In this document: positions 1 through 64,000 of the stretch, piece by piece
Numbering within the stretch: position 1 is the first letter of the stretch
Layout of the letters: each line of letters starts with the position of its first letter
IMG/VR virus record: IMGVR_UViG_3300027917_000018
Location: 1-64,000 of that record
DNA length: 64,000 bases
Reading direction: 5' to 3' (one strand)
Source: a virus
Taxonomy: Duplodnaviria; Caudoviricetes
Made by a program: the position numbers and the translations under genes
Notes under the pieces: generated by a model
Database searches by the model: none
What the model was told of the DNA's origin: nothing
The model's input: the letters and a program-made list of their open reading frames with translations, nothing else

Positions 1-44
1 GCGCTCCCACACGCGGCGATGCCATTCCCAAGATCAAGTACTCG

Positions 45-614
45 ATGGAAAGCCGTCCCAAGGTTCAAGCGGGCGAACTTCCGAAAGAGCTGGTCGAAGG
101 CGTGGCACCCCAGCATAAGGCGCTGCTCGCAGGTTTGAAGGCCCAAGCATCTCAGGCTGCCGAAAGTGCGGATTTGTCGGCCAAGGCCGCCGAAAGCGCT
201 GTTCAGGCCCAGCTTGGCGATGAGGGTGTTCGCGAGTTCAGGCAGGAGAAGAAGACCCTCAAGAAAGTCGCCAAAAAGGTCGACACCAAGGTCGCCAAGC
301 CCGAGCCAACGCCGCCTGCCGCTGCTGTGGCTGAAGTTGCTGCTCCCGCCCAGGAGGAACAAGGTTTACCGGAGCCCGATCTTGGCGAGTCGCCGATCGT
401 CGGTGGTCTAGGCGATGAGGAGGCTGAAACGCAGGAGCCGCCGCTGCCGCCCGCCGCGAAGAAAAAGCGAGCCTCGAAGCCGAAAAAGAAAGTCCGGTGT
501 GAGGACTGCGGCCAGGAGTTCGACTACCCGGCGTGGTTGAAGCGCCACGTTCTGCGCCACCACCCCGAACGTTTACAGGCAGCCGCACCGCCCGCCGCCA
601 AGACAGCTCCGTAG
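45..614 (+). CDS. Pro/Ala/Glu/Lys-rich protein with C-terminal classical C2H2 zinc finger (probably 5'-truncated by the window)
   Basis: CEDCGQEFDYPAWLKRHVLRH fits C-x2-C-x3-F-x5-L-x2-H-x3-H. The frame is open with no stop back to position 3, so the true start may lie upstream. Confidence 0.7.
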   Translation: MESRPKVQAGELPKELVEGVAPQHKALLAGLKAQASQAAESADLSAKAAESAVQAQLGDEGVREFRQEKKTLKKVAKKVDTKVAKPEPTPPAAAVAEVAAPAQEEQGLPEPDLGESPIVGGLGDEEAETQEPPLPPAAKKKRASKPKKKVRCEDCGQEFDYPAWLKRHVLRHHPERLQAAAPPAAKTAP

Positions 615-624
615 ATACGGAGCT

Positions 625-840
625 ATGACCTACCGCGAAGCGTATTCCCTGCTGGAGCTTTTCGTTCAGCGCTGCTCCAGGCGCGCCCTTGCTGATCCAT
701 GCAACGCTAGAGCCTGGGAACGCGCAGCGCACATGGAATTGGAATTGGTGCGCCAGGAGGCCCTTAAAGAGGTTCCGCAGAGCCACAAGCCTCCAAAAAG
801 CGTGGACGACGAGGCGAATTCACAGGTTGGAGGTAGTTAA
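625..840 (+). CDS. hypothetical protein
   Basis: 71-aa ORF that fills the gap between flanking + strand genes. Confidence 0.55.
   Translation: MTYREAYSLLELFVQRCSRRALADPCNARAWERAAHMELELVRQEALKEVPQSHKPPKSVDDEANSQVGGS
834..840 (+). promoter_or_regulatory. TAGTTA-class start-proximal motif (gp13)
   Basis: TAGTTAA 3 nt before ATG 844. Confidence 0.55.
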
Positions 841-843
841 GGC

Positions 844-1617
844 ATGAGCTATTTCGGCCCAAGCAGTATCGCTTCTGATCCGGTCACGACGAGTGCCGAC
901 TCGCCGGATTCGCTGCCGATGTCCGGCTTCACGCAGGATCAGCTGGCCGACTACATTTTTCGCCAGTTGGGCGCTCCGACGTGGAACGTGGAACTGACCA
1001 AGCAACAGGTGCTTGATGGGATCAACGACGCCATGCGTCTGTTGAGTCAGTGGTGCCCGAGCTTTCAGGTGGCCCAATTCATCCTCGTGCGGGGCCAGTT
1101 CAAGTACCTGGAAAACGTAAACGTCGAACAGGGCGTGATCGACGTTCAGTTTGTCGAGCCCAATCCGGTGCCGACGGAGATTTTCTACGGAAACCTGATT
1201 AACCCGGCACCGCTGTTCAGACTTGGCCTCGACGAATACGACATTTTCCTCCGGTGGCGCAAGACCTGGCAGCGCGTGACGAGCGTGCGCCCCGACTGGT
1301 TCTACGATGAGGTCCGTCGGACGCTTTACATCCACAACCCAATCGAGCGGTACCAAGCCGCTGTTTTCTACTACGGTAACTGGACGGACATCTCGAAGGT
1401 GCCGTCGCATTACGCCCAGTGGCTCAAGGACTACGCCCTGGAGGCGTCGCGCTTCTTGCTGGGTGAGGTCTGGATGAAGTTCTCCGGGGCTATTCCGGGG
1501 CCGCTTCAAAATCTCCAGCTCGACCAGGCCAAACGGAATCTGGCGGCGGAACGCCTCAAGGAGCTGCGCGAGCAGATCAAGGGAATGCAGCGCGCCGCGC
1601 CGATCATGATTGATTAG
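844..1617 (+). CDS. gp13: neck/head-tail adaptor protein, T4 gp13-like
   Basis: QLADYIFRQLGAPTWNVELTKQQVLDGINDAM resembles the gp13-family N-terminus (L.DYI.R.LGAP..NVELT..Q+.D.I..A). Confidence 0.8.
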   Translation: MSYFGPSSIASDPVTTSADSPDSLPMSGFTQDQLADYIFRQLGAPTWNVELTKQQVLDGINDAMRLLSQWCPSFQVAQFILVRGQFKYLENVNVEQGVIDVQFVEPNPVPTEIFYGNLINPAPLFRLGLDEYDIFLRWRKTWQRVTSVRPDWFYDEVRRTLYIHNPIERYQAAVFYYGNWTDISKVPSHYAQWLKDYALEASRFLLGEVWMKFSGAIPGPLQNLQLDQAKRNLAAERLKELREQIKGMQRAAPIMID

Positions 1618-2924
1618 TGCTCGCCGAGCACCGGGCCAATACCTGGCTTCTCGTTTACCAGCACGTCGCCAAGCCGCCGAAGCTCCTCCAGCTTTTCTTC
1701 AGGCGAGTTCAAGCCTCCGATCGCCGTATAGACGACCATTGCCTCCTTGGAGCCGCTGTAAATGCCCCGGTGAACCATGCTGCCAGGCTTCAAGAGCCGT
1801 GTCAGCTGGTCGAACGCCTGGTCCAGGTGCTCGTGCGGGACCGAGCCGAGAATGGTGCGGCTGGCAATCACCACCGCTGCGCCGAGCGATCCGCTGCGCA
1901 GGTCCACGCCGCCGGAAAGGATGTTCTGCTTGAGATTTTCCCGGAGCGCGAAGCTGATCGCGGCAGCTTCCATCCATTTGGCGACCGGGGTGGCCCCAAA
2001 GACGATCATGCCGCTGTCCAGAATGGTTTTGAAGTCGTTCGGATCAAACGCCGTGTAGGACGACGCCTGCATGCAGACCGTGTTGAACAGATCGAACAGC
2101 GAACAGATGCTCATGTTGGCCCGCTGCCAAAACGGGTCGATGGCCAGGCCGGGGTACAGGGCACTGATGCGCTCGTTGTCGACCACGATCAGCGGCGAAA
2201 CGTAGCCTTTATCCACCAGCTCGCGCAGTTCGCGCAGGACCCAGTAGGCATTGGCGTTGACGCGCTTGCCTTCGGTGACTTTGGGCAGGGCCAGGACGAC
2301 GCCAACTTTGTCACTTGCGCACTTGTTGGCGATCTGAAGCTCGCGGGCGACGTGGACAAGCCCGACGACTGATCCCGCTCCAGTGCCGCCACCGGCTCCG
2401 GCGCAGATGACGGTTCGGTCATAAACCGGCCCGAAGCATCGGCGCATGAAGTCCAGCACATCCTCGCGCCGATCATGGAATATCTTGGCCGCAGCGGTGG
2501 GGTCCTTACCTGCGCCGCCGTCGCCGATCGCCATTTTATTGGGCTCCGGTAGCTTCAGGGTTGTTAGGTCCTGCTTGGCCGTGTTGATTGCGCAAACGCG
2601 CCGGTAACCAAGCTGGTAAAAGGTCTGCGCCAGGCGTGATCCGCCTTGGCCCGCGCCGATAAAGGCGAACCGGAAAGCGGTTTTCTTGCCATCGGCAATC
2701 TCGACGCGTTCCTGGATTTCCGGCATTGGAATGTCCGGCATCTCCACATCATAGGCGGCGTCAACGGGCTCCGGCTGGGCCGTATCCTCGACCGCAGGGG
2801 CGGGCTCTTGGACCGCTTCTTGAGTCTCTGGAGCGGACGCAGTGATTTCGGCAGTCTGCGGAGCCGTTGTTCCAGGGGCGGGAGCCGGATGCGGCATCGC
2901 TTCAATTTTCTTCTCTTCGCTCAT
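1614..2924 (-). CDS. tubulin/FtsZ-family GTPase (PhuZ/TubZ-like)
   Basis: Nucleotide-binding motifs FIGAGQGGSRLA, AINT, GAGKD and tubulin signature GAGGGTGAG; T7-loop-like FDPND; ~75-aa acidic/Pro-rich N-terminal extension. Confidence 0.9.
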   Translation of the reverse strand: MSEEKKIEAMPHPAPAPGTTAPQTAEITASAPETQEAVQEPAPAVEDTAQPEPVDAAYDVEMPDIPMPEIQERVEIADGKKTAFRFAFIGAGQGGSRLAQTFYQLGYRRVCAINTAKQDLTTLKLPEPNKMAIGDGGAGKDPTAAAKIFHDRREDVLDFMRRCFGPVYDRTVICAGAGGGTGAGSVVGLVHVARELQIANKCASDKVGVVLALPKVTEGKRVNANAYWVLRELRELVDKGYVSPLIVVDNERISALYPGLAIDPFWQRANMSICSLFDLFNTVCMQASSYTAFDPNDFKTILDSGMIVFGATPVAKWMEAAAISFALRENLKQNILSGGVDLRSGSLGAAVVIASRTILGSVPHEHLDQAFDQLTRLLKPGSMVHRGIYSGSKEAMVVYTAIGGLNSPEEKLEELRRLGDVLVNEKPGIGPVLGEH

Positions 2925-2926
2925 AA

Positions 2927-3292
2927 TCAGTTCGTTTCTCCGGTGTCTTTTATGACCTCAACGGCTCGGTCGTCCCAAAGTTCGGTCATGCCGGGGTCCT
3001 TCTCGTTGGTGACCTCCAGGTCGCCGAGACCGTGCTTCTTGAGCCACGCTTTGATCGGCGCAAGGTTCTTCTTTTCGGAGGCTCGCGCCGTGAAAATCTT
3101 TACCGTCTTTCCGGCCTTGCGCCAACGGCGTATGCGTTCGGCCATCTTGGCTACCGGCGGCCCGATCTTTTCAGGATCAAAAGTCCCTTTCACCGTTTTG
3201 GCCAGCGTGCCATCCAAATCGACGCCGATCCACGGCTCGATCTTTTTCTCTAGCAAATCACTGGCTAGTCGATAGCTCTCTTCGTAACGCAT
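2927..3292 (-). CDS. HAD-superfamily phosphatase-like protein
   Basis: HAD motif I IGVDLDGT, motif II IFTAR, C-terminal WDD. Start moved to the ATG at 3292 because the longer ORF overlaps the upstream gene. Confidence 0.75.
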   Translation of the reverse strand: MRYEESYRLASDLLEKKIEPWIGVDLDGTLAKTVKGTFDPEKIGPPVAKMAERIRRWRKAGKTVKIFTARASEKKNLAPIKAWLKKHGLGDLEVTNEKDPGMTELWDDRAVEVIKDTGETN

Positions 3293-3297
3293 TTTGT

Positions 3298-3576
3298 TTA
3301 CGTTTTTAAGTCGCAAGCCACCAGCCGCGCCGTCCGGTCTTCCGGCAGGACAAAAACGGCCAGACTGCGAACCTCGGCGTCGACGTTGGTCGCTTCGGTC
3401 TCGTCGATTTCCCTGCATTCCACAGGGATGTCCTGCCAGATCGGGCGCAGGCTACGCTTGACCGCCAGAGCCAGTGCCGCCAGCGGCGTCACGACTATCC
3501 GAGCTGGTCTGCGCTTGTGCTTCGCCTCGAACTGGTTCAGCAACTGGCTGAGCACCTTCTCCGCTGTTTGATTCAT
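3298..3576 (-). CDS. hypothetical protein
   Basis: 92-aa ORF with protein-like composition, ending just before the HAD start. Confidence 0.55.
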   Translation of the reverse strand: MNQTAEKVLSQLLNQFEAKHKRRPARIVVTPLAALALAVKRSLRPIWQDIPVECREIDETEATNVDAEVRSLAVFVLPEDRTARLVACDLKT

Positions 3577-3736
3577 GTCTGGTGGCCATCAGCTCGTCGG
3601 CGTGCTTAAGCAGATGGCCGGTCAAAGCTAAATACTCTTGGAGCAGCCCCGCCATGCCGATAAGCGGCGAGACCTGGCTGCTGAGCTGGGCCGCCTTGAG
3701 CTTCAAGGCCATGTGGGTTTGTTGCGTTTTGTCCAT
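3452..3736 (-). CDS. hypothetical protein (overlaps the previous ORF by 125 nt)
   Basis: ATG divergent from 3756 with a GTTCTAA motif upstream; amphipathic N-terminal half. Confidence 0.4.
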   Translation of the reverse strand: MDKTQQTHMALKLKAAQLSSQVSPLIGMAGLLQEYLALTGHLLKHADELMATRHESNSGEGAQPVAEPVRGEAQAQTSSDSRDAAGGTGSGGQA

Positions 3737-3755
3737 TTCCGTTCTTTAGAACCGT

Positions 3756-5309
3756 ATGTCGCCAACTTTTTCGCTGATCTACACGAGCGTCCGGCCACAG
3801 ATGATTGGACCTATCCTCGCCACCTGGGTCGAACGCTGCGCCAACAAGGAAGCCATCGAAATCATTCTGACCGTCGACGGTCCAGATGAAGGCTCCAAAG
3901 CGGTGGCCGCCGACCTGGCCACCAAAATGCCCATGCTGCGCTGGTTTGAGCAGCCCGAGGGGCCGTTCAACTGCGTCAAGGGCTGGAACCTGGCAGCCTC
4001 GAAAGCCACCGGCAAAGTGTTCGTCCAGGTGACCGACGACATGATGCCGCCGCAGCACTGGGACGAGGAACTGCTGAAGCTTAAGCCCGAAGGGTGGATT
4101 GACGGCGAGTTCGCCGTTCACGTGGAGGACGGCTATGTCCACGACCTCATGGTCTTAGCTATCATCACCCGCAAGCGCTACGAGCGGTTCGGTTACTTCT
4201 TCTACCCGGATTACGAGAGCATGTTTTGCGACACCGAGCTGACCACAGTCGCCTACCGGGACAAGGTGGTCATCAACGCCAAGCACCTGCTCTTCGAGCA
4301 CATGCACCCGGACGCGCAAAAGCGTAAACGGGACAAGGTTGATCTGGTCCACGCGTCCAAGGAGCGCTGGGTGCGCGGCGAGACGCTTTTCAACCACCGC
4401 CGGGAACGCAATTTTCCAATCGATGTGGGACCCCAGGCGGACAAGACAGCCAAGCCGGTAGGCTACAAGTTTTGCGTTTACACTCAGGCCACCCGCGACG
4501 ATTTCTGCCTACTGGAGGTCGGCAAGCGCATGATGGAGGAAGGCGTCAACGATTTCTTCTTCAGTATTCCAGACGAGTACTGGGCGGGCCGCCCGACGCC
4601 GGAAGAAAACATGTCGCAGGTCGAGCAGGTTGCCCAGCAGTTGCGGCAGCTCGGGGCCAACGTGCGCACCATGCGCCATCCAGTCAGGAAGTACCGCTGG
4701 CCCGGCGACAGCCGGATTACAGTTGAGACCCGCGTGCGCAATGACGCTCTGGCTGAGATTCGTCGGGCAGGATTCGAGCATGTGCTGATCGTCGATGGGG
4801 ACGAGCTGTGGAAGCGCGGCACCCTGAACTACGTTAGAAAGGTTCTCGATGAGTGGCATCCGCTTTCCATCAACTGCCTCATGATCCCCGTCGTGGGCCT
4901 GCCAGGTTACCCCATCGACGGGGCTACCGATGTGGCCGTGATCTACCTTAACTCAAAGGTTCCCTTCAAGGAATGCCGCACGCCCCACGGTGATCAGTTT
5001 CGGCTGCAAATGCCACAGGTTGTCCACTTTACCGGCACCAGAAAGACGATGGAGGAAACGATCCAGAAGCATCTGGACAGCGGCCACTACGACGATCCCG
5101 AGTACGATTTCGACTACTGGATCAAAAACGTCCTGCCCAACATTAAGCCTGGCTATCGTCACACGTTCCCGGACGGCCAGGTCGGCATCCACATGTTCAA
5201 GCGCTATCAAATCTGGCCTTCTGTTCGGCACTGGATGCCGGAAGAGGTCACGCAGTTGCCGCAGGCGCTTCATCCCTATCTCGGTATCGAGCAGCCTGCG
5301 ACCCCGTGA
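3756..5309 (+). CDS. two-domain GT-A fold (GT2-like) glycosyltransferase
   Basis: SLIYTSVRP...ILTVDG...NCVKGWNLAA...VQVTDD...YESMFCDTEL; second domain with VLIVDGDELW (DxD). Confidence 0.8.
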   Translation: MSPTFSLIYTSVRPQMIGPILATWVERCANKEAIEIILTVDGPDEGSKAVAADLATKMPMLRWFEQPEGPFNCVKGWNLAASKATGKVFVQVTDDMMPPQHWDEELLKLKPEGWIDGEFAVHVEDGYVHDLMVLAIITRKRYERFGYFFYPDYESMFCDTELTTVAYRDKVVINAKHLLFEHMHPDAQKRKRDKVDLVHASKERWVRGETLFNHRRERNFPIDVGPQADKTAKPVGYKFCVYTQATRDDFCLLEVGKRMMEEGVNDFFFSIPDEYWAGRPTPEENMSQVEQVAQQLRQLGANVRTMRHPVRKYRWPGDSRITVETRVRNDALAEIRRAGFEHVLIVDGDELWKRGTLNYVRKVLDEWHPLSINCLMIPVVGLPGYPIDGATDVAVIYLNSKVPFKECRTPHGDQFRLQMPQVVHFTGTRKTMEETIQKHLDSGHYDDPEYDFDYWIKNVLPNIKPGYRHTFPDGQVGIHMFKRYQIWPSVRHWMPEEVTQLPQALHPYLGIEQPATP

Positions 5310-5310
5310 G

Positions 5311-5640
5311 ATGCTTCGGCCAAAATACCCGAATCGGAGAACTTACCGGCCCAACTTCCCGCTGGCCAAGGCCGACGAGGAGCTGCGGCTTTTGCACGGG
5401 ACAATTACGGGCCGCGACGCAGAGCAGGCAATCCTGGACTATCTGCGTGAGCACCTGGGCGAACCCATCTTGTCGTGGAAGGTCTGCTACGAGCTATGCG
5501 TAAGCCGCCGACCTTTGATTCGCAAAGAGCAGGTTTTCTACCGGAGGCAGATGACGCGGCTGATAGCCGAACGGAAGGTGGTGAGGTACCACCGGGGCCG
5601 TTTCCGGGACAAAGTCAGGATTTCTGAGGCTTGGGTTTAG
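5311..5640 (+). CDS. basic hypothetical protein, possibly winged-helix DNA-binding
   Basis: Arg-rich 109-aa ORF from the ATG at 5311, directly after the GT stop. Confidence 0.55.
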   Translation: MLRPKYPNRRTYRPNFPLAKADEELRLLHGTITGRDAEQAILDYLREHLGEPILSWKVCYELCVSRRPLIRKEQVFYRRQMTRLIAERKVVRYHRGRFRDKVRISEAWV

Positions 5641-5642
5641 CT

Positions 5643-6902
5643 ATGCAATCGATTCAAAACACACAATGGCAGGTGGCGACGTTCAATGCGCCCGTCGTTT
5701 TCAACCGCGACCGCGAGGAAACCTGGTTCATGAACCCGGTTCGCCGCTACGTCTTCAACGGGCACCACCTTGCCAAGCTACAAGAGCACATCGAAACGGT
5801 CTCCGATATACGCGGTTGCGCGGACTATAGACCGCTCCAGGCGGGTGCGGCGTTGAACGGCAGGCGTATTTTCGTCGAGCGTTTTCGGGATCGCGGAATT
5901 GGCGATCTGCTCTTTTTGACCGGCCCGTTATCCTTGATGCAGCACCTGAGCGGCGGTACGGCCAAGTTTCACGTCTACGCTTTTGCGGATCGCGGCCAGG
6001 TGCTTCAGCACAGCCCGTTTTTAGAGCACGGCACGGTGTTTGTTGGCCCCACGCACTACGACGACTTCAGGCATTATGCCTATCAGTGGCTCGTGGACAG
6101 CGCCACCGAGTCCTGCCAAGAAGGCGATCAGCACAACGTCTACGACGCGCTTTATGCTCAACTCGGAATGGACCCAAATAGGATCGAGCCGCGCTGGAAG
6201 CGGCCCGTAATGTCCATTCACCCCAGCGAGCTGGACGGTCTGAACCAATTCTTCTTTCGGCGCTGGCTTGACCGGCATATTGACCTACGGACTAGCGGCT
6301 ATTACGTCGTTGCTCCGTTTACCCATTCACCGATGCGCCTGCCCGGCTATCAGTTCTGGCAGACCGTGATCAAGGACCTGAGTCAAAGGCGGCCCGTAAT
6401 CGTGATCGGCAACCCCAAGGCCGGTATTCCACACATGGACATGGACCCAGCGGACTTTGTGGCCAGCCTCGATGAAATGGGCGAAAACGTAATCAACCTC
6501 ATCCCCGAAGACGTGAGCCCGACGCTCCGGTTCGTTTGCGTTTTGATCGCAAGCGCCAACTGCGTTGTTTGCCCGGATACCGGCCCGTTATACATCGCGC
6601 AGGCCAATCGGACGCCAGCCATCAGCATTTGGGGTCCACACGATCCACGCGTGCGCATCGGATACGACCAGGACTACATGGATTTGGCCATTTGGAAGCC
6701 CGATTCGTGCCTGTACGCGCCCTGTTTTTGTTTCGGATCGTTCCCCGAGCGAAAGTGCCCCGAGGGCGGCGGACAAAAAATCTGCGAGGTCATCAAGGCA
6801 GTCTCACCGAACGACGTTCTAGCTCTGTTGGAAAGGGTCGAGTTTCGCCACCCGAGGCAAATCGGCGTTTTGAAACCGCGACAACCTGAAAACGAGTCAT
6901 GA
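5643..6902 (+). CDS. GT9-like (heptosyltransferase-family, GT-B) glycosyltransferase
   Basis: RGIGDLLFLTG and VVCPDTGPLYIAQANRTPAISIWGPHDP match GT9 motifs (GIGD; DTGPxHxA.A...P.+.++GP..P). Confidence 0.8.
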   Translation: MQSIQNTQWQVATFNAPVVFNRDREETWFMNPVRRYVFNGHHLAKLQEHIETVSDIRGCADYRPLQAGAALNGRRIFVERFRDRGIGDLLFLTGPLSLMQHLSGGTAKFHVYAFADRGQVLQHSPFLEHGTVFVGPTHYDDFRHYAYQWLVDSATESCQEGDQHNVYDALYAQLGMDPNRIEPRWKRPVMSIHPSELDGLNQFFFRRWLDRHIDLRTSGYYVVAPFTHSPMRLPGYQFWQTVIKDLSQRRPVIVIGNPKAGIPHMDMDPADFVASLDEMGENVINLIPEDVSPTLRFVCVLIASANCVVCPDTGPLYIAQANRTPAISIWGPHDPRVRIGYDQDYMDLAIWKPDSCLYAPCFCFGSFPERKCPEGGGQKICEVIKAVSPNDVLALLERVEFRHPRQIGVLKPRQPENES

Positions 6903-7354
6903 GCAGAAGACAAGGCCGCACCATACCGCACACACCGGTCATCAAGATCGGCAACGTGACCGTCGACGTGGAGTACTGGCTGACGCTGGAATACCGCGAC
7001 ATCGGCGACGCCTCCGTGGACCTGCCATCGGTAATTGAGTGGTTCAATTACCAACACCAGGTCCATTTGGAGGAAAAGATGCAGACTGAGGGTGAACTGG
7101 CCAGGGCCAAGGCCGAAGCCTACTTCGCCCTCAAGGACGGCGAGTTCGTCCGCCGTGGCTACGGCCAGAAGCCCACGGAGGCTTCGTTGGACCACGCCGT
7201 TGAGCTGGACGATAAAGTCATGCGCCTTCGGGACAGGGTGGCCACGTTAACAGGTTGGGTTGATCGCTTCAGGAACATCCAAAAAAGTCTCCAGTTCAAG
7301 TTGGAGCTTGTCCGTTCTAACGAAGCGACACGCCGGAAAATCCTGGATAACTAG
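6899..7354 (+). CDS. UvsY-like recombination mediator
   Basis: Helical 151-aa protein with AEAY...KPTEASLDHAVELDDKV pattern, directly upstream of the SSB and RecA genes. Confidence 0.6.
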   Translation: MSRRQGRTIPHTPVIKIGNVTVDVEYWLTLEYRDIGDASVDLPSVIEWFNYQHQVHLEEKMQTEGELARAKAEAYFALKDGEFVRRGYGQKPTEASLDHAVELDDKVMRLRDRVATLTGWVDRFRNIQKSLQFKLELVRSNEATRRKILDN

Positions 7355-7389
7355 CGACGACCGGCCCGTAACAACGAAACAACGGACCT

Positions 7390-8883
7390 ATGAGCAAAAT
7401 CATCACAGCAGCAGACGACATTGAGAGGTTTCTCGATAGCGAGAAGGACTTCTCGGACAAGCTGACCGGAACCAAGGCGCTCCGCGTCAAACTCGAAGAA
7501 AACGGGGACGCATGGCTTGTGCGTTTCCTTCCAGTAGCCCTGGGCAAGAGCGGGCGCTGGTACATCCGCACAGCCAAGCATTGGTTTCGCCGCCGACCCG
7601 TTGTGTGCCCAAGGCACATGCCGGAAGATTTCGGCGGCGATCCGAACGCTGAGTGCCCGGTGTGCGATTTGTCCTCCGAGCTTCGGGACGAAACGCACGA
7701 GGAGCTGAACAACATCGGCTTCGAGATTCGGCCCACCCTCGCCTACCTGACGTACTGCTTGGTTTACAAAACCGAGACCCGGCGGGGTGGCATTCGGGAG
7801 ATGCGCCCGGAGGACATCCTGGTGCCGTGGGAATTTCAGCTCTACAAGGGCACCTTCGACGAGCTGAGCGACTATTATCGCCGTGGACGGACCGAATCCA
7901 GACCGCTCAGTGTTTTGGACCTCAAGCGCGGCAACGACTTTTGGGCCACCAAAACCAAGAAAGGCATCCGCCTCGACAAGGACGATCCAGGCCCTGCTTT
8001 CGCCAAAGACGTGTTTGAGGAGGCCATCAACGCTGTCTTCAGCGCGATCAAGGAGCCCAGGATCAAGCTGGACCCGCTGAAGGCACTGGAAACCTTTGCC
8101 CGCAAGTGCCGAGCGGAAGCCTACGGCGAGGGCGAACCGGAAAGCAGAACCCGCCGGGCTGGCCGTGCCTCCGGTTACGACGAAACGGACGAGGACGAGG
8201 GCAAGGGTCGTCACGGACGAGGTCGCCGGGGCGACGATGATGACGACGATCGTGGCAGCTCGCGTGGCCGCCATGACGACGAAGAGCGGTCGTCCAGGCG
8301 CTCGCGGGACGAGGAAGAGCCCGAAGACAGGGGTTCACGCCGCAGCCGACAGCGCGAGGAAGAGCCCGAAGACAGGGGTTCACGCCGCAGCCGACGGGAT
8401 GACGACGATCGTGGCAGCTCGCGTGGCCGCTCCGATTACCGAGCCGAAGACGACGAACCCCGTGGCCGTGGCCGTCGGGAAGACGATGACCGCCAGGAGC
8501 GTTCCAGCCGCCGAAGCCGTGAAGACGACGATCAGGTGCCTGGAGCGGAGGTTCCTCCAAAGACCGCTGAATCGGTTCGTTCCGGTAAAACGGCCAGGTC
8601 GGTCCGTGGGGAAGACGATGTTAACGAGGAAGAAGATAGCGGCGTGACCGAAGAGGACAAGGATCAGGCTCCGCCGCGCCGTGGTAAAATTCAAGGCGAC
8701 GAAGAGCCGCCGGAGGACGATCGCCGCGAGTCGGAAGGTGAGGCGGAAGAAGGCGCTGAACGTGACGAAGGCCAGGAAGACCAGGAAGACCGCCGCAGCA
8801 GTTCGGCAGGGTCCGTTGGTGGGCGCAGCGGAAGCCGTGGCAGCTCGCTTAAGGACCGTATCCGCCGAGTAACCAGGCACTAA
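7390..8883 (+). CDS. gp32-like single-stranded DNA-binding protein with long R/D/E/S-rich disordered tail
   Basis: VRFLP...HW...VCP...CPVC core typical of gp32-like SSBs; C-terminal ~250 aa are low complexity. Confidence 0.75.
   Translation: MSKIITAADDIERFLDSEKDFSDKLTGTKALRVKLEENGDAWLVRFLPVALGKSGRWYIRTAKHWFRRRPVVCPRHMPEDFGGDPNAECPVCDLSSELRDETHEELNNIGFEIRPTLAYLTYCLVYKTETRRGGIREMRPEDILVPWEFQLYKGTFDELSDYYRRGRTESRPLSVLDLKRGNDFWATKTKKGIRLDKDDPGPAFAKDVFEEAINAVFSAIKEPRIKLDPLKALETFARKCRAEAYGEGEPESRTRRAGRASGYDETDEDEGKGRHGRGRRGDDDDDDRGSSRGRHDDEERSSRRSRDEEEPEDRGSRRSRQREEEPEDRGSRRSRRDDDDRGSSRGRSDYRAEDDEPRGRGRREDDDRQERSSRRSREDDDQVPGAEVPPKTAESVRSGKTARSVRGEDDVNEEEDSGVTEEDKDQAPPRRGKIQGDEEPPEDDRRESEGEAEEGAERDEGQEDQEDRRSSSAGSVGGRSGSRGSSLKDRIRRVTRH
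8239..8430 (+). repeat. intragenic direct repeats in the SSB tail
   Basis: 40-bp gaggaagagcccgaagacaggggttcacgccgcagccgac at 8311 and 8356 (45-bp period), flanked by 33-bp gatgacgacgatcgtggcagctcgcgtggccgc at 8239 and 8398. Confidence 0.9.
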
Positions 8884-8901
8884 CCCTCAACCGACCGTCC
8901 T

Positions 8902-10311
8902 ATGGGCAAGGCCAAGATCAAGAGCACGAACCGCGACCTTCAGGGCCGGATTCTCACGGCGCTCAATCACATGCGGCCCAAAAAGGCCGACAAGGGAACC
9001 TTCATCGTAGGCCGGTCGACCGAAGAATCACCAACCAAGGTCCGTTATCTGGTGACGACGGGCATCCGCGCCTTCGATGATCGCGTGGGCGGGATGCCCG
9101 TTGGCAAAACCATTGAGCTGATCGGTATGCCGCAGAGCGGCAAGACGAACATGGCTGTGCGCACGTGCGTCCGGGCGCAGATGGGCCACATTTACGAGCG
9201 CGTCGAGGACGACGGCGGCAAGATCACGCTCAAGAAGCTCAAGCCGGGCACTTATGACGTGACCACAATGTACTACGACAACGAAGGGTCGCTGTCAGAC
9301 TTCGATAAGCGCCGGGTTGACGGTGTCCTCATGGACGGCCTGATCATTCCCTGCGACACGGTCGAGCTGCTCTGGAAGACGATGGATAGGGTCATTGTCG
9401 AGGTTGACAAGGAGGAAGAGGAAACCGGTCGGCTCCAAATCTTGATCGTTGTCATCGACACTGTCGGCATCATGAGTACGGCGATGGAGATGGAGAAGGA
9501 ATTCGGCAAGATCGACTACCCACGCGTGCCCAAGCAGCTCAAGGACGGCTTCAAGCGTATGACGGGCAAGATGATGCGGGAAAACGTCCTGCTCATTGGC
9601 TTGAACCATGTCAGCAAGAAGCTGGTTCAGGGCTACAAGCGCGGACCCGGTATGAAGGGCTGGGAATACCAGCAGCCCGGCGGCCTGGCCTTCAGCTACT
9701 GCTCCTTCCATCAGGTCTATTTTGAGACGCTCCAGGTCAAATATCGGCTCGCTAAACGGGGCAGCCCCGACGGGTACCTGGTCTATTTCTGCGCCATGAA
9801 AAACCGGATCATGCCGCCTCTCCGGGAATGTCGTATGGCGCTGCTGTTCACAGTGAAAAACGGGGAAACCCAGGAAATACTTCGGGAGGGCGGCTTTAAC
9901 GACGAGCTTTCGATTCTGGAGGCCCTGATCTACGACAAGGCCGCCGAGATTAAAAAGGACGGCACCGGGATTGTGTTCAGGTTTTCCGCGTTTGGCGTCG
10001 AGACAACCACGTTCTCTAAGGGTGAGTCAACGCCCAGTCTTGAAGAGCAGGATGAAAACGACGACGATGATGGTGGCACTTCGCGTAAACGAAAATCGTC
10101 CAAGCCGGACGCCCGGCCTCGGCGGCTTTTCAATCCGCGCATTTCGACTCGTGGTGAGTGGCACGACTTTTACGCCGAGCACAAGGCTGACCTCGATGCG
10201 CTCTACGACCGGGCGACACAGGCGGCGACCTGCGGCGACCTCATGCCCAGCAAGGGCGCGTTTCCAGAGGACGAGGACGAGGCCGATGAGGACAACGAAC
10301 TAGAGCCATGA
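8902..10311 (+). CDS. uvsX: RecA/UvsX-like recombinase
   Basis: TGIRAFDDRVGGMPVGKTIELIGMPQSGKT (Walker A), IVVIDT (Walker B), LIGLNH, PGG.A, KNR. Confidence 0.9.
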   Translation: MGKAKIKSTNRDLQGRILTALNHMRPKKADKGTFIVGRSTEESPTKVRYLVTTGIRAFDDRVGGMPVGKTIELIGMPQSGKTNMAVRTCVRAQMGHIYERVEDDGGKITLKKLKPGTYDVTTMYYDNEGSLSDFDKRRVDGVLMDGLIIPCDTVELLWKTMDRVIVEVDKEEEETGRLQILIVVIDTVGIMSTAMEMEKEFGKIDYPRVPKQLKDGFKRMTGKMMRENVLLIGLNHVSKKLVQGYKRGPGMKGWEYQQPGGLAFSYCSFHQVYFETLQVKYRLAKRGSPDGYLVYFCAMKNRIMPPLRECRMALLFTVKNGETQEILREGGFNDELSILEALIYDKAAEIKKDGTGIVFRFSAFGVETTTFSKGESTPSLEEQDENDDDDGGTSRKRKSSKPDARPRRLFNPRISTRGEWHDFYAEHKADLDALYDRATQAATCGDLMPSKGAFPEDEDEADEDNELEP

Positions 10312-10850
10312 GCATTGAGTACTACGGCGATCGAGAGATTGATCAGGTCTTTGCGGACCTGTTGGCCCGTCATCCTGATTTGCGCCTGCTGTACGAGGCG
10401 GATGTTGTTTTTCGGATTTGCGCGGTCAGGAAAATCAACAAGGACGAGGAGCCCGTGCCACTGCGCGGTCCGGTTATCAGGGTCAAACGCATTTCCAAAG
10501 AGGACCGTCCGTTCATCGAGGGCCACTACAAGGTCTACGTGGATGCCTGCCGGTGGGAGCAAGCCAACGAGGAGCAACGGGAGGCACTGGTTCACTACGC
10601 GCTTTGTAGCGTCGGGGTCGAGCAGACCAAGTCCGGGATCAAGCTGGTCAAAGTCCAGCCCGATGTCTTGGTCTACCAGCGGAACGTGAGCTGGTACGGC
10701 CCCTACGAGGAGCCGCTGGTCACGCTGCGCAATAATCTTCAATCCGGCAAGAAAGGGCTGGTGCTTTCGGGCGCTCCTGTCCAACCCGTCGAACAGGAAG
10801 ATAGCGACAAAAAACCGGCGAAAAAGTCGCGCCGAAAAACCAGTGAATAG
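10308..10850 (+). CDS. phage metallopeptidase-like protein with degenerate active site
   Basis: W...EEQREALVHYALC..GV...KLV..QPDV layout resembles the putative phage metallopeptidase family, but HExxH is absent. Confidence 0.5.
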   Translation: MSIEYYGDREIDQVFADLLARHPDLRLLYEADVVFRICAVRKINKDEEPVPLRGPVIRVKRISKEDRPFIEGHYKVYVDACRWEQANEEQREALVHYALCSVGVEQTKSGIKLVKVQPDVLVYQRNVSWYGPYEEPLVTLRNNLQSGKKGLVLSGAPVQPVEQEDSDKKPAKKSRRKTSE

Positions 10851-10945
10851 CCGGTGAACAATTTTTGATTCAATTTGGTTTGCCAGAGTAAAAAAGTTTA
10901 CGATCATGTCCACACCGTCAGATCGGCGGTGTGGGTTTCCGCTTT

Positions 10946-11875
10946 ATGGCTAAGAAGGAATCTTCAGGTCCGGTTAGCGCGCTAAAAACGCCCTCGATAG
11001 GGCGCTACAACCGCATTCTTTCAATCCTGGGATCGCAGCCAGCCTTCAAGGACCGGCTGGGACCGTGCGATCACGAGGTTGCCAAGCGGACAGGAGGGAC
11101 CGTGGTGTACCCGCGTGGCGTGGTCGCCGTAGCCGACGCGATTCACGTCCAGGGCTACGACTCGCACACTGCTCCGCCGCCGTTGGTCCTGAACATTGCC
11201 GGTGAAGTCCTGAAGAAGATCAAATACGGCACCAAAAAGCCGGAAGCCAAAGCCGTAGACGCGCCAAAGAAGCCGCCACGAATCAGGGCAGCCAAGCCCG
11301 AACCCAAGCCCAAGGCCGAGCCTGAGCCTGCAAAGCCTGAATCCAAGCCTGAGCCCAAGCCTGAAGCTAAAGTAGAGGAACCAAAGCCCGCCGCACCAGC
11401 CACAGAAGCGCCAAAACGAAGGCGGAAGAAGGCTGAAACGCCAGCTCCCGTTGCCGCCAAAGAAGACGTTCCCGCAGCGCCACCGGCACCACCAGCTGCC
11501 GAAAAACCCAAGCGTGTCAGAGCCAAGGCTGCGGCTGGAGAGCCGCCACGGCGCAAAGCTGTCCGGCCTCCAGATACGGAGGCCAAGAGGGCGTTGGAGA
11601 GAGCCGCTGAGGCCGCCAAAGGCCAGGAACCGGCCAAGGTGCCGGATGACGAACGGGTGCCTTACTATTACCCGTTTACGGTCTGCCTTTCGCTGATGCT
11701 GACCACGCTGAACATCCTGGAACTTTCGGACACTGAGGCCGGGAACGATTCCCGAAAGAAGAAAGTGACCGAATTGGTAGGCGAGCTGAACAAGCTCAAG
11801 GCCCGGCCCGTCCTGTTGCCCGCAGACATGAAGCCCTATCTTGAGCATGCCGAAAGCGCCCAGCAAAAAGCCTAG
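10946..11875 (+). CDS. hypothetical protein with long Pro/Ala/Lys/Glu linker
   Basis: Globular-looking ends joined by PEPK/PAAP low-complexity sequence. Confidence 0.65.
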   Translation: MAKKESSGPVSALKTPSIGRYNRILSILGSQPAFKDRLGPCDHEVAKRTGGTVVYPRGVVAVADAIHVQGYDSHTAPPPLVLNIAGEVLKKIKYGTKKPEAKAVDAPKKPPRIRAAKPEPKPKAEPEPAKPESKPEPKPEAKVEEPKPAAPATEAPKRRRKKAETPAPVAAKEDVPAAPPAPPAAEKPKRVRAKAAAGEPPRRKAVRPPDTEAKRALERAAEAAKGQEPAKVPDDERVPYYYPFTVCLSLMLTTLNILELSDTEAGNDSRKKKVTELVGELNKLKARPVLLPADMKPYLEHAESAQQKA

Positions 11876-12866
11876 TCCTCCGAAGGGCCAGCATATTTTC
11901 GCTGATGACGAGCTGCATCAACTTGCGCTCCGTTGGAAGGAATTGAACGCCCAGGCCCGCCACGACGAGGCGATGCTCGTCCTGGAGCAGATCATCAAGG
12001 GCTCGACTCAAATGTTCGAGCGGTTTGCCCAACACGAGAAGTACCACAACACGGTTGACCTGGACACCTTGGTCAGCGCCGCGCAGGAGAAAGTCGTGAA
12101 GTGGCTGCTGCGCTGGGACCCGCGTCGTGGCAAACTGTTTACGTGGTTCAGCAAGTGCGCCAAGCACGCCTTTCTGAGCGAGCTGGTTAAGGTCAACAAC
12201 TACCGCAGGCGCTTCCACGCGACTTCCGACAATCTGGAGACTTTCGTGGGTGTTGAGGACCACGAGGTTGACCGCCACGACATGAGCCAGATGGTCCGCG
12301 AAAAGCTCTCCCAGCTCACATGCCGATGGGGCAATCCACAAGAGATTGGCGCGATCCGCTACTTCATCGACTGTATTGTGGAGGACACCGACAAGCGGGA
12401 CCGTAACGCCATGATCCGGGCCGTCGTTTACGCCTGGGGCGTCAGTTGGGATCAGGCCAAATACTTTCATCGGTGGGCGCTGGCAGAACTGCGATCGGCC
12501 TTTTTCGACTGTATCCGCTTCCCTATCACAGAGGAGGAGCTGTTCATGCTCCGCCATGCCTACAGCGACGCCGTCGACCTGGTGCCCATTATTGGCTGGG
12601 AAAGGTGGAAACAAGCTTGCGTGCGCCACGGTGGATCGAGGATAAAGTTTCCTCCGATCGCCGCCATCATTCGGGCCAAGCAGGATTACAAGATGAGCCT
12701 GGAGATTGCCCGGAGCGACAACGACCCTGATAGTATTGCCAGGATCGCGGCCCGGCACAAGCGCACGGCCAAGTCCGCCAGCGACACCTACGAGGAAATG
12801 ACGGAAAGCTTGAAGCGCGAGCACGCTGGAAGGCACCACATTTACGGTGAACACGAGCACGCTTGA
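11847..12866 (+). CDS. sigma-factor region-2-like protein with C-terminal Mor-like activator domain
   Basis: DLDTLVSAAQEKVVKWLLRWDPRRGKLFTWFSKCAKHA resembles sigma region 2. IIGWERW...HGGSRIKFP...IARIAARHKRT resembles Mor-family GG..+.+P plus an HTH. Confidence 0.6.
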   Translation: MPKAPSKKPSPPKGQHIFADDELHQLALRWKELNAQARHDEAMLVLEQIIKGSTQMFERFAQHEKYHNTVDLDTLVSAAQEKVVKWLLRWDPRRGKLFTWFSKCAKHAFLSELVKVNNYRRRFHATSDNLETFVGVEDHEVDRHDMSQMVREKLSQLTCRWGNPQEIGAIRYFIDCIVEDTDKRDRNAMIRAVVYAWGVSWDQAKYFHRWALAELRSAFFDCIRFPITEEELFMLRHAYSDAVDLVPIIGWERWKQACVRHGGSRIKFPPIAAIIRAKQDYKMSLEIARSDNDPDSIARIAARHKRTAKSASDTYEEMTESLKREHAGRHHIYGEHEHA

Positions 12867-14283
12867 TTACCTGACGCTGCCCAGGGCTTACCTGAGCGCG
12901 GTCATTAGCCTGCGGGTGGACTTTTACCCTGGTCCGCCTGTGAAGGTCGCTCTTCGTCTTGAAGACATGCAATCCGACCTGGACCGCATGATTGCCAGCG
13001 CTGCGACGCATTTTGTCGATCAGAGCTGCGTGATGCTTCACCGGGACGAGCTGGAGGCCGAGGGCCGCATGGCCATCCGCAATGTCCTGATCAAAGACTG
13101 GCTAACACGGGCCAGGAACCGCGTCGAATTCTTCAAGATCGCCAAGACGGCGGTCATGAACCGCATCCGTAGTCTGGTTCAACAACACCGATTCACGCAA
13201 AAGCGCACAGGGCGCAAGCCGCCGAACCGCAACGAGCCGCTGAGCTGGGAAAGCCACCGGCCCAACGAAGTCAGCCTGGACGACCCTGACGCACATTTGC
13301 AGGTTGGGGAGGCTTACACCGAGGCTGAAATCGACGCGGTCGAACTGGAGAAGGAAATTCGTTTACGCTTGGAGGGCCTACCACTTTTTGTGTTCGACGC
13401 AATGCTAGAGCTGCCGCTTACCGCCTTGAAGCTTGCGGAGCTGGACGCCTACCGTGGCCGCAGGGCGCAGCGGTGCCGCATACGGATCACGGAGCAGAAC
13501 ATAGCGGAAGCCCTGCAAATTCCCGTCGAACTGTATAGGAAAGCTGTTCTTCAGGTACAAAATGTTACGCGTCAAGTCCGCAGCATGAATCCTGAATTGC
13601 AAGATTACGAATTTACGGTCGAGCACCTTTCCTCCGTGTTCGGCGTCCAGGTGCCAAAGTCGATGCCCACCATGTTGGTCCGGCGTTTGTTTACGATTGC
13701 CGCTTGGAACCAGGTCGAAAAGGTTACCCCGGAGGTATCCGACAAACTGGAGATGATTGGGGCCAAAGTGCCGAAGTGGAATGGTTCCACTGTGAGCTGC
13801 TTCGGCATCCTCTACAACGAGGGCAACAAGACCTGCGAGAGCTGTGGCGTCAAGGAAAGCTGCGCCAGCGAGGCTGCCAATGCGGGTTTGGGCACCATCG
13901 TTTACAGCCACCGTGCCCTGGGCGCACGAGCACAGCGCACAGCTTACATCTTGCCCAATGCCCAAGCCCGAAGCGAGCCGCCGGTTACCTCAAGCTGGCG
14001 TGATTCGGAAATTGCCGATTACCTTCACCGAAACTTTGCCAGGGTCAGCCACCAGAGCGAGACTTACTACCGCCCGAAGGATTTCAAGGATAAGTCCAAG
14101 CTCCTTTTCTGCATCGGAGCGCGCACCATTCCATTTCGTTTACGTTTTTGCAATCCCAGCCAAAAGCTGCGCCCTCGGTTGGAAAAGCGGGGCCGGATGT
14201 ATTACGCCCCTGCCTCGGGTTCGGCTGAGGAGGTCATCGCATTGATCGACGAGCACGTTCGCAACGCTTATGCCGTCCACTGA
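12847..14283 (+). CDS. sigma70-like factor with C-terminal Cys4 domain
   Basis: RDELEAEGRMAI...FFKIAKTAVMNRIRSLV...VSLDDP (region 2/3-like); TEQNIAEALQIP (HTH); CFG...CESC...C. Start is uncertain (GTG 12847 or a later ATG). Confidence 0.6.
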   Translation: MNTSTLDYLTLPRAYLSAVISLRVDFYPGPPVKVALRLEDMQSDLDRMIASAATHFVDQSCVMLHRDELEAEGRMAIRNVLIKDWLTRARNRVEFFKIAKTAVMNRIRSLVQQHRFTQKRTGRKPPNRNEPLSWESHRPNEVSLDDPDAHLQVGEAYTEAEIDAVELEKEIRLRLEGLPLFVFDAMLELPLTALKLAELDAYRGRRAQRCRIRITEQNIAEALQIPVELYRKAVLQVQNVTRQVRSMNPELQDYEFTVEHLSSVFGVQVPKSMPTMLVRRLFTIAAWNQVEKVTPEVSDKLEMIGAKVPKWNGSTVSCFGILYNEGNKTCESCGVKESCASEAANAGLGTIVYSHRALGARAQRTAYILPNAQARSEPPVTSSWRDSEIADYLHRNFARVSHQSETYYRPKDFKDKSKLLFCIGARTIPFRLRFCNPSQKLRPRLEKRGRMYYAPASGSAEEVIALIDEHVRNAYAVH

Positions 14284-14644
14284 CATCCATGCCGATAAGA
14301 AGGCCGACACGGTTGTTGCCGAGCCGGTCATGACCCAGTGGCAGGCCCTGCGCCAGGTCGGCTGGGTCCAGCCAATCGATTTCATCATCCTATTTCTGGT
14401 TTTCATGGTCGCACTGACCATGATCTTCTGGTCGATTTTTGCGGAGCCGACCGGCGTTCAACTGATGACCTGTGCCATCATCGGATTCGCCATTTGCCAG
14501 CTCTGGATGATTTTGCTCGTTTACCGCTGCATGCACTTTGTTCTCACCATACAAGCCTACCTGAACAACCTTCCCTACGAGGCCGCCAGGATCGCGATGG
14601 CCGGAATGACCGGCAAGCCGATGGAGCCTCCCACACGACGATGA
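14270..14644 (+). CDS. small membrane protein
   Basis: Two clear hydrophobic segments (FIILFLVFMVALTMIFWSIF; LMTCAIIGFAICQLWMILLVY). Confidence 0.65.
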   Translation: MPSTDIHADKKADTVVAEPVMTQWQALRQVGWVQPIDFIILFLVFMVALTMIFWSIFAEPTGVQLMTCAIIGFAICQLWMILLVYRCMHFVLTIQAYLNNLPYEAARIAMAGMTGKPMEPPTRR

Positions 14645-14931
14645 AGAAAACGCTCACCCGCGAGGACGCCGCCCTGGAAATCTCCCAACGCGTGGGCTGC
14701 GCGATCACGCTCGCCCGGCGCTTTCTGGATACGAGCATCGACGTGATGAGTGACGCGCTCCTGGCAGGACGCAAGGTCGAATTCCGCAATTTTGGCGTTT
14801 TTCGTGTGGTGAAGCGAAAGCCTCGCGTGGGCCGCAACCCCAAGGAGCCGGAGGCCGGGCGCATTGAAATCCCGTCCAAGCTGGGAATCAAGTTCAAGAC
14901 CAGTCCCCACCTGGAAAAGAAGCTCAAATGA
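14641..14931 (+). CDS. HU/IHF-family histone-like DNA-binding protein
   Basis: VEFRNFGVFRVVKRKPRVGRNP...IP...KFK signature; ATG at 14641 overlaps the upstream stop. Confidence 0.92.
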   Translation: MKKTLTREDAALEISQRVGCAITLARRFLDTSIDVMSDALLAGRKVEFRNFGVFRVVKRKPRVGRNPKEPEAGRIEIPSKLGIKFKTSPHLEKKLK

Positions 14932-15821
14932 CCAGCGCGATTGCCATTCTGACCTACCGCAGACTGCCGGTCCTGGCCAAGATGTTCGAGGGCCTGTTGG
15001 CGCACTGCAAGGACTATCCGATCGCTGTTTTCGAGGATTTCGGGCGCACGGACGGCACGGCCCGTTGGCTGGCCGGGGACGCTAAGCCGGAATCGAGGGA
15101 AGACCTGTTGGCTACCTACTGCCGCATGCCCTGGGGCGAAGCCTTCCTGGGCACCGAGAACCTGGGTGTGGCCAGCAATTCCAACCGGGCGCTTCGCTGG
15201 TTCGAGGAAGGCGGCTGGGACCATCTGTGCCTCTGCAACGACGATCTTGAGGTCCTGGGCGACTTCCCGGCTTTTTATGCCAAGGCTCATCAGGAGCTGG
15301 GCATCAATTTCTTTTGCTTCAATGATTTTTGGGAATGGCCCACGCATCGTTGGGCGCTGTGCCGGTCACGCGGCTATCGTTTACGAATTTTTCGCCAAAT
15401 GACCGGCATCATGTGCTCGGTCACGCGAAAGGCTTTCAACGAGGTCGGGTACTTCGACGCCAGGTTCGGCAAGTTCGGCCAAGAGCACTGCGATTGGACC
15501 AATCGTTTTCGATTTACGGGAAACATCCGGCTCGACGGCGTCGATCAGCCGTGCGTCGACGTGGAACCCACCAACCCGGACGGATCAGCGGGGCAAGCTG
15601 TCCTCAAACACCAGGAATGCCCCACTTGTGTCATCGGCGACGAGCGCGCCCGCGCTGACCAGGAAGCTTTGGAGGCACTAAGGGAGGTTGCCAAGGGCTA
15701 TAATACCGAGTCCAACTACAAGCCGTTCGCCCTGCGCTCGCCGCGCTTTGTCGGAGGTTTTCTCAATCAGGGAATCCCGACCGAGCAACTCAAGGGTTAT
15801 CGAACGGTCACGTGTAGTTAG
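14928..15821 (+). CDS. GT-A fold glycosyltransferase
   Basis: IAILTYRR...VFEDFGRTDGT...NLGVASNSNRA...LCNDDL...FGKFGQEHCDWTNR. Confidence 0.75.
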   Translation: MTSAIAILTYRRLPVLAKMFEGLLAHCKDYPIAVFEDFGRTDGTARWLAGDAKPESREDLLATYCRMPWGEAFLGTENLGVASNSNRALRWFEEGGWDHLCLCNDDLEVLGDFPAFYAKAHQELGINFFCFNDFWEWPTHRWALCRSRGYRLRIFRQMTGIMCSVTRKAFNEVGYFDARFGKFGQEHCDWTNRFRFTGNIRLDGVDQPCVDVEPTNPDGSAGQAVLKHQECPTCVIGDERARADQEALEALREVAKGYNTESNYKPFALRSPRFVGGFLNQGIPTEQLKGYRTVTCS

Positions 15822-15827
15822 GACAGC

Positions 15828-16250
15828 ATGAACAAAAGCGCCATTGTAGCCAAGCTCCTCGGCGAGGCGGAAGCTGCGGCAATCGACGTTCCGGCTGAGC
15901 AGGCCGCCGAAGCGGGCTCAAAAACCAGCCCCAATGTGGACGCCTTGGCCGCAAGCTGGAAACAGGGAAACCGCCAGGCCGTGGCGATCCGCGTGCTGGA
16001 CGCTTTGGATTCGTACGAAGATTTCGTGCGCTTGCTCTTTCGGCTGGGCGAAACCGACGGTGTAGAGCTGGGCGCGATCATGGATGAGTTGACCAGCGAA
16101 GAGGTCAGCCCGCACGAGTTTGATGAGTACTCGGATGAGATGGCCGTGCGCATGAAGAACCGGCCCACACCGGATACGCCCGGCGTCATGGGCGCGGCAG
16201 AAAGCCTGAATCCAACCCAAATCTGGCTCAAGCGCCTCAAAGCACGATGA
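15828..16250 (+). CDS. hypothetical protein (possible head/virion protein)
   Basis: 140-aa ORF preceded by TAGTTAG, upstream of the head genes. Confidence 0.65.
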   Translation: MNKSAIVAKLLGEAEAAAIDVPAEQAAEAGSKTSPNVDALAASWKQGNRQAVAIRVLDALDSYEDFVRLLFRLGETDGVELGAIMDELTSEEVSPHEFDEYSDEMAVRMKNRPTPDTPGVMGAAESLNPTQIWLKRLKAR

Positions 16251-16945
16251 ATTCCCTGGTCGCCAGAATGACGGGTATCAAGGAAAACGTGCCGGTGCCC
16301 GTGGCCGCCAAGCGGAGCGCCAATCCCCGCGAACAGGACCGTGACGAGCGCCGTTCCCGGCAGCTGCGCACTGCGGCGGCGATCATAGGTGTTCGGGAGG
16401 CCGAGGGCCAGGCCATCATCCCGGACGACGCGGAGGAGATTGAGGCCACCGTGGGGACCACTGGCTTGAAGATCAAGGACCAGAGCGCGCCCCAGGAGCC
16501 CGAGAAGGAGCCCGGCGTGCCCACGGACCAGGCGGAAACGGACGAGCCCGAGGAGGTCATCACGCCCAAGGACATTTTGGTGGCTCCTGACGTAACGCCG
16601 GAATTGTTTACGCCAATCGATTCAAGCGAGGTTCCCGAGCCCAAGGGAGCCGAGAAGAAGCCTGAGCCTGCTCCGGCACCACCCAAGCCCGAACCGCAAC
16701 CCGAGACCAGGCCGACCATCGATCCGTTGGAGGTTCTGCTGGGCCGCCGGACCACGAGCCGACCGGCAGACACAGTGCCGCCGGAAACCCCAGTCTCAGT
16801 CGAGTCCATCCAGTCTACCGTAAACGTAAGCCTCGGTGTCAGCGCCGCTCCCGGTGACCTTCTCGGTAGGGGCGTGCCGATGCCTGACCCCACACCGGGC
16901 CAGCCGTCCAAGATCGTCGAGGCTTTCCGGGATTACGTGCGGTGA
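16247..16945 (+). CDS. Pro/Glu-rich hypothetical protein
   Basis: ATGA-coupled to the upstream gene; largely low complexity. Confidence 0.6.
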   Translation: MNSLVARMTGIKENVPVPVAAKRSANPREQDRDERRSRQLRTAAAIIGVREAEGQAIIPDDAEEIEATVGTTGLKIKDQSAPQEPEKEPGVPTDQAETDEPEEVITPKDILVAPDVTPELFTPIDSSEVPEPKGAEKKPEPAPAPPKPEPQPETRPTIDPLEVLLGRRTTSRPADTVPPETPVSVESIQSTVNVSLGVSAAPGDLLGRGVPMPDPTPGQPSKIVEAFRDYVR

Positions 16946-17211
16946 GCGACTTCATCCAAGGCCAGGAGCTGCGCGTTCGGATCACCCGTCAGCCCTTCCT
17001 GGACGAGTTTACGCTCCATCTTCCCAACGGGCATACCGAGGAGCTGATGCCGGACGAGGCGCGTCAGTGGTTCAAGGACCACGGCGTCGACGATGATGAA
17101 GGCATGGAAAAGGTGCTGGACGAGTGCTGGAACTTCTACGAATCGGTCCTGATTATCGACGCCTACCGTGAGCCTGTGAAGCCCTTTCCAGGGTATCAGC
17201 CCAACGTGTAA
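16942..17211 (+). CDS. hypothetical protein
   Basis: 89-aa ORF, GTGA-coupled to the upstream gene. Confidence 0.6.
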   Translation: MSDFIQGQELRVRITRQPFLDEFTLHLPNGHTEELMPDEARQWFKDHGVDDDEGMEKVLDECWNFYESVLIIDAYREPVKPFPGYQPNV

Positions 17212-17291
17212 ACGTTTGCGGCAATACAGGGGTCGATATTGGATTTCCGTCTTTTGAGGCGCAAAACGTTTGCGCAAACACTTTGGATTTC
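17210..17291. repeat. direct and inverted repeats upstream of the head operon
   Basis: AAACGTTTGCG at 17210 and 17264, each followed downstream by TTGGATTTC; inverted repeat GCGCAAA-acg-TTTGCGC at 17259-17275. Confidence 0.7.
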
Positions 17292-17333
17292 GCGCCCGCG
17301 TGGTTACCGACAGGCAACGTCTTGTCGTAAACC

Positions 17334-18998
17334 ATGCAGCAACTATTAGAAGGCACACGAGGGGCGGTCCCCTTCATTGTCGACCGCTCGAAACCGTGGG
17401 TCACAGAAGATCATCAGGGATCGCTGGGCACACGTATTCCAGGACGATTTTCCATTTGCGATTGCGTTAACGGCAACAAGCGCCGTTACCCGAAGCGCGT
17501 GTGGGAGAAAAACTTGGCCGAAGGGAGCCCGCTGCGACAAGCGATTGCCCGAAATGCTGCCTTTGGGCTCCTGGAGCACCCCTCCAACGGCCAAGTATCC
17601 CACCTTTCCCCAATCTGCATCCTCGTGACCGACGCCAAAATGGTCGAGGTCAAAGGTGAGGAGGGCAGGCCCATCACCGAAGTCCACGGTGAAATCACCA
17701 TTTTGAACACGCCGGAAGGCCAGCGCCTGCGGGCGCTGATTGAGGCGGGCTACAACCCGCTGGTCTCCAGCCGTGGATTCGGAACCGTCGTCCAGGCCAC
17801 CGATGGCGTCGACGAAGTTCAGGAAGATTACGTTTGTGAAGGCTGGGATGTGGTCATGAAGCCGTCCTTCGAGAAAGCGGAGGTATGGGCGCATGGCGAG
17901 GCCCAGGAGTCCAAGAAAGAGGCCAGTAAGCCCCAGGAAGAGGCCAAGAAACCCGAGGCCAAGAAACCCGAGGCTGAACTGGTCGTGACCGAGGACCGCA
18001 AACCAACAGATGTGAGGGAGACGGCAGCTCCTTCCCAGGTGGCAGCAGCCGAAGCTGCTGGCAGCGCTAAACCTCAACTGACCGAACAAGCTATGGACAT
18101 CAAAGACATCAAGACCCGAATCGGTGCTCTGCGCGCCGCCTCGGTGCCGAAGGAACCACAACGGTTCGCCGAAGGGATGGCTGAGATGGCCGATCTGCAC
18201 CAGGAGATTGCCAACTACGTCGCCGAGGACACGAAGCGTTCGTGGCAGGGCACGCAGCTCCATGAGCAGGTCAAGGCCATTGAGACCACCTGGAGCGAAT
18301 CCGCGCAGGCCCCGGCCCGGCAGGCGAGCAAGCTCACGGAGGACTATACCAAAGTTCTCCGGGTGACCAAGGCGCTCGGTGAGTCGGCTGTGAGCCTCAA
18401 GAAAAAGCTGAGCGAAGCGCTCAAGCAGCGAGGCGAAGCCGCCGAACTTATCGAGGAGCTGACTGAACGCGGCCAGGGCTGGGTAGCCCTCGCTGAAAAA
18501 CGCAAGGAGCTGATCGAAGAGCTGGAGTACAAGCTCAACGTGGCCTGTGAGGCGCTCGACATCGTTGCCGAGACCTATTGGGCCGACATGACCGACCTCG
18601 GTCGGCGTGTGATCACCCTTGAATTCGGCGAAAAGGCCCAGGCCGAAGACATTCAAAAGGCGCTCAAGGAAGCCAAGATGCCGAAGGACATCGTGGCGAT
18701 CCGCGAGAAACTGGAGCCTCAAAAAGAGGCTAAGGAAGGTGAAAAGGAAGAGGAGGACGAGGACGAGAAGAAGGAAGAGATGAAGGAAGAGTCCAAGTCT
18801 GACGAAACCAAAACCGCCGCCGAAAAACAACAGGAAGCCAAGGACGACAAAAAGGAGTCCAAGGTGCCTGTGACGGAGAAGAAAGAATCTGAGAGCGAAA
18901 CTCCGCCCTCGCTCGAAGAACGTGTGCTGGTTCCGAGTGTCCGTACGATCGATGAGTCGGTCGATATGGTCCGTCGGCTGTCAGCATCCGCCAAGTAA
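17334..18998 (+). CDS. gp21: prohead protease (T4 gp21-like) fused to a coiled-coil scaffold-like domain
   Basis: NGNKRRYP...GLLEHP...ILNTPEGQRLRALI...VSSRGFG...WDVVMKPS match the gp21/S77 protease; long charged helical C-terminus; directly upstream of the capsid gene. Confidence 0.88.
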   Translation: MQQLLEGTRGAVPFIVDRSKPWVTEDHQGSLGTRIPGRFSICDCVNGNKRRYPKRVWEKNLAEGSPLRQAIARNAAFGLLEHPSNGQVSHLSPICILVTDAKMVEVKGEEGRPITEVHGEITILNTPEGQRLRALIEAGYNPLVSSRGFGTVVQATDGVDEVQEDYVCEGWDVVMKPSFEKAEVWAHGEAQESKKEASKPQEEAKKPEAKKPEAELVVTEDRKPTDVRETAAPSQVAAAEAAGSAKPQLTEQAMDIKDIKTRIGALRAASVPKEPQRFAEGMAEMADLHQEIANYVAEDTKRSWQGTQLHEQVKAIETTWSESAQAPARQASKLTEDYTKVLRVTKALGESAVSLKKKLSEALKQRGEAAELIEELTERGQGWVALAEKRKELIEELEYKLNVACEALDIVAETYWADMTDLGRRVITLEFGEKAQAEDIQKALKEAKMPKDIVAIREKLEPQKEAKEGEKEEEDEDEKKEEMKEESKSDETKTAAEKQQEAKDDKKESKVPVTEKKESESETPPSLEERVLVPSVRTIDESVDMVRRLSASAK

Positions 18999-19040
18999 CC
19001 AAGTAAGCGGAAAAGAGAAACCTCAAACTCAGTTACACGT

Positions 19041-20498
19041 ATGGTACTAACAAGCAATGGAAGACCGGTACTTGCGTCGAACGGCGGACATCTCAGCCGA
19101 TTCACCGAAGTACTGGAATGGGGCCACCATTTGGCGAATACGCCGATTGGTGTGCCGAAAGGATCGCCACGGGGCCTTTGGGAAGCCAAAGGTTGGAAGG
19201 AATTCGTGGAACACATGCCGGAGCACAAGCGCGCTCTCACAGCCATCATGCTGGAGAACTGCCGCAGCCGCTTCGGTCAACTGGACGAGGTCACCAGGAC
19301 CACTTCGCTCGGCACGTTCGACAAGTGGATTTTCCCGGTGATCGCGAACATGTCCGAGAACGACGTGATCGACCAGCTGGTTGCGCTGCAACCGATGGCG
19401 GGTCCGGTCAGCCAGATCGTTTACATGGACATCGTGACGGGTCGTCGGAAGGGCCGCACCCCTGCCGGAGCGCCGATGTGGCGTGCTCTCCAGGGCGCTG
19501 TGGACCGCGATGACGACGCCGACGAGTACGTCCAGGACGAGACCGGCACGGCCACCAACAACGGTGGCAATGCCGCGATCACCCTGGAATGGACGCCTCT
19601 CCGCGCTGGAACGCTGTCTGGCACCGCCAACGCGGTCGCCATTCAGGACGACGGCAATGGCAACATCATCGACGCTGGTGGGACCTCGATCGGGACCATC
19701 AACTACGTGACGGGTGCCATTTCCATCACCGGTTACGGGGCCGCCACCTACACCCTGAGCTACGCCTTCAACTCGGAAGGCAACATCAACATCATGGACT
19801 ACGAGCTGAAGCTCAGCTCGACGCCCGTGACGGCGAAGGTGATGAAGCTCAAGGCAGTGTGGTCGGAAGAGGCCGATCAGAACCTTCAGTCGATGTACAA
19901 CATCAAGGCTGAGCCGGTTCTGTTGAACGCCTTGACCAACGCGCTCCAATACCAGAAGCACCGCCAGGTCATCTTCGATCTGCGTGCGCGTGCGGACGCT
20001 GGCTTCGTGAGTTGGGATGCACTGGCCCCGGCTGGTGTGAATTACCAAACCCACAAGTTCTCCATCATCGATGCGTTCGAGACCAGCTCGAACTTTATCT
20101 TTGGCGCGACGAACATGGTCGCGGGCAACTGGCTGCTCCTGGGCCTCCAGGCGGCAACCGTGGTTTGCACGCTGCCTCAGTTCGTGTCGAAGAACAACCG
20201 GACCCAAATGCAGGGGATCACCTACCTGGGTGACCTCGGCAACAAGAAGGTCTTCGCCGATCCTCACTACCCGAACAACGAATGGCTGGTCGGCCACAAG
20301 GGCGATCAGTTCCTGACGACCGGGTACGTGCTGGCTGAGTATCAGAAGCTCTACACCACGCCGGACATCGTCCTGCCTGACTTCCTCCACCAGCGGGGTT
20401 TTGCGACCTCGTTCGCCCGGAAGGTCGTCAACAGCAAGATGTACTGCCGAGGCTTGGTGCTGAACTCGCCAGTTGCGTTCGGCCAGACCATCGGCTAA
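19041..20498 (+). CDS. gp23: major capsid protein, T4 gp23-like
   Basis: TAIMLEN...LVALQPMAGPVSQIVYMD...VTAKVMKLKAVWSEEADQNLQSMYNIKAE..L.NAL; followed by a terminator. Confidence 0.92.
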   Translation: MVLTSNGRPVLASNGGHLSRFTEVLEWGHHLANTPIGVPKGSPRGLWEAKGWKEFVEHMPEHKRALTAIMLENCRSRFGQLDEVTRTTSLGTFDKWIFPVIANMSENDVIDQLVALQPMAGPVSQIVYMDIVTGRRKGRTPAGAPMWRALQGAVDRDDDADEYVQDETGTATNNGGNAAITLEWTPLRAGTLSGTANAVAIQDDGNGNIIDAGGTSIGTINYVTGAISITGYGAATYTLSYAFNSEGNINIMDYELKLSSTPVTAKVMKLKAVWSEEADQNLQSMYNIKAEPVLLNALTNALQYQKHRQVIFDLRARADAGFVSWDALAPAGVNYQTHKFSIIDAFETSSNFIFGATNMVAGNWLLLGLQAATVVCTLPQFVSKNNRTQMQGITYLGDLGNKKVFADPHYPNNEWLVGHKGDQFLTTGYVLAEYQKLYTTPDIVLPDFLHQRGFATSFARKVVNSKMYCRGLVLNSPVAFGQTIG

Positions 20499-20520
20499 GC
20501 CTGAACTAGGCTGATAATCA

Positions 20521-20550
20521 AAGGCCCCGAGGAGCGATCCTCGGGGCCTT
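20521..20550 (+). terminator. rho-independent terminator after the capsid gene
   Basis: Perfect 13-bp stem aaggccccgagga / tcctcggggcctt with a GCGA (GNRA) loop. Confidence 0.85.
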
Positions 20551-20573
20551 GTTGCTGTACAGGACGCTGACTG

Positions 20574-20615
20574 TTAAAGATTGTTGTTGACAGCTAAGGT
20601 GTTCAGGTCTAGCTT
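20574..20615 (+). promoter_or_regulatory. sigma70-type early promoter 1
   Basis: TTAAAGA upstream box, TTGACA (20587), 17 nt, TAGCTT; ATG 6 nt later. Confidence 0.75.
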
Positions 20616-20621
20616 TGTGCT

Positions 20622-21014
20622 ATGGTTGAGCCACATCTTATAGCCTACGCGCTCGCACTACTGGCCGTTCTGTTCGTTACCAGCGGCTTTTGGGCCGGAC
20701 CGCAGATATTTCTCACAGCGTCGCGTGCCTTGATGGTCATTGTGCCTTGCCTTGTTCTCCTCTCCATCGTCTTGGTGGTGCTCGCGGCGAAGACGGGCAA
20801 TGGCTGGAGCATTTTTATGTGCTCCGGCCCTCTGATGGGGTTCGTGATCGCTTTTCTGAATCCTGCCAATAGGGAACCCTGGGTCGGTGCCGTCAAACAG
20901 GTCAAGCGCCTCGACACCAAGACCCCTTGGGGAGCCTCCATCGCCGTGACCTCCGGCCTTTTCGTTATTGGGCTCATTTTGGGCTTTTGCAGGTGGGTGG
21001 GCCTCATTTCTTAA
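20622..21014 (+). CDS. small multi-pass membrane protein
   Basis: About four hydrophobic segments in 130 aa. Confidence 0.7.
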   Translation: MVEPHLIAYALALLAVLFVTSGFWAGPQIFLTASRALMVIVPCLVLLSIVLVVLAAKTGNGWSIFMCSGPLMGFVIAFLNPANREPWVGAVKQVKRLDTKTPWGASIAVTSGLFVIGLILGFCRWVGLIS

Positions 21015-21052
21015 AGAATTTTGTTGACGGCTAAGCGCCTTGGGTCCATATT
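21011..21052 (+). promoter_or_regulatory. sigma70-type early promoter 2
   Basis: TTAAAGAATTTTG-TTGACG, 17 nt, CATATT; ATG 9 nt later. Confidence 0.78.
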
Positions 21053-21061
21053 TGTATCGCT

Positions 21062-21667
21062 ATGACGATGCAAACCTACGACGCCGCCGGAAACCCAGTC
21101 GGGCCGGATTCTGTCTTCTGCGCCAATTGCGGGCAGCACATCAAGAACATCACCTACTTCCGGGGCAAGCCCTACGGCCCCGAGTGCATCAAGTACATGA
21201 CCGGGGAGGCTCTGGAGAACTGGGTCGTCCGGCATGGGCACATCGACGAGGAGGCGACAGCCCGTCGAAAGGCCGACCGCGAGGCCCAGCAGGCTGCCTA
21301 CGACGCCGCAGCCGCCAAGGCCAGGGCTGACCGCCAGGCGCGCTGGGAAAGCCGCAAATGGCTCGTGGACGCGATTTGGCCCAAAGACCAGTGGCGCGAG
21401 CTTCCTGACGAGGCCGGATTTCGGCGCTGGATCATGCCGGACAACGCGTTCCTCATGTACAACCGGCAGCACGATGACTTCAGCGCCAATGGCTGGAGCG
21501 CCTTTCTGATTAGCCGCGTGCTCAACGACGCCAGCTTCGATGGATGGCTCTGCGACAAGTTGGCCGACTTCATCGCCAAGAAGGAAGGCCGTCGCAACAG
21601 CAAGGCTTACACGCGCCGCTATGACGAACTGATGGAGAGGCTGGAGCAGGAAGGGGTGGCGGCGTGA
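21062..21667 (+). CDS. hypothetical protein with N-terminal Zn-ribbon-like motif
   Basis: CANCGQHIK...YGPEC; follows promoter 2. Confidence 0.7.
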   Translation: MTMQTYDAAGNPVGPDSVFCANCGQHIKNITYFRGKPYGPECIKYMTGEALENWVVRHGHIDEEATARRKADREAQQAAYDAAAAKARADRQARWESRKWLVDAIWPKDQWRELPDEAGFRRWIMPDNAFLMYNRQHDDFSANGWSAFLISRVLNDASFDGWLCDKLADFIAKKEGRRNSKAYTRRYDELMERLEQEGVAA

Positions 21668-21864
21668 ACACGGCGGTATGCCCATTCTGCAACTGGACAG
21701 CCAAGGCGACTGGCGTCTGGAGGCAGCATTACGCGGCTCGCGAACACATGGCCAAGGAGCACCCGGATCGCTTTGCCGACCTGGAGCACTGTGAAAACGC
21801 TGTCCGGCTGGAAATCAGCCGCCTCATTCGGCATTACGGCCAAGCGGCGAGCCGACGCTATTAA
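21664..21864 (+). CDS. small C2H2-like zinc-binding protein
   Basis: CPFC...HMAKEHP; GTGA-coupled to the upstream gene. Confidence 0.55.
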   Translation: MNTAVCPFCNWTAKATGVWRQHYAAREHMAKEHPDRFADLEHCENAVRLEISRLIRHYGQAASRRY

Positions 21865-21902
21865 AGAATTTTGTTGACGGACAAAGCGTTCAAGCCCATA
21901 TT
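21861..21902 (+). promoter_or_regulatory. sigma70-type early promoter 3
   Basis: First 20 nt identical to promoter 2 (TTAAAGAATTTTGTTGACGG); 17-nt spacer; CATATT; ATG 6 nt later. Confidence 0.78.
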
Positions 21903-21908
21903 GCTGCC

Positions 21909-22154
21909 ATGAATCTGACTGTCATTGAATCCCCGTTTAAGACCTTGCCTGCTGGGACCAAGGTCGCCCTTATCAATTTCGCGCAGACCAACGACATCTG
22001 CATCCACGCGCCCGAGGATTTTGCCGAGCTGGGCATCCTCCAGGCCGCCACGGTTCAGTTCAACACCAACATCGGGCGCGGTGGCCGGGCCACGACGCGC
22101 ATCCACATCAACGGATTCCTGAACCGAAAGCGCGGTACGCTCGTGGTCGAATGA
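21909..22154 (+). CDS. hypothetical protein
   Basis: 81-aa ORF starting right after promoter 3. Confidence 0.65.
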   Translation: MNLTVIESPFKTLPAGTKVALINFAQTNDICIHAPEDFAELGILQAATVQFNTNIGRGGRATTRIHINGFLNRKRGTLVVE

Positions 22155-22232
22155 CTTTGCTACGCGCCCGACTGACCGGGCGTGGGCATCAACCCCGCTA
22201 GGCCGACGGAGAAATCGGCCAACCAAAGTAAC

Positions 22233-23447
22233 ATGAATACACAGCAAGAAACCAAGGTCGCCGAGTTCAACAACGCATGGAAGGGCAGGGGCAGCCTGCG
22301 CAACCTCGTGGACGAGCTTAAGCGCCAGAAAGACACCCGGTTCGACTTTGTGTCGGACCTACGCCACCTGAACGTTCAGGAGGGCACGAACTGCCTGCTC
22401 CTGGGGCCGCAGACGCCCGAGGCGGGCGAGTGGCTGCCGGATGGACCCATCCCGTTCAACGCCAAAGCCGCCGGGCAGCTCGGCGACAAGTGCGATCCCA
22501 AGATTCCCCGGAAGTTCTTCGACGCGATGCTGGAGAAACGTGCCGGGCGGCTGGTGCAACTGATCAACGGCCTCCACACTGATAACCCCTCCAAGCGGCT
22601 TGTGCGCTGCCTCGACGGCAAAGTCCGGGCGTGGCTTTCGGACAGCTACCGCATTCTCGATAACTTCGACCTCGCGTTTACGTGCATGGACGCCGCCCAG
22701 CGGGTGGAAGCCCAGGTTCTGGAAGCAAATCTGTCGGACACGCACATGCGCATCAAATTCACCACCCAAAGCGTGTGGGACAAGGTGGACATCACTCAGC
22801 GCAGCGGCCCGCAAGGCGGCTGGTTTGCCGGGGCACTCGGCAACCGCGACCTTCAGGGGCAGACCATTCTCGGGGCCACGATCCGCGACGAGCTGCCCGG
22901 AGGTCCTGGCACCGTTCATCCCATCGTTACGGTCGGCAATTCCGAGACCGGCCACGGCGGGCTCCACGTCCGTATCGGCATCCTTATGGGCATCTGTTTC
23001 AATGTCGCCACGCTGGAGGACGTGATCACCCAAATCCACCTGGGCGAACGCATGGAAGAAGGCATTTTCTCCCAGGACACCATCGCCACCGACAGCAAGG
23101 CCATCATGATGAAGGCCCGCGATGCCGTGCTGGCAGCCTTCGACCAGGAGAAATTCAAGGCGATGGTCGCCAAGGCCAAGAAGGCGCAATCGGACACGAT
23201 TGACAAGCCCAGCGCCGCCGTGGATCACCTGATCGAGGCCAGCGACATCAACCAGGAACACAAGGAAGCCCTGTTGGAGTACTTCCTCAAGGATTACGAC
23301 CAGACCCGTTTCGGGCTGGCCCAGGCCGTCAGCCGCCTGGCGCAGGACATTGAGGACCCCGATGCGGCCCACGAGATGGAGCGGATCGCGGGCAACGTCA
23401 TCAAGAACCCGTCCCTGGCCAAGGTGGAAGAGCTTGTCAGCGCCTAA
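22233..23447 (+). CDS. DUF932-like protein
   Basis: LVRCLDGKVRAWLSDSYRILDN and VGNSETGHGGL...ICFN resemble DUF932 proteins of phages and mobile elements. Confidence 0.65.
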   Translation: MNTQQETKVAEFNNAWKGRGSLRNLVDELKRQKDTRFDFVSDLRHLNVQEGTNCLLLGPQTPEAGEWLPDGPIPFNAKAAGQLGDKCDPKIPRKFFDAMLEKRAGRLVQLINGLHTDNPSKRLVRCLDGKVRAWLSDSYRILDNFDLAFTCMDAAQRVEAQVLEANLSDTHMRIKFTTQSVWDKVDITQRSGPQGGWFAGALGNRDLQGQTILGATIRDELPGGPGTVHPIVTVGNSETGHGGLHVRIGILMGICFNVATLEDVITQIHLGERMEEGIFSQDTIATDSKAIMMKARDAVLAAFDQEKFKAMVAKAKKAQSDTIDKPSAAVDHLIEASDINQEHKEALLEYFLKDYDQTRFGLAQAVSRLAQDIEDPDAAHEMERIAGNVIKNPSLAKVEELVSA

Positions 23448-23470
23448 CGGCGCACGTCATAGCGACAAGG

Positions 23471-23500
23471 GGCTGGTTCCCGAGAGGGGCCAGCCTTTTT
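23471..23500 (+). terminator. rho-independent terminator closing the early cassette
   Basis: ggctggttcc-cgaga-ggggccagcc (10-bp stem, 2 G-U pairs) followed by TTTTT. Confidence 0.75.
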
Positions 23501-23783
23501 AATTGCAGGAAGGGCACGTAGCGGCTCGGCGACCGCCCCTGCCGCGCTTTCTCTGGCAGTGCCGGAGCGCGTTGACAGCCATCTGGAGGACCTCCGCGTC
23601 GTCGGTGAAGCACAGGGCGTCCGAGCGCTTGCGGGCAAAGTACATGCCCGGCGAAAATTCGTCTTCGGTGCCTTCGGGGCCAGGCGGCGTCGGCGGCGTC
23701 GGGACCAGCGGCAGGAAGTAGTCCGCGTAGTACTTCGCCGGGAAGTACTTTTGGAACCATCTGCTGATCTGCTGGCCTGCCAT
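23499..23783 (-). CDS. hypothetical protein
   Basis: 94-aa ORF coupled to the upstream minus-strand gene. Confidence 0.5.
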   Translation of the reverse strand: MAGQQISRWFQKYFPAKYYADYFLPLVPTPPTPPGPEGTEDEFSPGMYFARKRSDALCFTDDAEVLQMAVNALRHCQRKRGRGGRRAATCPSCN

Positions 23784-24418
23784 TATGGTGTTGCGTTGAG
23801 CGTGACCGTAAGCCGTTCCTGGTCAGTCGGGTCGATGTCCGATGTGACCCTGGACACCGTGCCGGTGGAGACTTGCAGGAATTGCACCTGGTCTCCAATA
23901 ACTACCGATTTGCCCAGCTGAACGGCGGCGATCAGCCGGTAGAGGGCCTCGGCGCTGTAGCCTGCGTCGATGATGTGGCTCCAAACGGCTTGGCTGATCT
24001 GAGCGATGTTCAGGTCCGTCAAGGCCCCGCTGGTCTCGATGGCGCTCGGGAGCGTGGATGTTCGGCGCTCCACGGCGATGCTGAAACAGGGGTCCATCAG
24101 GGTGTAGTCCATGATGGGGTCGCCCGCGAACTCCGGGAAGATGTTGCCTGCCAGAATCAGCTTCGAGGAATGGTAAAGCGTAATTGGTGCAATCCTCCAA
24201 CCATTGATGAGAAAAAAGGTGGCCCCGACGTATTCGCCACCACCGATCGGCTCGCCGCCGATGTTGCTGAAGGCCGCAACCCACTTGGAATTGTCGCCGG
24301 TTAGCACCCATTCCTTCCAACGGGAATAGAGCCATTGAACATCGACCGTCAGTGTGGTCTCGCCAGACTCAAACTGAACGATGATGTTCTTCTCATTCCC
24401 ATCGAAGGTCAGGATCAT
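23783..24418 (-). CDS. putative virion structural protein
   Basis: ILTFDG..K.I...LYSRWKEW...AF..IGGE..GG..Y.G..FFL.NGWRI; shares a motif with 26505..28406. Confidence 0.6.
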   Translation of the reverse strand: MILTFDGNEKNIIVQFESGETTLTVDVQWLYSRWKEWVLTGDNSKWVAAFSNIGGEPIGGGEYVGATFFLINGWRIAPITLYHSSKLILAGNIFPEFAGDPIMDYTLMDPCFSIAVERRTSTLPSAIETSGALTDLNIAQISQAVWSHIIDAGYSAEALYRLIAAVQLGKSVVIGDQVQFLQVSTGTVSRVTSDIDPTDQERLTVTLNATP

Positions 24419-24420
24419 CG

Positions 24421-26049
24421 CTACGGGTTCAGGTATTGCCGGTCGATCACTTGAAAGACCGGCACGATTTGGTTTGTGGTTGCACTGTAATTCTCAATCG
24501 ACGTGTTTTGATAGGCCAAACAGATGATGCGGATGTCCACAGCCTCGCCGCTGGGCAGGCTGAATGTGTGCTCGCCGGTCGTCACGTCTTCGGCCCCGGT
24601 TCCAGGAACTTCGTCGGTCGTCCCATAGTAGAACACGCGAATCTCGGTATGATTTTGCAGGCCGGTCAGGGTGATGTTGACCGAGGACACAAAGATGATG
24701 AGCGCGCCGTTGGACCGGTAGGACGGCGTGGACATGCCGGTCAGGTTGACGGTGACGGTTCCGGTGGTTCTCAGGAATTTAAGGGCGGCGTCGTCGGTGT
24801 TGTTTGACCCGTTGTAGTTGGCGAACGTAATTTCATTCAGGGTCAAATTTGTTCCAGTGTCCGTGCCGAAGGCAATGGCGTGGCAGTTGTTAACCCCGGT
24901 GAGCCCCTTGCTGAAGTACATTTCGTCCAGAAGGCCGTTTGGATCGATGGTACCGGTCCAAAACAAGGCCGCCGTGTCAGTGGCAACCTGGGAGGCTACG
25001 ACCTCGCACCCGGTCAGGTCGGCTCCACGCGGGGTAATCGTGCCGCAGCGCTGAAACAAGGTATTCGTGACTGTGGAGTTTGGGTTGAATGCGAACGTGT
25101 CCCATCGGATGAACTGACAGGCGTCAATGTTTACGTTCGCGTCCTCCAGCACCGCGAGTTTGCCCTTATTGACGGTGCTGATCGGCGAATTACCGTCCCA
25201 AATCGAGTTGAAAATGATGTTGCTCCAGTTGATCCACGAGTTTGGATTTTGAATCTGAATCTGCGTGAAATTCGCACCAACGCGAGGGCAGTCGTCGAGC
25301 GTGATCTGCCTGTCTGCGTCGCTGAAATTGACGATGGTGCCGTAGCCGAGCGTAATCAGCCCCTTCCAAAGGTAGCCGCCACCCTGCTCACGGAACAGGC
25401 CCCAGCGGTTGGACTGCTGGTCATTTTGCAGGGCCATGCCGTCGAAAGTGGCGTAACCGTTGGTTTCGTCGCCTCCCCAAACGCGGTATTGACCGCGACC
25501 CCACCGGGCCGCGTCAGCAGCGAAGGGATTTCCTTTGCTGATGCCTGTGGTCGTGGAAGCCGCAAGCCCAGCGTACTGGTAATTGCCAGCTGTTGGTGTG
25601 CCGACCGTACCGTCGGCGGTCACCCTGGGGTCGACGGCGACATTTTTCCATCCGCCGTACGGGTTGGGCGGGTAGTCCTCACCGCCCGAGAGAAAGTACC
25701 TGAAAGCTCCACGGCTATTGCCTGCGACAACCATCTGGCCTGGGAAGGCGGAAGAAGTGCCCGCTACGTCGTCTAGGGCGTTGGGCGCAGCCCAATACTG
25801 CCAAATGAATATGGCACCGTCTGTTGGCAGCGCTGGATTCGTCCCCGCATTGGCGATAAGGGTGCATTTGCCGGTCTTGGTCATCGTCGATGACATGCAG
25901 CCCGCACCCTGGATGTAGTAGTCCGTCTCGATCGACAGCGTCTGCGGAACGCCATCGTCCCAGTTACCGTCCGTGGACTCGTCCCAGTTCGTCGTGGCCT
26001 CGGCGAGGTCGAACGTGCTTAGGTCAGTCTGGTAGGTTGGGGCTCCCAT
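24421..26049 (-). CDS. putative tail-associated beta-rich structural protein
   Basis: Thr/Gly/Asn-rich 542 aa with beta-helix-like repeats; no enzyme motifs recognised. Confidence 0.6.
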   Translation of the reverse strand: MGAPTYQTDLSTFDLAEATTNWDESTDGNWDDGVPQTLSIETDYYIQGAGCMSSTMTKTGKCTLIANAGTNPALPTDGAIFIWQYWAAPNALDDVAGTSSAFPGQMVVAGNSRGAFRYFLSGGEDYPPNPYGGWKNVAVDPRVTADGTVGTPTAGNYQYAGLAASTTTGISKGNPFAADAARWGRGQYRVWGGDETNGYATFDGMALQNDQQSNRWGLFREQGGGYLWKGLITLGYGTIVNFSDADRQITLDDCPRVGANFTQIQIQNPNSWINWSNIIFNSIWDGNSPISTVNKGKLAVLEDANVNIDACQFIRWDTFAFNPNSTVTNTLFQRCGTITPRGADLTGCEVVASQVATDTAALFWTGTIDPNGLLDEMYFSKGLTGVNNCHAIAFGTDTGTNLTLNEITFANYNGSNNTDDAALKFLRTTGTVTVNLTGMSTPSYRSNGALIIFVSSVNITLTGLQNHTEIRVFYYGTTDEVPGTGAEDVTTGEHTFSLPSGEAVDIRIICLAYQNTSIENYSATTNQIVPVFQVIDRQYLNP

Positions 26050-26489
26050 TGTCTTTCCTTGTTCAGAGCCGCTCCAAGAGCGTTAAAAACCTCCTGCGGC
26101 GTCCTGCCTCGGCTGGACAGCAGCACGTGCTTGGCGCTTCCGATGCCAATGACGCAATCAATGCCGTTTCGGAGCATCGACCGAATAAGATCGCTGGCTA
26201 AGCCCATCTTCCAGGCCGACGGAGTCGTGGGGTCGACTAGGCCGATGGCCGTCTGTTCGTCGACGTACTCAAAAACGACCCCACTTCGGTCGGGCCGGAG
26301 GTCGTCGGGGAAGTCCTGGCGGCGCAGCCACAGGCAGGTGTATTCCGCGCATGCGGCAGGGCGGTAAGACTCGTGCCAGATGCGGCAGCTTGTCCGCGTA
26401 CAGTGCTCGCACCAGTCTCCGGCCTTCTTACCGAGCGCAGCTACCGGGACAAGTTTGCAGCATAGGGCACATGGTCCGCACTGGCGCAT
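26019..26489 (-). CDS. CxxCxxCC (YkgJ-like) metal/Fe-S-binding protein
   Basis: CGPCALCC...CEHC...C.I...RP..C..Y.C.W pattern. Confidence 0.7.
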   Translation of the reverse strand: MRQCGPCALCCKLVPVAALGKKAGDWCEHCTRTSCRIWHESYRPAACAEYTCLWLRRQDFPDDLRPDRSGVVFEYVDEQTAIGLVDPTTPSAWKMGLASDLIRSMLRNGIDCVIGIGSAKHVLLSSRGRTPQEVFNALGAALNKERQWEPQPTRLT

Positions 26490-26504
26490 CGCTTAGGGCA
26501 ACTA

Positions 26505-28406
26505 TTACGGATTGGCATAGTTACGTTCAAGCGGCGCGATCAAGGAAACGCTGTTCGTAACCGCCCGAGCGATCGTGCTCGTGGCCCGGACATACTGGCT
26601 GGTGTTTAACCCGATGGCAACCGCCGTAATCGGCGCATCCAGCGGCGGCGTCCGGCCACCCTGAATGTTGCCGTCATAGTTAAACGACCGCTGAATCGAG
26701 GTCTGCCCGCCAACCGTTCCTGTCATGTCGACGCTCACGTTGTCCTGAACGAGGATCGCGGAGGTCGAATTGAACGGGTTGTAATAGAGCGTCACCGAGG
26801 GGCCGGGGCCTTCGTTGGTGAAGAACTCGTCACCGCTGTCCGCCTTTTTGACCCACACGCTGCCCGAATAGCCCTGGCCCTGGGCCTCGTACATCCCGTT
26901 GTTGTTCGTGCCGACGAACCCGCTGACCAAAAACTGCTCGAACGGGCTGATTTCCGACAGGTCGGTTACGGTGCCGTAGCTGGTCAGCGTGCCGTAGAGT
27001 GATCCGGCGCTGGTCATGGCCAGGTCGGTGCCGGTGACCGAATGGGTGTAGGTGAACCAGACCCAGTAGGTGGAGGCCGTGTCGTTGACGACGTTCGCGC
27101 CGAAGTTGATCGTCAGCGCGGCCACGTACGGATAGGTCCTTGAAACGCCGCCGTTGTCGTAGAATTCCAGCCGGTTCGTGTCCGAAGCCTGGAAGCCCTC
27201 GATGATGACGCCCGAACCGCCGCCGTTGGGGTTGGTCGGAATGCCGCCGCCGCAGATCAGTGTGTCACCGACAAAAAGCAGCAGCTCGTCGGCAATCTTA
27301 CCGATGACCGTTTGGTCCGTGGAGTCGATGTCGCTGTTCTGGCGCAGGAGGTACTGGACCTTCGTGTAAATCTCCTCGGCGCTCGCCGTAATCGGCGTGG
27401 CTCGTTGGAGCGTAAACGAAACGTTTGTGTCGCCCGTGAATGGGCCACCGGAGATGTTGACCGTCGTGCCAGTGGCCGTTGTGATCGTGTAGATGCCCTT
27501 GTCGACGCCTTCATGGACTGTCAGGGTGCCGCCGTCGTAGGTCGTGGCGGGGATGCCGCCTTCTGCTGACGTAAGCGTCGTGCCCGAGGTCGTGCCGTCG
27601 ACGCCAGACATCGTGCCCGCGTCGATGACGATGCCGAAGTTTCGGCCCACGCCTGGCGTGTCCACGTCCCGCGTAAACGCCTGGTCGAAGTACCGAATGA
27701 GGATTTGCGTGTACGGGGTCGTCGTGGACACGGTGGCGTCATCATCGGTGATCTGGAGGTCGGTGCCCGTCGATAGCGGGAACCGGTACGCCTGCGGGGC
27801 AAGAGACGTAACACCGATGTCCGACAGTGTGGACGATCCGTAAAGCTGCGCGTACTCACGGACGTAGATCGTAAACACCGTTCGGTAGTCGAAGTCAGGC
27901 GATCCGTCACCGTTGTCGTCCCGGTAGGTCTGAACGGCCTGGTTAACCTGGCCGGTCAACTGCGTGTTGGTCGCGCCCACGCCCTGGTTGTAGTAGAGCT
28001 GATCGTCGGTCTCGATCGTGCCCAGGCCGATGATACCGGCCCATTGCTGGGTGAAGTTGCCTGCTGTATTTCGGACCGACCAGCCTGCGTCACGGAGAAG
28101 GTAGCGCCCCGCATCGTCGTACATGTCCCAGCCGTCCACGAACTCGAAGGACTCATCCGTAATCGGGACAAGCGGGAATGGGAAAGCCGCCAGGTTTTTG
28201 CTGTTCGGGTCGTTCTTCCATTCCTCCTTCAGGAAGGAATACAGGGCCTTCAGCGTGACACCATTTTCGTTTTGAACGCCTGAACTCGACAGATTGCCCG
28301 TCACTGTGAGCCGAATGGTCTTGTCGTTTACATTGACGAAGACCTCGGTCGTGCCGGTATATGTCGCCTCATCATTCAGATCGTCGGGATCAATGATTTT
28401 TGCCAT
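26505..28406 (-). CDS. putative virion structural protein
   Basis: Thr/Gly-rich 633 aa; N-terminal GVTLKALYSFLKEEW...DGW domain. Confidence 0.6.
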   Translation of the reverse strand: MAKIIDPDDLNDEATYTGTTEVFVNVNDKTIRLTVTGNLSSSGVQNENGVTLKALYSFLKEEWKNDPNSKNLAAFPFPLVPITDESFEFVDGWDMYDDAGRYLLRDAGWSVRNTAGNFTQQWAGIIGLGTIETDDQLYYNQGVGATNTQLTGQVNQAVQTYRDDNGDGSPDFDYRTVFTIYVREYAQLYGSSTLSDIGVTSLAPQAYRFPLSTGTDLQITDDDATVSTTTPYTQILIRYFDQAFTRDVDTPGVGRNFGIVIDAGTMSGVDGTTSGTTLTSAEGGIPATTYDGGTLTVHEGVDKGIYTITTATGTTVNISGGPFTGDTNVSFTLQRATPITASAEEIYTKVQYLLRQNSDIDSTDQTVIGKIADELLLFVGDTLICGGGIPTNPNGGGSGVIIEGFQASDTNRLEFYDNGGVSRTYPYVAALTINFGANVVNDTASTYWVWFTYTHSVTGTDLAMTSAGSLYGTLTSYGTVTDLSEISPFEQFLVSGFVGTNNNGMYEAQGQGYSGSVWVKKADSGDEFFTNEGPGPSVTLYYNPFNSTSAILVQDNVSVDMTGTVGGQTSIQRSFNYDGNIQGGRTPPLDAPITAVAIGLNTSQYVRATSTIARAVTNSVSLIAPLERNYANP

Positions 28407-28426
28407 AGCTCAAATTCGTTTACGGG

Positions 28427-28756
28427 TTACAGCTCTTGCACTAACATGTCCGAGATGAGGCCCTGGTCGTTACGCTTCACCGTGAAGCGGTATTGAGACT
28501 TCCCCTGGTTCATCACGAAATTGTCCTGGATGTGTGGCCTGCCGTCCGGCGGGCCTGTTTCGTCCGATTTCTCGGGCTTTTCAGGCCGCTCCGAAGACAT
28601 TTGCTGCAAAACCTGGGCGACCAGCGCCTTCAAATCCTGCGGCGGAGACCCCGGCTGCCCGGCTTCCTCCCCGTTGAACACGATGACCGTGCCTTCCTGG
28701 AGCGAAGCCGCCCGGCGCGGGACCATACTGTCCAGCAACGTTCGTGCTCTCGACAT
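28427..28756 (-). CDS. hypothetical protein
   Basis: 109-aa ORF preceded by TAGTTAA. Confidence 0.6.
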   Translation of the reverse strand: MSRARTLLDSMVPRRAASLQEGTVIVFNGEEAGQPGSPPQDLKALVAQVLQQMSSERPEKPEKSDETGPPDGRPHIQDNFVMNQGKSQYRFTVKRNDQGLISDMLVQEL

Positions 28757-28761
28757 ACGCC

Positions 28762-28768
28762 TTAACTA
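28762..28768 (-). promoter_or_regulatory. TAGTTA-class start-proximal motif
   Basis: TAGTTAA 5 nt before ATG 28756; no upstream stop codon explains it. Confidence 0.6.
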
Positions 28769-28803
28769 CGCGTGCCGCTGGGTGATCCCGTTCTTACCGA
28801 CGT

Positions 28804-29064
28804 ATGCGAATCGTCAAATACCGCAAGAGCAGCGACGGACCCTGGCAGCGTGGCATCCTTCACGGCTTCCTGGCCTCGGGTGGAACAACGGTCACCGCGA
28901 TCGTCGAGCAAATCGAGGGTCCCAACAAAAGCATGTGCGACACCTGCGCTGTCACCCTGGAGACTTTCGGCTTCGAGCAGGGGACCGAGGACTTCATCCG
29001 GGAGCAGCAGATGGCTCGGGCTCGGATGATGGGCGGGCCGGGCGGCCCGATCATTCCGGGTTAA
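28804..29064 (+). CDS. hypothetical protein
   Basis: 86-aa ORF preceded by GTTCTTA (28790). Confidence 0.55.
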   Translation: MRIVKYRKSSDGPWQRGILHGFLASGGTTVTAIVEQIEGPNKSMCDTCAVTLETFGFEQGTEDFIREQQMARARMMGGPGGPIIPG

Positions 29065-29165
29065 TTTGCTCCGTTATCGGAGCAAAATTGGGCAGACCTC
29101 CACAGGCGTTCACAAAAATTCCATTATTTGTTTGACTGGTCAAGCCAAAAAAGTAAACGTGAGGC

Positions 29166-29912
29166 GTGATCAAGCTGTTCCACGGCAATTATGCCGACAA
29201 GATCGATGGACGTTTCGATCTGATATTGGTCATGCCGCCGTGGAACATGCCGGGTCGCAAAATAAATGTAGGAGACCGCGCTTACTTTGACGGTTTACCG
29301 GAGTCGTCTTACGAGCTGAGCCAAGTAGCTCTTTGTGTGTGGTGCCACGCACACCTGGTTAAAGGTGGACAGGTCGTTTATCACCATCAAAATAGGCGTG
29401 TGCGTGGCCGCTTGATCAGCCCGCTTGCGTGGCTGAGTGCTAAAGAGCGCCACCGACTTGTGGTTCAAGAGGAAGTCGTCATCGCAAAGGGCAATTCCAA
29501 CAATTACGGTAAACATTTTCTTTTGCCCACGACGGAGCGCCTCTGGGTACTGCGCAGAATTGAGGATAGCCCTTCCGACTGCTACAGCGAGGCAAAGCCT
29601 GACGCTCTCTCAGAGCGCTGCGGTAACAGCACGCACGATCTTTGGCGTTTTAGTGGCCGAATCCACGGTGCCCCGCACAGCGCTGTGATGCTACCCGAAA
29701 TGGCCTACAGAATAATTCAGAAATGGAGCAGGCCAGGTGCTTTGGTCTGTGATCCTTACCTTGGCACCGGTACCACCATGCTTGCGGCACACCAACTGGG
29801 CCGATCCTTCGTGGGCGCAGAAATTAAGCTGGCTTTCTTCAAAATCGCTCAAAGATCGCTAGAAAAACTAAACCGAACCTATGCGCACCAAAGTAACCGT
29901 CACAAAAGTTAA
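29166..29912 (+). CDS. beta-class N6/N4 DNA methyltransferase with atypical MPPW motif
   Basis: FDLILVMPPWN (catalytic motif IV position) precedes H.A.M.PE+A.R.I...SRPG..V.DPY.G.GTT..AA..LGR.F+G.EI (SAM-binding motif I). Confidence 0.85.
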   Translation: MIKLFHGNYADKIDGRFDLILVMPPWNMPGRKINVGDRAYFDGLPESSYELSQVALCVWCHAHLVKGGQVVYHHQNRRVRGRLISPLAWLSAKERHRLVVQEEVVIAKGNSNNYGKHFLLPTTERLWVLRRIEDSPSDCYSEAKPDALSERCGNSTHDLWRFSGRIHGAPHSAVMLPEMAYRIIQKWSRPGALVCDPYLGTGTTMLAAHQLGRSFVGAEIKLAFFKIAQRSLEKLNRTYAHQSNRHKS

Positions 29913-31266
29913 GGACCTTGCCTCCGAAATAAGAATTCCAGCGTTCAAAGACGTTTCCTATGAAATGCTTAAGCGCTTTCCTGGAGTCCGTCCGCTGTTG
30001 GTCGCCGTTGGCAAGCCGAAGGTTATGCACGCGACGTACCATCGAGGGCAATATGAATTTGGGGTATGGCTTACGGCGGAAATGGCAAAGGCGCTGGGCG
30101 AGGCCGAGCGCTACGTGCCCAGGGACAAACAAAAAGGCGACTTTCTAAAACAACGAACCAAGGAATTTTCCAAAATACAGGTCGATGGCGGTGGTAAGCC
30201 TGGTTTGGGAGAGGCGCTGGTGACCACTGAGGGAAAAATCGTGGAAAAGAACCACTGGATTCAGGCCATCGGCGATTCAAAAGTTGCACAGTTCATCAGA
30301 TTCAGAGTTGGTGTGAGCCCGGATTTGGAAGGCCCCAGCGGTAACAACAGGGCGCGGCACATCAGGCTCAGGTTGGCTCTTGACGGAAAACCGGTGCTGT
30401 GCAGCGTCCGCGAATGGCCTTATGTTTCAGGGTACTATCGTCACTACTGTTTGGTCCGCAATGCGGTCGATACGGCGTACGCAAAGTTCTTGGTTGCTAA
30501 CCGGCCTTTAATTAACTGGGTTGATGGCTACCTTCCTACCGTTATCAATCGAGAGGCCATGAAGACAGCGCTTTTCGTTGCGGTACAAACTATGGGCAAA
30601 GATAAGATGCTTCCATTTCTGAAAGCACTCAAAAACAAGGATATTTCGACTCCGTGGGTGGCCGAGTACTTGCAAATACCCGTCCTCGCTAGAGGTAAAG
30701 AAAGGGACGCTGTTTGGGAAATGTCCCAAAGTTTCTTGATCGGTATGCGGGACGGCAAAAGACCCAGCACAAAAATCGTGTCCTCCCGTAGATGGGACAA
30801 AACAGTGGGAGAGTCGGTCGTTGAAGACCAGTTGCACGACCAGAACGACGTGGCCGTCGTTCGCAGGGCGCTTGGCGTCACCAGAGAACAGGCGAAACGC
30901 CTTGTTGGCTACGCCAGGTCTTGTGATGACTTTGAGGCCGCCTTAAAGCATTTGCGGGGAATACCGAAGCAGGAGCTTGTGTTTTTGATCGGTGAGGCCA
31001 AGCGCCTTGCTCGGTCTATGACTACCTTCAGCTTGCGGGCCGCCCTTCGTTTCGTGATCGGACATTACAATGACAAATACTTATCCTACATGCTTGGAGG
31101 GATCACTCACGCGATGTTGGTGGATAGCTGGAATGCTGTCCGCAACGACAGCTCGCGAAGATCGTTGACCCCGTTGGAACAGCTTAGCTTCGATCTGCCG
31201 TGGTTGGAAACTTACTATCAGGAATCCGTAGCCAAAATCAAAGCCTATGAAAAAATCTCGCGTTAA
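29881..31266 (+). CDS. hypothetical protein in low-GC island
   Basis: 461-aa ORF with AT-richer codons; no motif recognised. Confidence 0.7.
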   Translation: MRTKVTVTKVKDLASEIRIPAFKDVSYEMLKRFPGVRPLLVAVGKPKVMHATYHRGQYEFGVWLTAEMAKALGEAERYVPRDKQKGDFLKQRTKEFSKIQVDGGGKPGLGEALVTTEGKIVEKNHWIQAIGDSKVAQFIRFRVGVSPDLEGPSGNNRARHIRLRLALDGKPVLCSVREWPYVSGYYRHYCLVRNAVDTAYAKFLVANRPLINWVDGYLPTVINREAMKTALFVAVQTMGKDKMLPFLKALKNKDISTPWVAEYLQIPVLARGKERDAVWEMSQSFLIGMRDGKRPSTKIVSSRRWDKTVGESVVEDQLHDQNDVAVVRRALGVTREQAKRLVGYARSCDDFEAALKHLRGIPKQELVFLIGEAKRLARSMTTFSLRAALRFVIGHYNDKYLSYMLGGITHAMLVDSWNAVRNDSSRRSLTPLEQLSFDLPWLETYYQESVAKIKAYEKISR

Positions 31267-31438
31267 AGTCACAGGGCCTAAAAAGCAGTTTGGCCCTACC
31301 GAGCCTAGAAGGTGCCCGATCGACGGTCAGCTGTTTGCGTCGCCAGCACAAAAAGACGAACACATGCGAAAAGCGCACGGCTTTAAGCGGGAGCGGGTTT
31401 AATCACCCCGTCGAGCAGAACGACATCGGACCGAAAAC

Positions 31439-31469
31439 AAAAGCCCCGCCCAAGCGCTGGCGGGGCTTT
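31439..31469. terminator. probably bidirectional terminator
   Basis: Perfect 13-bp stem aaaagccccgcca-agcgc-tggcggggctttt. Confidence 0.85.
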
Positions 31470-31519
31470 TGAGTTGAGCGGCTAAACGCGGTGTGTATTT
31501 AGGCAAATGCGATAAGCGT

Positions 31520-31873
31520 ATGCCTGTATCCATCAGAAAACTCGACGGAAAGTACCGGGTCAGCACGCCCGGAGGCGTCAAGGCCCGCAGCACTACCAAA
31601 AAGAAGGCAGAACGCCAGGCTACCCTCCTGCGCGCCATCGACCACGGCTGGGAGCCCACCGGGGAACCGGCCCGTGAATCGGTTGAGGACGCCGGGGCGC
31701 GCCTGGCCAAGCTGATTCTGGACGGGGACAACGCGCCGGTCGACGAGCCACTGGAGCGATCCTTCGTGGAGCCGACCAAGTTTGGGGCCAAGGGGCTGAC
31801 CTCGCCGGAAGGGAAAACGGCGGGCAAGTTCCGCACGCCGCGCAACTGGAAAGTCGGCCACGCCATGAAGTGA
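31520..31873 (+). CDS. small basic hypothetical protein
   Basis: MPVSIRKLDGKYRV...TKKKAERQATLLRAI; ATG at 31520. Confidence 0.65.
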   Translation: MPVSIRKLDGKYRVSTPGGVKARSTTKKKAERQATLLRAIDHGWEPTGEPARESVEDAGARLAKLILDGDNAPVDEPLERSFVEPTKFGAKGLTSPEGKTAGKFRTPRNWKVGHAMK

Positions 31874-32205
31874 TGCCCAGCCCGGAGGCCATCGTTCTCG
31901 CCAGCCAAGTCCTGGAAATGGACTCGGTGAGGCGTTTTCTGGCCAAGCACGACATCTGGCGCACGCGGGAGCTGAAGGTCATTCCCGACCAGGTCTACCA
32001 GGGCTACTACAAGATTCCTCTGCTGGATCGCCGAGGCGAAGGCTGGTACAATCTGTTCCGGCCCCAAAAGAACCCCAAGGCCGAGTTGAAAAAGCGGCTT
32101 CAGCACCTGGTCCAGAATCGGCGGGGCTACCAGCCAGGCGACATTTTCCTGAGCCCTTGGGGCCGTTTTCTCGTGACCGACGTTCTTGGTATTAAGGAAA
32201 TCTAG
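31870..32205 (+). CDS. hypothetical protein
   Basis: Coupled ORF directly upstream of the tape measure gene. Confidence 0.6.
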   Translation: MMPSPEAIVLASQVLEMDSVRRFLAKHDIWRTRELKVIPDQVYQGYYKIPLLDRRGEGWYNLFRPQKNPKAELKKRLQHLVQNRRGYQPGDIFLSPWGRFLVTDVLGIKEI

Positions 32206-32208
32206 CCA

Positions 32209-34524
32209 ATGGCAGCACCAGTACCAGCCGGAGCCGGACCGATTGGTGGAGCCACCGCCGGGCTGAGCGGCCTGGCCAGCGCCGCTACCCAGGTCGGCCA
32301 GTCGGCCAATCAAGCACAGCAGGACATCGAGAGCCTCAATGCCTCGCTTTTTTCGCTTGGCAGGATTGCGGTCGCCGGAGGTCTCTTCAAGCTGGGCGAA
32401 GCGCTCGTGGGGTACGCCAAAGACTACCTGATTTTTGGCCAAAGACAGGCGCGGGCGCTCCAGGAACAGCTTGTTGAACAGCGGCAGCAGGCGGCGCTCA
32501 TGGAGCTTCAAGCTCAGTCCGCCCGCGATATTTTGGAGGCCCTAAGCCAGCTTCCCGGCATTGGAGTCGAGCAAGTTGCCGCGCAGCAAGAGCTGGTACA
32601 GCAAGCCGAGCAGCTGGCGGAGAGCACGAGGAAGTCCGCTGAATTTGCTGAGTTCAAATTGGAGGCGCATCAGCGCCTGCGAGGCCCACTGACCTTGCTC
32701 ACCACTACGGCAGGAATCCTCCTCGGCACGTACAGGTCCTTGCTGGATTACGCCGTTGCGTTGAACAAGAGTCTGGAGCAGGCCAATACCTCCTACCGGG
32801 TTCGCAATGAGATTCTCACGCGGGGCATGGAAGTCATGCGGCGGTCCGGCGTTGCCCAGGGCGAGGTCGCCGAGGCGGCGCGGGCCTTGGTCAATTACCG
32901 CCTGGAGGAGAGCGGCAGCCTCGGCACCAACCTGGATTTGATGACGAAGATGAACGTCGCCTTGGGCGTTCACTACGAGACCAGCGCCAAGGTCGCTACC
33001 GTTTACGAAAGAACGCTCGGGCGGGGCGTGCAGATGGTGGCTGACACCGTCGCCCGGATCGCCGCCAATACGGCCATCGCCGCCGAGAAGGCCGCCGATT
33101 ACGCCTTCCACGTGGCCAGGGCAGTGCGGCTTCTTGGTCCGGGCATGCGGATGGAAAGCGAACGGATCACGGAAGTCATCGCGAACTTGGCTGGCCGCAT
33201 TCAGGAGCTTGGCGGCGACTCCGAAACCGTCCTGAACCTGTTCCAGCAGATGACCTCTGGCACCGGCATGGGGCTTTGGCTCCGGGGTCGCGCCGGGGTC
33301 ACCGCTGCCGAACTGGGCACAGCGGGCGGTGCTGAGGCGGGATTGAGGGGTGTGGCGCGGGCAATCCGCGAGCTGGTTACGGCGGACCCTGAGAGGCAGA
33401 CCGAACTGTACCTGTTCCAGCTGACCGCTGCTGGCGAGGCGTTCGGCATGACCGCGCACCAAATTCGTGACTTGTTGGACGCAGTCGATGCCTTAAACAA
33501 GCCGCTTTCGCAACAAGCCACGTTGGAGAAGGCGTTTCGGGAGCAGCAGGCGCAAACGGCCAAGTCCGTTGAGCAGCTTCGGAATGCCTGGAGAGCCCTG
33601 ATCAATCAGGCTTTCATGCCAATCTATCCGGTTATCCGATCGATCATTGACGCCGTTACGGGCCTCCTGCGGGAGCTGACCGGCCATCCTGGAGCGCTCA
33701 AGCTTGCGATGGTGGGATTGACGGCAGCTGCCCTCGGAGCGGGCGTTGCCGTCGTTAATCTGACCAGGGCTCTCGTAGGCTTGATGACCCAAACAACGTT
33801 CGGCCAAGGTGCTCTGGCAGCGGCTAGGGGAACTGTTGGAGGCCGCCTGGCTGTGGGCGGTCTTGGCTGGTTGGCCACCGCCATTCGGGTCTCTGCGCCG
33901 TACGTTTTGCCGCTGATCGGCGGGTATCTGATTGGCAGCATTTTTCGCGAGTCGCTTATCCAGTGGCCGATCTTCAAGCAGTTCGACAAGCTTACGGAAC
34001 TCGTTGCGCGCTGGTATTACGGCTGGAAGGAAACCGCCACACCCAGCTATACCCCGACTCAAAGACTCGGAGCAAAAAGCGGTATTGGTCTCTTGACGGA
34101 GGCGGCGATGGCTGGAGTCAAAGGTGATGTCGAAGCTCTTCGGGCCAGGTATTACGAGGCGACGAAGATTGGCGTTGATCCGACCAAAGGCGCGGCTTGG
34201 ATCGAAGCCGTCATGCCAAAAATGATGGCTGGGTATCAGCAACAGGAGCGCCTGAGTCGGCTGTCTCTGCCCAGCGCGGAGTCGGTCGCGGCTGAGAACC
34301 GCATCGTGGAAGGCTTCAAGCGGGCTTTGGCGGAAGTCGCTGGAGACGAACTGAAGAGCATTGGCGCACGAGGTCAAAAGAGCTTCGAGCTGAACCAGAA
34401 AATGTTGAGGTTACGGCAGGAGGGCGAGGGCCTGTACGACAAAGAGCTGTTTGAAAACACATTCAGGGAACTTGGCACGGGCGCTGGCGTAGGCTCATAC
34501 TCAGTGCCCGGCTTTGGAATTTAG
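32209..34524 (+). CDS. tape measure protein
   Basis: 771-aa Ala/Gly/Leu/Gln-rich helical protein with hydrophobic G/A-rich stretches, followed by a baseplate-like gene. Confidence 0.75.
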   Translation: MAAPVPAGAGPIGGATAGLSGLASAATQVGQSANQAQQDIESLNASLFSLGRIAVAGGLFKLGEALVGYAKDYLIFGQRQARALQEQLVEQRQQAALMELQAQSARDILEALSQLPGIGVEQVAAQQELVQQAEQLAESTRKSAEFAEFKLEAHQRLRGPLTLLTTTAGILLGTYRSLLDYAVALNKSLEQANTSYRVRNEILTRGMEVMRRSGVAQGEVAEAARALVNYRLEESGSLGTNLDLMTKMNVALGVHYETSAKVATVYERTLGRGVQMVADTVARIAANTAIAAEKAADYAFHVARAVRLLGPGMRMESERITEVIANLAGRIQELGGDSETVLNLFQQMTSGTGMGLWLRGRAGVTAAELGTAGGAEAGLRGVARAIRELVTADPERQTELYLFQLTAAGEAFGMTAHQIRDLLDAVDALNKPLSQQATLEKAFREQQAQTAKSVEQLRNAWRALINQAFMPIYPVIRSIIDAVTGLLRELTGHPGALKLAMVGLTAAALGAGVAVVNLTRALVGLMTQTTFGQGALAAARGTVGGRLAVGGLGWLATAIRVSAPYVLPLIGGYLIGSIFRESLIQWPIFKQFDKLTELVARWYYGWKETATPSYTPTQRLGAKSGIGLLTEAAMAGVKGDVEALRARYYEATKIGVDPTKGAAWIEAVMPKMMAGYQQQERLSRLSLPSAESVAAENRIVEGFKRALAEVAGDELKSIGARGQKSFELNQKMLRLRQEGEGLYDKELFENTFRELGTGAGVGSYSVPGFGI

Positions 34525-34527
34525 CGT

Positions 34528-35337
34528 ATGCCGCAAAGTGTCAGACGCCAAAAGAGCTACCCGTACATCGGGCGCTTGATCGTCCTGGAGGGGCCGGGCG
34601 ACAAGCCGCTTTTGGACGGCAACTACACTGGCGAGTACACGTCGGCGGTGCAGATCAATTTTCCGGCGATGCCGGACACCATCGAGCTGGCGCGCCGGGC
34701 CAATTACACGGTGCGCACGAGCCCGGCCTTCCCGGACGGCATCCACCAATACATGGGCACGGAGGTTCTGAACATTCCGATCAGCTTCGAGTTGCACCAT
34801 GCCGATCGTGAGTACTGTCCAAAGGGTCCCTACACGCTGCTGCAACTTGCGGCGGAGCTGGAGTCCCTGATTCTGCCGTTCGGTAGCGACGCGATCCAGA
34901 CCGAGGTTGGCGAAACCTTCCAGTCCGAAAGGACCAACGCCGCCGTTAATCAGAGTGCGGCCCAACCCACTCAGGAACTGGGTGGCAACGTTATCAACGG
35001 CGAGTCGCTGTACCCGCCGCCGGTTTGCTACCTCCAGCTCATGCTGACCGAGTCGACGGGGCCGGGCATCGCCTGTCGCGGCTACGTTAACGACATCAAT
35101 GTCAAGCTTCACGGACCTTACATGCGCGGGCCGGGGATGGCGTTCAATTTGCCCACCAAAGGCACGTTCAGCTTCACCTTCGTTCACAATCCCGGCCACC
35201 AGAACGCCTTTCCGGCGTCCCGTTACAGCACGGTCTCAGTCAAGCAGGCGTACGCGCAGACGGTGCGCCGGAGGCTCTTCAACACGGTCGGGATTCAGAA
35301 TCCTGCGAACTACAAGGGCTTCAACGAAAGCCCTTAG
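34528..35337 (+). CDS. baseplate/tail-tube-initiator-like protein
   Basis: INFPAMPDTIELARRANY...QYMGT...ISFEL resembles the gp48/GpU/CIS-tube type; sits right after the tape measure gene. Confidence 0.55.
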   Translation: MPQSVRRQKSYPYIGRLIVLEGPGDKPLLDGNYTGEYTSAVQINFPAMPDTIELARRANYTVRTSPAFPDGIHQYMGTEVLNIPISFELHHADREYCPKGPYTLLQLAAELESLILPFGSDAIQTEVGETFQSERTNAAVNQSAAQPTQELGGNVINGESLYPPPVCYLQLMLTESTGPGIACRGYVNDINVKLHGPYMRGPGMAFNLPTKGTFSFTFVHNPGHQNAFPASRYSTVSVKQAYAQTVRRRLFNTVGIQNPANYKGFNESP

Positions 35338-37280
35338 CGCTCCCATCGGTAGGTCGTGCCGTCTTTACCCTTCGTGGCCACAAGAATGTGGTCGGCGTAG
35401 CTCGCGGCTTCGGGGTTGTGCGTCACCAGGAAGATGACGGTTCCCGTGCGGTTTGCTGTTTCCCGGAGGTAGCTGAAGATGGCCCGCCGGACCACGTCGT
35501 CGTGGTTGGCCCCAACCTCATCGTACCACCGATAGCCGATCCTGGAGGCCGTGTTGCCGACCTCGGCCAGAGTCTCCGCCACGATCAGGTTGATGAGGCT
35601 GGCCTCGCCCTTACTGCTGCCCTCGGCTCGGCGGCAGCCTAGCTTGTTGGTCACACTGATAACCAGTTCGGCTTTTTCCTTGCCCGAAGCCAAGGCTCGG
35701 GTCGTCGAGTACCCGACTTGAAGCAGGCCGCCGGTCATCGCGTTGCTGATCCGCCTGGCAGTCTCGTTGAGCGGCCCGATAGCGTCCCGGAGGATCATGT
35801 TTGGAATGCCGGTCGGCCCGAAAGCCTCTTGCCAGTAGCCGACGACGCCCACCAGCTGTTCGGACTCGGTGACCTGCTGGGCGATCTTCTGGACGGCCTG
35901 TTCTGCTTTGGCTTTCGCCTCGATCTTCTCGCTCAAAACTGCCTTGGCCTTTTCGACTGCCGAGTCGCTGATGGGAGCCTCCGCCGTGGCCAGGTCGCGG
36001 GTCGCCGCCACCATCTCGTTGTGGGACCGCCGCTGGGCGTTTTCGAGGTCCTCGTAATCCTCGCTGAGCTGGGTAACGGGAGCTTGGTCACGGAGCGTCT
36101 CCCAGCGCTCTTCAGATTCGTTTACGGATTTCTCCGCCGAGGCTTTTGTCGTATCCTCGAAGTCCTTGGCTTTCGACCTAGCCGCTTCGAGCTTCTTCGT
36201 TGCCTTCTCAACGGCTGCTTCCTGGGCGGTGATGGCTTTTGAGCTGTGACCCTTGTCCCAGGGCTTGCCGCAGGTCGGACAGTTTTTGGGCGTGTCCTGC
36301 ATTTCCCGAAGCTTTCGCTCCTCAGTGTCCAGCGCCTGGCGAGCGAGCTTTCGGTCGGCCATCAGTTCGGCGAACTTGGCCTCGGCCTGCCGGAGCGCTT
36401 CGCGGCGTTCGCGGACTTCTGTTTCCAGCTTCTTTTCGGCGTCCGCGTTTTTGGCGGTGTTGACCTCAATCTGCTTTTTGAGCTTGGCCATCTGGCCGTC
36501 GCGCTTTTCGGCTTCGGCCTTGATCCGGGCGACGCGATCCTTGGCGGCTTTGACCCTGGCTTTCTGCTCAGCGAGCGCAGTTTCGTAAACGGTCTCGGCT
36601 CTCTCCACGGCCTGGGTGGCGGTTTGGACGTTGTAGTCGGCGGTCTCCAATTCGGCGTGCTTGCGTTCCAGGTCCTCCCGGTCGGAGCTTAGCTCCCTTT
36701 TGCATTGGGTAAGGCGGCTGGTGAGTTTCTGGTGGTATTGCGTCCACGGTGGCTGCATCAGGGCGGTCATGAGCAGCTCAACCGCGCTTTTCTGGCCGAG
36801 ATTGCCGAATTTGAGTTGGTCGCCGTCCAGGTGAACGGTCCACCCCGCAAGGTCAGTTGAGACAGTCAGCAGCCTTTCGAGGTCGGTCCTGGTGCTGTTG
36901 ATGCGGTCGCGCCAGACCTGCTCGCCGTCGTAGGTGAACCGGAGTGCCTCGCCGGTCGGGCTCAAGCTGGGGTCTTTGTAGCCCATCTCCACAAGCAACG
37001 GCTTTTTGGCGTGGATACATTCCAGGGAAACCAAGGTGTCGCCCTTGTCATCCCGGCTGTAATGGCCAAGATGGGCAAAGCGGCCAGGCACGCCGAGCAG
37101 GCATCGACTGATGGCTTCGCCCAATGCGGTTTTCCCCGCCCCGATGGACTTGAATCGCCCGTGGGCCGCGACGTTGGAACCTTGCACCAAAACCAGCCCG
37201 CGATCGGGGAACTGAAGCGCGGCCTCTTGGACTGTTTGCCAATTTCGGATCGTGATGGCCTTCAGCTTAGTCTGCGGCAT
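35334..37280 (-). CDS. SbcC/Rad50/T4 gp46-like ABC ATPase of a recombination nuclease
   Basis: Walker A G.N...GAGKT, long coiled coil with central CPTCG hook, signature SSKGE, Walker B YDE, H-loop LVTHN; start at ATG 37280. Confidence 0.88.
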   Translation of the reverse strand: MPQTKLKAITIRNWQTVQEAALQFPDRGLVLVQGSNVAAHGRFKSIGAGKTALGEAISRCLLGVPGRFAHLGHYSRDDKGDTLVSLECIHAKKPLLVEMGYKDPSLSPTGEALRFTYDGEQVWRDRINSTRTDLERLLTVSTDLAGWTVHLDGDQLKFGNLGQKSAVELLMTALMQPPWTQYHQKLTSRLTQCKRELSSDREDLERKHAELETADYNVQTATQAVERAETVYETALAEQKARVKAAKDRVARIKAEAEKRDGQMAKLKKQIEVNTAKNADAEKKLETEVRERREALRQAEAKFAELMADRKLARQALDTEERKLREMQDTPKNCPTCGKPWDKGHSSKAITAQEAAVEKATKKLEAARSKAKDFEDTTKASAEKSVNESEERWETLRDQAPVTQLSEDYEDLENAQRRSHNEMVAATRDLATAEAPISDSAVEKAKAVLSEKIEAKAKAEQAVQKIAQQVTESEQLVGVVGYWQEAFGPTGIPNMILRDAIGPLNETARRISNAMTGGLLQVGYSTTRALASGKEKAELVISVTNKLGCRRAEGSSKGEASLINLIVAETLAEVGNTASRIGYRWYDEVGANHDDVVRRAIFSYLRETANRTGTVIFLVTHNPEAASYADHILVATKGKDGTTYRWER

Positions 37281-37285
37281 ACTGC

Positions 37286-37300
37286 GTAGAACGTAGTTAA
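37286..37300. promoter_or_regulatory. back-to-back GTTCTA (minus) and TAGTTAA (plus) motifs at a divergent junction
   Basis: Only 24 nt separate the divergent ATGs 37280 and 37305; each has a motif 4-5 nt upstream. Confidence 0.6.
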
Positions 37301-37304
37301 GGCG

Positions 37305-38060
37305 ATGCGCGAAGCGGTTTTGCTTGCCAACATGCTCCTGGAGGCCAAGGCGGCGATGGTCCTGTACGGGCCGAAGCTGCCTGAGAACGGTCTTTACTTC
37401 CACGCCGACAGCGACCAGGCGCTTTCGGACAAAATGACGGCCTCGCTGCGCCCGCTCGTCCGGGGCCTGCCCGAAAAGGCTGACTTGGACACGCTCTTGC
37501 GGGTCCTGCAACAGTCTGGTTATCAGGCGATTTCCCGTGGCGTGGCCGGAGCAAAGGCAAAGCGGACCACGGCGCGAACTTACGGCCAGGGCATGCAGGT
37601 GACGCCGCGCTCCGCTCAATTGCTTGGGATCAAATCAGCCAGCGCAGTCCGATCCGTAAGCGATCCGTTCGGTCGCGCTGAGAAGACAACCGCAGGCCGC
37701 GTGCTTAAAGGCGCGGTCGCGGGCGAGAAGCCGGGGCGCAGACTGGTTCCAGGTTACGTCGGGTTTACGGCGATGACCAATCAAGGTCCCACGCCGGGAA
37801 TTCGCATCAGCGACGTGGAGGCCAACAGCCCGGCCCGTGACGGCAGGATTCGCCGGGGCGACATTATCACCGCCGGTCGAACCACAGAAGCGGGAAAAGC
37901 CAGTGCCTGGCAGGATATTCGCAGCATGGACGGCTACATGCGTTTCATCAGAACCTGGAAGGCAGGCCAGGGTGTTCAGTTCAAGTACGCACGCGGGGAC
38001 CGGGACGGAGAAACCCAGGTCATCTACCCCGTGCCGCCGGAAAGGGGTCAGACGTTGTAG
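37305..38060 (+). CDS. protein with C-terminal PDZ-like domain
   Basis: GYVGF...GIRISDVEANSPARDGRIRRGDII matches the PDZ pattern G+.+..V...SPA..G.+..GD.I. Confidence 0.7.
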   Translation: MREAVLLANMLLEAKAAMVLYGPKLPENGLYFHADSDQALSDKMTASLRPLVRGLPEKADLDTLLRVLQQSGYQAISRGVAGAKAKRTTARTYGQGMQVTPRSAQLLGIKSASAVRSVSDPFGRAEKTTAGRVLKGAVAGEKPGRRLVPGYVGFTAMTNQGPTPGIRISDVEANSPARDGRIRRGDIITAGRTTEAGKASAWQDIRSMDGYMRFIRTWKAGQGVQFKYARGDRDGETQVIYPVPPERGQTL

Positions 38061-38063
38061 GCC

Positions 38064-39230
38064 ATGTACCTCTACCTTTCCGAAAGACTCACGTTTGATC
38101 AGTTGTTTCGGGCCTCGGAGCCCAAGCGGATCAAGCGCAGCAGCACGGTCCGGGGACCGCCGCTCCAGATCACCGCCTACAGCGATCAGGTCTGGCATTC
38201 CTTCAATTTCAAGGCACACCCCAGCACAACCGGGCTGCGGCATCACGGCTACATTCGCTTTTACCGGCCACGGCAGGGGCAGTCGATGCCACTTCAGCAC
38301 GTGCCGTGTATGGTGGATTGCACGTGCCCGGATTTCCGGTACCGCTGGGCGTGGGTTTTGAAACAGCGGAAAAGCTCGATGGTGGGAACCACGAGCATGA
38401 ACCAGGCGCTGAATCTTCCGCCGGACAAAACCAATCCAAGGCGGCGAATCGGATTGTGTAAACATATTCTCGCCGCCCGCGATTACATCTACGGCATGCT
38501 TTCCGCGTTTCCCGGCGGTGAGAAAGACCCAGGCGAGACGCTGGTTCAATTGGTTCGCTACGGCCAGGGCCGGTGGGAGGACTTCCCCGCGCAGACCGCT
38601 CGCGCCAAGGAGCGTGAGGCATGGTTCAAGGCTGCCAAGCAGGCAAGAAATGCAGGGCTTCCCGTCCCGCCAGGCCCGCCAGAGCCTTATCGAATGCGCC
38701 TGGGGCCTGGAATTCTACCGGCAGCTGGAGAGGAAAACCCACCGGCACCGGAGAAAATTCCTGAACCCAAGAAAGGCGGCCCGGTGCTGCCCAAGCGGGG
38801 CAGGCCAACAACGGAACCGGGGCGAGCACGCGCCGAGCGACCAAAGCGTCCGGGTCGTCCAGGCCGTCCGGCCCGAGGAGAAAGTCGTGAAGTAGACTCG
38901 GCAAGTGTAGATAGAATGAACGGACCAAATTTGACGCGTATGAAACTGACTGAGGCCATCAAGATCGTCGAGGATGCCGCTGTGGATTTGCCACCGAGCG
39001 AGCCGCCCGTGAGCGATACCGCCGTTGGAGCCGACACGCAAGGCAACGTCGTCGTTCAGCTGCTGACCGACATCAAGGACTTGATGGGCCAGCTGGTCGA
39101 CCTCGAAGCGGGCGAGGAAGCGGCTGAAGGTGGAGAGGACCTGGAGACCGCTGTCGAGGTTCCCGAACCCGATGTCGAAGGCGAAGAGGATTTGGCGGCA
39201 CCTGCTGCCCGCCCTATGCCGCCCGAATAA
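38064..39230 (+). CDS. SWIM-type zinc-finger protein with low-complexity tail
   Basis: VDCTCPDF...GLCKHIL (CxC...CxH). Confidence 0.65.
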   Translation: MYLYLSERLTFDQLFRASEPKRIKRSSTVRGPPLQITAYSDQVWHSFNFKAHPSTTGLRHHGYIRFYRPRQGQSMPLQHVPCMVDCTCPDFRYRWAWVLKQRKSSMVGTTSMNQALNLPPDKTNPRRRIGLCKHILAARDYIYGMLSAFPGGEKDPGETLVQLVRYGQGRWEDFPAQTARAKEREAWFKAAKQARNAGLPVPPGPPEPYRMRLGPGILPAAGEENPPAPEKIPEPKKGGPVLPKRGRPTTEPGRARAERPKRPGRPGRPARGESREVDSASVDRMNGPNLTRMKLTEAIKIVEDAAVDLPPSEPPVSDTAVGADTQGNVVVQLLTDIKDLMGQLVDLEAGEEAAEGGEDLETAVEVPEPDVEGEEDLAAPAARPMPPE

Positions 39231-39257
39231 CCGGACGTAAACGAAGCTGAACTTGTT

Positions 39258-39707
39258 ATGATCTACCCTGGCGAATACCCGCAGCCGTTGCTGCGCACGA
39301 CCAATGTCAAGTGCCCCGTCGTGGCGGGTTACGTCACGGCGCGTCTTCAGGTTCAGGGCGCTCCGGGCACGATTGCAGTATCTGGCTATGCGGACAACAC
39401 AGTGATGGTACTGGCGCAGTCCGCTGGCTCAAACTGTCAGTTCCGACTTCAGCAGACCAACGACTACACTTCGGGACCGTGGGAATGGCTTGGTGTGGCC
39501 CAGGCTCTCGTTCCAGGCGGACAAAAGACCTATACGGTCACCCCGAGGCAGAAGTACATTGAGGTCAAGGGCCTGGCTGGAACGGGAGCTGTGAACTTCC
39601 AGCTCAGCAGCCGCTTGAAATGGGATGTTCTTGGCTTCGACAAGACCGATCCGTTCTATCCGCCATTCCTCTGGAACGCGAAGACCCCGACTACGTCTGC
39701 GGTTTAA
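39258..39707 (+). CDS. small beta-rich putative virion protein
   Basis: Beta-strand pattern; resembles 47566..47919. Confidence 0.55.
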   Translation: MIYPGEYPQPLLRTTNVKCPVVAGYVTARLQVQGAPGTIAVSGYADNTVMVLAQSAGSNCQFRLQQTNDYTSGPWEWLGVAQALVPGGQKTYTVTPRQKYIEVKGLAGTGAVNFQLSSRLKWDVLGFDKTDPFYPPFLWNAKTPTTSAV

Positions 39708-41013
39708 TGGCCTTGTTCGGGTCCTGGACCGTGAGGTAAACCCCACCGGTAAGGCTGCGGCCTTTGCTCCGAGTCAATGCGGAGTCTTGCGCGGCCTTCA
39801 GATTCAGCGGAACGCCCTGAGCTTTCTGTTCGCTTTGGAGGGCTTGTACACCCAGGGAGGCTAGCTCCGGCGCTACGCTGGGCTTGCTGTTGAACTCGCC
39901 CCGGCGCAAAATGTAAACGGAATAGATTGCGCCACGCCGAATCAGATGTTCCGCTTGGGTCACCAGGTAAACGCCGCCCCAGGTGCTGGAAACTTGCTCC
40001 TTGGGATTGATCGTGACCCGCAGGAAATCTCCGGCCCGAACTGGCGGCAGTTTCTCCACTGATAGCTTTATCTCGAAACACTCCATCCTGGAGGCTTCGT
40101 AGGCGTTCTGCGCGAAATTCTCCGGCTCCTCGGGCCGGTTGGCTCCCAGGTGCCACATGATGTTGCGCTGGCCGCCCGCGATCCGGTCAATGCGATGAAC
40201 GTTGTCGGCCAGGCGAAGGGCAAGGTCCGGGTCGCTGTTGATTTCCTTCTGAACTCCGCTGTAGGGATCGTACATGACCAGCCGCGTTCCAGCCGCCCCG
40301 GTGTTGACCTGATGCTGGCTGCGGTCGATCTGAACCAGCTTCATGCCGCCGCTGGAATTGTAAACGATGTCCAGCAAGCTGGCCTGGTACTCAGGGCTGT
40401 GAAAATGTACGACGTTGTCCCGAGCGAAGAACAAATAGTTTCCCCGGCCTTTGGCGCTGCGGGCCATGCGCACCAGGCGCTCCCGGATAAAGTCGTGGTC
40501 GGACTGGTAGCTTTGAATCCAAAGTCCGTCGCCCGTGGTCGGCTCAACCACCGCGTCCTGGTCGCCCAGCATGCGCTGAACAATCTGGCTGACAGTGCCC
40601 CGGTGGGCCACGGTTTTGTTGCCTCTGTCCGCCAGCCCCAGGATGCCCTTGGTCTCGATAACAATGAAATGGCCTGCGCCCGAACCGATACCCTCCTGCT
40701 TGGCGCGAAAAGTGTAAACGAAATGAAGCTGCCAGGGCAGCCAGCGAACATCGTCGCCCGATCCGAAGCCCAGTCTCCACCGAATCAAGGGCGTTCCGTT
40801 GGCCTGGTTCAGAGCCAGGACGGCGTCCACGTAATCCGGGGTTGACGTGCGCAGTGTGAACTTCGTGACCGCCTCGTCGTGGACGCTTTCGTGGATCGTC
40901 GCGTCCTCCAGCCGGACGACGTTGGCGTACAGGGGAAAAGTGCGCGTTTCGATCTTCAGCTCGAACTGGAGCTGGGCGTATCCCTCTAGCGGTTGTGAGA
41001 TGTCGACCGGCAC
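39691..41013 (-). CDS. baseplate hub protein (gp27/GpD/gp44-like)
   Basis: WIQSYQSDHDFIRERL...YLFFARDNVVHF (Q..+SD..F+..L hub motif); C-terminal GGVYLVTQAEH. Confidence 0.7.
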   Translation of the reverse strand: MPVDISQPLEGYAQLQFELKIETRTFPLYANVVRLEDATIHESVHDEAVTKFTLRTSTPDYVDAVLALNQANGTPLIRWRLGFGSGDDVRWLPWQLHFVYTFRAKQEGIGSGAGHFIVIETKGILGLADRGNKTVAHRGTVSQIVQRMLGDQDAVVEPTTGDGLWIQSYQSDHDFIRERLVRMARSAKGRGNYLFFARDNVVHFHSPEYQASLLDIVYNSSGGMKLVQIDRSQHQVNTGAAGTRLVMYDPYSGVQKEINSDPDLALRLADNVHRIDRIAGGQRNIMWHLGANRPEEPENFAQNAYEASRMECFEIKLSVEKLPPVRAGDFLRVTINPKEQVSSTWGGVYLVTQAEHLIRRGAIYSVYILRRGEFNSKPSVAPELASLGVQALQSEQKAQGVPLNLKAAQDSALTRSKGRSLTGGVYLTVQDPNKAIKPQT

Positions 41014-41023
41014 AACTTAACTA

Positions 41024-41323
41024 TCAAACCTCGTCGACGGCGGCAAAGTAGCGCTCCAGAGCGTCTTCCACGGCCTGTTCCAGAACCACGCTATGAAGCT
41101 CGATTGCGCAGTCTTCCGGCTCATCGAGGGCCTCGTGGAGCTGCCGGACGGTTTGCGGCGTGTCCAGGAGCAATTCACACTGGCGGGGATTGAGCAAAAT
41201 CCCCTCAGCGTCTTCCGCCAGATAGACTTTCATCCAGCTGTCCTCCAGGGTCACCACGCTGGAGTCGAGCGTCTCGGACTCCAGGTCATCCAGTAGTTGG
41301 ATCAGTGCGCTGGGCTTCTTCAT
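41024..41323 (-). CDS. small acidic hypothetical protein
   Basis: ATG at 41323, divergent from 41343. Confidence 0.6.
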   Translation of the reverse strand: MKKPSALIQLLDDLESETLDSSVVTLEDSWMKVYLAEDAEGILLNPRQCELLLDTPQTVRQLHEALDEPEDCAIELHSVVLEQAVEDALERYFAAVDEV

Positions 41324-41330
41324 CTTGTTG

Positions 41331-41337
41331 TAGTTAC
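41331..41337 (+). promoter_or_regulatory. TAGTTA-class motif at a divergent junction
   Basis: TAGTTAC 5 nt before ATG 41343; 19 nt between the divergent starts. Confidence 0.55.
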
Positions 41338-41342
41338 CTTGA

Positions 41343-41894
41343 ATGCTTTTTACTGAGCGAAAAGAGTTCCTGTACGATCCGGCGCTGTTCAGGCGGGCGG
41401 ACACTCAGACGGCCCTGAAATTCCACAGGGAACACACTGTCGCTTTTGCGCCACGGCCTTATCCCAAGTTTTTCGAGGCGGACCATCGGTCTCAAAAGAT
41501 CGACCATCTCTGGCACATGCCATTGGACAACAGAACGGTTTTCAGCCGAGTCCTGGATATTCCGTGCCTGAATAGCCACGAGCGGCCTCGGTGGAGCCAA
41601 ACCAAAGTCGGCCTCTACGCACAGAGAAACGACCGTTTCACGCTGTCCAACCTGATCCTCCAGGAGCTGGACTATTTCCCGGAGCGCGGGGACCAGGTTT
41701 ATTACAACGGTTACCGGTACATGATCGTGGACGTGGTACTGGAGCCCCAGGGCTATTGGCAGCAGACCAACGTCTGGCTGGGCCTGGCCGTTGTCTGCAT
41801 CATCCCGCCGGATGGGGATGCCCGCCCAGTGACCAATCCCGGCGAAGCCGTGCCCTCTGAGCTGTATCAAACCCGGCCATTGCCTGAAGCCTGA
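41343..41894 (+). CDS. head-closure/neck protein, gp14-like
   Basis: FPERGDQVYYNGYRYMIVDV...YWQ (P..GD beta-barrel motif), near a gp15-like gene. Confidence 0.55.
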   Translation: MLFTERKEFLYDPALFRRADTQTALKFHREHTVAFAPRPYPKFFEADHRSQKIDHLWHMPLDNRTVFSRVLDIPCLNSHERPRWSQTKVGLYAQRNDRFTLSNLILQELDYFPERGDQVYYNGYRYMIVDVVLEPQGYWQQTNVWLGLAVVCIIPPDGDARPVTNPGEAVPSELYQTRPLPEA

Positions 41895-42232
41895 TGTGGG
41901 AAAACTTGATCACCGATGAGGTCAGCCGGGCCGGAACTTCCGTTCTTGGAGATGCCTTGACGCCACCGGCTCGGGAGGCCGTGGCCCGCAATCTCTATGA
42001 CTGGCTGGTCCGGGCACCGAAGGCCAGCGTCGACAACTTGGAGGCCAGGCTGGAGCAAATGCGTAAACGAATTGACGCAATGACCGCTGGCTTGGTTGTC
42101 GGTTTGGACAACGGCGAACTCGTAGTTACTGCGACGGGCGACGCCGAGACGGTGTTGCGAATGTTTGAGCTGGGGACGGACTGGTTTCCGCCAGCTCCTG
42201 TAGAAGACATGATCTTTGCCGTGCTGGCGTAA
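41894..42232 (+). CDS. hypothetical protein
   Basis: TGATG-coupled 112-aa ORF. Confidence 0.6.
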   Translation: MWENLITDEVSRAGTSVLGDALTPPAREAVARNLYDWLVRAPKASVDNLEARLEQMRKRIDAMTAGLVVGLDNGELVVTATGDAETVLRMFELGTDWFPPAPVEDMIFAVLA

Positions 42233-42247
42233 CGTAATTAAGAGCGT

Positions 42248-42511
42248 ATGAACACCGAGCGAATCAAGAAGCTGATCGACGAGTGCGATGGCAGCCCCGA
42301 TGGGATCAAGACCACCGCCAATCGCATTCTGGCTGAGGATACGACCATCAAAGTCGGCGACGTTGTCGGGGTTGTCTCCGAGGACGAGTCGATGGGCATG
42401 GTCGGAAAAGGCAAGGTCCAGAGCTTCAGCGACGACAAGGCTTACGCCAACGTCGCTTTTGACGACGGACGCGTTGTTCCGATCCTCACCAACGGCTTGT
42501 ACAAGGTCTAA
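42248..42511 (+). CDS. hypothetical protein (small SH3/KOW-like barrel)
   Basis: IKVGDVVGVV...GKV...YANVAFDDG pattern. Confidence 0.55.
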   Translation: MNTERIKKLIDECDGSPDGIKTTANRILAEDTTIKVGDVVGVVSEDESMGMVGKGKVQSFSDDKAYANVAFDDGRVVPILTNGLYKV

Positions 42512-42543
42512 TCCTAGCCGTAGCGCCCGCCGTCCGCTTTTGC

Positions 42544-42572
42544 AGCCGGTCGTCGCCTGGCGACCGGCTTTC
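42544..42572 (+). terminator. probable terminator
   Basis: agccggtcg(tc)-gcct-(gg)cgaccggct followed by TTCC. Confidence 0.6.
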
Positions 42573-42596
42573 CATTTCCTTCATCCAGCCTGTCCG

Positions 42597-42603
42597 TAGT
42601 TAA
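42597..42603 (+). promoter_or_regulatory. TAGTTA-class motif (gp15-like)
   Basis: TAGTTAA 6 nt before ATG 42610, directly after a terminator. Confidence 0.6.
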
Positions 42604-42609
42604 GGCGGT

Positions 42610-44010
42610 ATGCCGCTTAACACGAATGACGGCAGGCTGGAACTTCCGACCGGCAAGGTTGACATCACCAGCATGCGCTACCACGAATTGTGGTTGCAGC
42701 GCTGGCTGTACCAGAGGTTTTTCGTGCGGGAAGGCTACCCGGTGCCGGTCGTTTTCGCCACCCCGATGGACGCCTTTGGCATGTTCAGCAGGCTGTGGCG
42801 GGACGACGCCAACCCGTTTGCCTATCTTCTGGCGCTCAAGGACGAAAACGGCACCCCGCTCTACCAGCCCTACCCGTCCCCGCTTCGGTATCCCCTGCTT
42901 TCGGTGACGCGAAAGAACATCAAATACCGGACGTACCAGAACTTTTCGATTCACCAGTGGCGGCACATCAACTATCCGACGATCAGCGATGCTGGCGAAG
43001 CCCTGGAGGGTAAGGAGCAACAAGGCGTCGACTTGACTCAGTGCGACCTGGGCAACGTGACCACGGCCCGCATGCCGATGGCCTTCGACTACCGGTTCCA
43101 GCTCGACCATTTCTGCATGCGGCCCGATACGCAGGCTTTTTACATCGAGCGCCTGCTGCGGCAGTTCTGGCGAACGGGCGGAACGCTCCAGACGTGGATG
43201 ACGATTGATTACCCAGGCTGGGGTGAGCAGTACGTGCGAATGTACCTGGAAGGGGATGTGATCGACCACCCGGCTCCCGAGGAAACGGAGGGCAAGGCCG
43301 TCGAATTCAGAACCACCGTAAACCTCGTGATCGAGGGCTTCAGCGTGGATACCGACTTCCAGGTGAAGCCGACGCTTTGGTACTACGTCTTTAATGCTGC
43401 GTCCCCGCAGGACCTTGAGGCTCTGAATTTGCCCGTCGGCAAGGTTGACATGAGGCCGGTGGCTGAAAATCCGGTCCTCGAAGACCGGGCCGACGAACTG
43501 CCTTCAGCCGGAACCTGCAAGGAGGAAGGAGTGATCGAGGCGTACACCGCCGCCGGGACACAGTGGGTTTATTTCGGCGACCCAGGTGTCCAGGTCGTTC
43601 CGCCCGACAACGTCTTTGGCCCGAACAACGACCCAGCCAGTTATCCGACCGACGCCCAGTTCCATCCCAGCGCCTGGTCTTACGGCATCGCCTCTACTGT
43701 GGCCTTTGGCACGCCGACTATCGACTACGGACCGCCGGTCGCGGCTACAAACGTAAACGGAACATTGGCTGTCGGGCCGAGCATCGATGTGAGCTGGGAC
43801 GATAACGCAGTGGGTGAGTACAGCTACAACGTCCTGCGGCAGACCAACGGCGCGGGCGGATTTTTCGGCATCGACAGCGTTCCGGCGGACTCGGTGGCGT
43901 ACAACGATCCGAGCGTCTCCGGCGGCAACTTTTACGAGTATGTGATCCAGACGGTGGGCGGTGGCGGTACGACGGATTCGGTTTCCAGCGGCACGATAGC
44001 TGTGCCGTGA
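42610..44010 (+). CDS. tail terminator/sheath stabiliser (gp15-like) with C-terminal fibronectin type III domain
   Basis: PVPVVFATP...YPLLSVTR...MPMAFDYRFQLD...IERLLRQF (gp15-like); SIDVSWDDNA..E..Y.V.R...Y.D..V...Y.Y.+ (FN3). Confidence 0.7.
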   Translation: MPLNTNDGRLELPTGKVDITSMRYHELWLQRWLYQRFFVREGYPVPVVFATPMDAFGMFSRLWRDDANPFAYLLALKDENGTPLYQPYPSPLRYPLLSVTRKNIKYRTYQNFSIHQWRHINYPTISDAGEALEGKEQQGVDLTQCDLGNVTTARMPMAFDYRFQLDHFCMRPDTQAFYIERLLRQFWRTGGTLQTWMTIDYPGWGEQYVRMYLEGDVIDHPAPEETEGKAVEFRTTVNLVIEGFSVDTDFQVKPTLWYYVFNAASPQDLEALNLPVGKVDMRPVAENPVLEDRADELPSAGTCKEEGVIEAYTAAGTQWVYFGDPGVQVVPPDNVFGPNNDPASYPTDAQFHPSAWSYGIASTVAFGTPTIDYGPPVAATNVNGTLAVGPSIDVSWDDNAVGEYSYNVLRQTNGAGGFFGIDSVPADSVAYNDPSVSGGNFYEYVIQTVGGGGTTDSVSSGTIAVP

Positions 44011-44197
44011 GGAGCACTGTAGTTAAGGCTGAATGTGTGTTGGACGTTTCGATGAATGGCGCGCCATTGCTAACGGTGAGAATCGCGGCGGAGCGGTTGC
44101 AGTCGCGCAAGCTGGGCTGCCCTCCGCAAGGCGGCAAAAAGCCCCGAGCATTGATTCGTTTACGCCGAAAGCAGATTCCGACGCGCCCGACGCAACG

Positions 44198-44204
44198 TAG
44201 TTAA
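44198..44204 (+). promoter_or_regulatory. TAGTTA-class motif (sheath)
   Basis: TAGTTAA 14 nt before ATG 44219; another copy at 44020. Confidence 0.5.
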
Positions 44205-44218
44205 AGCGAGAAACGAGT

Positions 44219-46429
44219 ATGGCAACGATTCGCACGAAAACATTTCCGGGCGTCTATACGCAAATCATCGACCGGAGCTATCTGCTACCGCAGACAAGCC
44301 GGTTCCGTGGCGGCCTGATTGGCGTGGCGCGTAAAGGCCCGTTTGACACGCCAACCTCAGTGCGGTCGCTCCAGGAATTCCAGCGGCTGTTTGGCCAACC
44401 TCTGGTTGGGAACTATTTCCTGGCCAATGCGGTCGCCATTCTGTCCGACCTCACGGACGGCATGAAGGTGGTCCGTGTCGGGTTCCGGTCCGACAGCCTG
44501 CCGGGTGCGACCTTCACGGCTTCGGCGCTTTCCGTCACTGGGACGGTTACGCCCTACGCCAAGGGGTCGGTGCTCGATCCGGCGCTGTGGAGCGGGGACG
44601 TTTACGTCACCGTCAAGCAGGCTGGGCTGGCGCAGACTGTCAACCAGGTTGTGACCTCGGTCGGCAGCATCGGCCCGGACAGCGCCCTGGTTTCGTTTAC
44701 GGACGCCGACGCCATCAAGGCTCTCTACACCAACGCGACGGTCGAGTACTCGATCGGCAACCCGCACGCCAACGAGGCTCAGGGCCTGCTTTACGCCTAC
44801 ACCTACGGCTCCAACAGCGGCGATCCGTGGGATGCCCCGCTTTACACGGGCTCCTACGTGGTGACCTGCTCGGGCGATAAGGGCGACTACGAGATTCAGC
44901 TGACCCACCCGAGCACCTATTCGCTTTTCGCCGTTGGTGACCTGCTCAAGATCAGCCAAACCGGCAAGAACGACACCCAGGAAGTCAGGGTCAAGCAGGC
45001 GCTCCCCGATGGGCGCGTGTTGCTGGAAACCACCGATTTGCCGGGCAAGGGCTACCAAGCCCTGGCGCTTCAGGACAGCTACACGGCTGCCTACGTTTAC
45101 CGGAAAACCGGCTCCATCTCCTACATCAACCTTGAGGCGGCTTCGGCGGGTGACTGGGCCAACAGTGGCGACATCACCGCCGGGCTCTTCGTTAAGGTGC
45201 GCCCCGGCGGCAAGGCCAACACCAAGAAGTTCGAGGTTTACGAGGACGGGGCCTTGGTCGAGACCATCGACAACCTCTACAACGGCAGCGGCACCAATTC
45301 GTGGTCGGGCCGGATCAACGGCAACAGCCAGTACATCAGCGTCGTCAGCGTGGCCACGTCCGGGACGATGAATTACCTCCCGGCCAATTACAGCTATGGC
45401 TACGAGGCCGGGGCCTATCTGATCAACTCCGGGTACAACAACTCGGGCGGCAGCTTCAGTGAAGGCTACAACGGCGAGGCCGCCACGGCGGAGGACTTCA
45501 TTGGACGCTACGACCCGACGACGGATCGGTACACCGGCATCCAGTCCTTCATCGATACGCCCGAGGCGCGGGTCGACATCATGTGCTGCCCCGGCATCAC
45601 CGACGGCGGAAGCTACGATCCGCTCGGCGGCGACACCAGCGGCCTCCACCGCCGGATGTATGAAGTCTGCAACCGGATCAATGCCCTGGCCATCATCGAC
45701 GTTCCTCCGGCGCTCAATGCTCGGCAGGCCATCGACTGGCACAATGGCGATGGCCTCTACAGCGGGCGTGGCCGGATCGACAGCTACAACATCAGCTGTT
45801 TCTGGAACTGGTTCACCATTTCCGACCCGTTCACCGGGGAGGACAAGACGGTGCCGCCCACCTTGGGCGCTCTGCGATGTTTGGCCTTCACGTTCGACCG
45901 CGACAAGCCGTGGTATGTGGCGGCGGGCGACCAGCGCGGCATCATCCCCGAGGCCAAGTACGTCGAGTTCGAGCACGTGTCCGACGACACCAAGCAGTCG
46001 ATGTACGGCAACGGGCAGTCCATCAACGGCATCTTCCTCGATCGGGGACAGATCAAGCTGTGGGGCGAGCGGACGATGCAGGTGGCCGAGAGCAAGCTCT
46101 CCGTCAACCACAACGTTATCCTCGTCAACTATGTGGTCTACAACCTGTCGGAGATTGGCCGCCGGTTCATCTTCGAGCCCAACGATCCCGAGCTGCTGGT
46201 GCGGGTCCGCCTGGCCTTCGCCCAGTTCCTCGACAACGTCAAGACGGAGCGCGGCATCGAGGAATACGTGCTGGTCATTGACGACACCAACAACTCGGCG
46301 GACACGCGGAACCGCCGCGAGGTCATTGTTGACCTGGCTATTGTCCCGACCGATTCGGTCGAGCGCATCTACATCACCGCCACGGTGCGCGAAAGCGGCG
46401 CGGTGCTTGATGAACTGAACGCTGAGTAA
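44219..46429 (+). CDS. gp18: contractile tail sheath protein
   Basis: FPGVYTQIIDRSY...G+ARKGP..TP; C-terminal PWY.AAG..RG...LWGERT...LS.N...L...RFIFEPND...IVPT..VE.IYI. Confidence 0.95.
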   Translation: MATIRTKTFPGVYTQIIDRSYLLPQTSRFRGGLIGVARKGPFDTPTSVRSLQEFQRLFGQPLVGNYFLANAVAILSDLTDGMKVVRVGFRSDSLPGATFTASALSVTGTVTPYAKGSVLDPALWSGDVYVTVKQAGLAQTVNQVVTSVGSIGPDSALVSFTDADAIKALYTNATVEYSIGNPHANEAQGLLYAYTYGSNSGDPWDAPLYTGSYVVTCSGDKGDYEIQLTHPSTYSLFAVGDLLKISQTGKNDTQEVRVKQALPDGRVLLETTDLPGKGYQALALQDSYTAAYVYRKTGSISYINLEAASAGDWANSGDITAGLFVKVRPGGKANTKKFEVYEDGALVETIDNLYNGSGTNSWSGRINGNSQYISVVSVATSGTMNYLPANYSYGYEAGAYLINSGYNNSGGSFSEGYNGEAATAEDFIGRYDPTTDRYTGIQSFIDTPEARVDIMCCPGITDGGSYDPLGGDTSGLHRRMYEVCNRINALAIIDVPPALNARQAIDWHNGDGLYSGRGRIDSYNISCFWNWFTISDPFTGEDKTVPPTLGALRCLAFTFDRDKPWYVAAGDQRGIIPEAKYVEFEHVSDDTKQSMYGNGQSINGIFLDRGQIKLWGERTMQVAESKLSVNHNVILVNYVVYNLSEIGRRFIFEPNDPELLVRVRLAFAQFLDNVKTERGIEEYVLVIDDTNNSADTRNRREVIVDLAIVPTDSVERIYITATVRESGAVLDELNAE

Positions 46430-46450
46430 ACCAAACAGTCCTAACGTTTT

Positions 46451-47056
46451 ATGGCAAGGCTACGTTACAAAAACACGTTCGCGTCGCAGAATTCGCGACT
46501 CGACCTCCAGCGTGTTGACCTTTTCAAGATCACCCTGGAGCTGCCCACCGCGCTCGGCCTTCCGTGGGACGAGCACGTTGAATTTGCCGTCGAGAAGTTC
46601 CCATTCCCTGACCGGAACAAGGAACTCATCGCCGTCAAGTACATGCAGCAAACCAACCAGATGCTTGGTGCCGACTCGAACAGCGGGCCGGTCGACATCC
46701 CGGTGCGGTATGCCTTCGCCCAGCGCACTGCCGAGGCGCTGGAGAAGTGGTTCTGGCTCATTGCCAACCCGCTCACGGGCGGCGTCGGTCTGACCAGCGA
46801 GGTCAAGTGTATGGGCTTCATGCGCTGGCTGATCCCCAACATGCGCAAGCAGATCGCCGACATCCGCAGCCAGGCTATCCCTGGTGAGGACACGATGCGG
46901 GACGGAGCCACCTACGTCCTGGAAGGCTGCCTGATCCGTGGCCTGAAGTTCATCGACGCGGACATGACGACCAGCAACTACGTCAACCTGCAATTCGGCC
47001 TGTCAGTTGACCGTTGGTATCCCGAAAACATTGAGGCACTCCAGCAAACCTATTGA
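46451..47056 (+). CDS. gp19: tail tube protein, gp19-like
   Basis: Follows the sheath gene; LFKITL...FPFP...LEKWFW...YVLEGCLI..L...D...LSVDRW. Confidence 0.8.
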   Translation: MARLRYKNTFASQNSRLDLQRVDLFKITLELPTALGLPWDEHVEFAVEKFPFPDRNKELIAVKYMQQTNQMLGADSNSGPVDIPVRYAFAQRTAEALEKWFWLIANPLTGGVGLTSEVKCMGFMRWLIPNMRKQIADIRSQAIPGEDTMRDGATYVLEGCLIRGLKFIDADMTTSNYVNLQFGLSVDRWYPENIEALQQTY

Positions 47057-47553
47057 TGCGCCCCTCTGGCCTAGTCAGTGTCACTCGGATTGTCGACGGT
47101 TTCGGGCGGGAGATTCCCCTCGAAGCCGCGATCCGTTATGGGTGGATCAGCCCCGAGCACCTGGCCGACACGCCAAACCTTTTTGTCGACCAGGGACGCC
47201 AGCTGCTGGCCTATTGCTTCGCGTTTCGCAGCCCGATCGAGAATTACACCTGCTCCAAGTTCGGCGTCGGCACAGGCACCACGGCGGCCAAGGTGACCGA
47301 TGTCGGCCTGGAAGCCCCGGTGGCGCTCTCCTCGGGCAATTACACCGCTGCGGTGGACAGCGTGGACTTCCTGACGGCCTTTGTGGTCCGGGTGGCCTTT
47401 ACGCTCGGCTTAGCCGACGCCAATGGCAGCCTGATCACCGAGATGGGGCTTTTCAGCGGGAACGATTCCTTGATGGCACGGCGCGTCAGGACCGTGGGCA
47501 TCAACAAGACGAGCGACTTTGCTCCAACCCTGACGTGGCGAATCCGATTTTAA
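47056..47553 (+). CDS. tail-collar/fibre-attachment-like protein
   Basis: FVDQGRQLLA...FGVGTG...TD..LE.P...ITEMGLF...MARRV...KT...L.W.I.F pattern. Confidence 0.65.
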   Translation: MRPSGLVSVTRIVDGFGREIPLEAAIRYGWISPEHLADTPNLFVDQGRQLLAYCFAFRSPIENYTCSKFGVGTGTTAAKVTDVGLEAPVALSSGNYTAAVDSVDFLTAFVVRVAFTLGLADANGSLITEMGLFSGNDSLMARRVRTVGINKTSDFAPTLTWRIRF

Positions 47554-47565
47554 CCCCTTGCGATT

Positions 47566-47919
47566 ATGGTAATTCACTGCACTGACGGCCAGGTGGTAGG
47601 CGAGACTGAAAGCACACTTTTCAACGTGCTCCAGCAAGGCCCGGTCTCCATGATGGTCATTATCAAGAATTCGGGCGTGAACACCATGAACTACCGGTTC
47701 CAGGAGTACAACGGAACCGCGTGGGTCGACCTCGGGGCCTCGGGGACGGACTATTACAACACGCTGAGTGCCAGCCAGGTCCGCTCCTTCAAGGTCACGT
47801 CCAATTACCCGCAGGTGCAGATGGTTGGCAATGCGTCCGGTGGTGCGTTCATCGACTTCTCAGTGACCCGCTACTATAACCGGGCCGCAGGCGGGAGCAT
47901 TCCTATCCTCGCGCTGTAG
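47566..47919 (+). CDS. small beta-rich putative virion protein
   Basis: Resembles 39258..39707. Confidence 0.55.
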   Translation: MVIHCTDGQVVGETESTLFNVLQQGPVSMMVIIKNSGVNTMNYRFQEYNGTAWVDLGASGTDYYNTLSASQVRSFKVTSNYPQVQMVGNASGGAFIDFSVTRYYNRAAGGSIPILAL

Positions 47920-48802
47920 GCACGTCCTCCTCGTCGTCCTCGACCATCCGGCTGCGGCTGTGTTCCCGCAGCCGGTAGCTTCGGTAGATCGGCATGTAAG
48001 TGCCGTACAAGTCCTGCCAGTCCTCCAGCAGTTTCGGATCGCCAAGTTGGAGCGGTCTCGGCTCCGGCACATCTACCTCCATGTGGAGCAAGGTTCGATC
48101 GAGGCAGTCCGTGAATTGAAGATGGAGGGAATGAGGCAGTTGCGCCAGGATGGCTTCAAAGGCCGCCTCAAAGCTCATGTCCTCGGTGACCTTCTCGAAG
48201 AGCTTCTTCACTTTGACCGGCCCGTAGCCGTAGAGACCGGAGATGGCATCGGTCTTGTCGCCGAGAATGGCCAGAGCGATGGCCAGCTGGCTGGGATGCT
48301 TAATATGCCACTTGTTATTGATGGCCCGGCTGGTTAGCAGTGACTTTTGGTTGAGGCAGAAAAACTGGACGCGACCGCCCTGGAGCTGTTGCAAGTCTTT
48401 GTCGCCGGACGCGACAAAGATGATGTCAGCCTTACTTTTGTAAACGGCGCTGCACACGACATCGTCGCCTTCGCAGCGGTTGGCCACCGCGTTGGCTGTA
48501 TCGAGGACAGCTTCCAGCATACCCATGACGATTTCGCGGGTCTCGTGATAATTGCTTGGCTTGGGGTCCCTGCCCTTGTCCGAAATGCCCTGGCCGCCTT
48601 CGCCGTCCCAGGCAAACAGCGTTCTGTCGATCCGCTCACCCAGCCGGTCGCTTAAGGGATCGATCAAGCTCAGCGCCGTGGCCATGCAGGCTTTCATCGC
48701 GTCGGCGGGCCTGGCCATCTTGCTCCCGGAGCGCTGGGCGTACGCCACGGCGTAGTAGGCCCTGGCGTAGAGGCTGTTGCCATCCACGATGAGGTCGGTC
48801 AT
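47903..48802 (-). CDS. 5'-3' exonuclease (PolI N-terminal/T4 RNase H/FEN family)
   Basis: LIVDGNSL...EGDDV...SGDKDLQQL...ILGDKTDAISGLYGYGPVK (H3TH motif). Confidence 0.92.
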   Translation of the reverse strand: MTDLIVDGNSLYARAYYAVAYAQRSGSKMARPADAMKACMATALSLIDPLSDRLGERIDRTLFAWDGEGGQGISDKGRDPKPSNYHETREIVMGMLEAVLDTANAVANRCEGDDVVCSAVYKSKADIIFVASGDKDLQQLQGGRVQFFCLNQKSLLTSRAINNKWHIKHPSQLAIALAILGDKTDAISGLYGYGPVKVKKLFEKVTEDMSFEAAFEAILAQLPHSLHLQFTDCLDRTLLHMEVDVPEPRPLQLGDPKLLEDWQDLYGTYMPIYRSYRLREHSRSRMVEDDEEDVPTARG

Positions 48803-48999
48803 AGTTCGTCTTCCACTTCAGGAGGAAGAACCGGGCTCCCCTCGTCCTGTTTGAGCCGCTCAACGGACATCTCCGTGAAGAGGTCCAGGACCCAGTCGGG
48901 AGCTTTGGAAAGGTCGCAAGTAAAGCCGCGTCGCAGCCAGCAAAGGTCAAAGACTCTTTGCCACCTGTTTTGTAAACGTTCCGACGCGGCCCGAACGAA
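48799..48999 (-). CDS. startless +1-frame ORF, probable frameshift extension of the gp26-like gene
   Basis: 66 codons (FVRAASERLQNRWQRVFDLCW...EVEDEL*) bounded upstream by in-frame TGA/TAG; no early start codon; its stop overlaps the exonuclease ATG (ATGA). Confidence 0.6.
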   Translation of the reverse strand, partial: FVRAASERLQNRWQRVFDLCWLRRGFTCDLSKAPDWVLDLFTEMSVERLKQDEGSPVLPPEVEDEL

Positions 49000-49762
49000 A
49001 AAATTCGGTCCCTATATTCAGCGGCCACCGGTAGACTTGCTTGCAATTCACGCACTGCTGCTGGAGGTCCAGCTCAAGATGGGGCGTGATGTCGTTTTCT
49101 TGGTCCTCCAGGAACTTGGCATCCTTGGGCGGCAGCGCTGTGTACCACGCTACCAATTCCTGCATGTTGTCGGGCCGCTCGCCTCCCACGGTCTCGACCA
49201 TCGTCACGATCCGGGCGACCGAATCCGGGCAGAGTTTCTTGGACTCAGGGGTTCGGCCAAGGATGTTGATTTCGTCCCCGATCAGGAGCGGACGGATTGT
49301 TAGCGTGTCGCCGACGACCGGAAGCGTGATGCTTTCGTGCCCCGGATAGCCGGGAGGCTTCTTGCCCATCGGCACCAGTTCGTCGGGCACGATGATCTTG
49401 TCTTCCTCCTCGTGATTGCAGTAGGGGCAGGAGGCCACGTAGAAGATTTCGCAGTCGGTTTGGATGGACCGGGAAACCATCAGCACGGTCAGCACGTCCC
49501 CTGAGACGAACCGTTCCAGCGGGCAGCCATTGAGGTTGCAGACCTTCTCCAGGAGCCTGAAGAGGATCGCCTCGTTCTCCATCCCGGCCTCGCGGCGCGC
49601 CTCTTGCAGCCAGGTGTCGATTTGATAATCCCAGGGGTAAACCGTGATTTCTCCGTTGGGGAACGCCTCCGGGCAGCTGTAGCCGCCGCTCAGAAGCGCG
49701 ATCTTTTTAGCGAACTTTTCCCGGCGCGGGGTCAAGTCCTTCAGGTTCGTCTTGATAGCCAT
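48947..49762 (-). CDS. baseplate hub assembly/tail chaperone, T4 gp26-like
   Basis: D+LTVLM.SR.I...Y...CPYC...I.L......TIRPL..GDE...CVNC...FF. Confidence 0.7.
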   Translation of the reverse strand: MAIKTNLKDLTPRREKFAKKIALLSGGYSCPEAFPNGEITVYPWDYQIDTWLQEARREAGMENEAILFRLLEKVCNLNGCPLERFVSGDVLTVLMVSRSIQTDCEIFYVASCPYCNHEEEDKIIVPDELVPMGKKPPGYPGHESITLPVVGDTLTIRPLLIGDEINILGRTPESKKLCPDSVARIVTMVETVGGERPDNMQELVAWYTALPPKDAKFLEDQENDITPHLELDLQQQCVNCKQVYRWPLNIGTEFFRSGRVGTFTKQVAKSL

Positions 49763-49775
49763 ACAGGGAAGAACG

Positions 49776-50774
49776 TTATTCCACGAAGACCTTCTGCGAG
49801 ATGAGCTGGGCGGACTGCGGCTGGATCACGGTTGGTGGCACCTGCGGCGGACTGGTTGGCGTCCCTGGCGTGGCGCTGGTGTGAGTATGCGTGCCCAGCC
49901 ACGCCAGAAGTGAGGCAACCCAGGTCGTGAATTGGATGCCCTTGACGGCGGGCTCGACTGCCGATTCGCTGCCGATCCGTAAAAGCGGGGCCGTGGCGAC
50001 GAAGCTGCTCTGCGCCGTCAAATTGATCTGGTTGGCGGTGACCTCAAAATTGTTTACGAAAGTCGCGCTCAAACCCGAGTCGCCGCTGGCGATCACGTCG
50101 CCCACGAAGTCCAGGTTCGTGTTGCCTGCGATCGTCATATCCAGATCGCCGCTCATGGTCTCCACCCGGATGCTGTTGGCCTGGATGTTCAGCTCCAAGC
50201 CGATTTGCATGTAGAAGTCCTCCAGGATATTCAACAGGCCACCTTGGGTTTCGTCGTTCAGCTCCAAAAACTGTCCGCTTTGCGTGATAAGCTGGAGGTA
50301 GCCGTCGGAGCCAGCACTTGTGGCGTCCAGAGCAAAAAGCCGGTAACCCTTGGAGGTTGTCAGGACGATGCTGCCGGAGGTCCATTCGACCGTGTGGCCG
50401 TAACGGGTCAGAGCGGAGCGCTTGGGCTTGCCTTGGCTCGGACCGACGGCTTCGTACTGGTGAAGCGGAAAATCCTCGTTGGCGGTCGTCGTTTGCATGA
50501 ACCAGGCCCACACCGGCTTTTCCGGTTCGCCGTCGAGGAACTGTACGGCGACCTGGTCACCTGGCTCCGGTAGCCAATCCATGCCGCCGCTTTGCTGAGA
50601 CTGCCCGGCGGGCAGGCCCAAGGGGATCGCCCACGGCAAGTCATCAAGCGGGACCTGGCCGACTGCGCTGCCAAGAATGCCGTAAACGTGCGGTACGCGC
50701 ACTTTAACGCGGCCCAGCTTCTCCGGGTCGTTGACCGCTTCGACCTTTCCAACGTAAATGCCGTTGAGATTCAT
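49776..50774 (-). CDS. baseplate central spike (gp5/gpV-like OB fold), no lysozyme domain
   Basis: YVGKVEAVNDPEKLGRVKVRVP...LPWA...LPEPGDQVAVQFLDG.PEKP; beta-helical middle; C-terminal HTH(T) apex; start at ATG 50774. Confidence 0.88.
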   Translation of the reverse strand: MNLNGIYVGKVEAVNDPEKLGRVKVRVPHVYGILGSAVGQVPLDDLPWAIPLGLPAGQSQQSGGMDWLPEPGDQVAVQFLDGEPEKPVWAWFMQTTTANEDFPLHQYEAVGPSQGKPKRSALTRYGHTVEWTSGSIVLTTSKGYRLFALDATSAGSDGYLQLITQSGQFLELNDETQGGLLNILEDFYMQIGLELNIQANSIRVETMSGDLDMTIAGNTNLDFVGDVIASGDSGLSATFVNNFEVTANQINLTAQSSFVATAPLLRIGSESAVEPAVKGIQFTTWVASLLAWLGTHTHTSATPGTPTSPPQVPPTVIQPQSAQLISQKVFVE

Positions 50775-50816
50775 CGTTCTCAGTGTAACTAGCTTGGGAG
50801 CGCCGATACTTAAGGT

Positions 50817-51590
50817 ATGCCGTTCATCCGGGACACCTTGAACCAATGGGGCCGCCGTGGCGGGGAAAATCCCCAGCGAAACGACCTTTGGCAGGTCGAT
50901 CTTAGCTCCGTGGTCGTGGGCATCAATCTAGCCTTCGAGACTGAGTTTCGCATCGTGCCGAAATGGTACCCGGCATCCATTAGAATTCCTGAGCCAAAGG
51001 TCAAGGCGGAGGCCACGCGCCGGGACAGCCGGTCCTACATGATGCCGAGCTGGGACGAGCCCTTTGACCCGATCATGCTCAATTTCCTGGTCGACGACGG
51101 CGGCTATCGTACTAAGCAGAACACGGCTGTCACGCCCTACAGCGAGATTTACGCAATTCTGGATGCCTGGCGGCGCATGGTGCGCTCTGGTCGTGGCTCG
51201 GTGGGTGCGGAAAGTGAGCCGCTCCGGCTCAACGAGAACTATCAGCAGCCTTTCCTGTTTCCGATTTACCTTTGGACGGCACGGGGCGTGCGCCCGGTGA
51301 ACGCTCTGGCCGCCGCGTACAGCCGGGCTGCGGCTACGTCGCCGCTGGGCGATCCGGCCACCATGTTTCCGGGCTCGACCTCCGCCGCCATCGCCAACAA
51401 GTACGCGACGCTTTCGACCGATAAATTCAGCGCGTCCATGCAGCGTGCGATGGAGACCTCGGGCATTTACATCCTGGAAAGCTGCTGGCTAGGAGGTTTC
51501 AAGCTCGCCGAGCTGAGTTACCGGGGCAGTGATGTCCTTACCTGCGAGGCCACCATTCACACCGCCAACGTCTTGCAACAAATCCCGTGA
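50817..51590 (+). CDS. tail tube paralog / tube initiator (gp19/gp54-like)
   Basis: RNDLWQVDL...I.IP...FDPI.L.F.VD...LDAW...ILESCW...L.ELSY...TIH. Confidence 0.65.
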   Translation: MPFIRDTLNQWGRRGGENPQRNDLWQVDLSSVVVGINLAFETEFRIVPKWYPASIRIPEPKVKAEATRRDSRSYMMPSWDEPFDPIMLNFLVDDGGYRTKQNTAVTPYSEIYAILDAWRRMVRSGRGSVGAESEPLRLNENYQQPFLFPIYLWTARGVRPVNALAAAYSRAAATSPLGDPATMFPGSTSAAIANKYATLSTDKFSASMQRAMETSGIYILESCWLGGFKLAELSYRGSDVLTCEATIHTANVLQQIP

Positions 51591-52711
51591 GCGACCAAGC
51601 AACAGTCCTGCGCCAGATGAGGCCGCCCTACGCGGGCAACGCCAAAATCGTTTACGGCTTTCGCCGCTCCGTTCCTAAAAACTTCGGCTATACGCTGGAG
51701 ATTCCGGTGGGTGGCAACGTCATCGCCCCGGCTGACGGCTCCGTCGAGCTTATTCAGCCGAGTTCGGTCGGATGGCGCTATACCAGTCCTGCGTTAAAGG
51801 GAGGCGCGATCCTGATTCGCATTAACCACGGCTACGGGGTCAAAACCTACATTCACGGCGTTGCCAATCCCAGCGTCGGCTACGGCCAGGTGACGCGGGG
51901 ACAGGTGCTCGGAACCTCGGCTTATGGCGAGGTCTTTTTTGCCGTCGAAGTCTTTGGTTCCATGACCAACCCGTCGCGGGTCAACAGTTTCTTCGCGCCG
52001 CGCAGCGGCAATCTTTACGCGGGTCAGTCCGCGACCATTCGGCAGGCTCCGAACGTGGGCACCTGGTTTGTCTCGGCGCTATCCCAAGTCTGGTACAACG
52101 GCCTTCGTTATTTTACCACGCCCCAACCGTTTTTCGTAAACGTGGATTTCAACGGCGGAGGTTCCAAAGCAGGGCTAGCGGCGGTGGGCTACGCGGAAAC
52201 CGATTACTGGAACGTGCTGGTGCCCTTGGCGGGGCCTTTTGGCTACGCCTCCTACACCACGGACTGCGGCCCGACAGCCTATACCTGGACGGCGGAGCCC
52301 AGCGTCCCGCTGCTGGATTACCGAGGCAAGCCCTCGAAGGTTAGCCTGCGGCGCGTTATCGAGGACAATTTCTATGGCTCCAGCGCTGAATTCGACCCGA
52401 TGCTTAGCACCTACTACGGTGGCTGGAGCGGCAGCACGCCTCGCCAGCAGTGGTACGACATTCGGGGCTTAGCGCCGGGGTCGTACGACATCTACGTTTA
52501 CGCCAATCAGAAAAGTGGCTCGTACACTTCGATCATTTCGATGGCAGTGGCTGGCAGCCTTCCCACGACAAAAGTGCCGCTCAGCACGACTCAGGCTGCT
52601 TGGATTGAGGATTACAATTACGTCAAGTTCACCAAGACCCTGGGTGTCGGCGACTACTTGACCTTTGAGGTCTTAGGCTACATAGGCGGCCTGCAAATCA
52701 CGCGTTCTTAA
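51587..52711 (+). CDS. degenerate M23-peptidase-like domain plus C-terminal beta-sandwich
   Basis: PVGGNVIAPADGSV...IRINHGYGVKTYIHG..V..GQV..GQV+G follows the M23 fold, but the HxxxD motif is missing. Confidence 0.6.
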   Translation: MSDQATVLRQMRPPYAGNAKIVYGFRRSVPKNFGYTLEIPVGGNVIAPADGSVELIQPSSVGWRYTSPALKGGAILIRINHGYGVKTYIHGVANPSVGYGQVTRGQVLGTSAYGEVFFAVEVFGSMTNPSRVNSFFAPRSGNLYAGQSATIRQAPNVGTWFVSALSQVWYNGLRYFTTPQPFFVNVDFNGGGSKAGLAAVGYAETDYWNVLVPLAGPFGYASYTTDCGPTAYTWTAEPSVPLLDYRGKPSKVSLRRVIEDNFYGSSAEFDPMLSTYYGGWSGSTPRQQWYDIRGLAPGSYDIYVYANQKSGSYTSIISMAVAGSLPTTKVPLSTTQAAWIEDYNYVKFTKTLGVGDYLTFEVLGYIGGLQITRS

Positions 52712-52715
52712 CAGC

Positions 52716-53249
52716 GTGCGCGTGCCTTGGCCTCAATATCCACTGGTTTCTGGCTTGTTGGCGATCACCCGCCCGGATCGATTGGCTTTCGGTCGGGCCA
52801 CGCTAATGAGCTTCATGGCTCAAGACTGGCCGTGCCTGGAAGCAGTGGTATTCAACACGACCGATAGGAAGCTCAACCCGCCACGGGGCATCAGGGAAAT
52901 ACGGCTTAGAGCGATGCCACAGGCTCAGATGCTTGGCCTCTGTCGCCACAACGCCGACGGCCAGTATTGCGTGGTTCTGGAAGACGATACTTGGTACGGC
53001 CAGGGGCTCGTCACGACGCTGATGGAGCACGCGGAGCAGGACGCCTTGGTGCTCCTGCGGCGCAAGGTTCGTTATTCGGTCCAGGAGCAGCGTGGGTACT
53101 TGGTCGAGGACGACAGCATTGTGTGCCCGCTGTTTCCAAGGGTCCACCCAGCACCCTATGGTCCAAAGCTGTCGGAGATGGCCGCTCAGTTTCAGTACGT
53201 TCGGCACGCCGATGGCCCGGTTGACCTGATGGTGAAGTTCACGCGATGA
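52716..53249 (+). CDS. short GT2-like glycosyltransferase
   Basis: SF.AQDWPCLE.VVFN...YCVVLEDDTWY. Confidence 0.6.
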   Translation: MRVPWPQYPLVSGLLAITRPDRLAFGRATLMSFMAQDWPCLEAVVFNTTDRKLNPPRGIREIRLRAMPQAQMLGLCRHNADGQYCVVLEDDTWYGQGLVTTLMEHAEQDALVLLRRKVRYSVQEQRGYLVEDDSIVCPLFPRVHPAPYGPKLSEMAAQFQYVRHADGPVDLMVKFTR

Positions 53250-54979
53250 AAGCTCTGGAAAAGGCAGTGCGCGAGTGGTCTTCGATCAAAGGCTACGCTC
53301 CTGAGCGCTTCGACCCCTTCAGCGTGGATACCGGCATCAAGGTTTACGATCGGAATAGGCCGCGCAGGTTTTACCACAGCGGCGACATCGGCGACATCAT
53401 CTATGCTTTGCCCACCATGCGGGCCTTGGGCGGAGGAGAGCTGGTCCTGGGGCCGCAAATGCGCCAGGATGTGCGGGCCACGGTTCGGGCGGCAATGACC
53501 GAGAAAATGGCCGCGATGCTCCGTCCGCTGCTGCAATTGCAGAGCTACGTCAAGTGGGTGGCCTTCGCGCCCGCAATGCCGGAAGTGGACGTTGACCTGA
53601 ACAAGTTCCGCGAGGAGCTGGTAGTCGACAGCGCCGCCTTCCGGCGCACAGGCCGTCTGCTGAATCTCGCCGAGGCACACTTGAAGCGCTTCCGGCTGGA
53701 TTTGCGCGAATGCCAAAAACCGTGGCTGGTTGTCGACCGGGCGGTGGCCATTAAAGACCGGCCCGTAATTCTGCACCGCTCGCCCCGGTGGCGGAATTCG
53801 GATTTTCCTTGGCAGGACGTGCTCGAAAAATACGGATCGCAGGCACTCTTTGTCGGACTGCGAAGCGAGTACGACGACTTCGTGTCCGACTGGGGCGCTG
53901 ACCTGCCGTTCTACCAAATCAGCGACTTTCTGGACATGGCCAGGCTGATCGCCGGGTCCGAGCTGTTCATCGGTAACCAGAGTTTTCCATACGCCCTAGC
54001 TGAGGGCATGAAGAAGACTTCGCTGCTCGAAGTATGGCCGGATGGTCCGAACTGTCTGTTTCAGAGGCCCAACGCCAACTACGGCCTGGGCAAAAACGTT
54101 TACATTCCAAACCTCAAGTTCAGTATGGTCGAAGAAAAGCTGACTGAATGCCCGATGTGCGGCACTGCCGACGCTGTCCCCGTCAGGCGGAGCGCGGACA
54201 TCGTTTCCTGCAACAGCTGCAATCTCGTTTACCTGCGAACTCGCATGAGCGCCGACAGCATGGAGGAGCACTATCAGCGGTACGCTGACGGCACATCTCA
54301 CATGCGGCTGCCTGAGCGGATCGAGGAAGTCCGCACGTCCGGCTTGCGTCGGGAGTACTTCATGCAAGAGCTTCTGGAGCACGTCAAATCCGGCGCGTTA
54401 CTGGACATCGGGAGCGGGTGGGGTGCCTGGCTGTCCAACGCCAGGGCCAAGGGCTTTTCGGTGCGCGGTGTCGAAATATGCCGTAAAATGGCCGATTTCG
54501 CCTGTTCGGTCCTCGGCGTTCCCACTATGACTCGGCAGCTTGAAGACTGCGGCTTCGCCAACGCCGACTTTGACGTGGTCACGGCGATTCACTCGCTGGA
54601 ACACCTGCCCTACCCGAAAACGGCGTGGGAGACTGTGCGCCGCATTCTTCGTCCGGGCGGTTTCTTCTGCGGCATCGTTCCCAACTTCGAGTCATTGTGC
54701 TCCAGAGCACAGAAGGAGGGATGGATGTGGCTGGACCCGAACATGCACTACGTCCACTATACCGAAAACACCCTGCGGCAGTGCTTGGAACGCTTCGGGT
54801 TCCAGCCAATTCGCATTTACACCGCGACCGGTGACTTTGATCCGGGCCAGGTCGCCAAAGTGGTCTCAGCCAGCTCACAAGTACCGATCGGCGAAGAGGA
54901 GATGAAAAGCCGCATTGAGGCAGTCTGCGCCAGCGGCGAGGGAGAGGAATTACGATGGTTTGCACAAAAGAAGAGCTGA
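53246..54979 (+). CDS. GT9-like glycosyltransferase fused to a Zn-ribbon class I SAM methyltransferase
   Basis: N-terminal HSGDIGDIIYALP...FIGNQSFPYALAEG; C-terminal CPMC...C..C.LVY, LLDIGSGWG, FDVVTAIHSLEHL..P...LRPGG. Confidence 0.8.
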   Translation: MKALEKAVREWSSIKGYAPERFDPFSVDTGIKVYDRNRPRRFYHSGDIGDIIYALPTMRALGGGELVLGPQMRQDVRATVRAAMTEKMAAMLRPLLQLQSYVKWVAFAPAMPEVDVDLNKFREELVVDSAAFRRTGRLLNLAEAHLKRFRLDLRECQKPWLVVDRAVAIKDRPVILHRSPRWRNSDFPWQDVLEKYGSQALFVGLRSEYDDFVSDWGADLPFYQISDFLDMARLIAGSELFIGNQSFPYALAEGMKKTSLLEVWPDGPNCLFQRPNANYGLGKNVYIPNLKFSMVEEKLTECPMCGTADAVPVRRSADIVSCNSCNLVYLRTRMSADSMEEHYQRYADGTSHMRLPERIEEVRTSGLRREYFMQELLEHVKSGALLDIGSGWGAWLSNARAKGFSVRGVEICRKMADFACSVLGVPTMTRQLEDCGFANADFDVVTAIHSLEHLPYPKTAWETVRRILRPGGFFCGIVPNFESLCSRAQKEGWMWLDPNMHYVHYTENTLRQCLERFGFQPIRIYTATGDFDPGQVAKVVSASSQVPIGEEEMKSRIEAVCASGEGEELRWFAQKKS

Positions 54980-55857
54980 AAAAGATCGCTGTGGCCATTC
55001 CGTCCTATCGGAGGCCCGAATTCCTGAAGCGATGTATCGCCGCTGTAGCCGCCATGCCGGAGGTCCAGGCAGGCGTCCCGGTCTTCCTGCTGGCTGACGG
55101 CGGCTTGGAATCGCAACGAGAGCGCTGTATGGCCGCTTTTCTGGCGGAGTACGTGCCCGACAGGACCGTGATCTGCCGCACGGATCGCCACCGGCAGCCT
55201 CGGAATATGATCCTTGGTAAGCAAGAGCTGTTTAGCAGGGGCTTTGAGTGGGTGGCGATCATCGAAGAAGATGTCGTTGTTCACCAGCATTGGCTGGCGC
55301 TCATGCTTTCGCTACATCGGTGGGCGGACGAGAACTTTGACAACTGCGGCATGGTTGGGAGCAGCATTGTGGACGACGCCAACGACCCAGCCTGGGTTTC
55401 GGATGCTGGTCAGTCCATTTGCAATCATCTGATTTCAAAGCGCGCTTGGACCCGGATATGGCCGATGCTCTGCGATTACCTGGATCGCGTGCCTGAAAGC
55501 GAGGAACGCGACGACCCGCGTGTGATTCAGGTCCAGCGTTGGTTCAATGAGCAGGCCGCCAGAATTCCCGCAGGCGGGCCGCGCAGCATTCCTCACCACT
55601 GGCGGTCGGAGCCCAAAGACTTCTACTTAGCGGAATCGGTGCCCGCCAGCCAGGATGCTGCGCACGATCTGGCCCTTCGTGTAAACGGCATGGCTAGGCT
55701 TGTTTGCGACGCCAATCGGGCCGTGCATATCGGCAGCTATGGCGAGCACACAACGCAGAACGAGAAGTACGATCAAACCTTAAAAGGCTGGCCTGAAGAT
55801 GCCGACCGAACCTCATTTGTCTTGCGGAGGAAAAGGCCCGCTCCCGCCGTGGCGTGA
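54955..55857 (+). CDS. GT-A fold glycosyltransferase
   Basis: VAIPSYRRPEFLKRCIAA...LLADG...IIEEDVVV...HIG.YGEH. Confidence 0.75.
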   Translation: MVCTKEELKKIAVAIPSYRRPEFLKRCIAAVAAMPEVQAGVPVFLLADGGLESQRERCMAAFLAEYVPDRTVICRTDRHRQPRNMILGKQELFSRGFEWVAIIEEDVVVHQHWLALMLSLHRWADENFDNCGMVGSSIVDDANDPAWVSDAGQSICNHLISKRAWTRIWPMLCDYLDRVPESEERDDPRVIQVQRWFNEQAARIPAGGPRSIPHHWRSEPKDFYLAESVPASQDAAHDLALRVNGMARLVCDANRAVHIGSYGEHTTQNEKYDQTLKGWPEDADRTSFVLRRKRPAPAVA

Positions 55858-55876
55858 CAGCCTGTGGTTCAAAGCC

Positions 55877-56440
55877 ATGATCCAGGTTTTGACGGACGGG
55901 CCGCGCCATTCGCTGGTAAACCCGAGCCGCCTGTGGATTCTGGCCGAAGCATGCTCTTTGGTTCGGGGCCTTGTCGGCTGTGCCGTTGAATTTGGTGTTT
56001 ACCGGGGAGGCTCGGCCTGGTTCCTACGAAATGTGCTGCCATCCGACGTGGTTCTCCATCTGTACGATAGTTTTCAGGGCCTGCCAAAGCCATCGCCCCA
56101 CGACGGGTTTCACGAGGGCGATTTCGGGGACACGTCCCTCGATCAGATCAACGACTTGGCGCAAAAGCCCAACGTGGTAATTCATACTGGCGTGTGGAGC
56201 GCCGACGTGGAGGTCCCTGAATCGGTTTGTTTTGCCCATCTGGACTGCGACATTTACCCAAGCGCCAAGGATGCGCTCGCCGCCCTTTGGCCGAAGATGC
56301 TGCCCGGCGGACTGATTGTCTGCGACGACTACGGTTTTCCGAATTGCCAGGGCGTTTACAAAGCTGTAAACGAATTTATCGCCAGCTACGGTGTCCGCCC
56401 CATGCGGCTTGAAACAGGCCAATGCCTGCTGTTCCGATGA
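55877..56440 (+). CDS. TylF/MycF-family O-methyltransferase
   Basis: VEFGVYRGGS...YDSFQGLP...FAHLDCDIY...PGGLIVCDDYG. Confidence 0.88.
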   Translation: MIQVLTDGPRHSLVNPSRLWILAEACSLVRGLVGCAVEFGVYRGGSAWFLRNVLPSDVVLHLYDSFQGLPKPSPHDGFHEGDFGDTSLDQINDLAQKPNVVIHTGVWSADVEVPESVCFAHLDCDIYPSAKDALAALWPKMLPGGLIVCDDYGFPNCQGVYKAVNEFIASYGVRPMRLETGQCLLFR

Positions 56441-57366
56441 AAAGGCAAAAGATCGATGATCGGTTTCCAAGCAAAGTGATGTACAGGACGCATCCGTGCG
56501 TTTTTGAGCGCTCAATCGCGCCCGAGCCTGGAACCGCGTGGGCGGTGCGGGGACCCAGGCGGCTGATGACTTACCGCGTAGAGCTTGAGCCCCTGAACCA
56601 GCGCAGCTCGACGTGCCTGTGTCCTCTCGACGATAACTGGACGCCCATGTACCATTTGGAGCACCACCTGGATTTCGGTCTTCCGCGCAATGAACAGCGC
56701 ATGGCCATCGAGGAGGACTGCCGGTTGTTCAATTTTTGCGGCAGGGTTTGGTTCAACATCACCAACCGCAACGATACGTTCCTGGGCGAGCTGGATTGGC
56801 AGGCCCACGACCCGAAGGTGGTCGGCTGCGGCATTCTCGCGTTTCCGTTTGAGGTCGGCAGCACGGAAAAGAACTGGATGTTCTTTGAACAGGGTGGCCT
56901 GCTCTACGGGGTCAGATGGGTTCACGCCCACGTCGTTCATCGGATTTACCCCGACTTCCAGAAAGGTCACGCGGTTAGCGAGCCTATCGTCCACGAATAC
57001 CGGCTGGACTGGCCGCATGGCCGTCCCCACGGCGGCACGTCGCCAGTTGCGATCGGCGACGAGTACCTCAGCCTTTTTCAGTCCAGCAAGCTCGCTGCGG
57101 TAAATGGCCGCAAAGACTACTACGTTGGCGTTTACGCTTTTGAGGCCAAGCCACCTTTTAGGGTTACGCGTGTGCCAAAAGAGCCTTTGATTTCTCCGCT
57201 GACCTGGCCCGAACATTCTGTCGGGTTCAATGGGCACAACACTTTCTTTCCGTTGGGCCTTGCACGAGAGAACGACACCTGGAGGGTCAGTCTTGGGGAT
57301 GACCGCGCCATGTGGCTGCTCGAATACAGCACCGATGAACTCCTCGACGCAACCAAACCTGTTTGA
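56437..57366 (+). CDS. beta-propeller glycosidase/phosphorylase-like protein
   Basis: EDCRLF...EKNWMFF...HGGT.PV...YY.G.Y.F...PPF.; ATGA-coupled to the upstream TylF gene. Confidence 0.65.
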   Translation: MKRQKIDDRFPSKVMYRTHPCVFERSIAPEPGTAWAVRGPRRLMTYRVELEPLNQRSSTCLCPLDDNWTPMYHLEHHLDFGLPRNEQRMAIEEDCRLFNFCGRVWFNITNRNDTFLGELDWQAHDPKVVGCGILAFPFEVGSTEKNWMFFEQGGLLYGVRWVHAHVVHRIYPDFQKGHAVSEPIVHEYRLDWPHGRPHGGTSPVAIGDEYLSLFQSSKLAAVNGRKDYYVGVYAFEAKPPFRVTRVPKEPLISPLTWPEHSVGFNGHNTFFPLGLARENDTWRVSLGDDRAMWLLEYSTDELLDATKPV

Positions 57367-57958
57367 GCTGATGGAGCAGACGATGGGAATGCTCTGCTTT
57401 CCCAGGGCCACCCATCTGGCGCATTACCTTCTTCAGACGGCCACGGTTCCAGGAGCGGTGGCTGAATTTGGCTGCCACCAGGGCCGTACGGCGGCCTTTA
57501 TGACGGCTCTGACCAAGAAGCACGTTTACGTTTACGATAGCTTTGCCGGGCTGCCGCCACCGTCGGAGCATGACAGGCCATCGGAGGTCTTCCACGAGGG
57601 CGCGATGGCTATAAGCCCGCAAGAGCTGGTAGACCTATTCAAGAGACTCGGGCTGCGCACACCGATCATTGAGCCCGGCTTCTTCAAGGACCTCCAGCCC
57701 CACCAGTTGCCCAAGGAAATCGCTTTTGCCCACTTGGACGGCGACTTCTACGAAAGCATTGCGGGGCCGCTGTACGTGGTCTGGCCGAGGCTGTCGCCCG
57801 GAGGCTACATCGTGGTCGACGATTGGGACTGGGACCAGCTACCGGGCGTCACGGACGCGGTCAAGGCGTGGTCGAAAGATATAGGGATCAAGCCGGAGGT
57901 TCAGTACGGCACGGACGGGGCAGGATGCCACCAGGCGGTGCTGCACAAACCTAGTTAG
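57335..57958 (+). CDS. second TylF/MycF-family O-methyltransferase
   Basis: AEFGCHQG...YDSFAGLP...GFF...FAHLDGDFY...PGGYIVVDDW. Confidence 0.88.
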   Translation: MNSSTQPNLFELMEQTMGMLCFPRATHLAHYLLQTATVPGAVAEFGCHQGRTAAFMTALTKKHVYVYDSFAGLPPPSEHDRPSEVFHEGAMAISPQELVDLFKRLGLRTPIIEPGFFKDLQPHQLPKEIAFAHLDGDFYESIAGPLYVVWPRLSPGGYIVVDDWDWDQLPGVTDAVKAWSKDIGIKPEVQYGTDGAGCHQAVLHKPS

Positions 57959-58145
57959 GGACCGGTACGGCCTTAAGCTGAACCGGTTCAGGCTCGGCGG
58001 GCTTTGATTCGGCAAGGTGCTTCATCACGTCCACGCTAACCTGAGCTGTCCGGTCCTCGACCAGCTGCTGGCCCGATTCCTCGACCGGGCGCGTTTCGGG
58101 CTCGAACTGACGGGCCAGGTCGATATGCTCATGTAGGCGACTCAT
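57951..58145 (-). CDS. small hypothetical protein
   Basis: 64-aa ORF preceded by TAGTTAA. Confidence 0.5.
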   Translation of the reverse strand: MSRLHEHIDLARQFEPETRPVEESGQQLVEDRTAQVSVDVMKHLAESKPAEPEPVQLKAVPVPN

Positions 58146-58162
58146 CGTTCTTAACTACGATG
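58143..58162. promoter_or_regulatory. symmetric bidirectional start junction
   Basis: CATCGT-TCTTAACT-ACGATG: reads GTTCTTA on plus and GTAGTTAA on minus. Confidence 0.6.
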
Positions 58163-59221
58163 ACTGGCGATCAGCTACGCGAAACGGTCGAGCAGCTCTT
58201 TCAGCCGGTGCCGCACCGCAGCACCGCGACGGAGCTGGCTTTCGTCTGCCCGCAGCCCGGATGCACGGATTCTTCCGGCCACCGATCCGTTAACCTGAAG
58301 ACCGGCCAGACCAACTGCTGGATTTGCGGGGTCGGCGGCGATTTTGTGCGCTGGGCACAGCGGCTTGGCTACGCGGTCACGGAGGAACACCGGGTTACCA
58401 AGCCGATGGAGGAGGCTGAGTTCGACCGCATCAGCCGGACTCCGGTCAATGACTTGCCGGTGGTCACCAATATCAAACTGCCGAAGGGTTTCAGGCTTTG
58501 CCGGGACTACCCGAACAGCGTTTACACGGAATTCATCGCCGAAATGGCCGAGCGCAAGGGACTGAAAATCGATGACCTCATGTCCGTGAGTGTGGGCTTT
58601 ACGAAGACCGATCCGTTATGGGAGCCTTACGCGATCTTCCCCAGTTTCGAGTATGACAAGGTCGTTTACTATCAAGGCCGGACCTATGTCGACGAGCCCG
58701 ACCAGAAAACCAAGAAGTTCCCCAGCCGCCGGGAAGTTCCCTACAGCGCCAAGTACTGGGTCTACGGCATTGACGAACTGCGCGCCGAGCGGCCCGAGAC
58801 CGTGCTGGTCATGGAATCCATTTTGAACGTGCTGACCATGCGGCGGTTCATGCGCCGTCACAAAATCAAAGGCGTCGGTACAGCCTGTGTTTTCAGCCAC
58901 AGCATCAGCGAGCCGCAGGCCACCAAACTCAGGCAGCTGGAATTCCTGAAGGAGGTTGTGCTTCTATTCGACCACGACGCGACTCGTCGCGGCTGGCAGA
59001 AATCGCCCAGGCTCGGCAACAAGTTCAACCTGACGATCGCGGACATGCCGCCTGGCCCCGGCGGCGAGAAGAATGACCCGAACGACGATCCAGAGGGTGC
59101 GTGGCGGGCTTTTGAAAAGCGCGAGCACGTGAATACTGTTTTGGCTGCTGGTGCCGACATGTTCGATTTCGACCGGGAACCGCTGGACGCTGATTCGTTT
59201 ACGCGCCGACGCCGTTCTTAG
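58160..59221 (+). CDS. DNA primase (Zn-binding + Toprim)
   Basis: CPQPGC...NCWIC Zn module, YYQGR, Toprim VMESILN and LFDHD. Confidence 0.85.
   Translation: MTGDQLRETVEQLFQPVPHRSTATELAFVCPQPGCTDSSGHRSVNLKTGQTNCWICGVGGDFVRWAQRLGYAVTEEHRVTKPMEEAEFDRISRTPVNDLPVVTNIKLPKGFRLCRDYPNSVYTEFIAEMAERKGLKIDDLMSVSVGFTKTDPLWEPYAIFPSFEYDKVVYYQGRTYVDEPDQKTKKFPSRREVPYSAKYWVYGIDELRAERPETVLVMESILNVLTMRRFMRRHKIKGVGTACVFSHSISEPQATKLRQLEFLKEVVLLFDHDATRRGWQKSPRLGNKFNLTIADMPPGPGGEKNDPNDDPEGAWRAFEKREHVNTVLAAGADMFDFDREPLDADSFTRRRRS
59214..59220 (+). promoter_or_regulatory. GTTCTT-class motif (GroES)
   Basis: GTTCTTA 5 nt before ATG 59226. Confidence 0.5.
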
Positions 59222-59225
59222 GGGC

Positions 59226-59849
59226 ATGAAGCAAATCAAAGCGCTGTTTGGCAACCGTCTTGCCGTTCAACTGGCCGAAGAGGAATACGAGGGGCTGATT
59301 GTGACCGCTCCGACCGCGATGCGGATGCACGTGCTGGCCAAAGTCATTGCCAAGGGGCCGGAGGTCAAAGGCATTGAGGTCGGCGACATCGTGTTTTACC
59401 AGAAGGTGATTCACCCGTTCGGGAACGCGCAAACTGACCCGTTCGGTGACGCCAAGCGCTACGACCTTAATGGAACGCCCACTTTCATCGAGATGGCCGG
59501 TGACATGATCGCCAAACTCACGGCGCAAAAGGTCAAATTGGAGCATTTTCAGGCCATCGGGGATTGGTGCCTCTGCCGTAAGAAAGTGATCGAACCGAGC
59601 AAGCTGATCGTTGTGCCCGACACCGCCGAGGCTACGAACCAGGACATCATGGTCGAGTTCCACGTGGAACAAGTTGGTGAGTCGGTAAACATGGACTTGC
59701 CGCATGGGGCGGAGCTGATTCTGGACCGGGGACGCGCCAACCCGCTACAAATCGAGCGCGAGGACTTCGTCTACGTCCACAAGAACTTCATCCTGGGCGT
59801 TCTTGGGTATCCGACGGACACAACAGAGCCTGAAGCGACCGGTAGTTAG
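59226..59849 (+). CDS. tandem double-domain GroES-like co-chaperonin
   Basis: Domain 1: LFGNRLAV...GLIV...AKVIAKGP...IEVGDIVFY. Domain 2: AIGDWCLCR...SKLIVVPD...V.QVG...FV.V....ILGVL. Confidence 0.75.
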   Translation: MKQIKALFGNRLAVQLAEEEYEGLIVTAPTAMRMHVLAKVIAKGPEVKGIEVGDIVFYQKVIHPFGNAQTDPFGDAKRYDLNGTPTFIEMAGDMIAKLTAQKVKLEHFQAIGDWCLCRKKVIEPSKLIVVPDTAEATNQDIMVEFHVEQVGESVNMDLPHGAELILDRGRANPLQIEREDFVYVHKNFILGVLGYPTDTTEPEATGS

Positions 59850-59852
59850 GAC

Positions 59853-62800
59853 GTGGTAACGCTCACGCTTAACGGCGCTCCAGCACCAACAAGCTACGCT
59901 CTAGGGTCCGTTTACACGCTTCTGGCGCTGGTTGACGCGCAGGAGCCGCTTTCGGTTGAATGGTCGGTTGCCCGCCAGGGCGAGCCGCCCATCGCCGGTA
60001 CCGGTCCCATTCGTTTTGAGCCGGTCGCCGCCGAGACTCACTATCTTCACGTCGCTGCCGTTGGCCAGGACGGTGTCCTCCAGCAAACCGTTTTCCAGCT
60101 TCAGGTCGTCGCTGCCGGGGCTTCTGCCATGTCGCCCACGATCCAGTGGTCGACGACCAGCCCCGCCATCCGCCAGACAGTTGTGGCAACCATTTCGGCG
60201 GCCAATCCCAGCACTGGGTCACGGCGTCCGCCGCGCAACATCGCCTGGACAGTCTACCTGAATGGCACACCCATCCTGGGCGGTGAGGGAGCCCAAACCG
60301 GCTTTCCGATCCTCTATCCTGGCGTTTACCGGCTCGTGGCAACGCTTGTGGACGAGGGAGGCAATTCGGCCACGGCGGACAGCTCGATCGTGGTTCCGGG
60401 TGGTTTTGAGCTTCAGACCGCCGTTGTGCCAAAACAGCCCACTGGGACTCTGTACTACTTGGGCAGCGTTTATTCTGCCACGGTCGAGGGCTACGCACAG
60501 CTGGCCACCGAGCTGCCTTACCTTGTCATTAGCGCCAACAGCGCGGTCCACCTGCTGCCGGGCACGACGCATGTCATCGCCGAAGTTGAGGAAGGCGGCG
60601 TTGTTCAAGATGAAGTCGTGCTCAGGTCCAGGCTGGGAAACTGGTCCCTGGTTGGCGGCCCAGGCGGCTTGACCACTGAGTCCCTGTTTTACGATTACGT
60701 CCCGGCAGTGCCGCTGCCCGCCCCGCACGACCGCCTGTTCCGCTACACGCTCGACCAATGGAAAGTGGGCGGCACTTCCGTTTCCGACTATCGGTTTCGG
60801 GTCCGGTTCAAGTGCTACCGCGAGGGCCAGAAGCTTTACGAGTACAGCGCCTGCCCGTACGCCAACTACCCAGGCGGTGAGGCGCTTCGCGAAAAGCGGA
60901 TGGTGGCGTTGATCACGAACGTCGATTTCAGGCTGGATGCCGAAAGCCCGGACAACCGCCTCGGTTCGACGGACACGATCACGTACACGACACCCAATCA
61001 GATCACGCTGGAAGGCAACTTTACGCCGGACGGTGCGCCCTACGGTGTCGCCTACCGCGAGGAAGACCACGGGTTCACGGCGCAGAACATCATCGCCAAC
61101 TACGAGGCCGCCGGGCACCCGGACATCAAAACCCACGCTGTTTACGGAATACCGGGCGTCCGGCCCGCCCTGCTGGACTTCACACAGCCTGGCCTGCCAA
61201 GGATCATTCAGTACGCCAAGCGCTTGCACGGTAAGCTGGTGGTCTACATGGCGGGCGGAGGCGTGTCCTACGACACGGTCATTTGGGCTCGAATTTATAC
61301 CGGCAAGTCGCCGGGTTACCAGGTGGTCCGTCTGCGCTGCGCCGACGTGCTCTACAATGGCTCCTTGGAGCGCTACGTGAAAGTTGCCGAAGCGGACATT
61401 GACCTCAGCGACTTCGAGTTCGGCAAAGTCGGCTTGGCCATTGATTTGACGCTGGATGAGGCCGAGGCGCACACGACGCCCTACTATCGCACCGAGGATA
61501 CCGACGATGCTTGGGAGACGGAGGAGGGCGGCTTTTTCTGGCAAGTGGAAGAGTCGGGCACCGACGTAAATTACCAGCCGCCTGAAATTGCGCCGGAAAG
61601 GGTCTACGCGACCTCGGGCAGCCAGGCCGTTCACTACGAGGGAGCCTGCTACTATAGGCCGGTTCCCGTGGCGGTCTTCGACGGCACCCACGCCGTCGCG
61701 GGCACAGTCATCGAGAGCTGTGCCGATCCCGTTTGCGGCGACCGTGGCGTTTACTGCTACACCGACGGAACGAATTTTGCCCAAGTCATTCAGCCGCTGG
61801 ATCACCCCGCGCCCTACTTGGCGTTTGCCAGCGACCAGGCTCATTGTTGGTACGACCCGTACTTCGTTGCCATTGCCGGGGACGGGACCGTGGCGATCAA
61901 CGAGCCCTACCTGCCGTATTCGGGGACAAGCGGCTGCGGCATAGGTTACGCTTACGCCAGCTGCGGATCACTCGCCGCCATCGCCGTCATTTACCCGGCG
62001 GCGGCCTCACCACACAGCTTTGTGGCCTACGGCAGCAACTGCTACGCGCTGAGTGGCAGCGTCGCGGACCTGCGCCCTTACGAGACTGTGGCTTTGGTGG
62101 CGGACGTGACTGCCGTAGCGAGCTGCGATGACGTAGCCTGTACGGGCAGCGATGCCTCGGGTGACTCGGCCTGGTACCTCGACCAGCACGGCCAGCGGGT
62201 CCAGGTCTACTTCCCGCATTTGAATCAGGGAATTCCCAGCTACGGGGCGGCACAGGAGAGGATGAGCCCCGGCTATGGGAGGACGCCGCCGGGCCGCCTC
62301 TACTACAATTCCTGGGCGCAGCCGATCTGGCCCATAATGACGGCGCAGGAGGCCGCCACGGTGGACTTCGTAATGACCCCGCTGGGCTGGACCCGGAAGC
62401 TTTACGTGCGCCGTGGCACTACCGTTACCGAGTACTCTTATGGCCTTGGCACGGTGCGCAAACGCATCGATTTGCAAGCCGGGGACCACGTCTTTCTTCA
62501 GTTCGGCTCCAGGTCGACCAATCTGGAAGGCTACGTGGACTACGCCAAGCGCGTAACGCTGCCCGCGTATTACGACAGCGCAGTCTTGGACACCGGTACG
62601 GCCTCCTCAATCAGGGCTCTTGGCTTCTGCGGCTTCTCCCAGGTCGAGGATTACGTTTTCTTCGGCACGCTGCCGGTAGAAACCGCCATGTCCCTGCCCA
62701 ATCCCGACAGTATCGTCACTGTCACTGGAAGCGGAGCGGAGGAGCAGCTTCTCGTCAGAACTTTTGCCTACGGCGATCGGTACTACCCGCTGTCCTGGCC

Positions 62801-63269
62801 AGCTTACGGCGGCGAGGTCCTCAACATGCCCGTGACCTTCAAATTTTACGCCGGGCGGAACATCGCGGGGCGGCATGGTGAAATGGATGTCTGGCTCGAC
62901 CTGGATCAGAGCCTTCCCGGATTCCTCAAAGTCTCGCGCTATCACGTTTTGACCGCCGATGCGGGCCAATATCGCGTCACGGCGCAAATAGGCGACATCA
63001 ACCGGCGCGGTTTGCGAGTTTCCTCCAGCACCGAGGCGAATGAGCTGCTCTTGCCGCGTGTCTACGCAACGACAGAAGGGCAAACGATCGTGGTCGTTGG
63101 CGGTGGCACCGAGATTTACCACGATGGAAATGTTTACGCCGTAGTTGGAACTGACACAGGCATCTCGACCCAAGTCTACACAGCTCAGAGCGTATTTAGT
63201 GGTGGTGCCTGGACCACTGCGGATGGTTCGGCGTGGCTGACATCAGGAACGTTGCCTTGGCTCTCATGA
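59853..63269 (+). CDS. large putative virion (tail/baseplate) protein with PKD/Ig-like N-terminus and Cys-rich middle
   Basis: W.V.LNG...G...F...PG.Y.L..T..D.GN...D Ig/PKD-like pattern; Tyr/Gly/Thr-rich; repeated CY...SC...C units. Confidence 0.65.
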   Translation: MVTLTLNGAPAPTSYALGSVYTLLALVDAQEPLSVEWSVARQGEPPIAGTGPIRFEPVAAETHYLHVAAVGQDGVLQQTVFQLQVVAAGASAMSPTIQWSTTSPAIRQTVVATISAANPSTGSRRPPRNIAWTVYLNGTPILGGEGAQTGFPILYPGVYRLVATLVDEGGNSATADSSIVVPGGFELQTAVVPKQPTGTLYYLGSVYSATVEGYAQLATELPYLVISANSAVHLLPGTTHVIAEVEEGGVVQDEVVLRSRLGNWSLVGGPGGLTTESLFYDYVPAVPLPAPHDRLFRYTLDQWKVGGTSVSDYRFRVRFKCYREGQKLYEYSACPYANYPGGEALREKRMVALITNVDFRLDAESPDNRLGSTDTITYTTPNQITLEGNFTPDGAPYGVAYREEDHGFTAQNIIANYEAAGHPDIKTHAVYGIPGVRPALLDFTQPGLPRIIQYAKRLHGKLVVYMAGGGVSYDTVIWARIYTGKSPGYQVVRLRCADVLYNGSLERYVKVAEADIDLSDFEFGKVGLAIDLTLDEAEAHTTPYYRTEDTDDAWETEEGGFFWQVEESGTDVNYQPPEIAPERVYATSGSQAVHYEGACYYRPVPVAVFDGTHAVAGTVIESCADPVCGDRGVYCYTDGTNFAQVIQPLDHPAPYLAFASDQAHCWYDPYFVAIAGDGTVAINEPYLPYSGTSGCGIGYAYASCGSLAAIAVIYPAAASPHSFVAYGSNCYALSGSVADLRPYETVALVADVTAVASCDDVACTGSDASGDSAWYLDQHGQRVQVYFPHLNQGIPSYGAAQERMSPGYGRTPPGRLYYNSWAQPIWPIMTAQEAATVDFVMTPLGWTRKLYVRRGTTVTEYSYGLGTVRKRIDLQAGDHVFLQFGSRSTNLEGYVDYAKRVTLPAYYDSAVLDTGTASSIRALGFCGFSQVEDYVFFGTLPVETAMSLPNPDSIVTVTGSGAEEQLLVRTFAYGDRYYPLSWPAYGGEVLNMPVTFKFYAGRNIAGRHGEMDVWLDLDQSLPGFLKVSRYHVLTADAGQYRVTAQIGDINRRGLRVSSSTEANELLLPRVYATTEGQTIVVVGGGTEIYHDGNVYAVVGTDTGISTQVYTAQSVFSGGAWTTADGSAWLTSGTLPWLS

Positions 63270-63424
63270 AACGACGAAGCTTCTTCCAACTTCTGGCGGC
63301 AGGCTTTGCGCTCCTCGTAAAAGGGTGCGTGATGCCGCCAATTCAGCCCTATAAAAACGCCTGGCTGACCGAGAACGGCGAGCCCTGGCTCACCGAGGAT
63401 GGTAAACCCTGGCTGATTGAATAG
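63266..63424 (+). CDS. small protein with Tat-like/lipoprotein signal
   Basis: MKRRSFFQLLAAGFALLVKGC followed by WLTENGEPWLTEDGKPWL; ATGA-coupled. Confidence 0.55.
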   Translation: MKRRSFFQLLAAGFALLVKGCVMPPIQPYKNAWLTENGEPWLTEDGKPWLIE

Positions 63425-63432
63425 GAAACGCT

Positions 63433-64000
63433 ATGCCAAAAGTCTCTCAATTTGACGTGGTGACCTCTGTGTCACCGATCGACGATTATGTGCCAATCAT
63501 CGAGCTAACCGGCACTGCCCCGGACACCTACCGCCAGCGCAAGGTTCTCAAGGGCAATTTGTACGGATCGGCAGTCACGTACACCAGCACGGGCAATTAC
63601 TACCCGGACGACGGTGTGGGATTCATCAACATCAATCAAGCCACCGGCTCGGACCAGATCGACGTTCACCTTCCTCTAATTCCGCCGGGTAACACGATCG
63701 CGATTTACGTTCAAAACATCACGTTGATCGGCATTGGCTACGTGCGGATTCATGCGCCAAGTGGAAAGAAGATCGACAAGGCGGGCACGACTGCGGTGGG
63801 GCGCGACAGTGTTTTGCTACCCAAGGCTTTGGGCGCTGCCTATGGGCCGGTTGTGCTGATGGCGACTCCCAACCAGGACTACGCCTATGCCTCGGCCAAT
63901 GTCGGCAGTGCCGGGATGAACTTCCTGTTTTTTCATAGTAGTAGCGTCAGTTTGCCGAACGGAACGGGTTGGCAGCCCTGGCCCAATTTGGCGGCGGCAA
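63433..64000 (+). CDS. tail fibre-like protein, 3'-truncated by the window
   Basis: Open frame from ATG 63433 (MPKVSQFDVVTSVSPIDDYVPII...) to the window end; fibre-like N-terminus. Confidence 0.55.
   Translation, partial: MPKVSQFDVVTSVSPIDDYVPIIELTGTAPDTYRQRKVLKGNLYGSAVTYTSTGNYYPDDGVGFININQATGSDQIDVHLPLIPPGNTIAIYVQNITLIGIGYVRIHAPSGKKIDKAGTTAVGRDSVLLPKALGAAYGPVVLMATPNQDYAYASANVGSAGMNFLFFHSSSVSLPNGTGWQPWPNLAAA

Follow-up and report, generated by a model that had tools for sequence, protein, structure and literature searches.

A selected Y-GTTTAC-R word family in T4-like jumbo phages as a candidate array of phage-encoded binding sites

Few short DNA words are hyper-abundant. HIP1, Chi and the uptake sequences are examples, and behind every such word stands a machine that reads DNA. 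HIP1 of cyanobacteria (GCGATCGC) has, to our knowledge, no known function. It is a perfect palindrome of cellular genomes and, like the alternate cyanobacterial palindromes, an 8-bp word found about once per kb, placed through codon choice in all frames, conserved in density rather than in position and represented by lineage-specific variants. Chi is asymmetric, orientation-biased and host-defined, and is enriched in phages without recombination genes. SPO1 TF1, a phage-encoded type II (HU-family) DNA-binding protein, binds preferred sites and prefers hydroxymethyluracil DNA; we know of no short strict word for it. Proteins of the HU/IHF family generally recognise the shape of DNA rather than a strict core of 6 bp. 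Degenerate 8-bp palindromes with Y/R flanks are typical of restriction-modification specificities.

The Chi-rich phages LLS and P1 carry one site per 1.86 kb and per 1.9 kb, respectively (PMC12315714), and TF1 occupies about 37 bp (PMC2528193). GTWWAC is described as the m6A target of the orphan methylase M.BceJIV (PMC11380664), and HIP variants are reported to co-occur with cognate methylases (PMC4390886). The −35 region of the T4 early promoter is GTTTAC (PMC1524935). Our full-text search for GTTTAC with phage over-representation gave nothing, and we found no earlier description of any hyper-abundant short word that a family of lytic jumbo phages has in common.

We analysed a window of 64,000 nucleotides from a 203-kb phage genome (G000). 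GTTTAC was found 52 times and GTAAAC 33 times, giving 85 sites at a GC content of 59.4%; a sequence-only reading of the same DNA had estimated about 80 copies at roughly 60% GC. The scarcity of GTTAAC and GTATAC claimed there was also borne out (7 and 0 copies), and CGTTTACG and CGTAAACG occurred 18 and 12 times. Markov models of orders 0, 1, 2 and 3 predicted 19.2, 14.7, 17.7 and 28.0 sites on both strands, where 15 to 25 had previously been expected, and GTAAAC/GTTTAC was the top-ranked hexamer of the window under each of them. The order-4 model absorbs the excess only because its pentamers themselves belong to the motif. Sites of interest are as follows.

364..63407, no strand assigned: GTTTAC/GTAAAC array, 85 window sites (52 + 33) as part of 264 genome-wide
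570..577, + strand: full 8-mer in frame 1, CGT-TTA-CG, with the rare codons CGT and TTA
13360, 14137 and 15378: further in-frame CGT-TTA cases, by our own gene calls
57524..57535, + strand: two abutting direct copies, GTTTACGTTTAC, in a stretch without a gene call

Synonymous shuffling within genes was used as the main null model. The two orientations were found 52 and 19 times in the window genes, against 18.6±3.7 and 4.8±2.0 expected, and 160 and 67 times in the whole genome, against 52.7±6.3 (z 17) and 14.9±3.4 (z 15). The excess claimed earlier therefore stands under a null that preserves codons and amino acids, with z 15-22 and observed/expected ratios of 3-4.5 for the hexamer, not near 1, and of 6-13 for the 8-mer. 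Genome-wide, CGTTTACG occurred 55 times against 8.8 expected and CGTAAACG 30 times against 2.4. GTTTAC was the sole hexamer with a ratio above 2, the next unrelated one reaching 1.7. When 59 eliminated hexamers were also forbidden in the shuffles, the expectation was still only 48.8 and 13.8; the excess is not a by-product of avoiding other hexamers. Non-coding DNA held 34 sites against about 6 expected.

The word is longer than the hexamer. Over the 264 sites of the genome, C precedes the core in 178 (position −1) and G follows it in 150 (position +6), and Y..R flanks were found at 73-78% of GTTTAC sites. Among the remaining GTNNAC words the figure was 15-35%. Symmetric Y/R flanks surround a strict 6-bp core. 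The true word is Y-GTTTAC-R, 8 letters occurring about once per kb, with 198 of the 264 sites in this full form. No longer motif or fixed inter-site spacing was detected beyond codon periodicity.

Codon choice is bent to accommodate the word, as the sequence-only reading had noticed. The codon pairs that deviate most in the genome, both of them in excess, are GTT-TAC (108 vs 30.7) and GTA-AAC (47 vs 7.4), which are reverse complements of each other, and the codon context effect was seen for Val codons only. Enrichment, by 2.5-11x, extends to each of the five possible classes of frame and orientation; as dipeptides, VY, VN and FT show none. Frame-1 GTTTAC occurs 10 times genome-wide where 0.9 is expected; the CGT-TTA cases previously placed at about 570, 13360, 14147 and 15379 are in frame, the third and fourth lying at 14137 and 15378. 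A many-fold excess in all frames over a protein- and codon-preserving null is what characterises highly iterated words, and the idea that codon choice is subject to a word at the DNA level, one of the HIP1, Chi or uptake-sequence kind and related to GTWWAC, was supported.

The sites are enriched on both strands, in every reading frame and in non-coding DNA. Their spacing is Poisson-like and their density within genes is uniform. Orientation follows only the strand of the gene, with no polarity switch along the genome. The closest relative keeps only 5 of 22 frame-0 sites, and positional conservation was rejected. Sites turn over between relatives while density is kept, and synonymous positions are saturated between these relatives.

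The palindromic kin of the word behave in the opposite manner. Under a codon-preserving null, GTATAC was found 0 times against 16.5 expected and GTTAAC 10 times against 27.5 in this genome, where about 32 of the 64 6-bp palindromes are present in 0-1 copies. Restriction-site avoidance is seen only for these palindromic kin, GTTTAC itself being enriched. GTATAC and about 30 other 6-bp palindromes were probably purged under restriction pressure.

We compared this genome with relatives, denoted by G numbers, using synonymous shuffles. YGTATACR occurred 64 times against 11.1 expected in G015 (z 19.8). The AT and TT forms were enriched 6.9x and 3.4x in G018, 4.9x and 3.2x in G005, and 2.6x and 1.6x in G011. 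In G019, G022 and G001-G003, the TT form was enriched 3.1-4.6x and GTATAC was present in 0 copies. The whole records of G015 and G016 contain 100 and 55 YGTATACR sites. Wherever GTATAC is not purged, YGTATACR is enriched, and more strongly than YGTTTACR, which fits additive half-sites; the family as a whole fits a putative symmetric reader with half-sites GTA > GTT. GTTAAC was never enriched (ratio 0.33-1.2 in every genome examined). The suggested link to GTWWAC thus holds for the AT and TT/AA forms and fails for GTTAAC, so the four WW variants differ. An outgroup clade (G010, G024 and G026) depletes the whole word family in coding DNA. The positive lineages form a radiation whose branching order is not separable, with GC contents of 49-61% and differing purged palindromes, which suggests that they have different hosts. 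No close relative was found among GenBank phages.

The word family is under selection in both directions, as the strict 8-mer excess, the switching between lineages and the sister-clade depletion indicate, and it is conserved as a density while its sites turn over. Our best guess is that the sites form an array for a phage-encoded binding protein. We tentatively favour the following reading, in which Y-GT(AT/TT/AA)AC-R words are kept by selection for a phage-encoded, non-cutting dimeric reader and serve as a distributed tag. The radiation of uncultured T4-like jumbo phages would keep the word at about 1/kb via synonymous sites and non-coding DNA. The reader would most likely be a sequence-specific, two-fold symmetric factor that binds double-stranded DNA without cutting it, prefers the half-site YGTA and tolerates YGTT, with the perfect palindrome YGTATACR as its best site. 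Since GTATAC is purged in this phage, it would carry the one-off form GTTTAC/GTAAAC. Such a factor would prefer CGTTTACG or TGTATACA over CGTTAACG or core-mutated oligonucleotides. The sites may mark or organise the DNA of the phage, whether to compact it, to make its packaging specific or to protect it. Of a dimeric reader one would expect weak acceptance of GTTAAC, yet GTTAAC is depleted to neutral and shows no mild enrichment.

We searched for leads by a presence/absence screen of the phage proteins in motif-positive and motif-negative relatives. Only one gene was found whose syntenic presence or absence tracks motif density.

14641..14931, + strand: HU/IHF-family gene, 96 aa (Pfam Bac_DNA_binding, E 2e-18)

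The protein is about equally similar to IHF and HU chains. The median density of (TT+AT) sites was 0.68 per kb in 19 lineage clusters with the gene and 0.24 in 13 without it (Mann-Whitney p 0.0003 across the 32 clusters, uncorrected for phylogeny), and a control word showed no such difference. The earlier idea of a nucleoid protein gains correlational support from this; the clusters lacking the gene are still about 2-3x enriched. No HU gene was found in G015 (82% complete) or G016 despite their 100 and 55 sites. The gene is thus not required for the motif. Its product is a candidate reader or co-factor linked to the motif by correlation; as the reader it is disfavoured by the shape-reading habit of its family and by G015 and G016, and as a helper it could raise the usable site density. 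TF1 is likewise a phage-encoded protein of this family, and differs in its broad footprint, which goes with no known short strict word. Among other leads, g132 had only a capsid-like fragment in common, g59, g61 and g68 were tail-module clade markers confounded by phylogeny, and a tubulin-like gene (1614..2924) was present in G000 and G011 only. About 50 proteins were scanned against PHROG and Pfam, and none came out as a sequence-specific DNA binder.

It is possible, though unlikely, that the sites are instead recognised by a DNA methyltransferase, which in most lineages would come from the host, and that methylation-linked repair bias or a methylation-dependent function creates or sustains their abundance. 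The same kind of proposal has been made for HIP1, whose variants accompany methylases, and the degenerate 8-bp shape with Y/R flanks resembles restriction-modification sites. The core GT-WW-AC, with palindromic and non-palindromic members, is shared with the documented target of M.BceJIV; the phage set differs in leaving out GTTAAC and adding the flanks. M.BceJIV is a Burkholderia enzyme, and the phage has no link to Burkholderiaceae. The sequence-only reading had pointed to one phage gene.

29166..29912: phage methyltransferase of the N6_N4 family, in a low-GC island

Of the solved proteins related to it, an N4-cytosine methylase matches best (E 1e-11). The match to chain 8urk, which we take to be M.BceJIV, has an E value of 1.7e-6 and covers the C-terminal cofactor region only; specificity is not readable from sequence. 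The enzyme has MPPW at its catalytic motif and is more like N4-cytosine enzymes than M.BceJIV, and it is no closer to the latter than to other beta-class enzymes. A homologue (33% identity) lies in the same capsid-to-tape-measure interval in the G004/G011 lineage, in favour of a role. However, 13 relatives lack the family (PF01555), among them the motif-bearing G019 (96% complete), G023 (100%), G017 (98%) and G015 (82%), so that most relatives with the motif are without it, and G012-G014, with equally similar methylases, show no motif enrichment. We found no close homologue of the enzyme in IMG/VR and no Dam-family member (PF02086) in G000. The gene was accordingly dropped as the cause. Within the N6_N4 family, no cognate methylase consistently accompanies the word, a difference from HIP1. 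Since the hosts appear diverse, one would also have to assume a host methylase that they have in common.

Rather improbable is a stand-alone −35-like promoter element, read by a holoenzyme with host sigma-70 or a phage sigma-like protein and multiplied to capture or hold polymerase.

11847..14283: phage sigma-like proteins

The hexamer is identical to the T4 early −35 region, and in the outgroup clade we found 4-5 promoters built as TGTTTACA-N16-18-GGTATACT, with TGTTTACA as the −35 element and each with an ATG within about 7-10 nt downstream. Both enriched hexamers occur in this promoter, and the clade otherwise depletes these words in genes. The 264 phage sites differ from such promoters in being intragenic, uniform inside genes and in both orientations. 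None of them (0/264) has TATAAT (≤1 mismatch) at 16-18 nt, and TANNNT occurs there at the control rate. TTTACA-N16-18-TATACT has no match in G000, and bipartite promoters of the outgroup kind were missing from G000, G019, G015 and G018. In the outgroup promoter, GTATAC is flanked by G..T, not Y..R. A bipartite promoter was therefore rejected, the sites having no −10 partner.

We also regard as improbable a Chi-like signal that makes a helicase-nuclease, either host RecBCD/AddAB or one of the phage, turn from degradation to recombination and so protects the unmodified phage DNA. The word is far above expectation at a density comparable to that in LLS and P1 (PMC12315714), and protection of ends would be useful to a phage that depends on avoiding sites rather than on modifying its bases. 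The word is nevertheless quasi-palindromic and relatives prefer the true palindrome, a preference that recognition of a single strand would not account for. Enrichment holds for both sense orientations, and neither G000 nor the terminal-repeat genome G023 shows an orientation switch. Chi-rich phages typically lack recombination genes, yet G000 carries RecA/UvsX-like, SSB and SbcC-like genes. Chi is defined by the host, whereas this word family spans apparently different hosts, with different GC and purged sites. The earlier suggestion of a recombination signal is disfavoured on these grounds.

It is very improbable that the word has no function and stems from a neutral, context-specific bias in how the phage replication machinery mutates or repairs DNA. 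A genome-wide drive would indeed give Poisson uniformity, turnover of positions and confinement to synonymous sites. Against it stand the strict specificity of the 8-mer and its excess, about 20-fold over the first-order expectation (96 vs 4.7), the alternation of GTATAC and GTTTAC among lineages, which parallels the purging of GTATAC, and the active depletion in the sister clade. On the sequence evidence, a universal host factor or a repair-driven bias may lie behind the word. That the excess is an artefact of amino-acid, codon or dinucleotide composition, or follows from the avoidance of other words, has a negligible chance of being correct: Val-Tyr is a frequent pair and GTT a codon in moderate use, but synonymous, codon-permutation and constraint-preserving shuffles all fall short of the counts, the context effect is confined to Val, and non-coding DNA is enriched as well.

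Compared with HIP1, the word is carried by phage genomes, is not palindromic in G000 although the palindrome is enriched in G015, G018, G011 and G005, and is depleted in a sister clade. A wider form of the phage-encoded reader, which we hold to be possible but doubtful, is that T4-like jumbo phages with unmodified DNA carry a distributed 'self' tag, read by a conserved phage-encoded dimeric protein with the help of an HU/IHF-like bender, for packaging, protection or compaction, with the palindrome swapped when restricted. If so, the phage would use the tag to distinguish its DNA from that of the host for these purposes, and the word would co-evolve with host restriction, the one-off variant replacing the palindrome when GTATAC is restricted. 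One phage group offers a natural experiment, with palindrome enrichers, enrichers of the one-off variant after purging, and a depleting clade; these three behaviours should make the putative reader discoverable by comparative genomics or pull-down. The finding may bear on self/host DNA discrimination in T4-like phages without modified bases, and indicates that DNA-level selection, positive and negative, can strongly shape phage synonymous sites.

Counts in the window were 52 for GTTTAC, 33 for GTAAAC, 7 for GTTAAC and 0 for GTATAC, and 30 sites read CGTTTACG or CGTAAACG. GTAAAC/GTTTAC was the top over-represented hexamer under Markov models of orders 0 to 3, with observed/expected ratios of 3.0-5.8. 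The window spans positions 1 to 64,000 of a linear IMG/VR record of 202,975 bp (59.8% GC, estimated completeness 89%). This phage encodes a T4-type sheath, prohead protease, SbcC-like nuclease subunit, RecA/UvsX-like protein, DNA polymerase and DnaB-like helicase, and no close relative was found among GenBank phages. Gene calls for the whole record were crude (262 genes, 92.5% coding).

We performed the codon-preserving shuffle that the sequence-only reading had named as its decisive null. When synonymous codons were shuffled within each gene of the whole record, 160 sense GTTTAC were observed against 52.7±6.3 expected, and 67 sense GTAAAC against 14.9±3.4; the corresponding 8-mers numbered 55 against 8.8 and 30 against 2.4. 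Permutation of whole codons gave the same outcome. Among all hexamers scored by the codon-shuffle null, GTAAAC/GTTTAC stood alone (227 vs 68.4, z 22); the runner-up among unrelated words had an observed/expected ratio of 1.7. The over-representation proposed from the sequence was confirmed, and GTTAAC and GTATAC were, as that reading had noted, much less frequent.

Many other words are avoided in this genome. Of the 64 palindromes of 6 bp, about 32 are gone altogether (GCCGGC 0 vs 176, CGGCCG 0 vs 155), and GCCGGC, CGGCCG, GGCGCC, CCGCGG, CCCGGG, CTGCAG and GGATCC have no copy in the whole genome; palindromes still present have observed/expected ratios near 1. The asymmetric words CCCCC, CCCAGA, GAGATC, AGATCC and CACCTC are also lost, CCCCC having a single copy where roughly 140 (Markov) to 700 (first-order) would be expected. 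Within the GTWWAC family, GTATAC is eliminated (0 vs 16.5) and GTTAAC depleted (10 vs 27.5). A shuffle honouring all 59 forbidden hexamers put the expectation for the word at just 48.8 and 13.8 copies, indicating that its excess is not a by-product of avoidance.

The six core positions were strict, as any change reduced the count to background. Position − 1 was C in 96, T in 38, G in 12 and A in 4 cases, and position + 6 was G in 96, A in 56, C in 17 and T in 9. Y..R flanks were present at 198 of 264 sites (75%), compared to 15-35% for other GTNNAC words, and only codon periodicity was detected beyond the word within ±60 nt. The word is thus the near-palindrome Y-GTTTAC-R. Gaps between sites were exponential (CV 0.98), and density was uniform along the genome and inside genes. 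Orientation followed gene strand only to the extent expected from coding opportunity, and it did not switch polarity along the genome. In two relatives, TGTTTACA sites were strongly strand-biased (G017, 45 forward vs 9 reverse; G023, 23 vs 47) in counts that pool gene-strand effects, promoter use and intragenic enrichment.

No codon pairs in the genome deviated more than GTA-AAC (47 vs 7.4) and GTT-TAC (108 vs 30.7), which are mutual reverse complements, and the proposal that the word is imposed on codon choice was borne out. GTT-TAC encodes 62% of all Val-Tyr pairs. Other four-fold codon families showed no preference for T before TAC or A before AAC, ruling out a general context effect. The dipeptides encoded by the word were not themselves enriched. 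GTTTAC was enriched in each possible frame (3.0-, 11.3- and 2.5-fold), as was GTAAAC (5.2- and 3.5-fold), and 34 sites lay outside gene calls, where about 6 were expected. Thus, the signal acts on double-stranded DNA and not on protein or mRNA.

Three proteins served to gather relatives: the sheath, a conserved sigma-like one and the methylase described below. Synonymous sites are saturated between this phage and its closest relative (4-fold codon identity 0.44), and only 5 of 22 frame-0 sites are common to both; density is nonetheless maintained. In synonymous shuffles, YGT(TT/AA)ACR was enriched 3.1-4.6-fold and GTATAC was absent in five relatives (G001, G002, G003, G019 and G022). G015 was enriched for YGTATACR (5.8-fold, 64 vs 11.1, z 19.8) and not for the TT form. 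Both forms were enriched, with AT over TT every time, in G018 (6.9 vs 3.4), G005 (4.9 vs 3.2) and G011 (2.6 vs 1.6). G006 and G008 gave a weak signal, and the G010/G024/G026 clade was depleted of the whole word family in coding DNA. Whole-record counts concurred (100 YGTATACR in G015 and 104 YGTTTACR in G019; controls 0 and 18). GTTAAC was not enriched in any relative scored. The observation is solid and holds for a family of phages.

In a tree of the sigma-like protein, every positive lineage fell within one unresolved radiation, and the G010 clade was a long-branched outgroup. Purged palindrome sets differ between relatives, the G010 clade purging just 5-6 of 64. Other words were also in excess. 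TAACTA/TAGTTA occurred 18 times on both strands of the window against 2.3-4.3 expected from Markov models (4-8-fold), and was also among the top hexamers in relatives L004-L006. CCCGGC/GCCGGG was about 5-fold above second-order expectation at L016 and in G004 and G011 (41 vs 7.6 in 20 kb). CGAGCC, GCGAGC and AGCACC each had about 50 copies against about 12 expected in L112/L113, probably reflecting a repetitive gene.

The same hexamer, GTTTAC, forms the − 35 region in T4 early promoters (PMC1524935), and RNA polymerase is a conceivable reader. The outgroup clade has 4-5 promoters of the form TGTTTACA-N16-18-GGTATACT directly upstream of start codons, for example:

G010 11561, 15998, 46862 and 35718, and loci L197-L199 (G010/G026): promoter-form sites, ATG within about 7-10 nt downstream

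From their arrangement, these would be T4-like − 35 elements with near-leaderless transcripts. A − 10 partner was found at 0 of the 264 sites of our phage, and no bipartite TGTTTACA-N16-18-GGTATACT promoter in the motif-rich genomes examined, so that a promoter role is disfavoured.

A Chi-like recombination signal was considered too, recombination machinery having been named in the sequence-only reading, and the density is similar to that of Chi-rich phages (PMC12315714). However, the word has dyad symmetry, relatives prefer the true palindrome, polarity is absent, also in a terminal-repeat genome, and the phage has recombination genes of its own; this idea is disfavoured.

Three genes of this phage were considered as encoding the reader (the methylase, the tubulin-like and the HU/IHF-like gene); they are listed with a homologue of the first and one further methyltransferase-domain gene:

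29166..29912, + strand: methylase of the N6_N4 family, beta-class, with MPPW catalytic motif, in a low-GC island
L094:1408-2250, − strand: methylase homologue of G004/G011 in the same interval (33% identity, SPPY kept), resembling N4-cytosine methylases
1614..2924, − strand: tubulin/FtsZ-family gene (Pfam Tubulin, E 1.6e-9)
14641..14931, + strand: HU/IHF-like gene
53246-54979, + strand: protein of 577 aa, class I SAM methyltransferase domain, plus a weak match to a Lar-like zinc ribbon

The 29166..29912 methylase had been proposed as a possible reader of the word. MPPW replaces the usual (S/D/N)PP(Y/F/W) motif in this enzyme, and its nearest match is an N4-cytosine enzyme. The family is missing from motif-bearing G015, G017, G019 and G023 and from nine other relatives, and in unrelated phages whose enzymes are just as similar the word is not enriched; the methylase was rejected as the origin of the excess. 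Only the N-terminal ~290 aa of the 577-aa protein are conserved, in several relatives; G006, G008 and G010 lack its gene at the syntenic position. The tubulin-like gene was rejected, being present in only one of 17 relatives (G011, 57% identity).

No gene other than the HU/IHF-like one was found to track the motif by being present or absent at a fixed syntenic junction. Across 32 lineage clusters, the median density of TT plus AT sites was 0.68 per kb at loci with this gene and 0.24 at loci without it (Mann-Whitney p 0.0003, a statistic that ignores phylogeny), and a control word did not differ between them. The link is imperfect: G015/G016 are YGTATACR-rich with no HU gene found, and lineages lacking it are still 2-3-fold enriched. 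The suggestion of a nucleoid protein as reader thus has correlational support, but the gene is not required.

The ranking GTA·TAC > GTT·TAC > GTT·AAC fits the additive half-site preferences of a putative symmetric reader, and lineages that purge GTATAC would fall back on the hemi-palindrome. The word is a selected DNA recognition word, as the sequence-only reading held apart from its specific methylase. The best-supported mechanism, which we put forward tentatively, is that these phages encode a symmetric DNA-binding factor that would read the word without destroying the DNA, possibly helped by the HU/IHF-like protein.

Follow-up and report, generated by a model that had tools for sequence, protein, structure and literature searches.

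A candidate programmed +1 frameshift at the 3′ end of a gp26-like baseplate-hub assembly gene in an uncultured marine-sediment phage

Programmed frameshifting in tail-chaperone genes is textbook knowledge for lambda-like and P2/Mu-like phages. In the lambda-type tail assembly chaperone, the extension ORF reached by the frameshift is startless and has been kept in phages that are otherwise very divergent (PMC5009743), and the extension ORFs of lambda gpG/gpGT, P2 E/E+E′ and Mu gpG/GT all lack a start of their own. T4 gp26 is a hub assembly chaperone (Leiman et al. 2010, PMC3004832) that ends in ...EFFELL, its FF encoded by TTC TTT followed by GAG, with neither a slip site nor an extension; it terminates 3 residues past FF, straight into gene 25, and a second T4 product, gp26′, is annotated as arising by internal in-frame initiation. 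In influenza A, PA-X is produced at UUU_CGU, where the P-site tRNA-Phe slips onto UUC (Firth et al. 2012, PMC3498833), and in bacteria UUU_Ynn is prone to +1 shifting without a stop codon (PMC5009743).

Here we analysed a window of 64,000 nucleotides, the whole stretch of DNA under study, from an uncultured 203-kb phage from marine sediment. It contains a gp26-like gene at whose 3′ end we propose, at a probability of roughly 0.7, a programmed +1 ribosomal frameshift; from sequence comparison we infer the slip itself, its direction (+1, not −2), its ribosomal level, how efficient it is and what the extension does. The extension ORF is startless, as in the lambda, P2 and Mu genes. Unlike lambda gpG/gpGT, however, the conserved ORF lies in the +1 rather than the −1 frame, the site contains no X_XXY_YYZ heptamer, the protein belongs to another family (PF12322) with two CxxC pairs, and the gene lies between gp5-like and exonuclease genes rather than between tube and tape-measure genes. 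The core of the site is identical to that of influenza A PA-X and other UUU_CGN sites and akin to the bacterial UUU_Y +1 sites of YopN-TyeA and FseA. The parallel with PA-X, drawn earlier in a sequence-only reading of this DNA, is apt as to the slip of P-site tRNA-Phe onto UUC (PMC3498833), but it is a likeness in mechanism only: genes, hosts and ribosomes are unrelated, and the preceding codon is UCC in PA-X and UUU in the window. Nor is CGU known to be rare in the host of the window phage; in E. coli it does not count among the rare codons (PMC3498833, table). No paper describing frameshifting in gp26 or in a baseplate-hub gene turned up in a literature search.

The gp26-like gene and its overlapping +1 frame

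The gp26-like gene lies on the minus strand (49762..48947) and encodes 271 aa in the 0 frame, ending at TGA (48949..48947). Directly upstream and in the same direction is a gp5-like OB-fold hub/spike gene (49776..50846, minus strand; PF04717, E 2.8e-11; phrog_430, E 3e-17), which provides a baseplate context. Sheath and tube-like genes lie nearby, the tube-like protein giving no match in a family search, and downstream is a 299-aa 5′-3′ exonuclease of the FEN/RNase H-like type (47903..48802, minus strand; PF02739, E 5e-12; phrog_107).

We found that the gp26-like protein itself matched phrog_150 ‘baseplate hub’ (E 2e-4) and no Pfam family at E<=1, and that homologs with 47–50% identity scored 27–35 bits against PF12322 (cut-off 24.5). 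The family profile aligned with T4 gp26 over the C-terminal 56 columns (hhalign probability 81%, E 1.2e-5), a region whose CxxC...E-F-F motif is invariant in the homolog alignment and also present in T4 gp26. Fold matches in BFVD (Foldseek, E 1e-13 to 1e-6, TM 0.5–0.75) were named baseplate hub subunit or assembly protein. By these comparisons the window gene is a member of the gp26 family (PF12322), the identity proposed for it earlier, and gene context suggests a putative role for its product in hub assembly. A sequence search of solved structures gave no match, and a Foldseek search of the PDB with the predicted model gave none that was significant (2ob9, probability 0.47). In 50,697 phage records, tblastn with the gp26-like protein returned no match at E<=1e-5 and four distant matches only at E<=5, and the +1 peptide had no match in these records; a scan of prokaryote genomes also found no relative.

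Near its 3′ end the 0 frame reads ...G-T-E-F-F-R-S-G... across the candidate recoding site GAA TTT TTT CGT (49006..48995, minus strand), in which the T6 run occupies 49003..48998 and is followed by C 48997 and G 48996, and it stops 16 codons downstream. The +1 frame is open from 49011 to TGA 48801..48799, and the extension proper comprises 65 codons plus this stop (48799..48996, minus strand), from GTT 48996..48994 to CTA 48804..48802. Upstream of the site, the sequence TGA ATA TAG (49012..49020, minus strand) contributes two +1-frame stops (TGA 49020..49018 and TAG 49014..49012) that close the frame 3 codons before the T6 run and cut the +1 ORF off from any start further upstream, and the first ATG/GTG/TTG within it comes only at about codon 45. 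The predicted trans-frame product is 320 aa (255 + 65). Recomputation reproduced what the sequence-only reading had described here: the site, the 0-frame stop at 48947, the opening of the +1 frame after TGA and TAG, the lack of an early start, predicted products of 271 and about 320 aa, and an ATGA overlap with the exonuclease start at 48802..48799.

Conservation of the +1 extension

With a GC content of about 60% and a third frame that is likewise open, the openness of the +1 frame carries no significance by itself; what makes it significant is its conservation across 48 distinct related loci. A +1 ORF of 54–68 codons was present in all 45 complete loci, which bears out the expectation that it would be kept in relatives. 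Within the first 20 codons, the +1 frame contained a stop in none of the 45 loci, compared with 38 and 26 for the other two frames, the latter figure being that of the −1 frame. Nucleotide identity by +1 codon position was 0.53/0.51/0.33, a protein-coding substitution pattern, and the peptide alignment was conserved from the first residue past the site, with R13, F18, L20, G26, P35 and D36 invariant or nearly so. A point against the frameshift reading is that the 0-frame tail (RSGRxG...LAxNL) shows conservation in the sub-clade as well, although it overlaps the +1 ORF.

This conservation could instead belong to an independent small gene of about 60–70 aa that overlaps the end of the gp26-like gene and is translated from its own or a non-canonical start, or by re-initiation. 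The gene callers of many assemblies do give a separate ORF, whose stop shows the coupling to the following gene that is seen in an ordinary cistron, and in the closest relatives, L001 and L002, which have TGG ATG TGG where the window has TGA ATA TAG, a +1-frame ATG lies 4 codons before the T6 run and would permit independent initiation there. However, 29 of the 48 loci, the window included, have no ATG/GTG/TTG between the upstream +1 stop and the site, hence none before the conserved part; in many loci in-frame stops open the frame only 2–4 codons before the T6 run, and where starts are possible they do not occupy conserved positions. The peptide becomes conserved precisely from the FF codons onward, and an independent gene would leave the invariance of T6CG at synonymous positions unexplained. 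We therefore regard this explanation as very unlikely.

A profile of the extension, searched against 1.84e9 (1.84 billion) representative proteins, gave 88 matches, all of them ORF calls of 31–91 aa except two long repeat-like proteins and one exonuclease read-through; an in-frame fusion of gp26 and extension was not among the 88. In the annotation of every assembly examined, the extension is either missing or represented by a truncated ‘hypothetical’ ORF lying within it, SP15_046 and XacN1 ORF316 included, suggesting that phage annotation pipelines may be missing a product. The 70-aa +1 peptide returned nothing meaningful from Pfam or PHROGs, and joining it to the gp26-like protein did not lengthen the phrog_150 match. 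The earlier suggestion of a gp26–gp51-like fusion found no support, as hhalign detected no similarity between the extension and T4 gp51 (probability 0.2%).

The stop of the +1 ORF (TGA 48801..48799) and the exonuclease ATG (48802..48800) overlap, and shifted ribosomes, terminating on the exonuclease start (AUGA), may couple its translation to the slip. Among the 38 related loci in which a downstream ORF could be read, the exonuclease adjoins the +1 ORF in about 35, its start overlapping the +1 stop in 21, and in the P0148 lineage the +1 ORF continues in frame into the exonuclease. A slip that is real but mainly regulatory, delivering ribosomes to AUGA to set exonuclease translation with the peptide itself of little matter, would draw on all of these observations; we nevertheless judge it highly improbable, as the extension is under protein-level constraint and is predicted to form a helical hairpin, and the +1 ORF of SP-15-type relatives precedes a tape-measure-like gene instead. 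Such coupling and the frameshift reading proposed here are compatible.

The candidate recoding site and the probable direction of the slip

Each of the 48 distinct related metagenomic loci, whose proteins share 33–61% identity, carried the sequence TTTTTTCG without change, as the sequence-only reading had anticipated. Elsewhere in the same genes 43% of Phe codons are TTT; on a naive assumption of independence, the odds of an invariant site would be about 1e-40. The FF motif alone does not force a T6 run, since T4 gp26, which shares the CxxC...E-F-F motif, uses TTC TTT although T4 is AT-rich. The codon after TTT TTT was CGT in 40 loci, CGA in 6, CGC in 2 and CGG in 0, a distribution confounded by the Val codon of the +1 frame. 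An indel error of assembly in the T6 run is excluded: three contig assemblies are identical and free of gaps, a 151-nt contig obtained in a separate mangrove study crosses the run with 0 gaps, and the same run occurs in all independently assembled relatives.

Under +1 slipping, most ribosomes would read GAA TTT TTT CGT in frame to yield the 271-aa protein, whose last ~14 residues are predicted to be disordered, and a fraction would slip forward by one base with tRNA-Phe on UUU, its anticodon (3′-AAG-5′) re-pairing to UUC. On U6C, the P- and A-site tRNA-Phe could both re-pair perfectly (UUU_UUU_C to U_UUU_UUC). Reading from GUU onward would then add the 65 +1-frame codons through a junction ...T-E-F-F-V-R-A-A..., and the 320-aa form would carry the same folded body with a C-terminal helical hairpin. 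The analogy of lambda gpG/gpGT suggests that both forms would probably be made at a fixed ratio, with the extension serving as a second binding surface of the chaperone in hub/tail assembly.

A simple P-site slip needs UUU_C alone, so the invariance of all six T's needs an extra assumption, such as a tandem slip or an E-site effect. Six-T invariance fits −2 or transcriptional slippage equally well. Natural variation at the site bears on the choice. In the P0051 lineage, known from 15 contigs of several samples, the site is AAG GAG TTT CTT CAT, leaving UUU_C alone, and the family-invariant E-F-F is restored in its trans-frame product only; L077 has TTT TTT CTT. The T3 run of P0051 cannot support a −2 slip or transcriptional slippage, and the variants that keep UUU_C thus favour a +1 slip of P-site tRNA-Phe over both, a preference based on sequence variation among relatives.

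In a −2 ribosomal slip, tRNA-Phe on the second UUU would move back two bases onto UUU and UUC would then be read, producing the same extension with one extra Phe (...EFFFVRAA..., junction peptide ...TEFFFVRAASER). The −2 and +1 frames are identical, all 48 loci keep the whole T6 run and not TTT_C alone, the T6 of LIS04 precedes an A, so that re-pairing is perfect after a −2 slip but not after a +1 slip, and −2 shifting is known for phage Mu gpGT (PMC3498833). However, P0051 (GAG TTT CTT), GXN1 (TTC TTT CGT) and LR756508 (AAC TTT CTA) have three T's, which would give a mismatched landing, and yet keep the +1 ORF; in the forward slip, by contrast, tRNA-Phe gains a G-C pair on UUC (PMC3498833). 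A −2 slip is accordingly an unlikely source of the extension.

Six U's are short for efficient bacterial transcriptional slippage, whose usual runs comprise 7–9 or more A/T. RNA polymerase dropping one U or adding two on the A6 template run is a mechanism in use by bacteria and viruses (PMC5009743), and here loss of one U would give exactly the protein of the +1 slip. The homopolymer run is strictly conserved, and the genome contains no T or A run longer than 6. The length of the run and the T3 lineages that retain the +1 ORF nonetheless make slippage at the level of transcription quite unlikely as the explanation.

We did not find a conserved stimulator for the slip among the structures and SD-like motifs examined: RNAalifold returned no consensus structure and no consensus pairs in the 60 nt downstream of the site, the mean folding z was only −1.1, and an SD-like motif was present upstream in 11 of 48 loci against a background of 11.5%. 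A conserved +1 site consisting of UUU_UUU_CGN alone, without a detectable stimulator, would allow slippage of tRNA-Phe in the P site, or in tandem, to be studied cleanly in bacteria.

Predicted structures and distant gp26-like genes

We predicted the structures of the 0-frame protein and the +1 peptide with AF2, folding the two separately. The 0-frame protein was modelled with a pLDDT of 87 and is folded to about residue 252, its tail (residues 258–271) having pLDDT below 50, and the +1 peptide was modelled as helix 2–22, a loop and helix 36–54 with a pLDDT of 78. The predicted gp26-like domain would thus stop at the site, as does the PF12322 profile match, to be followed by either a disordered 0-frame tail or a helical hairpin. 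Foldseek found no match for the hairpin in the PDB at E<=0.001, two-helix hairpins being uninformative. VIA-align of the 0-frame model against 48,161 chains ranked YqbN first (3klu, Z 7.5, 100 aligned, rmsd 4.1) and the HK97 tail assembly chaperone second (2ob9, Z 5.4, 99 aligned), both with Z below 8, where a score may reflect a common arrangement alone. Both chains are tail assembly chaperones, and the model's likeness to the gpG-like fold is to be read within that limit.

The gp26-like genes of SP-15, LIS04, GXN1 and LR756508 have +1 ORFs at the same FF motif, and the extensions in SP-15, LIS04 and GXN1 are unannotated. At the LIS04 site, UUU_UUU_A, +1 re-pairing is imperfect. XacN1 has GCT TTT TTT ATT with an 81-codon −1 ORF after U_UUU_UUU, again an unannotated extension. 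It shares with the window the gene family, an FF motif encoded as a slippery run and a startless extension ORF, but its frame is opposite, and no similarity was supported between the window extension and those of SP-15 or XacN1.

We raise, tentatively and leaning against it, a broader reading in which the T4-like and jumbo phages with contractile tails would have in gp26 (PF12322) an unrecognised tail assembly chaperone of the G/GT type, with an ancient, direction-switching recoding at FF. Recoding may then be +1 on UUU_UUU_C or UUU_C in the window clade and SP-15-type phages, XacN1-type phages may instead use −1 on U_UUU_UUU, and T4 may be an exception that lost it. On this reading, the window clade would represent the first large, deeply conserved, stimulator-free +1 frameshift family in bacterial viruses, built on the UUU_CGU core of influenza PA-X. 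The idea of gp26 as a two-form chaperone is testable in the cultured relatives SP-15 (Bacillus) and XacN1 (Xanthomonas). In SP-15 and LIS04, the gp26-like gene lies between a tube gene and a tape-measure or tape-measure-like gene, matching the lambda order that the window lacks, and some members of the window clade have a tube-like gene directly upstream of it. The extensions of SP-15 and GXN1 are similar to each other (E 3e-6).

A gp26-like gene and the frame overlapping its end

On the minus strand of the window, a gp26-like ORF of 271 aa (49762..48947) reads ...G-T-E-F-F-R-S-G-R... through the site GAA TTT TTT CGT (49006..48995) and terminates at TGA 48949..48947. The +1 frame has stops just 5' of the site (TGA 49020..49018; TAG 49014..49012) and is open from 49011 to TGA 48801..48799, with its earliest ATG, GTG or TTG at about codon 45 and its stop overlapping the start codon (ATG) of the gene for a 5'-3' exonuclease of 299 aa (PF02739, E 5e-12; phrog_107). 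As computed, a one-base forward step past the second TTT yields a 320-aa product with the junction T-E-F-F-V-R-A-A. The sequence-only reading had proposed a +1 frameshift here, and re-deriving the ORFs and stops returned all that it had said of the site, the frames and the exonuclease overlap, coordinates included; the observed feature is real. The open +1 frame alone is little evidence, because the window DNA is about 60% GC and the third frame is also open at the +1 ORF. The 0-frame tail R-S-G-R-x-G...L-A-x-N-L (48947-48997, minus strand) is conserved in the closest sub-clade although predicted to be disordered, and the overlapping +1 ORF alone may account for that conservation.

The 271-aa protein itself has no Pfam match and matches phrog_150 'baseplate hub' (E 2e-4). 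PF12322 (T4_baseplate) is common among its 103 homologs (36-61% identity, all metagenomic), several of which scored 27-35 bits on re-scanning, above the curated cut-off of 24.5. The family profile matches T4 gp26 with E 1.2e-5 across the final 56 columns; Leiman et al. 2010 (PMC3004832) list gp26 as a hub assembly chaperone. The T4 C-terminus reads ...C-P-E-C-G...K-E-F-F-E-L-L, and the shared CxxC...EFF motif is invariant in the family of the window protein. T4 differs in encoding its FF as TTC TTT and in lacking an extension. The 0-frame protein gave a confident AlphaFold model (pLDDT 87, pTM 0.83), and the predicted structures that it matches (E to 9e-14, TM 0.5-0.75) are named 'baseplate hub subunit' or 'baseplate hub assembly protein, T4-like'. 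When this model was compared by VIA-align with 48,161 PDB representatives, the first rank went to YqbN (3klu; Z 7.5, 100 residues aligned), the tail assembly chaperone, of the XkdN type, of the B. subtilis skin prophage, and the second to 2ob9, the tail assembly chaperone of HK97 (Z 5.4; alignment over 99 of 104 residues), with the next at 4.9 or lower; as these Z scores lie below the tool's safe level, the suggested likeness to tail chaperones is a lead rather than proof.

The source phage is a 202,975-bp contig (59.8% GC) from marine sediment metagenomes, and its sheath protein is less than 30% identical to that of any deposited phage, so it has no close cultured relative. The gene 5' of the gp26-like gene encodes a gp5-like OB-fold protein (PF04717), and in several clade members a tube-like gene lies directly 5'. 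Elsewhere in the window, a 201-aa ORF following the sheath gene (46451-47056) is tube-like by position and has no Pfam or PHROG match, a 166-aa ORF (47053-47553) matches phrog_5417 (unknown function) and, more weakly, a tail fiber family, and a 374-aa ORF (51587-52711) has a weak, below-cut-off match to M23 peptidases.

Conservation of the site and of the +1 frame

We compared 24 IMG/VR loci, 49 JGI metagenome loci and several contigs found by exact protein look-up; with duplicates and truncated contigs removed, 48 distinct loci, window included, could be scored. The eight bases TTTTTTCG are identical in all 48, while flanking third-codon positions vary freely and the other Phe codons of the same genes are 43% TTT and 57% TTC. 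Synonymous sites are saturated at 33-61% protein identity, and the odds of such invariance are about 1e-40 if lineages are independent, which overstates the case. In all complete loci the run is followed by a +1 ORF, 54-68 codons long, so that the conservation anticipated by the sequence-only reading is borne out. Stops fall within the first 20 codons of the +1 frame in 0/45 loci, compared to 38/45 for frame 0 and 26/45 for frame -1; amino-acid identity between pairs averages 0.37 in the +1 frame and 0.22 and 0.19 in the other two, and nucleotide identity at +1 codon positions 1, 2 and 3 is 0.53, 0.51 and 0.33. The peptide alignment is conserved from its very first residues (F-F-V-x-A-A ... 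R-W ... F-D-L-A-W ... G ... V-P-D ... W-R-N-E). Frame 0 stops right after the site (F-F-R-stop) in 16 of the 48 loci, and F-F-R, present in 100 of the 103 homologs, is the C-terminal end in 27. An assembly indel in the T6 run, a danger that had been raised, is ruled out: the window is matched without any difference by three contig assemblies (from two samples at most), a 151-nt contig from a different (mangrove) study crosses the run with no gap and two substitutions, and the run recurs in dozens of assemblies made independently.

In the closest relatives, L001 and L002, ATG takes the place of the window's ATA (next to which TAG stands), so that initiation within the +1 ORF could occur there; in the window an own start is impossible. 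In 29 of the 48 loci, window included, there is no ATG, GTG or TTG between the nearest upstream +1 stop and the site; many of the frames open just 2-4 codons 5' of the run, and start codons elsewhere occupy differing positions. We regard independent translation as very unlikely. Judging from these comparisons, it is highly probable (about 0.9) that the gp26-family gene carries a conserved recoding event at its end. It would belong with the frameshifted phage tail-assembly chaperones, a known kind; in the literature searched we found no paper on frameshifting in a gp26-family or baseplate-hub gene, on a chaperone frameshift in this direction, or on the distant relatives' extensions described below.

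The +1-peptide profile gave 88 matches among 1.84 billion representative proteins, none an in-frame gp26 fusion. These are ORF calls of 31-91 aa, often from an internal Met, except for two long proteins that match through many short repeat-like segments and P0148 (261 aa), a representative protein of one lineage, in which the +1 ORF continues without a stop, in frame, into the 5'-3' exonuclease (...QRQD-MTDAIFDANSLYARAWY...); this joining may be a genuine fusion, or it may be an artefact of assembly or gene calling. Of the 38 loci with a readable downstream ORF, about 35 have the exonuclease gene 3' of the +1 ORF, and in 21 the exonuclease start overlaps the +1 stop, an arrangement through which shifted ribosomes may also feed exonuclease translation. 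The order of gp26-like gene, +1 ORF and exonuclease (window 47903-49762) puts a baseplate chaperone together with a replication/repair nuclease, an odd combination. One relative locus (L048:1501-2268, Ga0315284_10023341) has an in-frame TGA directly after the second CxxC pair (C-S-E-C-stop-F-E-F) and keeps the T6CG site and downstream frame; this TGA could be an error, a pseudogene or read-through.

Probable slippage at UUU_C

The conserved frame, +1, is identical to the -2 frame, and variant sites bear on the direction. The P0051 lineage of relatives (15 contigs, several samples) has AAG GAG TTT CTT CAT CGA, whose frame 0 (K-E-F-L-H-R) loses the invariant FF and whose +1 frame encodes the conserved peptide; a +1 slip on TTT_C would restore K-E-F-F. 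Another relative, L077, has TTT TTT CTT, and the distant GXN1 (TTC TTT CGT) and LR756508 (AAC TTT CTA) have only TTT_C ahead of a +1 ORF. A -2 slip on the U6 run is therefore improbable, and insertion or loss of bases by a slipping polymerase likewise, because a three-T run can support neither -2 re-pairing nor polymerase slippage, leaving UUU_C as the common element. This is also the element of influenza PA-X, where slippage occurs in the P site at UUU_C and tRNA-Phe (3'-AAG-5') prefers UUC over UUU (PMC3498833); in bacteria, UUU_Ynn is particularly prone to +1 shifts, and YopN-TyeA and FseA make use of it (PMC5009743).

We consider +1 ribosomal slippage at UUU_UUU_C the probable and best-supported mechanism: P-site tRNA-Phe on UUU would slip +1 onto UUC, and on U6C both P-site and A-site tRNA-Phe could re-pair perfectly, which may explain why the whole run is kept. 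Listeria phage LIS04, with T6 followed by A, counts against the simple UUU_C picture. No conserved downstream RNA structure was found (RNAalifold, 0 pairs; mean z -1.1), and an SD-like upstream motif occurs in only 11 of the 48 loci. The A-site codon is CGT in 40, CGA in 6, CGC in 2 and CGG in 0, a bias that cannot be assigned because its third base is the second base of the +1 Val codon.

In the whole ~203-kb genome no T or A run exceeds six; T6 runs number 13 on one strand and 15 on the other, close to expectation. Outside the window, at G000:C1:125106 (minus strand), a second in-frame TTT TTT CTG follows 247 codons of a long ORF that stops 10 codons later, and a different frame, open from 3 codons 5' of the run, goes on for 193 codons; this may be an ordinary overlapping next gene.

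The extension and its distant relatives

The PF12322 profile reaches no further than the FF(R) residues, and the 0-frame AF2 model is folded to about residue 252, with pLDDT below 50 for the tail (258-271). Folded alone from 48 sequences, the +1 peptide is predicted to form a hairpin of helix 2-22, a loop and helix 36-54 (pLDDT 78). The slip would thus fall exactly at the domain boundary, exchanging a disordered tail for a small structured module. This module has no Pfam or PHROGs family match, no informative fold match and no detectable similarity to T4 gp51, so the earlier suggestion of a gp26-gp51-like fusion finds no support.

Distant deposited relatives (E<=5) all share the same anatomy. 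In LIS04, a tube gene, 'baseplate hub', a 231-nt unannotated gap and the tape-measure gene follow one another; the hub protein ends G-E-F-F-S-T-R-F (GAG TTT TTT AGT), and a 78-codon +1 ORF fills the gap. Bacillus phage SP-15 has GAA TTT TTT CAC and a 74-codon +1 ORF, and Streptococcus phage GXN1 a 96-codon one, the two extension peptides being mutually similar (E 3e-6). Xanthomonas phage XacN1 (GCT TTT TTT ATT) differs: its heptamer is a classical U_UUU_UUU, and its extension ORF, 81 codons long, is in frame -1, whereas that of the window is +1. Annotated within these ORFs are SP15_046, a 39-aa 'hypothetical protein' (L085:2254-2373, the SP-15 locus), and XacN1 ORF316 (L086:2589-2771), both probably truncated calls of frameshift products.
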